Shown: piece after piece, positions 1-32,000 of the stretch
Position numbering within the stretch: the stretch's first letter is position 1
Layout of the letters: the number at the start of each line of letters is the position of its first letter
From: Candidatus Scalindua sp.
Lineage (GTDB): Bacteria > Planctomycetota > Brocadiia > Brocadiales > Scalinduaceae
Reading direction: 5' to 3'
Assembly (NCBI GenBank): GCA_031316235.1
Contig: JALDRA010000001.1
Location: 2,310,001 to 2,342,000, forward strand
DNA: 32,000 bases
Notes under the pieces: model-generated
What the model was told of the DNA's origin: nothing
The model's database searches: none
Seen by the model: the letters and a program-made list of their open reading frames with translations, nothing else
Position numbers and translations under genes: made by a program

Positions 1-1
1 G

Positions 2-1933
2 GCGATAAAAAAACCTAAATCTAAAACCGGCAAACAGCGAAGTGCTGGACTATTGCAGTCGATAGGCCCTGTTGAGAATCTTGAAAGCTATGTCAAGGCG
101 GATTGGTGGAGAGAAATCTTCAATGCCAATTATTTAAGAACCGATGGCGATGTCGTAGAAGATAAAGCTGTTACTAAAACCGAAATCGATCTCTTCCTGA
201 GTGTGTTGTCCCCGTCAAAAGAGAGCGTGATTTTGGATTTATGCTGTGGACAGGGCCGTCACTCCCAGGAACTGGCACAATGCGGATTCAGGAACGTCTT
301 CGGACTGGATCGTTCCCATTACCTGGTAAACAGGGCAAGATCACTCAATCGAAAAGAAGGTTTTAATATTACCTACAAGGAAGGAGATGCCAGGAAAATG
401 CCATTTATTTCTGATACCTTCGACTTTGTGCTTATAGCCGGTAATAGTTTCGGTTATTTTGAAACCATTGAGGACGATATGGCCATTCTTCGAGAGGTGA
501 TGCGGGTTCTTAAACCATCCGGAAAATTGCTCATAGATATTACCGACGGTGTCTTTATGAAAGACAACTTTCAGCCCCGGAGCTGGGAATGGATTAATAA
601 AAACTATTTTGTCTGCAGGGAGCGCTCTCTATCGAAAGATGGTGATCGATTAATATCGCGGGAAGTGATCAGCGATGTAAGAAAAGGCGTAATTGCGGAT
701 CAGTTCTATGCGGAAAGGCTTTACACCAAAGAAAGCGTAAGTGTTCTGCTGAAAAGGGCAGGATTTGTGGATATAGATTTCCATGCAGAACTGTCTACTG
801 ATTCACAGAGAAAACAGGACCTGGGAATGATGGAAAGACGCATTGTCATTACTTCGGTGGCCAGGAAGGAATGGGCTCCGGTAAAAAGCAGGCAGAAAGT
901 CACGAAGACAATCGCCGTGGCGATGGGTGACCACCGAAAACTTGACAGTGTGAAACCCAGTGGAAACTTTGATGAAGATGATTTTTTTACAATCAATGAG
1001 TTAAAAAAAACGCTGGCGGGATTGAAGGAATATAATTTTATCTACTTCGACAGACATGACACACTGATTACTGATCTCAGTAGGAATACGAACAAATTTG
1101 ATTTTGTCTTCAATCTGTGTGATGAGGGGTTCAACAATGACGCTACAAAAGAGCTGCATGTTCCTTCATTACTGGAAATTCTCAATATTAAATATACGGG
1201 AGGAAATCCTCAATGCCTTGCGTATTGTTACGATAAATCACTTGTCAGAGGGATTGCCAAGGAGATGGATATTCCCGTTCCCCGTGCCTTTATTGTCAAT
1301 CCGGAAGACACGTATTTCATTGAACTGCAAATTGGTTTCCCCGTGATTGTCAAGCCGAATTTCGGGGATTCCAGTGTTGGAATCAATCAACACAGTGTCT
1401 GCAATAATTTAGAAGAACTGGAAAACGCTCTTTTACATGTGCGCAGGAATGTGGGCTATGACAAGCCTATTATCGTGGAAGAATTTCTTGAAGGAGAAGA
1501 CATCAGCGTTGGCATTATTGGCAATCCTCCTGAATCGTATTTAGCGCTTCCTATTATCAAGGAAGACTATTCAACATTACCGCCTGATCTGCCGAAAATT
1601 TGTGGATACGAGGCCAAATGGAAGCCTGATTCTCCATACGGCAGGATAGACTCTGTCAAGGCGGATTTGCCTGAAGCGACAGAGAGGTTCCTGATTGCAA
1701 GCAGTATTAAACTTTTTGAAAGACTTGAATGTCGTGATTATGCGAGGTTTGACTGGAGATTGGACGTAAATGGAACGCCAAGACTGCTTGAAGCGAATCC
1801 GAATCCGGGATGGTGCTGGGATGGTCACCTGGCAAAAATGGCTAAGTTTGGAGGGCTTACGTATGCCGACATGTTAGAAAATATTTTAAAAGCAAGTGAG
1901 GAGCGGTTTAGTAAAGCGGACAAAACTCTATAA
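2..1933 (+). CDS. Fusion protein: class I SAM-dependent methyltransferase (N-terminal) plus D-Ala-D-Ala-ligase-like ATP-grasp domain (C-terminal); 5' end probably outside the window
   Basis: The frame is open from nt 2, with no stop before the TTG at 53 and no SD in front of it. The N-half carries MTase motif I VILDLCCGQGRHS, plus GLDRS and LKPSGKLLID. From about aa 285 there is a Ddl-type ATP-grasp pattern: FNLCDEG, VPSLLE, KYTGG, FPVIVKPNFGDSSVGI, EEFLEGEDISVGIIG, LEANPNPGW. Confidence 0.8.
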   Translation, partial: AIKKPKSKTGKQRSAGLLQSIGPVENLESYVKADWWREIFNANYLRTDGDVVEDKAVTKTEIDLFLSVLSPSKESVILDLCCGQGRHSQELAQCGFRNVFGLDRSHYLVNRARSLNRKEGFNITYKEGDARKMPFISDTFDFVLIAGNSFGYFETIEDDMAILREVMRVLKPSGKLLIDITDGVFMKDNFQPRSWEWINKNYFVCRERSLSKDGDRLISREVISDVRKGVIADQFYAERLYTKESVSVLLKRAGFVDIDFHAELSTDSQRKQDLGMMERRIVITSVARKEWAPVKSRQKVTKTIAVAMGDHRKLDSVKPSGNFDEDDFFTINELKKTLAGLKEYNFIYFDRHDTLITDLSRNTNKFDFVFNLCDEGFNNDATKELHVPSLLEILNIKYTGGNPQCLAYCYDKSLVRGIAKEMDIPVPRAFIVNPEDTYFIELQIGFPVIVKPNFGDSSVGINQHSVCNNLEELENALLHVRRNVGYDKPIIVEEFLEGEDISVGIIGNPPESYLALPIIKEDYSTLPPDLPKICGYEAKWKPDSPYGRIDSVKADLPEATERFLIASSIKLFERLECRDYARFDWRLDVNGTPRLLEANPNPGWCWDGHLAKMAKFGGLTYADMLENILKASEERFSKADKTL

Positions 1934-1940
1934 CTCTTGT

Positions 1941-2927
1941 TCAGAGTATGCCGAATGCCATTATCGGCATACCAGGGAAAACAACAGATGAGTCAGAATG
2001 GCCAAGGACAATAGCGTCATTGATGGCCGTAATGGTTTCCTGGTGCTTTCCAAACGTATTTACGATCTTGGCAAATGGCTGATCTTTTCGGACCGCTTCT
2101 CCCGGTTTAGCTATGAACCTGATAATACCGCTCTTGGAGCTGTACGGCTTGTCTGAATATCTGAGCAGCTTTCCCGCCTTGTAGGCAAACGGAGCCGGGT
2201 AACTGAAGGGCTCTTTCCCCGGTCTTATCATACCAAGATATGAGAGGATATTCGAGATAGCGTCCAGTCCATAGGTAACATTTTTTTCATTAATAAGGTA
2301 CGGTTCACACAATTCAAACGTCAATGCCGGGATGTCGTTCAGGAGAAGATTATAAGAAAGGGTGTTGGTCAGCTTCTCTGTATCTACGATAGAGACAAAA
2401 CCTGAGAGCCTGGTAAAAATCTTTGTTTTGTCATATGCTGTTTTATGAGAATGCCCCGGATTATGATCTATCAGCGAATACGGAATAGAGTTTTTCCAGT
2501 CATTATGAAGGTCTATCACAAGGCTGGGAGATGTATCGACTATTGTGCAGAAAATACTGCTGGCGAGCCTTTCTCCCAGAGTACCGGTCAGTTTGCCGGG
2601 AAACGATCTGTTGAGATCCTCTCTGCTTACCGTAATATTGCGTGAGACTGTCTCAAAGCCTATAGGATTCATGAGCGGAAACGCATAGATTGTTCCGCGC
2701 AAAAGTTTTTTCCTGATATTTTTAAATATTTCCTGAACAATAATAATGCCGCACACCTCGTCACCATGACCGCAGGCAGTGAGCCAGACAACCGGACCGG
2801 GATTTGCGCTTTTTGCCGACATGAGAGGCAATCGTCTCAGCGATAAGTCAGATCCCGTCATTATATTAATGAAGGAGTAGCTTACTTTCACGGGAGCGGT
2901 ATTATGCGATAAGTTATGTTTCATCAT
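1941..2927 (-). CDS. Succinylglutamate desuccinylase/aspartoacylase (AstE/AspA, M14-like zinc deacylase) family protein
   Basis: 328-aa ORF with PGPVVWLTACGHGDEVCG (HxxE zinc motif), MNPIGF and EDLNRSFPG, the hallmark motifs of the family. It converges on the upstream fusion gene with a 7-nt gap. Confidence 0.8.
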   Translation of the reverse strand: MMKHNLSHNTAPVKVSYSFINIMTGSDLSLRRLPLMSAKSANPGPVVWLTACGHGDEVCGIIIVQEIFKNIRKKLLRGTIYAFPLMNPIGFETVSRNITVSREDLNRSFPGKLTGTLGERLASSIFCTIVDTSPSLVIDLHNDWKNSIPYSLIDHNPGHSHKTAYDKTKIFTRLSGFVSIVDTEKLTNTLSYNLLLNDIPALTFELCEPYLINEKNVTYGLDAISNILSYLGMIRPGKEPFSYPAPFAYKAGKLLRYSDKPYSSKSGIIRFIAKPGEAVRKDQPFAKIVNTFGKHQETITAINDAIVLGHSDSSVVFPGMPIMAFGIL

Positions 2928-3025
2928 ATTCCTGACTTCTCATGCACAGTACAGATACGTTCAGATGTAATTGTAACGTATCTCAGCAAGTTGTACCACC
3001 TTTAAAGCGAGAGTTTGCTTCATAA

Positions 3026-3325
3026 TACAGGAACTTCCCCTGTATGGTAATGATATCCGGTTACGAGTCAGCATTATACAAAGAATCATTAAAGAGTTGG
3101 CATGCTCATTGTTTTCAGGCCGCCTGTCATCATGGTGTTGCAACGGAGTGGCTATGGAGGGATTATGAAGTTCCAGTGGACCTGCATGAATATCGTTATC
3201 TGGGCAATAATTTTCGTGAGCGTGAACGGATAAAGAGGAAAACAAAAAGATGGGCGGCGAAACTTCAATCCATACCTGTATCAGCGTGTCAGGCATTACT
3301 CTCCGCTCTAGACGAAGCCCTTGGA
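3026..3325 (+). pseudogene. Remnant (C-terminal third) of a phage-type Dam-like N6-adenine DNA methyltransferase
   Basis: The frame opens directly after a TAA at 3023-3025. The translation reads MVMISGYESALYKESLKSW...ATEWLWRDY...HEYRYLGNNFRERERIKRKTKRWAAKL. This matches, from memory, the C-terminal region of D12-class/phage Dam methylases. The SAM-binding and DPPY regions are absent, and the 3' end runs into a repeat copy. Confidence 0.55.
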
Positions 3326-3332
3326 TCGTCTG

Positions 3333-3444
3333 TATACTCATCTTACAATGGTTTTCGGATACTATCCGAGATAAAATTGAGCGAGTATACCTTCACCAGG
3401 ATCTGGTTTCCGGTAAAACCGAAAACCAGATCGGCTTTAGTATA
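3333..3444 (+). repeat. Full-length 112-bp modular interspersed element (modules A+B), copy 1
   Basis: TATACTCATCTTACAATGGTTTTCGGATACTATCCGAGATAAAATTGAGCGAGTATA + CCTTCACCAGGATCTGGTTTCCGGTAAAACCGAAAACCAGATCGGCTTTAGTATA. Near-identical to the copies at 8082, 19005 and 30542. Confidence 0.95.
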
Positions 3445-3538
3445 TCATCGAAGCAATGTGATGTGCAAGTGTGGAAGCCTGGTTGTCAAGTGAAATGTCC
3501 TGTGAGACGGCCAGGTTGAAGGGGGCCAGAAAAACCCT

Positions 3539-4774
3539 TCATTTATTTGGTTTGATTTTCCTTTCTATCCCAATTTGATTTAGCGAGTAGATGTTTAACA
3601 CCCCGTAATGATCTGAGGCCGGCAGCCCATCTTGATCTTTGGTGAGTCCAAACAGTTCTTGTCTGAGGCGGGCATTAGGCAAGAAAGAATCCACAAATAT
3701 ATAATCAATTCTTTTGGGACGTAACATATCTTCCTGGAACGCAGAAAGAATCTCGGCCTGAGCAGTGCTTGATGCCTTGGAAACGGCCCTATCCAAAATT
3801 TGTGGGATTATCGTTTCAACGTCTTCGACAATGAGATCATTCCCATCAGGATCCCAGGTATAGAGCTCTTTGTCACGAATGGCCATCTCATGAGTATCGA
3901 GCAGGCCGAGTTTTAACGCTTTCTTGTATTCGCGGGAGTAAGGATCAAAATTAAAGTCTCCACCCACCAAGATGCCGGCATATCCGCCACTTTTTTGTAA
4001 TCGTTTGAGTTCTTCCATCAATAGGCGGAGCCCTCTCTTGCGCTTGCGTTTTGATTTTTTAAAGGGCTTGCTGATTTGAGAATAAAGCTTCGATTGCTTT
4101 CCACCTGTCAATTCTTTTACCTGTTTCAGAAATTTGATGCTGTTGTCAAAACTTGAATGCTTGTGTACATTCGCAACCAGGTATTTGGTTCCGGAACCTG
4201 GCCACGTGATCTCGGAGATCAAGGCGTAACGCAACTCCTGTAATTGAAAACCCCATGTGCTGCGACACATCCCGAAACTGCCGAGAGTCTTCAGGCTCTT
4301 TATTCGATTTAACCGGTACTTTTTTTTCGCTAAGGTCACCATCCCGTTATTGAGGTCAGAGATTAGGGCTAAGTTCTTGCTCAAGCGCAGTCCGCAAGCG
4401 TCTACTTGGTGAATTTCTGAGTATTCAAGGCCGAACTTTCTCAGCGCTTTCACATATTCATCCGCCATTGTGGGTAAAAGATTGACTTCCTGAAGCAAGA
4501 TGATGTCAGGTGCCTCTTTTGCCATTTGATTTACTTGCAGCTGAAACCTGGCCTTCTGTATTTCAGGGGACTCAGTTAGTTCGACCCAATAGGGACCCAC
4601 GTGGAGTCCGTGCCAGACGTTGTAGGTGAGTACCTTGAAGATCTCCGGAGGAGTGGTTTTCAGCTTAGAGACATTTTCAAACTCTCGTAATTGTGGGGAT
4701 GGTCCTGTACACGAAAGCGCTAAGAGTCCCGCGATTATTAATGAGATTGGGATAGAAATAAGTCGGGAAAACAC
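3539..4774 (-). CDS. Endonuclease/exonuclease/phosphatase (EEP) family protein with N-terminal signal peptide (possible lipoprotein)
   Basis: 411-aa ORF with a hydrophobic N-terminus ending LLALSC. EEP motifs present: LTYNVWHG, ILLQEV, GGDFNFDP, SDHYGVL. Confidence 0.8.
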   Translation of the reverse strand: MFSRLISIPISLIIAGLLALSCTGPSPQLREFENVSKLKTTPPEIFKVLTYNVWHGLHVGPYWVELTESPEIQKARFQLQVNQMAKEAPDIILLQEVNLLPTMADEYVKALRKFGLEYSEIHQVDACGLRLSKNLALISDLNNGMVTLAKKKYRLNRIKSLKTLGSFGMCRSTWGFQLQELRYALISEITWPGSGTKYLVANVHKHSSFDNSIKFLKQVKELTGGKQSKLYSQISKPFKKSKRKRKRGLRLLMEELKRLQKSGGYAGILVGGDFNFDPYSREYKKALKLGLLDTHEMAIRDKELYTWDPDGNDLIVEDVETIIPQILDRAVSKASSTAQAEILSAFQEDMLRPKRIDYIFVDSFLPNARLRQELFGLTKDQDGLPASDHYGVLNIYSLNQIGIERKIKPNK

Positions 4775-4923
4775 CTTGTTCCTTTAAGTATTAATTATAA
4801 ACTTATTTAACAGATGGATACTGATAAAAAGTATTTTATATAAAATGAGCAAAACAGAAGCAGTTGGTACACTTTTGGCGATGCGGCAGTCATGTCCATG
4901 TTACCATAAGTTCGATTAAAAGC

Positions 4924-5058
4924 ACACTTTTTTCCGAAGATTTGTGTAATAAATGTAAAAAGTCAGAAAAAGATTTTGTGCGGGAACGAAAGCTTCCTTT
5001 TGGCCATCTTGTTCTTGCTATTTTACGTTTGGGTAAGGCTTCGATAAAACGAGAATAA
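4924..5058 (+). mobile_element. Short N-terminal fragment of a DDE (IS4-like) transposase
   Basis: The translation ...KDFVRERKLPFGHLVLAILRLGKASIKRE resembles the conserved F-x-R-x-RKL-x-F N-terminal motif of IS4-type transposases as I remember it. It ends in a stop exactly where the opposite-strand IS110 fragment begins. Confidence 0.3.
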
Positions 5059-5059
5059 G

Positions 5060-5232
5060 ATAAATTCTTCACATGCCTTGCGTTTACCAATATAACTCCT
5101 TGCTTCAAGGACATTGTGCACTGGACGCCAATATTCTCCGGTACTTTCCATTGCTACTACTGGAGAGGAATTATCACCTGACCATTCATGAAGTTTTAAC
5201 AACTCCCGGGTAAAGGTTGAATACTCCCGCTC
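5060..5232 (-). mobile_element. Frameshifted N-terminal fragment of an IS110-family (DEDD) transposase
   Basis: The minus-strand translation gives FTRELLKLHEWSGDNSSPVVAMESTGEYWRPVHNVLE. After a frameshift it continues GVILVNARHVKNL, the classic IS110 N-terminal pattern (vamEsTGxYW ... lvNaxhvk). It has an in-frame stop upstream and no catalytic C-terminal part. Confidence 0.6.
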
Positions 5233-5463
5233 TCATACAAAATACTTCTCCATGCAGCGGTTCATTTCACACTTTGTGCGAATTTTGCACTATTCTCAAC
5301 CGGAATACAATATCATTGATTCCGCGATTTTTTTTTCCCGTAACAACTCCATTTGAGGGCAGCGAAAAATATTACTGATTAATCTGACTCTCTACGGCAC
5401 ATTTTTTGTTGTTACACAAATTAAGAAAGAGGACAACAGGACGAAGTAAACCGTGTTCAGGTA

Positions 5464-5593
5464 CAATATCAGAATGGGGGAACTTAGTTGCCATGAAGAG
5501 TGTTCTTGTTGTAGAGGACGATAAAAGTCAGCGATTGCTATTACGAGCAGGAACCGGGTTTCGAAGGCTGGGAGGTGGCAACAGCAGCTGATG
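5464..5593 (+). pseudogene. Decayed partial duplicate of the 5' UTR plus first ~34 codons of the downstream response-regulator gene
   Basis: About 130 nt align with 5627-5767. The coding part is about 89% identical by hand alignment over about 100 nt. A 1-nt indel shifts the frame (MKSVLVVEDDKSQRLL then LRAGTGF... and a stop at 5591). Confidence 0.8.
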
Positions 5594-5657
5594 AGAGAAA
5601 ATCCGCAAAATAGAGCCAGACAGATGCAATATCAGAAGGGGGGGGAACTCAATTGCC

Positions 5658-6026
5658 ATGAAGAGTGTTCTTGTTGTAGAGGACGATAAAAATCAGCGTT
5701 TGCTATACGAGCAGGAATTAGGTTTCGAAGGTTATGAGGTGACAACGGCAGCTGATGGCATGGAGGCTTTAGAGAAAGCCTGGGAGATATATCCAGACAT
5801 AATTATAATGGACATAAACATGCCGAAGATGGACGGGCTTGAAGCAATAGGCAGGATTATCGGTAAGAATAAAAATACCCCAATTGTTATACATACCGCT
5901 TACAGCCAGTATAAGGATAAATTTATGTCTTGGGCTGCAGATGGCTATGTTGTTAAATCTCCAGATTTAGCCGAATTAAAAAAGACAATTAATGATGTAC
6001 TTAGAGAGAAATCGGCAGCCGTTTGA
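5658..6026 (+). CDS. Single-domain response regulator (CheY-like receiver)
   Basis: 122 aa: VLVVEDD, phospho-acceptor context IIIMDINMPKMDG, IVIHTAY, YVVKSP. No output domain. Confidence 0.9.
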   Translation: MKSVLVVEDDKNQRLLYEQELGFEGYEVTTAADGMEALEKAWEIYPDIIIMDINMPKMDGLEAIGRIIGKNKNTPIVIHTAYSQYKDKFMSWAADGYVVKSPDLAELKKTINDVLREKSAAV

Positions 6027-6028
6027 AT

Positions 6029-6069
6029 GGTAAGGATTACGGAGAGTCAATATTCCCTTACCTGTTTTG
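6029..6069 (+). terminator. Candidate weak intrinsic terminator or attenuator after the receiver gene
   Basis: GGTAAGG (6029-6035) pairs with CCTTACC (6056-6062) and is followed by TGTTTTG. The loop is large at about 20 nt, so this is weak. Confidence 0.25.
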
Positions 6070-6121
6070 CTGAGAATATGAGTGTGCTTTTTACTATTAA
6101 CTTGTTGAGAGGAGTGTAATA

Positions 6122-6529
6122 ATGGCAAAAACTTTGGAAACGAAAACTATCAGGGAAAGCAGTATCAGCAGAAAACCAGTTGAAACAGAATCGCAACCGG
6201 TGAAAGAGACAGCAGGGAGTGGAGGGGTAAGAAAAGAGTATCTTAAAGGTGCAAATTTATGCAGGGTTACGTTTAAACTTCCAAAAGAAGCTGCAGAAGG
6301 GGCGGAGAGTGTATGTATCGTAGGTGATTTTAATAATTGGGATACCAGTGCAAATCCAATGACAAAAACAATAAACGGAGACTGTACAGCCAGGCTTGAT
6401 CTTGAGGCAGGAAAGGAATACCAGTTTCGTTATCTCATAGATGGATCGAAATGGGAAAATGACTGGGACGCTGACAGATATGTTAAGAGTTGTTATGGTG
6501 ACTGTGACAATTCAGTAATTGTTACGTAA
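6122..6529 (+). CDS. Stand-alone glycogen-binding domain protein (CBM48 / AMPK-beta GBD-like)
   Basis: 135 aa with a low-complexity N-terminus. It then has VCIVGDFNNWD...GKEYQFRYLIDGSKWENDW, typical of CBM48/E-set glycogen-binding modules. Confidence 0.75.
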   Translation: MAKTLETKTIRESSISRKPVETESQPVKETAGSGGVRKEYLKGANLCRVTFKLPKEAAEGAESVCIVGDFNNWDTSANPMTKTINGDCTARLDLEAGKEYQFRYLIDGSKWENDWDADRYVKSCYGDCDNSVIVT

Positions 6530-6554
6530 GGTTGTTTGAGTATATTCTGTGCAG

Positions 6555-7823
6555 TTATCCTGTTTGATTATCAGCTTCCACAGCTTTCAGAAGTTGCTCT
6601 GAGATGTCAGGGAGGCTGTAATATACCCTGTTCCATGAGGGGAGCAGCTTCGCTTCGTGTGGCCCCTTGCTCTGCTCCCATGCTGTCCACAGGAATGCCC
6701 GGAAGTGTCTCACCGTGAGCTCTTCCTGATACCTGTCGTAGGCAAGGTCGTTTATATCAGCATCATCACTGTAACTTTTGACGAATTTGAGTGCGTTATC
6801 GTAATAGGTGTGGAGTATCATATCTACAAAAGCGTCATCCATGGCGACACCATGAGACCGCATATACGTGAAGTAGAATTTAGCGATATCTACCACCATT
6901 CTATGAAGCCCTTTGCTTGCATCTTCAGTTGATATATCCTGGTGCTTGTGTTCGTAGTTAGGTACCAGATCTATCTGTGCAATCTTTCGGGGAATTACTC
7001 TGTGGTAGACTTCTGACAGCGTGGCCACCTCCAGGCCCCAGTCGTAGGAGATATTAATCTCCCTTGCCAGCTGTTCTGTGAAACTGAACTCACCCGCTAA
7101 TGGGTAGTTGAAAGTACGGTGGTAATTGAAGAATCGACCCAGTTCATTATGCCCCCGGCCATACATGATATTGCTCATGACATCGACAAAGGGTGTAACA
7201 AAAAGACGGGTTACCCGTCCCTTCATGACTCTTTCTGTAGGTGATATTCGGGTATAGTAGCCCTTACAGAACTCAAAGTCTCCGTTAGGATTTGCGGTGG
7301 GTTCAATAAGTCTTCCGAGAAGGATTCTGTCATAAGTGACGATGTCGCAATCGTGAAGGGCAATCACATCACAATCTTCCCGTGCGAAGATATACCCAAG
7401 CGTGATCCAGACAGACTGCCCCTTTCCTTTTTCTCCTGTGGCAATTTCCCGGGTCTGGATTTCCTGAAAGATTTGCTGGATTCTGGGGCCATCGACCCAG
7501 ACTACCCGAACAAACCGTTTCGAATTCGAGAGCCTGCCGAAGTACTCCTTCGCCTGTTGAAACTGGCTCTCCTCAGTTGTACCTCCAAGTGCCACAACAA
7601 TGCTGTGGAGGTAGCGAACCTTATCAATATTATCCATGATCTGATTCATCACAGCAGGATTCTCAATTTCTGAAAAAAGCGATGGAAGAAGCAGGGTAAT
7701 TCTGCAGTGCCTGGCATGTTCCTCCAGTTTGCGTTCAAGGTTTACCAGATACTCTTTACGATCAAAAGAATCGTACAGTGAATGGATATTAGTGATAACA
7801 CCTCCCTGATGGAAATCAACCAT
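6555..7823 (-). CDS. GT-A fold retaining glycosyltransferase of the mannosylglycerate/glucosylglycerate(-3-phosphate) synthase type
   Basis: 422 aa. GEKGKGQSVW, ALHDCDIV (DxD-like), KGYYTRIS and YPLAGEFSF...YDWGLEV line up with my recollection of Rhodothermus MGS and the GpgS/MpgS motifs (GKGD/E, DADI, HYFPR, PLGGE...SDWGID). The exact substrate is not determinable here. Confidence 0.5.
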   Translation of the reverse strand: MVDFHQGGVITNIHSLYDSFDRKEYLVNLERKLEEHARHCRITLLLPSLFSEIENPAVMNQIMDNIDKVRYLHSIVVALGGTTEESQFQQAKEYFGRLSNSKRFVRVVWVDGPRIQQIFQEIQTREIATGEKGKGQSVWITLGYIFAREDCDVIALHDCDIVTYDRILLGRLIEPTANPNGDFEFCKGYYTRISPTERVMKGRVTRLFVTPFVDVMSNIMYGRGHNELGRFFNYHRTFNYPLAGEFSFTEQLAREINISYDWGLEVATLSEVYHRVIPRKIAQIDLVPNYEHKHQDISTEDASKGLHRMVVDIAKFYFTYMRSHGVAMDDAFVDMILHTYYDNALKFVKSYSDDADINDLAYDRYQEELTVRHFRAFLWTAWEQSKGPHEAKLLPSWNRVYYSLPDISEQLLKAVEADNQTG

Positions 7824-8081
7824 TTGAACATCCCTTTCAATAATTTTTTACTATCGTCTCCTGGGGGCAGGACCTGTTTTTCTCTAAAAAACACCCGCTC
7901 TCCTTCCGTACGGAGTGATTATACGTAGAGGTCCGTAAAAGTTCAATGATAAAACAATAAGAAAAAATTGGAAAAAAGTTGAAATCCCGCTGTATTTCTT
8001 TTACTATCAGTATCTATTCAATAAGGGGTTCTTAACATTTGAGAACAGCATTTTGTGTCTGTATATACCTCAAGTTATTTA

Positions 8082-8193
8082 TATACTCATCTCATACTGG
8101 ATTTCGGATAAAATCCGAGATAAAATTGAGCGAGTATACCTTCACCAGGATCTGGTTTCCGGTAAAACCAAAAACCAGATCGGTTTTAGTATA
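8082..8193 (+). repeat. Full-length 112-bp modular interspersed element (A+B), copy 2
   Basis: Same architecture as copy 1. The B 3' arm carries ACCAAAAACC (one extra mismatch). It lies in the divergent region and ends 117 nt upstream of the marC start. Confidence 0.95.
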
Positions 8194-8310
8194 AACGTAG
8201 AAGGAGGTTGGGCCTCCTCCGGCTGCACGTGTTCATACAGGAGAGATGTAACTGGTTAAAATGGATCTCAAGCGGGTTTTACCAGATGCTTACGATATAA
8301 AAACTCAGAT

Positions 8311-8943
8311 ATGGAACTTCTATCCTTTTTCATTTATGCCTTTACCTCTATATTTATCATTGTAAACCCTCTGGGCGGCATTATAACCTTTATTTCCCTA
8401 TCACAGGGGATGACCGTTGCGGAAAAATTACATACGGTTAAACGATCGGTTCTTATCGCGTGCATCCTGGCGCTCTTCTTTGCATTTACCGGAGAGGCTG
8501 TTTTGCAGTTGTTTCATATTACGGTGGACAGCTTGCGCGTCGCGGGAGGTATCCTTCTTTTTCTGATTGCTATTGACATGCTGTATGCAAGAACATCACG
8601 GGAAAGTGTTACACCTGAAGAAATTAAGGATGCTTCCGGAAGAGAGGATGTTTCGGTATTTCCCCTTGCGATACCGCTGCTCACGGGTCCGGGTGCTATC
8701 AGCACGGTAATTGTTGTTATCAGAACAGGCAAGACATGGGAGTTGAAGGCTGTAACAGTGTTTGCCATTATACTGACCTTTGTTCTCACTTACCTTATCT
8801 TCCGATTTGCAGACAGGATCAATAAAATGCTCGGTCTTACGGTCTCTCTGGTAATAACCCGCATCATGGGATTACTGCTTGGTGCGATTTCGGTTGATTT
8901 CGTTGCAACAGGCATATGGAATATCTATAAGTCGTTCTCTTAG
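8311..8943 (+). CDS. marC: MarC family (UPF0056/NAAT) integral membrane protein
   Basis: 210 aa with about 6 hydrophobic segments. It has the N-terminal FIIVNPLGGIITFISL signature and the GPGAIST motif. Confidence 0.8.
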   Translation: MELLSFFIYAFTSIFIIVNPLGGIITFISLSQGMTVAEKLHTVKRSVLIACILALFFAFTGEAVLQLFHITVDSLRVAGGILLFLIAIDMLYARTSRESVTPEEIKDASGREDVSVFPLAIPLLTGPGAISTVIVVIRTGKTWELKAVTVFAIILTFVLTYLIFRFADRINKMLGLTVSLVITRIMGLLLGAISVDFVATGIWNIYKSFS

Positions 8944-9098
8944 ATTTCATGGAGACAATCAGTAACTACCGGCATTACCCGCTCCCGGTGATTTGAGGAA
9001 GCCGGATAAAAGGTGGAATCAATCCTGAATTTATGTCCGGGGATTCACTGCCCAAAAGAGAGGTAAGGCGGGTGGCAGGAGTCGAAGATTTTACCTAC

Positions 9099-11228
9099 TC
9101 ATATGACACGGCTTGCTATTCCGATTTCTTTCAGTGCCGGCTGGTAAAACTTTAACGCGTATTCTTTCACCATCCGGCGCGCGCTGAATGCCGCTCCGGT
9201 GCTTTTTATAGACTCCTTCATGAATCTGATCCACTCATGAGGGACCCCGTCCTGATCCTGGTTGTAATAAAGAGGAACAACATCATTCTCCAGCAGCCGA
9301 TAAATTGATTCAGCATCTCCGGTATCTGATCCGCTTTCCTTAAAGGCCCAGCCGTTTTTACCGTTGTACCCCTCCAGCCACCATCCGTCAAGTATACTGA
9401 GCTGTGGGACACCATTGAGAGAAGCCTTCATTCCGCTTGTCCCTGAAGCTTCCATCGGCGGAACTGGATTATTAAGCCAGACATCAACACCGTGCACAAG
9501 ATATTGAGCAAGTTGTTCATTATAATTCTCAATAAAGGCGATATGGCCGCCCATGGCAGGGTCACAGACCTTTTGAAAGACGTCCTGAAGTATTCTCTTA
9601 CCCTCGTTATCGGCGGGATGTGCCTTTCCCGCGAATATTATCTGCACCGGCCTCCACCGGTTATTGAGCAGCCGTTTCAGCCGCTCCAGGTCTGAAAAGA
9701 TCAGGTATGCCCTCTTATAGGTTGCAAAGCGGCGTGCGAATCCGATGGTTAAGGCGAGAGGATCCAGAAGCGTGCCTCCCGAGATCACTTTCAGCGGATC
9801 AGCCCTCTCTTCCACCCACTCTTTGCGTGCAAGTTCCCTCACCGCATTTACCAGTTTTGTCTTCGTCCACCTGGAAACATGCCATAGATCCTGGTTCGGA
9901 ATGTCCTCAACAGCCTTCCACAGGTCGGGACTATCGTGATGCTGTTTCCAGTCCGGGCCGAGATACTTGTTAAAAAGGAGTTCCATCTTCGGCTCTAGCC
10001 AGGTAGGCACATGCACACCGTTGGTTATGTAATCAATGGGCACATCATCTACTTTTTTATCGGGCCACAGAGACTTCCACATTTGACGGGAAACTTCTCC
10101 ATGTTTTTTACTGACACCGTTATGATATGCCGTCAGATTCAAGGCAAGTACAGACATATTAAATCCGGCGGAAGGATTTTCCGGGTGCAGCCCCAGACGG
10201 TAGAAAGAGTCACGGCTCAATCCGAAATGGGAATAGTAACTGCTGAAATATTTGTCCATGAGAGGGAACGGGAAGACGTCAATTCCCGCGGGAACCGGGG
10301 TATGGGTTGTAAAAATTGATGTTTTCCGGGTGTTCTGGACAGCATCATCATAGCTCATGCCACTGGTCATTCTGCTTCTTACTCTCTCAAGCAGTGCAAA
10401 TGAGGTGTGTCCTTCATTGAGATGCAAAAGGTAATCATCTATTCCAACTGCCCGCAGGGCCTCACTGCCGCCGATTCCGAGAACAAGCTCCTGCAGCAGC
10501 CGGTGTTCGATGTCGCCGACGTACAGTTGTGATGTGATTGACCTGTGCCAGGGGACATTTATTTCAACATCGGTATCCATGAGATAGAGGGTGACCCGGC
10601 CGACATCCACTTTCCAGAGGGCAACATGGATCGGGGGATCAGTAAATGGAACTTTAACTACCAGCTGTTTCCCCTCTTTATCAAGGACTCTCGTAATAGG
10701 GGTTACGTCTCTGTCCAGGGTTTCATCGACACTTTCCTGCCAGCCGTCAATACGGATTCTCTGTCGGAAGTACCCTTCGGGATACATAAATCCGATTGCA
10801 ACCAGCGGAATACCGAGGTCACTGCACTCCTTGATATGGTCTCCGGCCAGAAAACCCAGCCCTCCGGCATAAAAGGGAAGGGAGTGATGCAGGCCGTACT
10901 CCGCAGAAAAATAGGCAATCGGCGGACAGGCTGCACAGGTAATTTTCTCAGTGAACCAGCAGCTGAGTATTTCCATGTAACGGTTGAATTCAGTCATGGT
11001 TTTATCATAGTGTTTCAGATACTGGGGATTATTTGCCGCTGATTCCAGAATCTCAGCAGGAATTTCCCTGAGCATCCTGACAGGATCGTGAACGCACTCT
11101 TTCCATGCCTGCCTGTCCAGCGATTTAAAAATCAGTCGCGTCGCCGGATTCCAGCTCCACCACAGATTATATGCCAACCCGGCGAGACCGTTTATTCTTT
11201 CCGGTATGTTAGGAAAATTTTTTGTCAT
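9099..11228 (-). CDS. glgP: Alpha-glucan (glycogen/maltodextrin) phosphorylase, GT35, short bacterial type
   Basis: 709 aa. N-terminal LAYNLWWSWN region, PLP-lysine motif EASGTSGMKASLNG, NEGH, TNGV. Confidence 0.9.
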   Translation of the reverse strand: MTKNFPNIPERINGLAGLAYNLWWSWNPATRLIFKSLDRQAWKECVHDPVRMLREIPAEILESAANNPQYLKHYDKTMTEFNRYMEILSCWFTEKITCAACPPIAYFSAEYGLHHSLPFYAGGLGFLAGDHIKECSDLGIPLVAIGFMYPEGYFRQRIRIDGWQESVDETLDRDVTPITRVLDKEGKQLVVKVPFTDPPIHVALWKVDVGRVTLYLMDTDVEINVPWHRSITSQLYVGDIEHRLLQELVLGIGGSEALRAVGIDDYLLHLNEGHTSFALLERVRSRMTSGMSYDDAVQNTRKTSIFTTHTPVPAGIDVFPFPLMDKYFSSYYSHFGLSRDSFYRLGLHPENPSAGFNMSVLALNLTAYHNGVSKKHGEVSRQMWKSLWPDKKVDDVPIDYITNGVHVPTWLEPKMELLFNKYLGPDWKQHHDSPDLWKAVEDIPNQDLWHVSRWTKTKLVNAVRELARKEWVEERADPLKVISGGTLLDPLALTIGFARRFATYKRAYLIFSDLERLKRLLNNRWRPVQIIFAGKAHPADNEGKRILQDVFQKVCDPAMGGHIAFIENYNEQLAQYLVHGVDVWLNNPVPPMEASGTSGMKASLNGVPQLSILDGWWLEGYNGKNGWAFKESGSDTGDAESIYRLLENDVVPLYYNQDQDGVPHEWIRFMKESIKSTGAAFSARRMVKEYALKFYQPALKEIGIASRVI

Positions 11229-11501
11229 GTTTGATCATGTTTGATATCGTAGAGAAGGATCATACATCTACCTCAGCTGTTGTCAATAGTCTGGAACTCA
11301 GGATAATCGTCAAATCATCGATGGTATCTCTGTCTTGTTCGATTTTCCATACTATCTTTCCCGTCATGGAAATCCTCTACTGCCTTCCAGGCCTTGTCTC
11401 TTAATTGCCCGGTTATTGAAACAAAAAGAAATTTTATCTTTCCAAAAGCAGATTTAACTATATAATTTTTTTTTTACTTTGTATAGTGTTTTCTTGTAAT
11501 T

Positions 11502-14222
11502 ATGCAAGAAGAGAGAAAATTCAGTGTAACAATGTCTAATCCTGAAAAAAGGCTTCAAAATCCTATAAAAAGAATATTTAATCCCTCAACAATAGCGCTC
11601 ATTGGTGCTACCGAGAGAGAGGGTTCTGTCGGGAAGACCATTCTGGAAAACTTACTGCTCAGTAAAGAGAGAAAGATATTTCCCGTAAATCCGAACAGAG
11701 ATACGGTGCTTGGAATGGCGTGCTATGCGGATGTTGCACAGGTTCCAGAGGAGATTGATCTTGCGATCATAGTAACACCTGCCCGGATAGTGCTGGAATC
11801 TGTTACACAGTGCGGTAAGGCAGGTGTAACGGGGATAATAATAATCTCTGCAGGTTTCAGAGAGACCGGAAAAGAAGGCCGGGAACTGGAAGACCAGATA
11901 AGTAAAATCGGGAAGCAATACGGAATGAGAATCATAGGACCTAACTGCATGGGAGTCATCAGGCCGAATATTGGCTTAAATGCATCATTTTTCAAGGCTA
12001 ATCCTGAACCGGGAAACATTGCCTTTATCTCTCAAAGCGGCGCGCTGGGGAGTGCTGTACTGGATTGGGCAATCAGCGCGCATATAGGGTTCAGTATGTT
12101 TGCATCCATTGGTTCAATGCTGGATGTTGCTATAAGCGACTTGATAGATTTTCTTGGAGATGACCCTGACACAAAAAGTATTATGATTTATATGGAGAGT
12201 ATCGGAAATGCAAAAAAGTTCATGAGTGCAGCAAGGGGATATGCACGTAACAAACCCATAATTGTTGTTAAACCGGGAAAGTATGATGAAAGTGCAAAGG
12301 CTGCAATGTCTCATACCGGCGCTATAGCAGGAGACGATCAGGTTTATGATGCAGCCTTCAAGAGGGTTGGTGTCGTGAGAGTAAAAAATATAGCAGATTT
12401 ATTTGATGTTGCAACGGTTCTTGATTCAAAGAATCTACCCAAAAGTCAGAGATTGGCGATTATTACCAATGCCGGTGGACCGGGAGTCATGGCTACCGAT
12501 GCATTGATTGAACTGGGAGGGGAACTTGCACATCTCTCTGATAAAAGCCTGGCAGAGCTTAATACGTGCTTACCCCCCTACTGGAGTAAAGGCAATCCCC
12601 TTGACGTTTTGGGGGATGCGGACAATGAAAGATATCTTAAAGCCATAAACATCTGTTTAAATGATCCCGGTGTAGACGGCATTTTAATAATTTACACGCC
12701 TCAGGGCGCTACAAAACCGCATGAACTGGCAAAAACCGTTGTCGAAATTTTCAAAAATGCATCGAAACCGATCTTGACTGCATGGATTGGCGGAGATGAT
12801 ATTCAGAAAGCACGAAAAAATTTGATACAAAACGGCATACCAACATATGAAACACCTGAGGATGCCGTTAAGACATATCTCTACATGTACAAGTATTTTA
12901 GAAATCTCAAGCTGTTATATGAAACACCGGTTGAATTGTCGACAGACTTGTCACCGGCAAAACATAATCTAAAAGCACTCATAAAAAGAACTATTACCGA
13001 GGGGAGAAAAGTTCTTACTGAGGAAGAATCCAAGAGGTTTTTAATCAATTACGGCATCCCGACAACCAAACCATATCTGAGCAGAGACGTTGAAGACGCC
13101 GTATGCATGGCGGGCAGAATTGGTTATCCGGTAGTACTGAAAATTACTTCTCCAGACATTACTCACAAAAGTGACATAGGAGGTGTTTTAACCGGCATAC
13201 ATTCTGATGAAGGATTAAGGGCAGGATACAACAGCCTGATTAAGAATGTCAAAAAAAATGTGCCGGAGGCGAGAATGGTGGGCGTGTCCATACAGAAGAT
13301 GATCCTGGATGTAGATTACGAGCTTATACTGGGCGTAAAAAAGGACAAGGATTTTGGTTCTGTTATCCTTTTCGGTATGGGAGGTGTCGATGTTGAAATA
13401 TTCAGGGATATCTCCATAGGACTGCCTCCATTGAATCAGACTCTGGCAAAAAGGTTAATGGAAGAGACAAAAGTATACCAGATGCTTAAAGGGTTCAGGG
13501 GGAGAACTCCTGCTGATATGAGACAATTAGAGCAGATACTGGTAAATTTCTCAGACTTGATAGTAGATTTCCCAGAGATTGCAGAAATGGACATAAACCC
13601 GCTTGCGGTATCGAACGGTAAACCATATGCCCTTGATGCCAGGATCATCCTTGACAGTGACGCCCTGAAGTATACAGTACAATTTCCCCATTTAGTAATT
13701 ACACCCTATCCGACGAGATATATCATTCCCTGGAAATTGTCAGATGGAACCGAAGTAACCTTAAGGCCGATCAGGCCTGAAGATGAACCGTTAGAACATG
13801 AAATGCTGACGACCCTGTCCAAAGAGGCATTGATAGGGAGATTCTTTCAGGCAATCAAGGATATTACACATGAGATGCTCTTTAGATTCTGCAACATAGA
13901 CTACGATAGAGAAATGGCTATTGTCGCTGAATTAAGAGAAGATAAAAAAAGAAGGATAATCGGTATTGGAAGGCTGATTATTGAGGCAGAGTTCAAGAAT
14001 GCAGAGTTTGCAGTTGTTGTTCATGATACATTTCAGGGGAAAGGGCTAGGGCATAAGCTCATAGATACATTGATAGGAATTGCACAGGAAAAGGAATTGG
14101 AGAAGATGTACGGCATCGTTCTGACAGATAATGAAAGGATGTTAACGGTTTGCAGAGAATTAGGTTTTATCATAAAACACCTGCCGGATGGGATCAGTAT
14201 GGCTGAATTGGTATTAAAGTAA
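11502..14222 (+). CDS. ADP-forming acetyl-CoA synthetase-like domains fused to a C-terminal GNAT (Pat/PatZ-type protein acetyltransferase architecture)
   Basis: 906 aa. CoA-binding IALIGATEREGSVG, ligase-CoA region with MSHTGAIAG, an ATP-grasp part, and a C-terminal GNAT with QGKGLGHKL. The start may be the internal Met at 11532. Confidence 0.8.
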   Translation: MQEERKFSVTMSNPEKRLQNPIKRIFNPSTIALIGATEREGSVGKTILENLLLSKERKIFPVNPNRDTVLGMACYADVAQVPEEIDLAIIVTPARIVLESVTQCGKAGVTGIIIISAGFRETGKEGRELEDQISKIGKQYGMRIIGPNCMGVIRPNIGLNASFFKANPEPGNIAFISQSGALGSAVLDWAISAHIGFSMFASIGSMLDVAISDLIDFLGDDPDTKSIMIYMESIGNAKKFMSAARGYARNKPIIVVKPGKYDESAKAAMSHTGAIAGDDQVYDAAFKRVGVVRVKNIADLFDVATVLDSKNLPKSQRLAIITNAGGPGVMATDALIELGGELAHLSDKSLAELNTCLPPYWSKGNPLDVLGDADNERYLKAINICLNDPGVDGILIIYTPQGATKPHELAKTVVEIFKNASKPILTAWIGGDDIQKARKNLIQNGIPTYETPEDAVKTYLYMYKYFRNLKLLYETPVELSTDLSPAKHNLKALIKRTITEGRKVLTEEESKRFLINYGIPTTKPYLSRDVEDAVCMAGRIGYPVVLKITSPDITHKSDIGGVLTGIHSDEGLRAGYNSLIKNVKKNVPEARMVGVSIQKMILDVDYELILGVKKDKDFGSVILFGMGGVDVEIFRDISIGLPPLNQTLAKRLMEETKVYQMLKGFRGRTPADMRQLEQILVNFSDLIVDFPEIAEMDINPLAVSNGKPYALDARIILDSDALKYTVQFPHLVITPYPTRYIIPWKLSDGTEVTLRPIRPEDEPLEHEMLTTLSKEALIGRFFQAIKDITHEMLFRFCNIDYDREMAIVAELREDKKRRIIGIGRLIIEAEFKNAEFAVVVHDTFQGKGLGHKLIDTLIGIAQEKELEKMYGIVLTDNERMLTVCRELGFIIKHLPDGISMAELVLK

Positions 14223-14249
14223 CCTGAAAAATTCTCATTGTATAGTCAA

Positions 14250-17222
14250 TCATCTCTCCTCAAATTGTTTAATAATCTGGCCTAATTCACCCATTTTCCT
14301 TAACGCGATGAGATCCTGGCCGGCTACTGCCCCGGCATTTTTCCCAAAACGTTTTTTTCTTTTATCCGGATCTAAAACTTCATCGAGCGCCTTGATGCCT
14401 TTCTTCAATAATTCAATTTTTCCCAGGCGTTTTCCAAACTCCAGATAAAGGTTGACTTTATTTTTATGTTGATAGACGTAGGGAAGATACCCCTGCGCCT
14501 TATCAATCATCCGGTCCAAAGCCTCAATGGCCCTTGAGAGAGTCTCTTCCGCACCCCTGGGATGCCCTAGCACAATTAATTCTCGTGCATGATAAGCATG
14601 TATTACCGCTTCAAAAAGGAAGATCCCCTGCTCCAGGTTATAATCCAGGACATTATTTTGTTCCCGTTGTATTTTTGCCCTCTGTTTTTGCTGTTTAATG
14701 ATCTGCTCTTCGATGGTTAAGCTCGTCGGGCGTACAAATTTTGTTTCTACCTCCACCAGGTGATCGTCTGCTTCCTGAAGCTGTGTTTTTGTTGGAACGA
14801 GGGCTGACAAGAATTGCAGAATGAAATCATCTTGTAAGAGAAGCGGAATTTCAAAAAGCTGAGCGATGTTGGCGATCTTTCCAGAATTCTGTTTACTCCG
14901 GTATTCAAGAATTGCCTGAATTATTTTTCTGGATAAACCATACCTGGATTCAAATTGAGATGAGAGTCCTGAGGTATCAACATTTCTCCCGTTGGCTGGA
15001 TCAGTTTTCTCCTTATTAATGAGATCAAGAAATCCCCAGTAGGCCTCCATCATACCGTTTCGTATGGAAGGAGGTGATTCTCTAAAGACCGTTACCAGTA
15101 ATAAACTCATCCAGATATCTCCATGCGATCTGTGTAATTCTTTTTCGTAGTTACTGACCAGTTTTGTCTTACGCAGCTCTGTAAATACCTCGTAGGCTTT
15201 CTTGTAACGGTACAAAAGGCGTTGTTCCTTTTCCTCGGGAAATTCTTTCCTTTCCCACATGCGAGCAATCTCATCATGATAGCTGTGGATTATCTCCCAC
15301 AGGCTGAGTCCGTTATACCTTTCCATCAAGTCGATCTCATGTCCGGTATATTTATAAGCCTCCCTCCAGTATTCGAAGGCCTTCGGAATGAGAGTGAGAG
15401 ATTTTTGTTTTCCCTCCACCCCTTTCACCCAATTGTCTTCTGCCAGCTGAATGGTCCGATCCATTTTATCTATAGCTATTCTTCTCAGGAAGCGTCGCAG
15501 GCGCAGAGAATCTTCATTTTCAGTATAAATCAATGCTTTCTTGAATATCTCTGTTGCCCTTTTAATAGCGACATCAGGTTTTCCTATACCCAGGACCTCT
15601 GATCCTCTGATATATAACTCTGCGATGGCTATATTTCTCTGAATTATTTTTGAATGACAGTCTGCAGAAAGCCTTGATGCATTCCTGATGGTTTCCCTGG
15701 CCTTCCTCCACTTTCCAAACTCTGCATAGGCGAGACCCAGGTGATAGAGGTTTTCTGCCTTTTTCTCTTCCGACCCGGATATCCGAACTTCCGACAGGTA
15801 GTGAGTGATACTTGTCTCAAATTCTAACTCCAGGTTAATGATTCCTTTCTCTTTGGGGCCGAGCCACAACACATTCACCAGGGCATTGCCTGATTTTTCA
15901 TTGATCCGTAAGCGTTGAATTCCACCTCCCCAATAGGGATTCTCCCTGATTATGCCAACGGCCATTACACTTTCATTGAGATCAGCCTTAATCATATCCT
16001 GGTGTGTATAGATTTTATTCCGACCGCTAACAGGATCTATCAAGACAAAGTTGAATCGTTTGGCATTACGTTTCTCGCGTGGTGAAAAATTATCAACATT
16101 ATCAAAATGGGTGTAGGCCACACCCTGATAGAGATACTCGGTCGAAATAGGGATACCGGCAAAATTGCCGCCATATTTTGCGACAAGCCAGGCGCTGTTA
16201 AGGGTTCCCGGCATCCCACCAGAACCAATCAGCATATCGATATCACCTAAAGCGATCTCAATGCCTTGTGACCAGTCATCATTTAAGACCCAGGTAATAT
16301 TTCCCTCGGTAAGTATTCCGGGGCCTTCTCTGAGATCTTTGCCGATTTTAAAGAAATCTTTTTTGCCCACATGAAAACCACTGGTTTTCAGTGCCTTGTA
16401 AATATCCTCATGACGTTTTCGCCAGAGAACAGCAATTTTCACGTTCCACCGGGTTTTGCCGTTTTCCTTTCCTGCAGTATCAAATCCTTCACCCAGTAAT
16501 TTTGCCATGAGATTAATATCCAGGCTTCTGCTGGTTGAATGAAGAGCCTGTTCAAAAATCTTTTTTAAATCAATCTGCTTGAATTTATCACCGACAATGA
16601 TCTTGAACATATAATCATCCGGAAGATCCTGGAAGGCATATGCCTCTCCATCCTTAACAGCCCCGAAGAGCACGGACGTAAGTGTCCTGATTTTCTCAGG
16701 ACTGACAATGCCTTGCTGGGATTCCAGGATATTTAACACAAGATCAATCTGCCTCCCTTCAAAACAGTAACCCAGTGTCTCTCCATGAATCAGGGTGGGT
16801 CGTACAACCAGGGTAATACTCTTTCGTTCGCCTTCGGTACCTTTCACTACAATGAACACATGCCGGGTATTCATCAATTCCCTCAACCACCAGACCTGCA
16901 TTCCTCGATAACGGGATAAATTAATCGGATTGCCATTTGTAACAATATATTTGCCTGCATGGGCAGATATTCTTCCCACCATAAGAACTGATCCAACGAC
17001 AAGCTCCCCCAATGTTCCGTTTAGATCCACTGATATTTCATCAGGAGCAATTTTCTCTTGTCGATTACCACTGAGCAGACGGTTTGCGTCCCTGACCTTG
17101 AGCCCAAGGATATTGAGCTCCCGCTCAGGTTCAAAAAAGGTCTCTATTGCCTCAATTAAGGGCAATATTTTTGCGTTATGTGCTGGAATGGCGGAGTTCA
17201 TCTGCTGCTTACGACTATTCAT
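14250..17222 (-). CDS. Large uncharacterised protein: divergent GlpX-like (class II FBPase fold) core plus ~500-aa alpha-helical/TPR-like C-terminal region
   Basis: 990-aa uninterrupted ORF. YMFKIIVGDKFKQIDL, KIAVLWRKRHEDIYKALKTSGFHV and DIDMLIGSGGMPGTLNSAWLVAKYGG resemble E. coli GlpX YMEKLIVGPGAKGTIDL, TVTILAKPRHDAVIAEMQQLGVRV and EVDVLYGIGGAPEGVVSAAVIRALDG (recalled from memory). The C-terminal half is helical repeat-like (YHLGLAYAEFGKWRKARE). Confidence 0.6.
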   Translation of the reverse strand: MNSRKQQMNSAIPAHNAKILPLIEAIETFFEPERELNILGLKVRDANRLLSGNRQEKIAPDEISVDLNGTLGELVVGSVLMVGRISAHAGKYIVTNGNPINLSRYRGMQVWWLRELMNTRHVFIVVKGTEGERKSITLVVRPTLIHGETLGYCFEGRQIDLVLNILESQQGIVSPEKIRTLTSVLFGAVKDGEAYAFQDLPDDYMFKIIVGDKFKQIDLKKIFEQALHSTSRSLDINLMAKLLGEGFDTAGKENGKTRWNVKIAVLWRKRHEDIYKALKTSGFHVGKKDFFKIGKDLREGPGILTEGNITWVLNDDWSQGIEIALGDIDMLIGSGGMPGTLNSAWLVAKYGGNFAGIPISTEYLYQGVAYTHFDNVDNFSPREKRNAKRFNFVLIDPVSGRNKIYTHQDMIKADLNESVMAVGIIRENPYWGGGIQRLRINEKSGNALVNVLWLGPKEKGIINLELEFETSITHYLSEVRISGSEEKKAENLYHLGLAYAEFGKWRKARETIRNASRLSADCHSKIIQRNIAIAELYIRGSEVLGIGKPDVAIKRATEIFKKALIYTENEDSLRLRRFLRRIAIDKMDRTIQLAEDNWVKGVEGKQKSLTLIPKAFEYWREAYKYTGHEIDLMERYNGLSLWEIIHSYHDEIARMWERKEFPEEKEQRLLYRYKKAYEVFTELRKTKLVSNYEKELHRSHGDIWMSLLLVTVFRESPPSIRNGMMEAYWGFLDLINKEKTDPANGRNVDTSGLSSQFESRYGLSRKIIQAILEYRSKQNSGKIANIAQLFEIPLLLQDDFILQFLSALVPTKTQLQEADDHLVEVETKFVRPTSLTIEEQIIKQQKQRAKIQREQNNVLDYNLEQGIFLFEAVIHAYHARELIVLGHPRGAEETLSRAIEALDRMIDKAQGYLPYVYQHKNKVNLYLEFGKRLGKIELLKKGIKALDEVLDPDKRKKRFGKNAGAVAGQDLIALRKMGELGQIIKQFEER

Positions 17223-17242
17223 GGAAAATTTTCTCTCATACC

Positions 17243-17406
17243 CTTCACAAATTGATTTTCGGTTTTCAGAACCAGATTTTACCTGGACGCTGCATTTTCC
17301 CCGATCACAAAGTCCCGGGTCTTTTTTGTCCAGAGAAAATCCTCAACGTAGTCTTGCCAGGCTTCTGGTTTTTAGAAAAACTGAAAACCAGATCGGTTTT
17401 AGTATA
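17243..17406 (+). repeat. Mosaic copy of the interspersed element: degenerate B-like module, C-like spacer, then an intact B module with a different stem apex
   Basis: 17243-17280 CCTTCACAAATTGATTTTCGGTTTTCAGAACCAGAT is a decayed B. 17310-17336 AAAGTCCCGGGTCTTTTTTGTCCAGAG matches about 20/27 (by hand) of the reverse complement of the 27-bp unit at 22851-22877. 17353-17406 CTTGCCAGGCTTCTGGTTTTTAGAAAAACTGAAAACCAGATCGGTTTTAGTATA is an intact B. Confidence 0.7.
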
Positions 17407-17522
17407 TATAGAGTGTGCGAACGAAAACCCGGTGTTTGACCAGCCAGGACGGATATGTACCGGAATTTGAGAATTTATCAATAAAAATCTCTTAGAGGGG
17501 TTTTACAGAAATACCAGCTCAT

Positions 17523-18530
17523 TCATTCCATATCAACTGTATATTTTCCCTGCGTTGCCAGGCCATTTAGCCTTGCTCGTTTCAGGAAGGCATCCTGACC
17601 GGCTTTAAAATTTTCCTGTTTACCCTGCCATGCCTTTAATGCAGGTTCCTGCAAAGCGCGGGCAAATGAAAAGCTGACATACCACGGCAGATTTTCTCCT
17701 ATCGTGTGTATCCTGTTAAGATGGGCAGTTGCCTCAACCGGAGTCTGCCCTCCAGACAGGAAATTTATGCTTGGCAGCTCAGCAGGTACCGTTGTCTTAA
17801 GGCATCTGATAGTCTGCTCTGCAACCTGATCCACGTCCGCACGATTCACTGCCTCTTTTCCAGAAATAACCATGCTTGGTTTCAACACACAGAGATCAAT
17901 CCTCACATGTTCTCTCTTTAAAGATTCAAAAACTTCCTTTAAGACTTTTTCCGTTGCTTCATAACACTGTTCAATCGAGTGTGTTCCATCAATCAGTACC
18001 TCCGGCTCGACAATCGGAACAAAGCCATGTTCATGGCATATTTTTGCATATATGGTAAGATCCCGGGCATTTCTTTTTATAGCCTCAGCACCTGGAGTGT
18101 TTTCTGAAATAGTGTAGACGGCTCTCCATTTTGCAAACCGTACCCCTGACTTTTTGTAACTCTTCAGCCGGTCTCCCAACCCTTCCAATCCTTTTGTGTA
18201 TTTTTCTCCACCTTCGTTCAAATCTGCCAGACCCTGATCAACTTTTATTCCAGGCACTATTCCATTTTTTTGTAAAACCTCAGGAAATAAAACACCACTA
18301 TCAGATTTCTGATGCAGAGTCTCCTCAAAAAGAATTACCCCGGAAATGTAATTTTCCATTCCCGGTGTCGTTAAAATCAAATTCCTGTATTGTCTCCTCG
18401 TTTCCTCAGTTGATTCAACGTTAATGGATGCAAGTCTTTTTGCAGCGGTTTTTTCGCTTTCATCAGCGGCCAGTATTCCTCTTCCCGTAATGACCATATC
18501 CCTTACTGTCTGTTTTAATTCTTCTTCCAT
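17523..18530 (-). CDS. fba: Fructose-bisphosphate aldolase, class I (eukaryote-like type)
   Basis: 335 aa. GILAADESEKTAAKRL, VILFEETL, GIKVDQG, FAKWRAV, IVPIVEPEVL, Schiff-base lysine context LKPSMV, FLSGGQ, SFSFARALQ. Collinear with vertebrate aldolase A as I remember it. Confidence 0.92.
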   Translation of the reverse strand: MEEELKQTVRDMVITGRGILAADESEKTAAKRLASINVESTEETRRQYRNLILTTPGMENYISGVILFEETLHQKSDSGVLFPEVLQKNGIVPGIKVDQGLADLNEGGEKYTKGLEGLGDRLKSYKKSGVRFAKWRAVYTISENTPGAEAIKRNARDLTIYAKICHEHGFVPIVEPEVLIDGTHSIEQCYEATEKVLKEVFESLKREHVRIDLCVLKPSMVISGKEAVNRADVDQVAEQTIRCLKTTVPAELPSINFLSGGQTPVEATAHLNRIHTIGENLPWYVSFSFARALQEPALKAWQGKQENFKAGQDAFLKRARLNGLATQGKYTVDME

Positions 18531-18614
18531 GGTTTTGTTCTCCTTTGATCTGCGATAAGCTTCTCAATACTCTATTACCGGGCATTAGTATAAGCAAACA
18601 AAATTATCACCCCT

Positions 18615-18920
18615 TGTCAAGCCAAAAGAGAAATGTCCTGTTTTTTTCACCATATGCGGGGTAAGCCACAGGATTTCAATCAGGGACTAATGAGCAGGAA
18701 CATCGAAGTGAGCGGGTGCAAAATGAGGCCACCCTGATCTGTTGACAAAGGAAAAAAGAGAGAAATGATTGCCGACGGGAAAGGCATTTTGCAGTGGATA
18801 CAGGATAAACGGGAGACAGAACACGGAGCAGAAACCGGATATGACATCCATACATCCATCAAAGAGTGAAGCAGTGGTGTTTTGGAAGAAAAAACCGGAA
18901 ATTACTCTTTTGGCTTGACA
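18615..18920. repeat. Perfect 16-bp inverted repeat pair bracketing a 274-bp spacer
   Basis: TGTCAAGCCAAAAGAG (18615-18630) is the exact reverse complement of CTCTTTTGGCTTGACA (18905-18920). Each arm presents GGCTTGACA reading outward toward the flanking divergent genes. Confidence 0.85.
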
Positions 18921-19004
18921 GTGAGGAAAAAAGTGGTTGTGAAGAAATTAAGAATGATATATTATCCGGTATGAATTGCATCACGATAAAACACAAAATA
19001 ATGA

Positions 19005-19116
19005 TATACTCATCTCATAATGGTTTTCGGATACAATCCGAGATAGATTTGAGCGAGTATACCTTCACCAAGATCTGGTTTCCGGTAAAACCGAAAACCA
19101 GATCGGTTTTAGTATA
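19005..19116 (+). repeat. Full-length 112-bp modular interspersed element (A+B), copy 4
   Basis: TATACTCATCTCATAATGGTTTTCGGATACAATCCGAGATAGATTTGAGCGAGTATACCTTCACCAAGATCTGGTTTCCGGTAAAACCGAAAACCAGATCGGTTTTAGTATA. It ends 128 nt upstream of the MBL gene start. Confidence 0.95.
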
Positions 19117-19244
19117 ATTACGTGTGTGGAAATTTCACGGTAGCCCTCACTTCGACTCTTAGCCCGAAAAAGCTGTTCCTGCTGGTGCTCAGTGAGATGC
19201 AGCTCTGTGCGGATTCGAGATATCCAACTTAGGAGATTGCTTTT

Positions 19245-20636
19245 ATGAAGATTACATTTGTTGGCGCAACGAGAATTGTAACCGGATCATGCTTCCATAT
19301 TCAGACGAAAGAGGCTAATCTGCTTATTGACTGCGGCTTGTTTCAAGGCACCAGGGAAAATGAGCAGAGAAATTCGGAGCCGTTTCCGTTCAAACCGTCT
19401 GAAATAGACTGCCTCCTCTTAACTCATGCCCATCTCGACCATTCAGGACTGATCCCAAAACTGGTAAAGGAAGGTTTCCGTGGTAAAATACTTGCGACAA
19501 AAGCAACGGTCGACCTGTGCAAGGTAATGCTTCTGGATTCAGCGCATATACATGAACGCGAGGCAATCTGGACTAACAGAAAACGAATGAGGGCTGGAAA
19601 ACCTCCCATACAACCTTTATATACTGTAGATGATGCGGAAAACAGTCTGCAATATCTGGAGGGGTTTGATTACCGTGAAACCGTGGATCTGGAGAAGGGT
19701 GTTAAGGTGAGATTTCAGGATGCGGGCCATATCCTGGGATCTGCGAGTCTGGAGTTGTGGGTAAGGGAAGATGGTAAGGAAAAGAAACTCGTTTTCTCCG
19801 GAGACATCGGACAAAAGGATTTACCGATTGTAAAAGATCCGGCAATTATAGAAGAAGGAGACTATGTATTTACCGAATCTACCTACGGGAACAGAAAACA
19901 CAAAAATAGTGAAGAAACGATAAAAGAGTTTCTCAAGGCGATATCAGAATCGTTAGAAAGAGGAGGCAATGTAATCATTCCCGCCTTTGCTGTGGGAAGA
20001 ACACAGAATATCCTCTCGATATTGAAACAACTATCTAAAGAGGGAAAGCTCAATAAACTTAAGATTTTCCTGGACAGCCCTATGGCAATTCGGGCAACCA
20101 GCATAACCTTGAATCATCCGGAATGCTTTGATGAAGAAACCCTGGAACTTTTCAAAGAAGGAAAGCTTTCCGGGAGCGGACTTTCCTTAACGTTCACTGA
20201 GACAGTGGAAGAATCAAGGGAAATAAACAAAACAAAATCGGGGGCAATTATTATCTCAGCGAGTGGAATGTGTAATGCAGGAAGGGTTCGGCATCACTTA
20301 AAACACAATTTATGGCGTCCGGAGTGCAGCGTCGTATTCGTAGGATATCAGGCCCAGGGTACTTTGGGCAGAATAATTATAGATGGGGCAAAAGTGGTAA
20401 GGCTTTTTGGTGAAGAGATTGCGGTTAAAGCGAAAATCTATACCATTAGCGGGTTTTCTGCGCATGCGGACCGGGATGGACTCATAGACTGGCTCAGCAA
20501 TTTTAAAAATAAACCTGAACGTATTTTTGTCATGCATGGTGAGGAGGAGACCGCCCTGAGTTTTGCCGATACGATTAAAAAACAGTTGAACGTCGACGCC
20601 TATGCTCCATACTCCATGGAAGAGATAACGATATGA
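19245..20636 (+). CDS. MBL-fold metallo-hydrolase of the beta-CASP RNA-metabolising family (RNase J/CPSF-like)
   Basis: 463 aa. HAHLDHSG motif, DAGHILGS, ESTYG, beta-CASP region, and C-terminal SGFSAHAD...VMHGE. Confidence 0.85.
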   Translation: MKITFVGATRIVTGSCFHIQTKEANLLIDCGLFQGTRENEQRNSEPFPFKPSEIDCLLLTHAHLDHSGLIPKLVKEGFRGKILATKATVDLCKVMLLDSAHIHEREAIWTNRKRMRAGKPPIQPLYTVDDAENSLQYLEGFDYRETVDLEKGVKVRFQDAGHILGSASLELWVREDGKEKKLVFSGDIGQKDLPIVKDPAIIEEGDYVFTESTYGNRKHKNSEETIKEFLKAISESLERGGNVIIPAFAVGRTQNILSILKQLSKEGKLNKLKIFLDSPMAIRATSITLNHPECFDEETLELFKEGKLSGSGLSLTFTETVEESREINKTKSGAIIISASGMCNAGRVRHHLKHNLWRPECSVVFVGYQAQGTLGRIIIDGAKVVRLFGEEIAVKAKIYTISGFSAHADRDGLIDWLSNFKNKPERIFVMHGEEETALSFADTIKKQLNVDAYAPYSMEEITI

Positions 20637-20710
20637 TTTGTAGTGCTGGCGTTAAAAATATTAACCGGGGAGGGTGTCAGATTTTATACTATAGTCTCTC
20701 TCGCTCTTTA

Positions 20711-20767
20711 TATACTCATCTTATATTGGTTTTCGGATAAAATCCGAGATAAAATTGAGCGAGTATA
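20711..20767 (+). repeat. Module A alone (57 bp) of the interspersed element
   Basis: TATACTCATCTTATATTGGTTTTCGGATAAAATCCGAGATAAAATTGAGCGAGTATA, lying between convergent genes. Possible scraps of another copy sit just upstream at 20679-20710 (CAGATTTTATACTA, CTCGCTC). Confidence 0.9.
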
Positions 20768-20791
20768 CCAGTAAAGCAGAAAAATAGAGCA

Positions 20792-22105
20792 TTAAGCAGC
20801 TTTTCCATCATTTGTTTTAAACTCTTTCAAGAGCCGCAGAAATAATAGAGGAATAAGGCTCATGAAAGAGGAAATAATTACCATCCCGGTAAAACCATGA
20901 CCTGGTTCCTGATAAACAACTTTTCCATCGACATATTGTATGATACCGAAGAAATCAAAAACTTTTCCACCTACCCATGCCCCGGTCATTGAACCGATAT
21001 TACAGAGACTCATCATGACCGCAAATACCGTACCTTCAATCCCTTTCGGGCACGCCCGAACCGCAACTCTCATCGAACAAACAAACCCGATCATGGATAC
21101 AAAAGAGCCTATGATAAAAATACAAAGCAGTAAGGTGTAGTTATAAACTGTCCAGACATAGGTCAAATTAATTCCTGCTCCGATAAGAAGTGTTATCTTG
21201 AGTATTATTCTTATATCAAATTCCTGTATATATTCCCTGTAATAGCGTAATCCCAGTAATCCGCCAAATGAGCCAGCCGCACTTACTATTCCGCGCATAA
21301 AAGGGGAATAACCAAGTATCTTTCCCATAAAATACTGCATGGCGCTCGGGCTGAATAAGGGGGCCATATTCAGGATGAATAAAAATATGGCAGCGGCACT
21401 CAAAAATTTCACTGAGCCTTCATAAGACGATTTCTTGAAAAGTTTTCCCCAGTCTTTAGTAAAATGGGCATTTTTATCTTCTTCTTTCAGAGACCATAAA
21501 GCGACAATACAGAGAGCGAGAGGGGCAAGTGACATCAGTGCAAACGTAAATTTCTCTCCACAGAAATTTATCAGGAATCCTCCTCCTATACCGCTCAGAC
21601 AAGCTCCGAAACATCTCATTTCCCACATTATGGCCTGTATAATACCCTCTTGACCGCTATCTTTTTTGCAGATATCAACACCATGCGCGTCGCAGGCAAC
21701 ATCGGTAAAACCGAATCCAAGATTGAGGCAAAACGCGGCAAATACAAACATCCAATAGGAATTAACTATGCTTCCTATTGCAACAGAGCTTGAAAAAACG
21801 ATAAAGCTGCAGATGATAATATACGGTATCCTGCGTCTTCCAAAAATCGGAAAATGGTCGGAAATAAACCCCCAGAACGGTTTAATAAACCAGGGGAACT
21901 GCATCAATATCGTCATTGATACAAGTTCTCCCATGGTTAAATTAAATTGCCTCTGCAGGTAGATCGGGAAAGCAATACCTGTTATTCCGAATACGAGTCC
22001 CTGGGCAAAGTAAGAAGCCGAGAAAATCCGGTATCGTGCTTCAAACAGCTTTTTTGTTGAATGCCAACCTAAAAAATCTTTGATTACAACAATTGACTTG
22101 ATCAT
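20792..22105 (-). CDS. MFS transporter, folate-biopterin transporter (BT1)-like
   Basis: 437 aa with about 12 hydrophobic segments. N-terminal SYFAQGL motif typical of the BT1 family. Confidence 0.7.
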   Translation of the reverse strand: MIKSIVVIKDFLGWHSTKKLFEARYRIFSASYFAQGLVFGITGIAFPIYLQRQFNLTMGELVSMTILMQFPWFIKPFWGFISDHFPIFGRRRIPYIIICSFIVFSSSVAIGSIVNSYWMFVFAAFCLNLGFGFTDVACDAHGVDICKKDSGQEGIIQAIMWEMRCFGACLSGIGGGFLINFCGEKFTFALMSLAPLALCIVALWSLKEEDKNAHFTKDWGKLFKKSSYEGSVKFLSAAAIFLFILNMAPLFSPSAMQYFMGKILGYSPFMRGIVSAAGSFGGLLGLRYYREYIQEFDIRIILKITLLIGAGINLTYVWTVYNYTLLLCIFIIGSFVSMIGFVCSMRVAVRACPKGIEGTVFAVMMSLCNIGSMTGAWVGGKVFDFFGIIQYVDGKVVYQEPGHGFTGMVIISSFMSLIPLLFLRLLKEFKTNDGKAA

Positions 22106-22577
22106 TGGTAAAGAAGAAAAAACGGTAAACTTTTATTAGCTCACCCAAATTCAAGATTAAAAATAGGTATATATGGTAGCTAAGTCAAGATAAATCAGAG
22201 AACGAATTTTCTATAATTCACATGGCAGCAGCTGCTCCTTCAGTGGTATCTTCGGATTGCACCGAAATAATGTTCCCGGGACAACATGTCCTCACTGAAT
22301 CATTACTTTTTATCGTGTCACAGTACAAGAGGCTCTTTCCTGAATTATCAACAGGCTAAATGAGTGAAGATTGGAATCAATATCAGATAGACAGACCGGT
22401 TGACATCTGGTATTATGGAGTAAAAAATTTTTTAAAATTTTTGTGTTTTCAGGAGCGTTACCTGTCAACCCGGGAAAACCCGCTGATGGTCATGAAAAAG
22501 TTTATCGGAAATGATTATCTGAATCACAACCCTGGCGATCTTTCTCCCCGCTGTAGCAGGGCAGCAACTCAGGAGCG

Positions 22578-22651
22578 CAGAGCCTGGTTGGAGTATCACT
22601 TGCCCCGTTTTTTCTCGGATAGTATCCGAAAACCATTATCAGTTGCGTATA
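22578..22651 (-). repeat. Partial interspersed element, minus orientation (module A plus first ~16 nt of B)
   Basis: The reverse complement reads TATACGCAACTGATAATGGTTTTCGGATACTATCCGAGAAAAAACGGGGCAAGTGATACTCCAACCAGGCTCTG. Confidence 0.8.
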
Positions 22652-22762
22652 TTCCGGCTTGATACGCAATTGAATTTAACTCGACACCTGTCAAGTTTTG
22701 TGTTAAGTTGAAATGCCTGTTAAAGAATGGAGGGTGGGTATAGCCAGTAGATGAAAATCAGA

Positions 22763-24753
<1,991 letters not shown>

Positions 24754-24768
24754 GGAGGAGAAACGCTG

Positions 24769-25044
24769 TTGGGAGACCTGAGCAGGAAAATTGAAAAGAA
24801 AGAGGCCAGAAAAATGAAGGCACGGGCCGATAAGGACAAAGGTGTTCTGTTCGGGCTCGGTATGTTCGGTCTTGTGGGATGGTCCGTAGCGATTCCCATG
24901 CTGCTGTTTCTCGGTATCGGGATCTGGATAGACGCCAGGTGGCCTTCAAAACACTCATGGACCCTTATGATGCTTATTATTGGAATGATTACCGGGTGTT
25001 GGAACGCGTGGTACTGGGTAAAGAAACAGAGCAGGGGAGAATGA
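24769..25044 (+). CDS. atpQ: N-ATPase accessory membrane protein AtpQ (AtpZ/AtpI-like)
   Basis: 91 aa. TTG start 8 nt after GGGAGGAG. A basic N-terminus is followed by two TM helices (GLGMFGLVGWSVAIP..., WTLMMLIIGMITG). The operon position matches. Confidence 0.75.
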   Translation: MGDLSRKIEKKEARKMKARADKDKGVLFGLGMFGLVGWSVAIPMLLFLGIGIWIDARWPSKHSWTLMMLIIGMITGCWNAWYWVKKQSRGE

Positions 25045-25068
25045 GACTGTTGATGGCATGGAGAAAAG

Positions 25069-25368
25069 ATGGGATTCGTTTTTGAAATATTTTCTTTCGT
25101 GACGCCCTTTTTGGCAGGTATCTTTGCGAGTTTATTCTATCACATCGGGCTCTGGTGGACAGTAAAAGCGCTGCCATCGTCACAAAGACCTGCTCTTCTG
25201 AGTATAGGAAGCTTTTATATCAGGATGGGAGTAACACTATTTGTTTTCTATCTTGTAATGAATAACAGCTGGCAGCGTCTTGTAGTATGCCTGCTGGGGT
25301 TTCTTGTGGTAAAGTACACAATGACGCACATGCTGAAACCGGGAGAAAATGCTTCCAGGTTTAAATAA
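25069..25368 (+). CDS. atpR: N-ATPase accessory membrane protein AtpR
   Basis: 99 aa with three hydrophobic segments. It is located between atpQ and atpB, as in described N-ATPase operons. Confidence 0.7.
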   Translation: MGFVFEIFSFVTPFLAGIFASLFYHIGLWWTVKALPSSQRPALLSIGSFYIRMGVTLFVFYLVMNNSWQRLVVCLLGFLVVKYTMTHMLKPGENASRFK

Positions 25369-25406
25369 ATGATTGTTAAGATTCATTGATTATAGAGGAT
25401 TAACTA

Positions 25407-26105
25407 TTGAAAATCAGTCCTGATTTGATCATATTCTGGCAGTGGGGAGATGTTACGTTAAACGCTACGATAGTCTTTACCTGGGTAATCATGATCTTCC
25501 TGACTATCTGTTCGTGGGTAGTAACCAGAAAACTCACCACAGAAACAAAACTCTCACGCTGGCAGAATATCCTTGAAATTCTCGTTACGTGGATCCAGGG
25601 CGAGATAGAGGCTATCAGTCACCGTGAAACATACCGGTACCTGCCGTTTGTAGGAACGCTATTTATTTTTATTGCCGCTTCAAATCTATTGGCCATTATT
25701 CCGTGGTACCAGGCGCCTACCAGTTCTTTGTCCACTACCGTAGCGCTTGCCGTTTGTGTTTTTATTGCGACCCCCCTGTTCGGTATCATGGAAGGAGGGG
25801 TGAAAGAGTATTTTCGGTCATATCTCAAACCTACATTCTTCATGCTGCCATTCAATATTATCGGAGAAATTTCACGCACACTCGCGCTTGCGGTAAGGCT
25901 TTTCGGCAACATCATGAGCGGTTCCATGATAGCGGGGATCCTGCTGTCGGTTATCCCGCTCTTTTTCCCTGTTATCATGCAGGCCTTCGGTCTGCTTACG
26001 GGACTGGTACAGGCATATATTTTTGCCGTGCTGGCAATGGTATACATTGCCTCGGCAATACAGACGCACAAGAGGAAGGATACAAAGGGTGCGGACGTTG
26101 AATGA
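25407..26105 (+). CDS. atpB: N-ATPase a subunit
   Basis: 232 aa. TTG start 7 nt after AGAGGA. The conserved stator arginine context is LAVRLFGNIMSG, with a polytopic hydrophobic profile. Confidence 0.9.
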   Translation: MKISPDLIIFWQWGDVTLNATIVFTWVIMIFLTICSWVVTRKLTTETKLSRWQNILEILVTWIQGEIEAISHRETYRYLPFVGTLFIFIAASNLLAIIPWYQAPTSSLSTTVALAVCVFIATPLFGIMEGGVKEYFRSYLKPTFFMLPFNIIGEISRTLALAVRLFGNIMSGSMIAGILLSVIPLFFPVIMQAFGLLTGLVQAYIFAVLAMVYIASAIQTHKRKDTKGADVE

Positions 26106-26119
26106 GAAGATAGACCGCG

Positions 26120-26178
26120 TATGTTCATCTTATAATGGTTTTTCGGATAATATACTGAAACCAAATCGGTTTTAGTAT
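26120..26178 (+). repeat. Miniature derivative of the interspersed element inside the atp operon (A 5' half plus palindrome of two B termini)
   Basis: TATGTTCATCTTATAATGGTTTTTCGGATA is followed by ATACTGAAACC-AAATC-GGTTTTAGTAT (11-bp stem with one G.T). It lies 14 nt after the atpB stop and 37 nt before the atpE ATG. Confidence 0.85.
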
Positions 26179-26215
26179 TTAACAATTTGATATGATATAA
26201 AGGAGGGAATCGATC

Positions 26216-26494
26216 ATGGACACGCTTGGTTTAATAGGTATCGCTTCAATTATCACTGCAGGTATTACGATAGCGATCGGTTCAATCGGGCCGGCCCTGG
26301 GTGAAGGGCGTGCGGTCTCTCAGGCCCTGCAATCCATAGCGCAGCAGCCTGATGAGGCTAACACAATAACGAGGACGCTTTTTGTGGGACTGGCAATGGT
26401 TGAGTCTACGGCGATATACTGCTTTGTCGTGTCAATGATTCTGCTCTTTGCCAATCCCTTCTGGAACCATTTTATTAAAAATGTTGGAGGATGA
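26216..26494 (+). CDS. atpE: N-ATPase c subunit (proteolipid) with a complete Na+-type ligand set
   Basis: 92-aa helical hairpin with a strong SD, AAAGGAGGG. Helix 1 has GPALGEG and helix 2 has MVESTAIY, with an AQQPDE loop. Confidence 0.95.
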   Translation: MDTLGLIGIASIITAGITIAIGSIGPALGEGRAVSQALQSIAQQPDEANTITRTLFVGLAMVESTAIYCFVVSMILLFANPFWNHFIKNVGG

Positions 26495-27271
26495 TTGGTG
26501 ATTGACTGGTTTACAGTAGGTGCACAGATTTTTAATTTTCTGATTCTTGTTTATCTGCTCAAGCGTTTTCTCTACGGACCTATAATCGCGGCAATAGATA
26601 AAAGGGAAGAGAATATCTCCGCAAGAATCAGGGAAGTAGAGCAGAAAGACATTGCTGCTGAAGAAGAGATAAATCGGTACCGGAAAAAGAATGAGGATTT
26701 TGAGTTGCAGCGCGAAGAGATGCATGCCCGGATGAAGGAGGAAGCCGAGTCTCAGAGGAAACAGCTTATCGAGAATTCCCGTCAGGAGATTGAAGAAATG
26801 AAAACCCGCTGGAATGAATCTATTTTGCAGGAGAGGGATGTGTTCCTGAGAAATCTCAGGAGGCGTGTAATTGAACAGGTTTACGCAATAACAAGACAGG
26901 CCCTTGCCGATCTGGCCGCAACTGATATCGAACACCACATGGTAGACGTTTTTATAAAGAAGATTCATGAATTTACTGAGGCAAAGAGTGGAAATATTAC
27001 CCCTGTTCTCAATGACACGGTATCTGGAATCACGATTGCCACATCCTTTGAATTGACCGTGGATCAGCAAGATTTAATAGTAAAGGCAGTCAGAGAGCTT
27101 CAGACTGACAACAAAGATATCAAATTTATTGTATCGAATGACATACTCTGCGGGATTGAACTCAGGGGAAATGGTTACGTAACCGGCTGGAACCTTGAGG
27201 ATTATCTGAAGTCACTGGAGAAAGATTTTCATAAGGCTATTGAGGCTGGCACCGGGAAGGTAAACAGTTGA
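26495..27271 (+). CDS. atpF: N-ATPase b subunit with delta/OSCP-like C-terminal extension (b-delta fusion)
   Basis: 258 aa. It has an N-terminal TM helix and a long charged coiled coil. The C-terminal IKFIVSNDILCGIELRGNGYVTGWNLEDYLKSL resembles the delta C-terminus (E. coli ...[25 protein letters not shown], from memory). The true start may be the GTG at 26498, 7 nt after GGAGG. Confidence 0.85.
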   Translation: MVIDWFTVGAQIFNFLILVYLLKRFLYGPIIAAIDKREENISARIREVEQKDIAAEEEINRYRKKNEDFELQREEMHARMKEEAESQRKQLIENSRQEIEEMKTRWNESILQERDVFLRNLRRRVIEQVYAITRQALADLAATDIEHHMVDVFIKKIHEFTEAKSGNITPVLNDTVSGITIATSFELTVDQQDLIVKAVRELQTDNKDIKFIVSNDILCGIELRGNGYVTGWNLEDYLKSLEKDFHKAIEAGTGKVNS

Positions 27272-27315
27272 AAATTTTCTGTATGAAACGGAAGTAAAAG
27301 TTTACTGAAAGCAGG

Positions 27316-28926
27316 GTGTATGGCGGGATTACCGAAAAAAGGAGTACGGAATTGAGTGACAGGAATGAGTTGAATACTGTTCTGGATGAAGTCTTTACAA
27401 CTTTTGACCGTGTTATCAAAGAACATCATTATGAACCGACCGCACATGAAACCGGCACAGTCAAATCCGTGGGCAGAGGTATTGCCCTTATAGAGGGATT
27501 GCCAGGCGTGAAGTCCGAAGAGCTGATCATATTTCCCGGAAATTTATACGGAATGGTCTTTAACCTTGACCCGGAAGAGGTCGGAGTTGTCATGCTTTCA
27601 AAGAGTGAAGGATTGCAGGCAGGCAGCACAGTGACCAGGACCGGAAGGGTAATGGATGTGCCTGTGGGGGAAGCACTTCTGGGACGTGTTGTTGACCCGA
27701 CAGCCAGGCCGCTTGATAATGCCGGCATGATTCATTCTATCGAAAGAAAACCGATAGAGCGGGAAGCACCCTCAATTATGGACCGTGAACCGGTAACCGT
27801 TCCCCTTCAGACAGGCCTCAAGGTAGTGGATGCTCTCATCCCGATCGGAAGGGGACAGAGGGAGCTTATACTCGGAGACCGGCAGACTGGAAAGACTGCT
27901 GTTGCCCTGGATACAATTATAAACCAGAAAGATAAGGACGTAGTATGCGTTTACTGTGCGATCGGCCAGCGGAGTTCTTCTGTTGCAAAGCTTATTGAAG
28001 ACCTTCACCTGCACGAAGCAATGGAATATACCATCGTTGTCACGGCATCCGGTGAAGACCCGCCTGGAATGAAATTCATTGCGCCTTATGCGGCAACCTC
28101 CATGGCTGAATATTTCATGGAAAAAGGCAGAGATGTCCTGATTGTATATGACGATTTGACCAGTCATGCGATTGCATACAGAGAACTCTCTCTGCTCCTC
28201 AGACGTCCTCCCGGAAGAGAAGCCTTTCCCGGAGATATTTTTTATATACATTCCCGTCTCCTTGAGCGTGCAACACATCTGAGAAAAGAACTTGGAGGGG
28301 GCTCATTAACGGCTCTGCCCATTGTGGCTACCGAAGCGCAAAATATTGCAGCCTACATTCCCACAAATATAATCTCTATTACGGACGGGCAGATTTATCT
28401 TTCACCCGATCTTTTTCAGAAAGGTATTTTGCCTGCTGTGGACGTCGGCAAGTCGGTATCCCGTGTGGGTGGGAAGACACAGCTTCCCGTATACCGTTCT
28501 GTTGCAGGAAATTTGAGACTCTCCTATTCTCAGTTTGAAGAGCTTGAGAAATTTGCCCGTTTCAGTACACGGCTTGACGAGCAGACCCGAAAGACGCTTG
28601 AAAGGGGCCGCCGTGTGCGTGAGGTGCTCAAGCAGGATCAGTACAAACCCTTTACCGTGACAGAGCAAATCGCGGTGCTTCTGTCCGTTACAGAAGGAGT
28701 TTTTGACAGTTTGCCGGTGGAGGTAATTGGAGAAGCTGCGCAGTCTATCAGGTCATCGGTACGAGAACAGCTGCCTGATATAAGTGAAAAAATTCATACC
28801 GGCAGTAAACTGTCCGATGAAGACAAAAAGGCGATTGTTGCAGCTGCAGGAGCAGTGATTCCAGAAGAGAAAAAAATTGACAACACGTCAGCTCCTCAAC
28901 ATCCTGCCCGAAAGTCAGATCAGTGA
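27316..28926 (+). CDS. atpA: N-ATPase alpha subunit
   Basis: Walker [17 protein letters not shown], and a conserved alpha core. The in-frame TTG at 27352, 7 nt after AAGGAG, is a more plausible start than the GTG at 27316. Confidence 0.93.
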
Positions 28927-29017
28927 GTTGTAAAGCCATGATAAAGTAAAGGGTTGACCCCGGAATACGGAATAAAATTTATGGAATTTAACCGTCTCCT
29001 ACACTAAAAAAGAGAAT

Positions 29018-29905
29018 ATGCAAACCATTAAAACCATCAGGAGAAACATTAAAAGTGCGGAAGATCTTCGAGACATTGTAAAAACCATGCGGACATTGTC
29101 TGCCGTAAATATCCACCATTTTGATCAGGCTGTTGAATCTACGGGTGATTACTACCGGTCGGTTGAAATGGGATTTCAGGTGTTACTCATGGATGAAACG
29201 GTCACCGCACGGGAGCAGAAGGAAGAGAGCAAATGCGGGCTCTATGCCGTTATATTCGGCTCGGATCAGGGGCTTTGTGGAGGTTTTAATGAGCAGATTG
29301 CTGCCTATGCGCTCAAGGAGATTGGAAACGGGAAAACGGTAGAAAAGAGTACCATTGTATGCATAGGCGCGCGCGTGCTCGCGTCTGTTGAGGAGCGAAA
29401 GCAGAAAGTTGCGGAAGTCTTTCCGCTCCCGGGATCGCTTGCGGGTATAACCCCGATAGTTCAGAAGATAGTAATGTCAATTACTAATTTGCAGGCAACC
29501 GGGAAAATCAAAAGAGTCACACTCTTTTATCATAAACTGCTGTCACAGATTTCCTATGAGCCTCATTCCATGACTCTCCTTCCCATTGACCGGGAATGGA
29601 TAGAATCAATCAAACAGAAAAAATGGCCAGGCCGTACACTCCCCTCATTTACCATGGATCGAGAGGACCTTTTTTCCGCGCTTTTCCGTCAGTATATGTT
29701 TGTTTCCCTTCACCGGGCATTCGCAGAATCCATGGCATGCGAAAACGCGGCCCGTCTTCTTTCCATGCAGTCAGCCGAGAAGAATATTGAAGAGAGGCTT
29801 GAACAGCTCAACGCCATTTACCGCAGCGAACGCCAGAGTTCAATTACCAGCGAACTCCTGGATATTGTGTCAGGCTTCGAGGCATTGAGAAAAAAAGGGG
29901 AGTAG
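29018..29905 (+). CDS. atpG: N-ATPase gamma subunit
   Basis: 295 aa. N-terminal IKTIRRNIKSAEDLRDIVKTMRTLSAVN and C-terminal ITSELLDIVSG helices typical of gamma. It is the last gene of the operon. Confidence 0.9.
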   Translation: MQTIKTIRRNIKSAEDLRDIVKTMRTLSAVNIHHFDQAVESTGDYYRSVEMGFQVLLMDETVTAREQKEESKCGLYAVIFGSDQGLCGGFNEQIAAYALKEIGNGKTVEKSTIVCIGARVLASVEERKQKVAEVFPLPGSLAGITPIVQKIVMSITNLQATGKIKRVTLFYHKLLSQISYEPHSMTLLPIDREWIESIKQKKWPGRTLPSFTMDREDLFSALFRQYMFVSLHRAFAESMACENAARLLSMQSAEKNIEERLEQLNAIYRSERQSSITSELLDIVSGFEALRKKGE

Positions 29906-30064
29906 AACGTCACCTTTCACTGATCATTGATCATCTCTATTTCGTCTGATTCCTGAATCTTTTCATTGTTATGGTACTCACTTTTTTCATAATAAAAAAT
30001 CGTACTATACCAAAGCAGGCTGACTCCTTTCGCGTAATTAACACACAAGCGTAGCCGTTTACAC

Positions 30065-30090
30065 AAGTGTACCTGGGTACACTTTTCTTT
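30065..30090 (+). terminator. Candidate intrinsic terminator about 160 nt downstream of atpG
   Basis: AAGTGTAC-CTGG-GTACACTT is followed by TTCTTT. The stem is AT-rich, so this is a weak call. Confidence 0.3.
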
Positions 30091-30472
30091 AAACTGTGGA
30101 ATAGTTACGTTGAGAAACCAGAGAAACAGTAAAATAATTTACCTGTTACTGGTACTTTTCAGGGCCATGCTTTCACTTTCGCTATAGTACGTTTTTCCCC
30201 TTCCTGTCCTGTTTAATCACCTCTATCTGTAAGATCCTCAGATTCATTAACTTATACACGGACAAGGAGTTAAAAAACAATAATGACAGTTATATTCCAT
30301 ATAACTCATCCATTTCATATTTTCCACATGTGATCAAGTTTCCCATTCGATATAATGTTATCGTACACTTTTTTTCTCATAGTGATTTTAAATTCAGAAA
30401 CATGTCATCTCTGGTATAAAATTTGTTATATATACATATATAGAGTGCATACTGCTTTATCGTGTTCGGAAG

Positions 30473-30498
30473 CTGGTTTTCCAGTCGGGTTTAAGTTA
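30473..30498 (+). repeat. Decayed mini B-like module
   Basis: CTGGTTTTCCAGTCGGGTTTAAGTTA compares with canonical ...CTGG..stem..CCAGATCGGTTTTAGTATA. Confidence 0.35.
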
Positions 30499-30541
30499 GC
30501 AAGCAGGGCATTCTTTCTACAGGCGTAGTAAGATATATACT

Positions 30542-30650
30542 TATACTCATCTCATAATGGTTTTCGGATAAAATCCGAGAAAAAACGGAGCGAGTATATC
30601 TTCACCAGGATTTGGTTTCCGGTAAAACCGAAAACCAAATCGGTTTTATA
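30542..30650 (+). repeat. Full-length (109-bp) modular interspersed element (A+B), copy 8, with a compensated stem substitution
   Basis: TATACTCATCTCATAATGGTTTTCGGATAAAATCCGAGAAAAAACGGAGCGAGTATATCTTCACCAGGATTTGGTTTCCGGTAAAACCGAAAACCAAATCGGTTTTATA. Confidence 0.95.
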
Positions 30651-30759
30651 ATTGATCTCTCCTCGCATTTTTGATTTTTTATTTACGTTTCCACCGCAAT
30701 AAGTATCATACAAAAAATCGAACTGTTAGTTGTTTGTTGATGAGATGAGCTTTTCATTT

Positions 30760-31737
30760 ATGAAAAAAATAGTTATTTTATCAACAGGTATCGTTCTTGG
30801 TTTGATTATTCTGCTGGCCATTCTGATAACCGTCAAAGACCGCATCATTAAATCCACTATAGAGATTGTTTCCAGGCAGGTTATGGGTGTTGAAACTGTT
30901 GTCGATCAGGTTTCTCTGGGCATTATAAAGCAGTCAGTTTCCATCAGGGGTTTGCGGCTGTATCAGCCTGAATCGTTTCCTGAAGGGATATTTATTGATG
31001 TCACGGAGATCAGTGGGTCCTGTAGGATAGCATCGTTTCTAAGAAAAAAAAATCATATTCCCAAACTGGTTCTGAATATCAAAGAAGTAATCTTGATAAA
31101 GGATAAATCCGGAAATCTTAATGTCGATGCTTTAAAAATTGTCCGGGAAAAGGAAATCAAGACTCAGGATGAAAAAGCAGAAATAGCTTTCCAGATTGAT
31201 GAAATGATCCTTACAATTGATAAGGTTATCTACAAACAGTACAGTCAGGATGACAAGCCGGTCATTAAAGCTTTTGACATAGGAGTTAAGGACGAGAAAT
31301 ACGAAAATATTACCAGCCCGCAACAACTTGCCGGCAAAATTTTACAGACAGTTTTGGAGCCTATGGCAGCCAGGGCAGGATTGAAAAGCGCAGCTATCTA
31401 CGGTATTGCCTCGATAACCGGTATAGGAATGATCCCTGTGGCGGCAGGTGCTGTTCTTTTTGGCAAAGACCATGCCCTTACAGAGCTAGATCAGGATTCT
31501 CGGGTAGTATATGAAGCCTGTGTGGCAACGCTAAGGAAATTGGGAGATGTGAGCAAAGAGAATAAAGAGAACGGGATAATTAAAGGGAATGCAAGCGGTT
31601 GCAGCATTAGCATAGAGCTGACAAAAACAAAACATGACAAGATACAGGTAAAGGTGTCCGCCCGGAAACTACTTTGGCCGAAACCAAAGATTGCCGGTGG
31701 TATCCTGTACGAGATAACTCAAAACCTGAAGGATTAA
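30760..31737 (+). CDS. Membrane-anchored hypothetical protein (AsmA-N-like N-terminal region; C-terminus reminiscent of DUF3568)
   Basis: The ORF is open from the TTG at 30730. MKKIVILSTGIVLGLIILLAIL at 30760 looks like the real signal-anchor start. The domain assignments come from remembered family patterns only. Confidence 0.6.
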   Translation: MKKIVILSTGIVLGLIILLAILITVKDRIIKSTIEIVSRQVMGVETVVDQVSLGIIKQSVSIRGLRLYQPESFPEGIFIDVTEISGSCRIASFLRKKNHIPKLVLNIKEVILIKDKSGNLNVDALKIVREKEIKTQDEKAEIAFQIDEMILTIDKVIYKQYSQDDKPVIKAFDIGVKDEKYENITSPQQLAGKILQTVLEPMAARAGLKSAAIYGIASITGIGMIPVAAGAVLFGKDHALTELDQDSRVVYEACVATLRKLGDVSKENKENGIIKGNASGCSISIELTKTKHDKIQVKVSARKLLWPKPKIAGGILYEITQNLKD

Positions 31738-31833
31738 AAAGCACTGTGTGGAATACTTAAGGCTACCGGTACGCATCACAGGTAAAACGGATCTTGCATT
31801 ATTTATAGTTTCGTAAAACTTAAAACATCAGAA

Positions 31834-31915
31834 TTCACCGGGATATTATCGGTTTTAGTATACTCACTCCGTTTTTTCTCGGATTTTATCCGAAACCCCT
31901 TATGAAATGAGTATA
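31834..31915. repeat. Composite: hairpin-deleted B module (+) abutting an inverted module A (-), sharing TATA
   Basis: TTCACCGGGATATTATCGGTTTTAGTATA (31834-31862) overlaps TATACTCACTCCGTTTTTTCTCGGATTTTATCCGAAACCCCTTATGAAATGAGTATA (31859-31915). Confidence 0.85.
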
Positions 31916-32000
31916 GTATGATGGGTGAGATGTGTTCTGCCCGGATGGATTATTGAGGATAAAACAAATTGGTGGGTTTGAAAATCATCAAAATTGTGGT

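Follow-up and report, generated by a model that had tools for sequence, protein, structure and literature searches.

A dense family of short TA-flanked inverted-repeat elements in Candidatus Scalindua, very probably MITEs, most likely moved by an IS630/Tc1-mariner-type transposase

Repeat loci and neighbouring genes

The window analysed here is a stretch of 32,000 nucleotides from a Candidatus Scalindua genome, in which a first-pass annotation had described a dense set of interspersed repeats. All of the loci listed there exist, displaced by a few bases at most. Four full-length 112-bp copies are accompanied by an expanded one and by five to six that are truncated, and all of these together account for about 3.3% of the sequence. 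A repeat search of the window returned the four full copies (at 3314-3445, 8063-8194, 18986-19117, and 30523-30654), plus sub-families of two hairpin modules, A and B. The module A core, TTTCGGATANNATCCGAGA, has 8 exact occurrences against 0 expected (100 shuffles), and the module B core has 4 (with at most one mismatch), again against 0 expected. A sensitive nhmmer scan recovered every locus except a weak one at 30468-30498 and added none. No ORF with Pfam or NCBIfam support overlaps a copy in the window, which agrees with the earlier statement that none lies inside a confident coding sequence.

The first full copy of the type-1 element (TA, 108-nt element, TA) lies on the plus strand at 3333..3444 (nhmmer, 127 bits, model positions 1-111). 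It is flanked by ORF 2961-3341(-) and by a gene of the exo/endonuclease-phosphatase family at 3539-4774(-); the start codon of the former ORF, which is unsupported, falls within the first 9 nt of the copy. The second full copy (8082..8193, +, detected by nhmmer) is located upstream of marC (8311-8943), and a more distant relative, L220, has neither this copy nor marC between gpgS and the phosphorylase gene. The third (19005..19116, +) is missing from L122, a relative that is about 96% identical to window positions 17496-31988, and defines the target-site duplication discussed below. The fourth had been annotated as a full-length copy at 30542-30650; the copy is present (30542..30648, +, nhmmer), but its last base is 30648, and 5 nt (AGTAT) are missing from its 3' end compared with its L122 orthologue (13693-13806), which retains ...GGTTTTAGTATA.

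The other loci are more heterogeneous. At 17237..17406 (+), what had been taken for a decayed copy at 17243-17406 is instead a hybrid, in which a type-2 terminal repeat (CATACCCTTCACAAATTGATTTTCGG...) is followed by decayed C-like modules and then by a type-1 hairpin B and 3' end (...GGTTTTAGTATA). Two HMMs match it, that of type 2 at 17238-17390 (E 1e-13) and that of type 1 at 17355-17405. Type 2 is a sister family of 182 nt that has its terminal repeats in common with the type-1 element; in type 2 these 26-nt repeats, TATACCCATYGCAAAATGGTTTTMGG, are near-perfect. The expanded copy (22763..22931, -) consists of hairpin A, two tandem C modules (AAGTCCTCGGCAC...GTCCGGGGA), and a diverged hairpin B, while its L122 orthologue has a single C module, a 33-nt indel. 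Close by, a truncated copy (22574..22651, -, nhmmer model positions 1-78) retains hairpin A and a linker remnant and borders a deletion that took out mgtE; the L122 orthologue (6361-6468) is full length and has mgtE before it. A decayed 60-nt mini copy (26120..26179, +, nhmmer), also kept in L122, sits between atpB and atpE of the N-type ATPase operon. At 31848..31915 (-), a solo hairpin A (31857-31915, -) abuts a plus-strand 3'-end remnant, ATCGGTTTTAGTATA (31848-31862), and the orthologous site in L122 is not cleanly empty, being occupied by a short stretch that is either unrelated or decayed. Finally, of the copy proposed at 30473-30498 only a weak B-like fragment remains (30468..30498, +), seen by eye and under the nhmmer threshold; it falls in a 535-bp segment (30007-30541) missing from L122.

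Terminal repeats, hairpins, and short forms

The type-1 element is 108 nt long (TACTCATCTCATAATGGTTTTCGG...CCGAAAACCAAATCGGTTTTAGTA), reaches 112 bp with the TA flanking each side, is AT-rich rather than GC-rich, and has zero coding content. Its ends are imperfect 26-nt terminal inverted repeats that match at 18 of 26 positions when TATACTCATCTCATAATGGTTTTCGG (5' end) is set against TATACTAAAACCGATTTGGTTTTCGG (3' end, reverse complement). Inside each terminal repeat is a small palindrome built on a common TGGTTTTCGG; these two palindromes are hairpins A and B, the former having an additional closure by TATACTC/GAGTATA. That both hairpins fold, as had been proposed, was confirmed by folding as single-stranded DNA, which gave -21 and -23 kcal/mol for the two strands with z-scores of -4.9 and -6.7. 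The complete elements number 116 and range from 57 to 320 nt; 39 of the copies measure 112-113 nt and 19 measure 139-140 nt, the two modal lengths.

The modules had been described as occurring alone, among other arrangements. A comparison at the 20711 site shows that they are not free-standing units: between identical flanks, the window carries a solo hairpin A (20711..20767, +) whereas L122 carries a fusion of the 5' and 3' ends, both of 57 nt. Since two different 57-nt forms occupy one site in two strains, both are deletion products of one full copy. The short forms arose by deletion between internal direct repeats; solo A and mini forms are internal deletions of full copies, not independent units.

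Insertion polymorphism and target site

The first-pass annotation had proposed looking for empty-site alleles in relatives, and such polymorphism was found between genomes that are 96% identical. At the 19005-19116 site, L122 reads AATAATGA-TA-ATTACGTG, its empty allele being ...TGA-TA-ATT..., where the window reads AATAATGA-TA[TACTC...TTAGTA]TA-ATTACGTG. As the allele without the copy retains a single TA, the element duplicates its TA target, which gives the TATA...TATA ends. The reciprocal event lies within 400 bp: position 18699..18700 of the window is an empty site at which L122 has a full copy (L122 1208-1319), so that AGCAGG-AA-CATCG stands against AGCAGG-TA[element]TA-CATTG, with exactly 2 nt remaining in the window. 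The duplication is thus seen at two clean filled/empty sites, at one of which the empty allele is AA, not TA. In addition, L001 has a pair of head-to-head copies with one common TA (GAGTA-TA-TACTC), and site occupancy varies among the window, L122, L220, L005, and L047. The flank logo has A (47%) before the first TA and T (53%) after the second in AT-rich surroundings, with no longer duplication and no conserved tetra- or pentanucleotide beyond TA on either side.

These data bear on the earlier suggestion that the repeats resemble REP/BIME clusters or IS200/IS605-derived PATEs, i.e. hairpins that a Y1 transposase (RAYT or TnpA) recognises as single-stranded DNA and that insert, with no duplication, beside a fixed short target. 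The modular mosaic composition, the stable hairpins, and the GC-rich, REP-like mini-palindromes nested in the loops would fit such an origin. However, the likeness fails on the terminal inverted repeats and on the TA duplication at both clean sites, a combination that points to a DDE cut-and-paste enzyme and not to a Y1 single-strand transposase. The flanks without a conserved tetra- or pentanucleotide, the AT-richness of the element, the origin of the 'single modules' by deletion, and the lack of a Y1 gene in the window all weigh against it as well, leaving this reading with hardly any credibility.

Distribution in Scalindua

The same element is present in other Scalindua assemblies, as the first-pass annotation had left room for in asking whether it was confined to one locus. 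A scan of the genome collection found at least 120 loci, and nhmmer over 0.95 Mb of fetched loci gave 155 matches, 87 of them full length. Among the matches listed, 43 loci belong to Scalindua SCAELEC01, 38 to RBC_AMX3, and 8 to a Scalinduaceae MAG, and a true copy is found in only 2 of the 31 remaining loci. By comparison, more distant organisms, with a phosphorylase orthologue of no more than 70% identity, gave no nhmmer matches over 914 kb of loci. Several Scalindua genomes have a high copy number at non-orthologous sites. The family is real and belongs to the Scalindua lineage.

Position relative to genes and conservation of structure

The earlier proposal of a small-RNA or UTR element found no support in the placement of the copies. 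In co-directional gaps, 33 copies have the same orientation as the flanking genes and 25 the opposite one, i.e. there is no bias, and copies occur alike in divergent (38) and convergent (25) gaps. Distances to gene starts and to gene ends are about equal, with no 3'-end preference. Only 3 of the 155 matches overlap long ORF calls, two at ORF 5' ends and the third by 63 nt. Promoter-like sites (46, against 36 +/- 6 in shuffles) and terminator-like sites are not enriched. The element is absent from Rfam: the window has 0 matches at gathering thresholds, and at E up to 10 the highest-scoring hit on a copy reaches 22 bits where the gathering score is 90.

Structure is nevertheless well kept, and an RNA-level function of small RNAs, or of a cis-acting UTR element, terminator, or stabiliser, could explain this conservation, mobility being then secondary or absent. 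Hairpins A and B are 94% paired over 39 copies, and the stem of the C module, including a T-G pair, is kept while its loop ranges from about 3 to 11 nt. Compensatory changes are few (10 cells at 4 pairs), a level that 0 of 500 shuffles matched, with double changes from UA to CG in the window lineage and from CG to UA at the apex of B. Hairpin B is followed by GGTTTT, and a terminator-like signal was called on the decayed B at 17364-17392. Against this reading, the T-G pair is on the plus strand in hairpin A and on the minus strand in hairpin B, so that no single strand is favoured; intrastrand templated repair can also yield compensatory changes in DNA palindromes without selection; and individual copies can be found in one genome and missing from another that is 96% identical to it. 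Together with the neutral positions and orientations, the unenriched promoter-like and terminator-like sites, and the Rfam result, this makes a structured RNA family very unlikely, although a structural constraint beyond transposase binding is possible.

A related idea is that a MITE has been partly co-opted by the host, through protein-binding sites or through outward promoters formed by the terminal, -10-like TATACT, and that selection maintains its density. Loops and stems are indeed very strongly conserved (mean column identity of 93% over four to five lineages), copies occupy 3.3% of the window, and TATACT is the second hexamer in three promoter-like matches. However, recent amplification of a master copy predicts equally high identity, the promoter-like count does not rise above shuffles, no rule of position with respect to gene starts emerged, and many copies are decayed or truncated. 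Co-option is, on balance, highly improbable.

Nested inserts in the hairpin loops

A less ordinary feature is a second set of repeats, the D, E, and G modules, which are GC-rich mini-palindromes 27-85 nt in length that lie within the hairpin loops. Their position is fixed to exactly one phosphodiester bond per apical loop, the bond that joins CC(A/G)G to TAAAACC in hairpin B and CGGA to TAAAATCC in hairpin A, and no duplication was seen at these modules. Nesting is recursive (e.g. an inverted D within G within D), and the modules sometimes form an inverted pair, giving a 24-bp stem. They are about seven times commoner in MITE loops than elsewhere; the few copies outside MITEs include some that again lie at the apex of another hairpin repeat. 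One copy of the element has an IS110-family element inserted in its C-module hairpin.

It is possible, though less likely than not, that the MITE hairpins serve as landing pads for a second layer of mobile DNA, through recurrent insertions that target loops or single strands. An alternative is that a few ancestral events were spread by MITE amplification and gene conversion. Recurrent targeting, if true, would mean that a tiny bacterial repeat selects its targets in an unusual way, and the nested inserts may merit a closer look.

Mobilisation and consequences for Scalindua genomes

The element is small and non-coding, has terminal inverted repeats, makes a target duplication of fixed length, and occurs as dispersed polymorphic copies, as a MITE does. 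Bacterial MITEs are described as elements of <200 bp with inverted repeats, terminal TA, and target duplications (PMC2229807). The TA duplication and the empty-site polymorphism bear out the initial reading of a non-autonomous mobile element. We consider it very probable that the repeat is a MITE and that a DDE transposase which duplicates TA moves it in trans. The most likely type is IS630/Tc1-mariner, with which the duplicated TA target and the A-TA-T flank preference are consistent. The choice of IS630 as most likely among the families with 2-bp duplications draws on general knowledge of insertion sequences; IS630-family insertion sequences have been reported in the genomes of other anammox genera (PMC7814187). 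Such a DDE cut-and-paste transposase would recognise the terminal repeats and move copies in trans. No transposase lies in the window, in line with the first-pass annotation, which had seen none with matching ends there, and about 1 Mb of Scalindua DNA likewise yielded none with such ends: it contained neither a multi-copy ORF nor a transposase gene framed by inverted ends at a spacing of 0.5-3.5 kb. Effects on the host would then be side effects: hairpins in transcripts, substrates for recombination and deletion, and assembly breaks.

Among marine anammox bacteria Scalindua is the main genus, and all that is known of it comes from enrichments and metagenomes. Contigs assembled from short reads of the same strain break within the 8082..8193 copy, and Logan contig L121 ends within the 19005..19116 copy. 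Because the MITE accounts for about 3% of the sequence and occupies most gaps between genes, short-read Scalindua assemblies shatter. Copies are also a likely source of deletions and rearrangements, exemplified in the window by the mgtE deletion that ends in a copy, and they affect annotation through spurious ORFs and shifted start codons. Conversely, insertion polymorphisms offer ready-made strain markers.

Comparison with known repeat families

PATEs, whose insertion point lies on the 3' side of a fixed tetra- or pentanucleotide, lack terminal inverted repeats and target duplication. The Scalindua element is likewise small and non-coding with subterminal hairpins, but the IS200/IS605 PATE class was rejected on its terminal repeats, its TA duplication, and the absence of a fixed 4-5 nt target. 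With REP/BIME repeats (REPINs) it shares mosaics of alternating small palindromes, and its nested D, E, and G modules look REP-like; for the element itself that class (a GC-rich palindrome of 20-40 nt with a conserved 5' tetranucleotide and no duplication) was also rejected, as a length of 108 nt (112 nt with its flanks) is here combined with AT-richness, terminal repeats, and TA duplication. Neither a GTAG-type 5' motif nor a RAYT gene was seen. ERIC/IRU sequences are imperfect palindromes of about 127 bp whose longer variants carry extra sequence at fixed internal sites, but these inserts are not GC-rich mini-palindromes in hairpin loops. BOX elements have a modular boxA-B-C composition but no clear terminal repeats and duplications.

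Two further counterparts are TA-inserting MITEs. Correia elements (CREE/NEMIS) of Neisseria are MITEs of 100-160 bp with 26-nt inverted repeats, TATA... ends after TA duplication, size classes due to internal deletion, and hundreds of copies, and have no known transposase (see also PMC2229807). The Scalindua element resembles them in size, 26-nt repeats, TATA ends, and deletion classes; it differs in sequence and host phylum, and IHF sites, promoters, and RNase III processing are documented for Correia. The RUP element of pneumococcus (107 bp), linked to IS630-Spn1 and TA targets (PMC2229807), is similar in being non-coding and intergenic, at about 107 bp, with terminal inverted repeats, TA insertion, and about 100 copies per genome (PMC2229807). 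Its sequence is unrelated, however, and it has a known matching IS630-family element where none was found for the Scalindua element, which in turn appears to be denser and carries nested GC-rich inserts. The Scalindua repeat is a new family within a well-known type of element and brings neither a new kind of biology nor a new mechanism; for mobile-DNA biology, it extends the RUP/Correia class to a planctomycete.

Repeat copies in the window

The dense interspersed repeats described in the first-pass annotation were recovered by a repeat finder, by counts of core sequences and by a profile scan. The repeat finder returned four units of ~132 nt (3314-3445, 8063-8194, 18986-19117 and 30523-30654), a hairpin A sub-family with five direct and three inverted copies, and a hairpin B sub-family with five copies. 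The hairpin A core, TTTCGGATANNATCCGAGA, occurs exactly eight times in the 32 kb, compared with none in 100 shuffles, and the hairpin B core occurs four times. A sensitive profile scan yielded the loci already recognized by eye, minus a weak fragment at 30468-30498, and no additional ones. Together, the copies sum to ~1047 bp, or 3.3% of the window. Their neighbours are ordinary housekeeping genes, among them those for glycogen phosphorylase, an ADP-forming acetyl-CoA synthetase, a class I aldolase, a beta-CASP nuclease and an MFS transporter and those of an N-type ATPase operon, and no copy in the window lies inside a family-supported ORF.

Two further observations concern gene starts. The ATG of ORF 2961-3341 (minus strand), which has no family match, falls in the terminal 9 nt of a copy (3333-3341); its true start is either located elsewhere or supplied by the repeat. 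A rival ORF on the plus strand (3044-3493), spanning the whole 3333 copy, is probably spurious. At 5476-5757, a ~165-bp tandem duplication, with halves 94% and 85% identical, spans the ribosome-binding site and first codons of a response-regulator gene (5658-6026), and this duplication is also where a same-strain short-read contig ends.

Element structure

The consensus of 39 unexpanded copies of the 112-bp element, here called type-1, is TATACTCATCTCATAATGGTTTTCGGATAAAATCCGAGATAAAATTGAGCGAGTATA(A)C(T/C)T(G/T)C(A)ACCAAGATTTGGTTTCCGGTAAAACCGAAAACCAAATCGGTTTTAGTATA, with a mean column identity of 93% and 26-nt ends TATACYCATCNCAWAATGGTTTTCGG. These ends form an imperfect inverted repeat, the 5' end TATACTCATCTCATAATGGTTTTCGG matching the reverse-complemented 3' end TATACTAAAACCGATTTGGTTTTCGG at 18 of 26 positions. 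Each end also bears its own palindrome based on TGGTTTTCGG, and these two palindromes correspond to the two hairpins of the first description, hairpin A at the 5' side and hairpin B at the 3' side. Single-strand folding gives the two hairpins in both orientations (-21 and -23 kcal/mol for the two strands, with z of -4.9 and -6.7).

Across copies, the local hairpins are 94% paired, with few double changes: the window lineage has CG in place of UA, the apex of hairpin B shows UA in place of CG, and there is one TACACTC/GAGTGTA variant. Such changes total 10 cells at 4 pairs, and 0 of 500 shuffles reached this level. End-to-end pairing of the terminal repeats is 95% paired with no covariation, and this global pairing is neither supported nor excluded as the relevant structure. 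Because the two ends are inverted homologues, the T-G pair occupies opposite strands in the two hairpins (plus in A, minus in B), and neither strand is therefore favoured as RNA.

Filled and empty sites

A 102-kb ENA contig (L122) encodes an ATPase c subunit with exactly the sequence of the window's, and the contig matches window 17496-31988 at ~96% identity. Within 400 bp of DNA upstream of the aldolase gene, the window and this relative each carry one insertion that the other lacks, two cases of empty-site polymorphism. At 19005-19116, L122 reads AATAATGA-TA-ATTACGTG and the window reads AATAATGA-TA[TACTC...TTAGTA]TA-ATTACGTG. At the other site, L122 carries a full copy (AGCAGG-TA[...]TA-CATTG) and the window reads AGCAGG-AA-CATCG. 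Both sites fit a 108-nt element plus a duplicated 2-bp target, the second empty allele being of the right length and reading AA. At one locus of Candidatus Scalindua sp. SCAELEC01, two head-to-head copies have one TA in common. The flanking DNA beyond the TA is AT-rich, shows a weak preference for A before and T after it, and contains no longer duplication. For the inter-species pairs L084/L111, L089/L109 and L220/window, intergenic divergence is too great for exact empty sites, and the empty allele predicted for the 8082 site had 0 matches in a metagenome scan.

Other differences and structures were noted in these regions. A 32-nt inverted repeat, 91% complementary (18615-18646 and 18889-18920), encloses 242 bp of the region preceding the aldolase gene; it is kept in L122, whose extra type-1 copy lies inside it, is single-copy in all fetched DNA, and is possibly a regulatory structure. 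A 535-bp AT-rich segment at 30007-30541, also single-copy in all fetched DNA, is missing in the relative, with both junctions at TATAC beside the 30542 copy; it was either deleted there between short repeats or inserted at the same TA. In an 87-92%-identical relative, gpgS lies next to the glycogen phosphorylase gene (L220:1413-1586 compared with window 7976-9119), and between them the window carries marC and a type-1 copy.

Position, strand and RNA-level role

A structured small-RNA or UTR element family had also been proposed. By gene positions from crude ORF calls, 33 copies that lie between co-directional genes point the same way as those genes and 25 point the other way, divergent gaps harbor 38 copies and convergent gaps 25, and the distance to gene starts is similar to the distance to gene ends. 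Three copies overlap long ORFs, two at ORF 5' ends and the third by 63 nt, and none of these is a clear intragenic insertion. No enrichment of promoter-like or terminator-like consensus sites was seen, and a promoter or terminator role was rejected on this ground. Rfam gave no meaningful match, either at gathering thresholds over the whole window or at E values up to 10 on one copy. Given the absence of any orientation, position, promoter/terminator or Rfam signal, the distribution, in which no strand-specific function is seen, fits insertion at any available TA in non-essential DNA rather than a terminator, riboswitch or UTR element; the structured-RNA proposal is unsupported. Effects of individual copies on their neighbours are possible. 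Two copies in L122 (16464-16590 and 18974-19130) end 13 nt and ~31 nt upstream of the next gene's Shine-Dalgarno sequence, which indicates that insertions are tolerated right up against translation starts.

Deletion derivatives and rearrangements

The first-pass annotation treated the hairpins as modules assembled in a mosaic. This building-block view was not borne out, one site having different internal deletions in the window and in L122. At 20711-20767, the window retains hairpin A alone, and L122, with identical flanks, has a 57-nt fusion of the 5' and 3' ends joined through a shared TGGTTT(T/C)CGG. Both are accounted for by a single ancestral full copy that underwent a different internal deletion in each genome. 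The same mini form is present in other comparison loci (twice in L001, and in L091), and deletions through GGTTT are found in L005 and L034. Relative to their orthologues, the 30542 copy has lost 5 nt from its 3' end, and the expanded copy at 22763-22931 has two tandem C modules, an extra hairpin insert, instead of one. The 26120 remnant, which lies within the ATPase operon, is common to both strains.

The mgtE gene, intact in the 96%-identical relative (L122:4954-6261), is almost wholly lost in the window (22462-22585). Its start codon is mutated from ATG to CTG, the deletion ends within a type-1 copy, and ORF 22360-22662 is a spurious hybrid.

Nested modules

In longer type-1 copies, additional hairpins occupy fixed positions. 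The C module, AAGTCCTCGG(3-11 nt)CCGGGGA, is located after GAGCGAGTA, and essentially all of its 58 copies are within elements; the F module is located in the linker. The GC-rich palindromes D, E and G (27, 30, 55 and 74-85 nt; CCYGCC...GACRGG) are found in loop B, always at one fixed bond between CC(A/G)G and TAAAACC, and an E variant is found in loop A before TAAAATCC. Examples of loop inserts are L041:6573-6741, L120:7658-7823, L108:4428-4650 and L053:300-471. D, E and G inserts create no duplication, nest recursively in each other, and are rare outside MITEs, with ~6 solo copies in ~0.75 Mb (including L118:7110-7175, L010:2969-2996 and L040:2971-3000). E is present mainly in Scalindua RBC_AMX3, and D in two species and several backbone variants.

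This pattern reflects either repeated insertion into the loops of hairpins or a small number of events propagated by amplification and gene conversion. The composite-repeat copies of L008 and L019 carry the same rare closing-stem variant and a different linker variant, showing that exchange between copies occurs. The GC-rich mini-palindromes may be an independent mobile (REP-like) layer, and their nesting at a fixed position in loops is the one feature that might repay more work.

Sister family and other small repeats

A sister family of ~182 nt consists of a long near-palindrome with near-perfect ends TATACCCATYGCAAAATGGTTTTMGG and the same TATA ends. It has terminal repeats in common with type-1, and ~9 full copies were found in the loci, such as L015:4156-4337, L071:4314-4494, L084:3598-3778 and L077:5114-5295. 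The window copy at 17237-17406, previously read as a decayed type-1 copy, proved to be a hybrid of the sister family (17237-17390) and a type-1 3' end.

A third small repeat family, TAGTGYGTGAACGAAAACCCAGTGTTTGA..., has its own inverted ends and is found at window 17411-17439, L008:7388-7998, L019:6738-7349, L115:1172-1199 and L001:314-346. It encloses a type-1 copy in L008 and L019, and one of its arms adjoins the window copy ending at 17406.

Distribution across genomes

A scan of one genome per prokaryotic species (596 Gb) with a core of 17 specified bases returned at least 120 stretches. Among the matches listed, Candidatus Scalindua sp. SCAELEC01 accounts for 43, Scalindua RBC_AMX3 for 38 and a Scalinduaceae MAG for 8, and true copies were present in 2 of the 31 others listed, from an uncultured Planctomycetota bin and one further bin. 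The remaining non-Scalindua stretches are chance matches, as expected for the core pattern in 596 Gb. Since its coding DNA is 84-87% identical to two SCAELEC01 loci, the window belongs to a different Scalindua species.

Searching 0.95 Mb of fetched loci with a profile of the four window copies gave 155 matches, 87 of them full length, and pairing of 5' and 3' ends yielded 116 complete elements of 57-320 nt. The same profile found no match in 914 kb of metagenome loci that carry a phosphorylase orthologue, none of these orthologues exceeding 70% identity to the window's enzyme; the loci serve as a negative control only. It detected no real copy in viral contigs, where nine exact core matches were all due to chance, with unrelated surrounding sequence. 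A blastn search of the plasmid collection with one copy gave no match, and exact-protein look-ups with window genes in 1-17 kb returned short same-strain contigs alone.

Transposase and classification

No transposase is encoded in the window, none with type-1 ends was found in the window or in the fetched Scalindua DNA, and no ORF is repeated at >60% protein identity across the fetched loci. Pairs of inverted ends 0.5-3.5 kb apart contain ordinary genes. The only mobile-type genes seen in the fetched Scalindua DNA, recognized by eye from translations, were a single IS110-family element, an IS1380-like ORF in DNA common to L045 and L069, and a group II intron reverse transcriptase; all three were rejected, as they lack type-1 ends. 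The IS110-family insertion sequence (L106:4514-6205), whose transposase is split into ORFs 4627-5478 and 5521-5886, lies in the C-module hairpin of a type-1 copy.

Y1 single-strand transposition creates no duplication and requires a fixed target beside one end. A 2-bp TA duplication is, by ISfinder definitions, the hallmark of IS630/Tc1-mariner among prokaryotic insertion-sequence families. The inverted repeats and TA duplication of type-1 argue against Y1 transposition of the REP/RAYT or IS200/IS605 type, and the analogies to REP/BIME and IS200/IS605 made in the first-pass annotation were mistaken. The same two features, together with the filled and empty sites, uphold its suggestion of a mobile element.

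Type-1 has inverted repeats at its ends, duplicates TA and lacks coding capacity, features that define a MITE such as those reviewed by Delihas (PMC2229807). It is highly probable that it is moved by a TA-duplicating DDE transposase, and somewhat probable that this enzyme is specifically of the IS630 type. IS630-family elements have been reported in other anammox genera (PMC7814187). No description of a Scalindua or anammox MITE was found in the searchable literature. Type-1 is a new, very dense MITE family of Candidatus Scalindua, accompanied by its sister family and belonging to a kind already known, for which RUP and Correia elements are the closest working analogues.

Follow-up and report, generated by a model that had tools for sequence, protein, structure and literature searches.

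Candidatus Scalindua, a marine anammox bacterium, encodes a 990-aa protein that is well conserved and combines a known fold, that of the class II fructose-1,6-bisphosphatase GlpX, with an altered active site and a long helical extension. Proteins of this kind currently carry the database label "fructose-bisphosphatase class II", but the residue patterns suggest that this one is probably a non-catalytic sugar-phosphate-binding adaptor. The best explanation overall, given a probability of about 0.5, is a metabolite-responsive adaptor or scaffold with a GlpX fold and a helical read-out. The gene lies in a 32,000-nt stretch of DNA (the window), the relevant features of which are listed in Table 1.

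Table 1. Features of the 990-aa gene and its surroundings (window coordinates)
Feature	Position	Strand	Basis or remark
990-aa gene, complete (GlpX-like domain and helical region)	14250..17222	-	ORF listing
N-terminal extension, aa 1-66	17025..17222	-	Least conserved region
GlpX-fold (class II FBPase-like) domain, aa 67-470	15813..17024	-	PF03320, E-value: 2e-8
First helical region, aa 471-725	15048..15812	-	First ~100 residues TPR-like
Second helical region, aa 726-990 and stop codon	14250..15047	-	All-helical, low-confidence prediction
Spacer, aldolase to 990-aa gene, 300 nt	17223..17522	-	
Class I (eukaryote-type) fructose-bisphosphate aldolase, 335 aa	17523..18530	-	PF00274, E-value: 1e-130
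MFS/BT1-family transporter	20792..22105	-	PF03092, E-value: 2e-43
Downstream syntenic block	9099..14222	.	Pfam
Pat-like ADP-forming acyl-CoA synthetase-GNAT (ACS-GNAT) gene	11502..14222	+	Convergent, 27 nt from the stop of the 990-aa gene
Glycogen phosphorylase (GlgP) gene	9099..11228	-	Pfam

Gene conservation and domain organization

The 990-aa ORF and the co-oriented 335-aa ORF 300 nt upstream of it are both present as first described. The second ATG of the 990-aa gene (17201, M8) may be its true start, as the closest homolog begins there. Eight full-length homologs are 68-97% identical to the protein, and intact ORFs of approximately 980-990 aa (dN/dS ~0.15) are present in 15 or more genomes or contigs. 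The family is rare (28 clusters among 1.84 billion representatives). Purifying selection acts over the whole protein, with a whole-gene dN/dS of 0.14-0.19 and values of 0.07-0.27 across all regions. No segment is hydrophobic enough for a transmembrane-like score and there is no signal peptide, and the product is best explained as a soluble cytoplasmic protein.

The N-terminal extension matches no known family and has no signal-peptide-like hydrophobic stretch. Only 34% of its columns are invariant (alignment A1), and it is shared with the relatives P0009, P0011 and P0012. The GlpX-like domain has 56% invariant columns, and in three of four comparisons its dN/dS (0.08-0.18) is below that of the other three regions. 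It is followed by approximately 520 residues of predicted helix, as the preliminary description had noted. The description of this part as TPR-like is supported only for roughly aa 485-567, which match the LGN TPR domain in Foldseek; the remainder is merely predicted, with low confidence, to be helical. In the first helical region, AlphaFold predicts helices up to aa 567 with a pLDDT of 85-95, and Pfam TPR matches in the 990-aa protein are below threshold only. This region accompanies the GlpX-like domain in most relatives, whose profile matches reach approximately profile position 710. The second helical region, with 57% invariant columns, includes the long invariant runs KFVRPTSLTIE, LDYNLEQGIFLFEA and KRFGKNAGAV, and is a separable module in P0014, P0031, P0016, P0020, P0010 and P0013.

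The GlpX fold

The similarity to GlpX is judged to exceed chance because PF03320 matches the protein with 33.9 bits (Pfam cut-off 27; E-value: 2e-8). With authentic E. coli GlpX, BLASTP aligns the protein collinearly (E-value: 1e-5), and the four sequence blocks that had been quoted as GlpX-like proved collinear with it. Relatives of the protein bridge strongly to GlpX (P0026 at 7e-53 and P0013 at 2e-41). For the AlphaFold model (pLDDT 87, pTM 0.87), all of the top 24 PDB hits in Foldseek are GlpX enzymes, with the qualification that the input alignment included GlpX-like relatives and the model is not independent of sequence homology. The best match, 3d1r, has an E-value of 1.8e-17 and a target-based TM score of 0.83; the first match after these 24 has an E-value of 0.01. 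Direct sequence searches of the PDB with the 990-aa protein did not return GlpX, and the hhalign probability with the single E. coli sequence was only 44%. The proposed assignment to the class II fructose-1,6-bisphosphatase GlpX is strongly supported, with the two-lobed fold spanning residues 67-470.

Active-site residues

When the published active-site residues of E. coli GlpX and their roles (PMC5892879, PMC10289334) are mapped onto the protein, four of the ten are replaced and six are kept; this mapping uses an alignment at 16-22% identity, in which three methods agree on the positions of D85, T90 and E213. The replacements are R106 (for D33), N164 (D85), Q169 (T90) and G339 (E213), which comprise both metal 1 ligands (D85 and E213) and the catalytic Thr90/Asp33 pair. 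E130, E167, Y204, R268, R270 and D316 are retained, so that the 6-phosphate triad (Tyr, Arg, Arg) is complete and E57, E88 and D188 are kept. An altered catalytic site had already been suggested and is supported, although through a corrected mapping. VKGTEG had been taken as the counterpart of DP(I)EGT; it aligns instead with GlpX V-I-G-E57-G-E, and E130 corresponds to the retained E57. The true counterpart of DPIEGT is N164-I-L-E167-S-Q169 (NILESQ), in which Asp and Thr are lost and Glu is kept. The placement of GGMPGT at GGAPEG was correct, with E213 becoming Gly339. The statement that the Asp and Glu ligands appear lost is therefore correct only in part: alongside the replacements D33R, D85N, T90Q/E and E213G, the residues E57, E88 and D188 are retained. 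Similarly, the insertion of 55 aa reported after the first motif amounts to a net gain there of approximately 20 aa; approximately 30 aa (FFKIGKDLREGPGILTEGNITW) are inserted separately, ahead of the DDW motif, which is equivalent to GlpX DGD.

The pattern R-E-N-E-Q/E-Y-R-R-D-G is found in 15/15 Scalindua-lineage sequences, the exceptions being one N-to-T and one E-to-V change. In this lineage the D33 equivalent is an invariant Arg, the D85 equivalent is Asn or Thr and the E213 equivalent is Gly in every sequence. Position 169 is Q or E and varies inside the clade, and so is free of catalytic constraint. Across the family, the equivalents of GlpX E88, K122, K164 and D188 are invariant and those of E57 and Y119 nearly so. 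D33 is required for activating T90 (PMC5892879), DPxEGT defines the high-affinity M1 site (PMC10289334) and T84A (equivalent to T90A) inactivates the M. tuberculosis enzyme (PMC5485559). Judged from the residues, the canonical GlpX catalytic machinery is dismantled in the 990-aa protein.

Relatives and genomic neighbourhood

Relatives are found mostly within giant multi-enzyme proteins with aldolase, TIM, GAPDH, PGK or PEP-utilising domains. In P0033, a bacterial protein of 3,897 aa, the GlpX-like module is combined with TIM, GAPDH and two class I aldolase domains, which provides independent support for the aldolase linkage. Other fusions involve PGK (P0026), PEP-utilizers_C (five proteins) and a GH77 glucanotransferase (L021), and a methyltransferase is the fusion partner in the closest relative outside Scalindua. 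Giant Omnitrophota proteins string together very many unrelated domains, so fusion in them is weaker evidence of functional coupling than in ordinary fusion proteins.

The upstream gene was correctly described as a eukaryote-type class I aldolase (NF033379 E-value: 5e-139). Its best PDB match is Arabidopsis FBA6 (6rng; E-value: 5e-100) and its LKPSMV Schiff-base motif is intact. A dispersed palindromic repeat of 43 nt occurs once in the spacer (17364-17406), where no convincing minus-strand terminator or promoter was found. The aldolase is upstream of the homolog in all five relatives with at least 80% identity. It is missing from this position at all six loci of the ~69% Scalindua clade and at the Omnitrophota homolog, and is a lineage-specific neighbour. 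This synteny is confined to relatives with at least 80% identity and could be simple inherited gene order, and in two genomes unrelated ORFs intervene between the two genes. The preliminary description had let the linkage depend on its recurrence in other genomes; judged in this way, it is weakened but not removed. Overall, the initial observation is partly confirmed and its interpretation partly supported.

Downstream, GlgP is next to the homolog in 5/5 close relatives and ACS-GNAT in 4/5. The MFS/BT1 transporter is the immediate, co-oriented upstream neighbour in part of the ~69% clade and adjoins the homolog in L001 and L002/L017 (85-86% identity). In the window, beta-CASP and aldolase genes stand between the transporter and the 990-aa gene. 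No glycolytic genes are found in the neighbourhoods of an 888-aa paralog or of the other stand-alone relatives, which weighs against the function proposed below.

Proposed function and alternatives

Residue patterns and gene associations suggest a possible sensor or scaffold function. The GlpX-like domain would have lost FBP hydrolysis, and its pocket would still bind a phosphosugar (e.g. FBP, SBP, F6P or S7P), with the invariant Arg106 that replaces the metal-binding Asp perhaps touching the 1-phosphate directly. Pocket occupancy would be read out via the helical region, which may recruit or organise partner proteins of central carbohydrate metabolism. The protein may represent the free-standing form of a cassette that, in giant multi-enzyme proteins of other bacteria, adjoins aldolase, TIM, GAPDH, PGK, PEP-utilising and glucanotransferase domains. 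The link to carbohydrate metabolism is drawn from these fusion partners and from the aldolase and glycogen phosphorylase neighbours in the five close relatives.

Alternatively, the protein could still be a phosphatase of FBP/SBP or another phosphorylated sugar, with a remodelled site (E130, E167, D316, perhaps N164 and one metal, and another nucleophile or water) and a helical region that serves oligomerisation or regulation. The six retained residues include three acidic ones and the phosphate-binding triad. Class II FBPases have been argued to need one metal site only (PMC10289334), and because Asn can ligate metal and E57, E88 and D188 remain, one such site might survive. The strong constraint on the GlpX-like domain and the database annotation also fit an enzyme, and the module can be one, since the set of catalytic residues is complete or almost complete in P0026 and P0033. 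However, the M1-defining motif is altered, with Asp changed to Asn/Thr and Thr to a clade-variable Gln/Glu at the position where Ala abolishes M. tuberculosis activity, E213 is uniformly Gly and the T90-activating D33 is an invariant Arg. Retained phosphatase activity is considered unlikely.

A purely structural or assembly protein, in which the GlpX fold is an oligomerisation platform that senses no small molecule, is improbable. Such a protein would be what is left of a cassette once carried by a giant multi-domain protein, surface or membrane-associated, and may have been gained by horizontal transfer. GlpX enzymes do form dimers and tetramers, a full-length unit with 37% identity lies within an Omnitrophota ORF of >4,923 aa, and a role in processing the cell walls of prey has been proposed for giant proteins of this type (bioRxiv 10.1101/2023.11.21.568195). 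The methyltransferase fusion is also compatible with this role, and the long invariant runs of the helical regions suggest conserved protein-protein interfaces. Nevertheless, invariance extends family-wide to pocket residues (the E88, K122, K164, D188, Y119 and E57 equivalents) rather than to the surface alone, a pattern that is difficult to account for unless a ligand binds, and signal peptide and transmembrane segment are both absent. The probability of an artefact, either chance resemblance to GlpX or a decaying pseudogene, is negligible. The PDB sequence searches and the hhalign result would be expected of one, but the Pfam match, the GlpX-exclusive structural match (E-value: 2e-17), transitive homology via P0013 and P0026, the intact ORFs and their dN/dS effectively refute it.

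Comparison with known systems

The closest known systems include the GlpX proteins (PF03320) of E. coli (3d1r), M. tuberculosis (6ayy) and F. tularensis (7txg) and the cyanobacterial FBP/SBPase (3rpl). The 990-aa protein shares their two-lobed fold, collinear across the whole enzyme, the 6-phosphate triad (Y119, K/R164, R166), E57, E88 and D188, and the PDxYMxK and RxRH motifs. Unlike them, it lacks D33, D85, T90 and E213, has two internal insertions and an N-terminal extension of approximately 65 aa, and is three times longer owing to its helical C-terminal region. E. coli SuhB, of the FBPase/IMPase superfamily, has a non-catalytic role in which it partners the transcription antitermination complex. 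The parallel with the proposed adaptor is that a protein from the structural superfamily of GlpX serves protein-protein interaction instead of catalysis; SuhB differs in retaining its catalytic residues and activity, in lying outside the GlpX family and in having no helical-repeat fusion.

That no characterised protein with this architecture is known, as the preliminary description had stated, is consistent with the searches. However, FBPase-like domains alongside TPRs have been noted in giant Omnitrophota proteins (West-Roberts et al., bioRxiv 10.1101/2023.11.21.568195). The "Archaeovorin" proteins of that preprint contain FBPase-like, aldolase, TIM and PPDK-like domains; the helical fusion and the loss of catalytic residues are not described there. 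The 990-aa protein is homologous end to end to the cassette in the giant Omnitrophota ORF, and other relatives carry the kinds of partner domain named in the preprint. In contrast to the giants, the cassette in this anammox planctomycete is a free-standing cytoplasmic protein without transmembrane, peptidase or secretion-related parts.

A counterpart in the same lineage is the 888-aa Scalindua/Brocadiales paralog (P0013 cluster, also labelled "fructose-bisphosphatase class II"), in which a GlpX-like domain is likewise followed by TPR-like helices. It is approximately 27% identical to the 990-aa protein, has a different genomic neighbourhood and also lacks D33, D85 and T90. Unlike the 990-aa protein, it keeps E213, lacks the ~30-aa insertion and gives a far stronger Pfam match to GlpX (E-value: 2e-41).

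Fold of the 990-aa protein

Class II FBPases (GlpX) are Mn2+/Mg2+-dependent, Li+-sensitive FBP (or SBP) 1-phosphatases. The 990-aa protein encoded in the window has the Pfam domain PF03320 (FBPase_glpX; 33.9 bits against a curated cut-off of 27 bits, E-value: 2e-8), with a match that covers only profile positions 38-151 of 307 (aa 113-237). In BLASTP, aa 107-356 are collinear with residues 34-230 of E. coli GlpX (E-value: 1e-5; authentic reference sequence from the MG1655 record). Sequence-only PDB searches with either the single protein or a nine-sequence profile did not retrieve GlpX and returned weak arginase, designed-TPR and MprF noise. An hhalign comparison with the lone E. coli GlpX sequence reached a marginal 44% probability, and a 30-aa insertion in the window protein put the DGD motif out of register; the family alignment placed this motif correctly.

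AlphaFold prediction from nine near-identical full-length sequences gave a pLDDT of 44, and prediction of aa 62-567 with 17 diverse family members gave a pLDDT of 87 and a pTM of 0.87. As a good model was obtained only after distant relatives were added, and then for aa 62-567, aa 568-990 are without a usable model. When the model was compared to the PDB using Foldseek, the top 24 matches were all GlpX enzymes (the next match has an E-value of 0.01). The best of these is E. coli GlpX with bound FBP (3d1r; E-value: 1.8e-17, TM-score 0.83 normalised to the target). Profile, alignment and model together show that aa 67-470 have the GlpX two-domain alpha/beta sugar-phosphatase fold, which bears out the fold assignment made in the preliminary description.

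Active site residues

The site residues of E. coli GlpX are D33, E57, D85, E88, T90, Y119, K164, R166, D188 and E213 (PMC5892879). D85 and E213 bind one metal and D33 and E57 a second, an interaction between T90 and D33 is needed for catalysis, and a Tyr/Arg/Arg triad binds the 6-phosphate (PMC5892879). The high-affinity metal site of class II FBPases is defined by the DPxEGT motif and E57 (PMC10289334), and the M. tuberculosis enzyme is inactivated by T84A, a change at the position equivalent to T90 (PMC5485559). Counterparts in the window protein were mapped using MAFFT L-INS-i with the family and E. coli GlpX, and the mapping was repeated with all full-length homologs.

Active site residues of E. 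coli GlpX and their counterparts in the 990-aa protein
GlpX residue	Window residue	Status	Basis or variation
D33	R106	lost	MAFFT alignment; R106 invariant
E57	E130	kept	MAFFT alignment
D85 (DPxEGT)	N164	lost	Thr in one homolog
E88	E167	kept	Val in one homolog
T90	Q169	lost	Glu in the clade of ~69% identity
Y119	Y204	kept	invariant
K164	R268	kept	invariant
R166	R270	kept	invariant
D188	D316	kept	MAFFT alignment
E213 (GGAPEG)	G339	lost	Gly in 15/15 sequences

The ten-residue pattern is common to all 15 Scalindua-lineage sequences, with one N-to-T change, one E-to-V change and Q or E at position 169 as the exceptions. The alignment shows a conserved loss of four of the ten catalytic-site residues: both metal-1 ligands and the Thr90/Asp33 catalytic pair are gone, and the 6-phosphate clamp is intact. 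The earlier proposal that catalytic ligands are missing thus holds for D85, E213, D33 and T90, which are replaced, but not for E57, E88 and D188, which are retained. It had also equated VKGTEGE with DPIEGT; this was wrong, as the family alignment places VKGTEGE at the E57 loop and pairs DPIEGT with NILESQ. In the family at large, the equivalents of E88, K122, K164 and D188 are invariant and those of E57 and Y119 nearly so.

Helical region and selection

Pfam TPR matches in the window protein fall under their cut-offs (best E-value: 0.027, aa 491-519). Modelled helices at approximately aa 485-567 match the TPR domain of LGN over about 105 residues (Foldseek probability 1.0, E-value about 0.2), and aa 568-990 are helical by low-confidence prediction only. 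An MprF identity for aa 872-946 (NCBIfam E-value: 0.003; PDB 4v36 E-value: 0.3) was rejected as chance because the prediction for this segment is helices throughout and the score falls far short of the cut-off. No segment of the protein is hydrophobic enough for a membrane helix or signal peptide.

The C-terminal region contains long invariant runs, and 56% of the columns of the GlpX-like domain are invariant among nine sequences. Nei-Gojobori dN/dS between the window gene and four homologous loci is 0.14-0.19 overall, and three of the four comparisons have their minimum (0.08-0.18) in the GlpX-like domain. Purifying selection therefore acts on the whole 990-aa protein.

Genomic context and aldolase linkage

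The upstream neighbour of the 990-aa gene encodes a protein with the domains PF00274 (E-value: 1e-130) and NF033379 (E-value: 5e-139). Its best solved relative is Arabidopsis FBA6 (E-value: 5e-100) and it contains the Schiff-base motif LKPSMV; these matches identify it as a true eukaryote-type class I fructose-bisphosphate aldolase. Further upstream are a beta-CASP metallo-beta-lactamase gene and an MFS/BT1 transporter gene (Pfam). On the other flank are a glycogen phosphorylase gene and a Pat-like acyl-CoA-synthetase/GNAT gene (Pfam). The latter converges on the 990-aa gene, with stop codons only 27 nt apart, and four of the five close relatives of the 990-aa gene share this synteny.

Coordinates of features in the window and at homologous loci (L)
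Feature	Position	Strand	Basis or source
Pat-type 906-aa protein, ADP-forming acyl-CoA synthetase-like region and GNAT acetyltransferase	11502-14222	+	Pfam
990-aa ORF (GlpX-like and helical)	14250-17222	-	ORF call
Spacer, aldolase to 990-aa gene	300 nt		both genes co-oriented
335-aa class I FBP aldolase, eukaryote-type	17523-18530	-	PF00274, NF033379, PDB match
~43-nt repeat copies	~3402-3444, ~8151-8193, 17364-17406, 19074-19116	+	intergenic, window
888-aa GlpX-like/TPR paralog	L008:8001-10664 and cluster of P0013		Candidatus Scalindua sp./Brocadiales
P0033, 3,897 aa	L007:10001-21694		JGI metagenome 3300045502, bacterial contig
Giant ORF, >4,923 aa, uninterrupted, past both locus ends	L021:2-14770		Candidatus Omnitrophota MAG JAUSCZ010000038.1

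A scan of species genomes found the 990-aa gene in Candidatus Scalindua and related Brocadiaceae, and the closest named homolog is from the 'Candidatus S…' assembly GCA_002443295. In this assembly (L001:13192-15762), RimK-like ATP-grasp, AstE/AspA-like and RimB-like genes are directly downstream of the homolog. The window itself encodes a 626-aa fusion of a SAM methyltransferase and a D-Ala-D-Ala-ligase-type ATP-grasp protein (53-1933, +), adjoined by an AstE/AspA-like deacylase gene (1941-2927, -).

Proteins encoded by the neighbouring genes were compared to eleven homologous loci using tblastn. In all five members with at least 80% identity (the window, L005, L004, L016 and L020), the aldolase gene lies upstream in the same orientation, but it is found beside the homolog at none of the six loci of the ~69% clade (Scalindua-lineage homologs ~69% identical to the window protein) and not at the Omnitrophota locus. 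The aldolase linkage proposed from the window is thus retained for close relatives and does not extend to these more distant loci. The two genes are separated by as little as about 170 nt and as much as about 2 kb; at L016 the interval contains a gene for a 422-aa P-loop ATPase, and at L020 an ORF on the opposite strand. In part of the ~69% clade, the MFS/BT1 transporter gene is immediately upstream, replacing the aldolase gene. Because the aldolase accompanies only close relatives, at variable spacing and with inserted ORFs, the synteny is lineage-specific and not operonic. Promoter and terminator scans produced nothing bearing on co-transcription above shuffled expectation, and PADLOC defence-system models had no match.

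A 43-nt element upstream of both the aldolase and 990-aa genes was considered as a common operator and rejected as a dispersed repeat, because its four window copies are in unrelated intergenic regions. It has an internal palindrome (TCTGGTTT…AAAACCAGATCGGTTTTAGTATA), is present at four copies in 32 kb where none are expected by chance, and has the appearance of a REP- or MITE-type element in the Scalindua genome.

In an ATP synthase cluster at 22985-29905 (+) of the window, the beta and epsilon subunit genes come first, and the homologous locus L005:1-2939 includes small genes of the AtpR and ATPase_gene1 types. We take this gene order to be typical of N-type (Na+-translocating) ATPase operons.

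Related proteins

The GlpX-like/helical family is rare: among 1.84 billion representatives, searched exhaustively with a profile, there are only 28 clusters of relatives. Those scanned all match PF03320 except P0011 (no Pfam match), some of them strongly, such as P0026 (E-value: 7e-53) and P0013 (E-value: 2e-41), and a phmmer search with E. coli GlpX retrieves relatives with E-values as low as 3e-33. The conserved unit is the GlpX-like domain and first helical region, as profile matches reach about position 710. Stand-alone forms of ~880-990 aa occur in Scalindua, in Scalindua/Brocadiales (the 888-aa paralog), in Desulfosarcina and in one unclassified MAG. The paralog is more widespread than the 990-aa protein in the same lineage, and D33, D85 and T90 are replaced in it as well (by R, S and D, respectively), so neither Scalindua GlpX-like protein has a canonical active site.

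The remaining members are internal cassettes of 1,100-4,500-aa proteins, with the fusion partners PEP-utilizers_C (five proteins), PGK, HAD with a xylose-isomerase-like barrel, HATPase_c and methyltransferase. The domain matches show a module that recurs in fusions with central-carbohydrate-metabolism domains. Two giant relatives, P0026 and P0033, retain all or nearly all of the ten GlpX active site residues and may be true enzymes. P0033 has the domain order GAPDH (C-terminal domain), GlpX-like module, two class I aldolase domains (32-33% identical to the window aldolase) and TIM, and its GlpX-like domain has every catalytic residue except R166. It amounts to a covalent lower-glycolysis/gluconeogenesis "mega-enzyme", and the fusion provides independent support for a functional association between GlpX-like proteins and aldolase. 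The P0033 gene adjoins futalosine-pathway and UbiD/UbiX genes.

The Omnitrophota ORF at L021 includes the 990-aa unit in full (37% identity over aa 2-976), together with EamA transporter, methyltransferase, GH77 4-alpha-glucanotransferase, metallo-beta-lactamase, receiver and HATPase_c domains. No recurrent partner gene was found in the neighbourhoods of the 888-aa paralog and of the Desulfosarcina and PEP-utiliser relatives. At L014:2837-24307 (GCA_003140895.1) and L015 (an ENA contig), other very large ORFs without a Pfam match (1,654 aa, 1,649 aa and at least 6,419 aa) flank the gene for the 2,768-aa PEP-utiliser/GlpX-like protein P0012.

Proposed function

Based on its active site residues, the window protein has probably lost FBPase activity (probability about 0.7). 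The main rival reading is a remodelled phosphatase that would still be active: the retained E57, E88 and D188 sit more easily with this, and the missing metal-1 ligands and Thr90/Asp33 pair with loss of activity. The chances that the protein still binds a phosphosugar appear about even, and it can tentatively be proposed to serve as a metabolite-responsive adaptor or scaffold that would work via its helical region. The loss of catalytic residues, preservation of the clamp and strong purifying selection make it a testable candidate for a bacterial FBP/SBP sensor.

A broader reading, which we consider unlikely, gives the GlpX-like/helical cassette a hitherto unrecognised part in central carbon metabolism, as a module for regulation or scaffolding. 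A sugar-bisphosphate sensor would have evolved from a phosphatase fold, and its helical arm would build a metabolon by gathering aldolase, TIM, GAPDH, PGK, PEP-utilising and glycogen enzymes. The partners would associate non-covalently in Scalindua, and in Omnitrophota and other bacteria they would be covalently joined as giant proteins.

Both the 990-aa protein and the 888-aa paralog are publicly annotated as "fructose-bisphosphatase class II". If neither is catalytic, marine anammox reconstructions that assign the gluconeogenic FBP-to-F6P step to them are wrong, and the true enzyme for this step must be looked for elsewhere; literature searches did not find an enzyme for the FBPase step in Scalindua. 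The window protein is a good, cheap experimental target that bears on this annotation, and it is a small, soluble, expressible proxy for the cassette of giant Omnitrophota-type multi-enzyme proteins, which are not directly studiable.

Comparison with known proteins

The GlpX fold and family are already known, and the FBPase-like domain type has already been noticed in giant proteins. The free-standing architecture, catalytic degeneration with a preserved substrate clamp and conserved helical partner region are apparently undescribed. Literature searches found no description of a "GlpX pseudoenzyme", and PDB, Foldseek and literature searches found no solved or characterised protein of this architecture, in agreement with the preliminary description. 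GlpX enzymes consist of a single domain of ~320-345 aa, whereas the window protein has 990 aa, with a helical region of ~520 aa after this domain. The giant Omnitrophota "Archaeovorins" have FBPase-, aldolase-, TIM- and PPDK-like domains and TPRs (West-Roberts et al., bioRxiv 10.1101/2023.11.21.568195). These proteins are very long, with transmembrane, peptidase, glycosyl-transferase or -hydrolase parts that the window protein does not have. The homology of the window protein to the Omnitrophota giants is confined to an internal cassette, and the Scalindua protein is therefore a free-standing relative of such a cassette.
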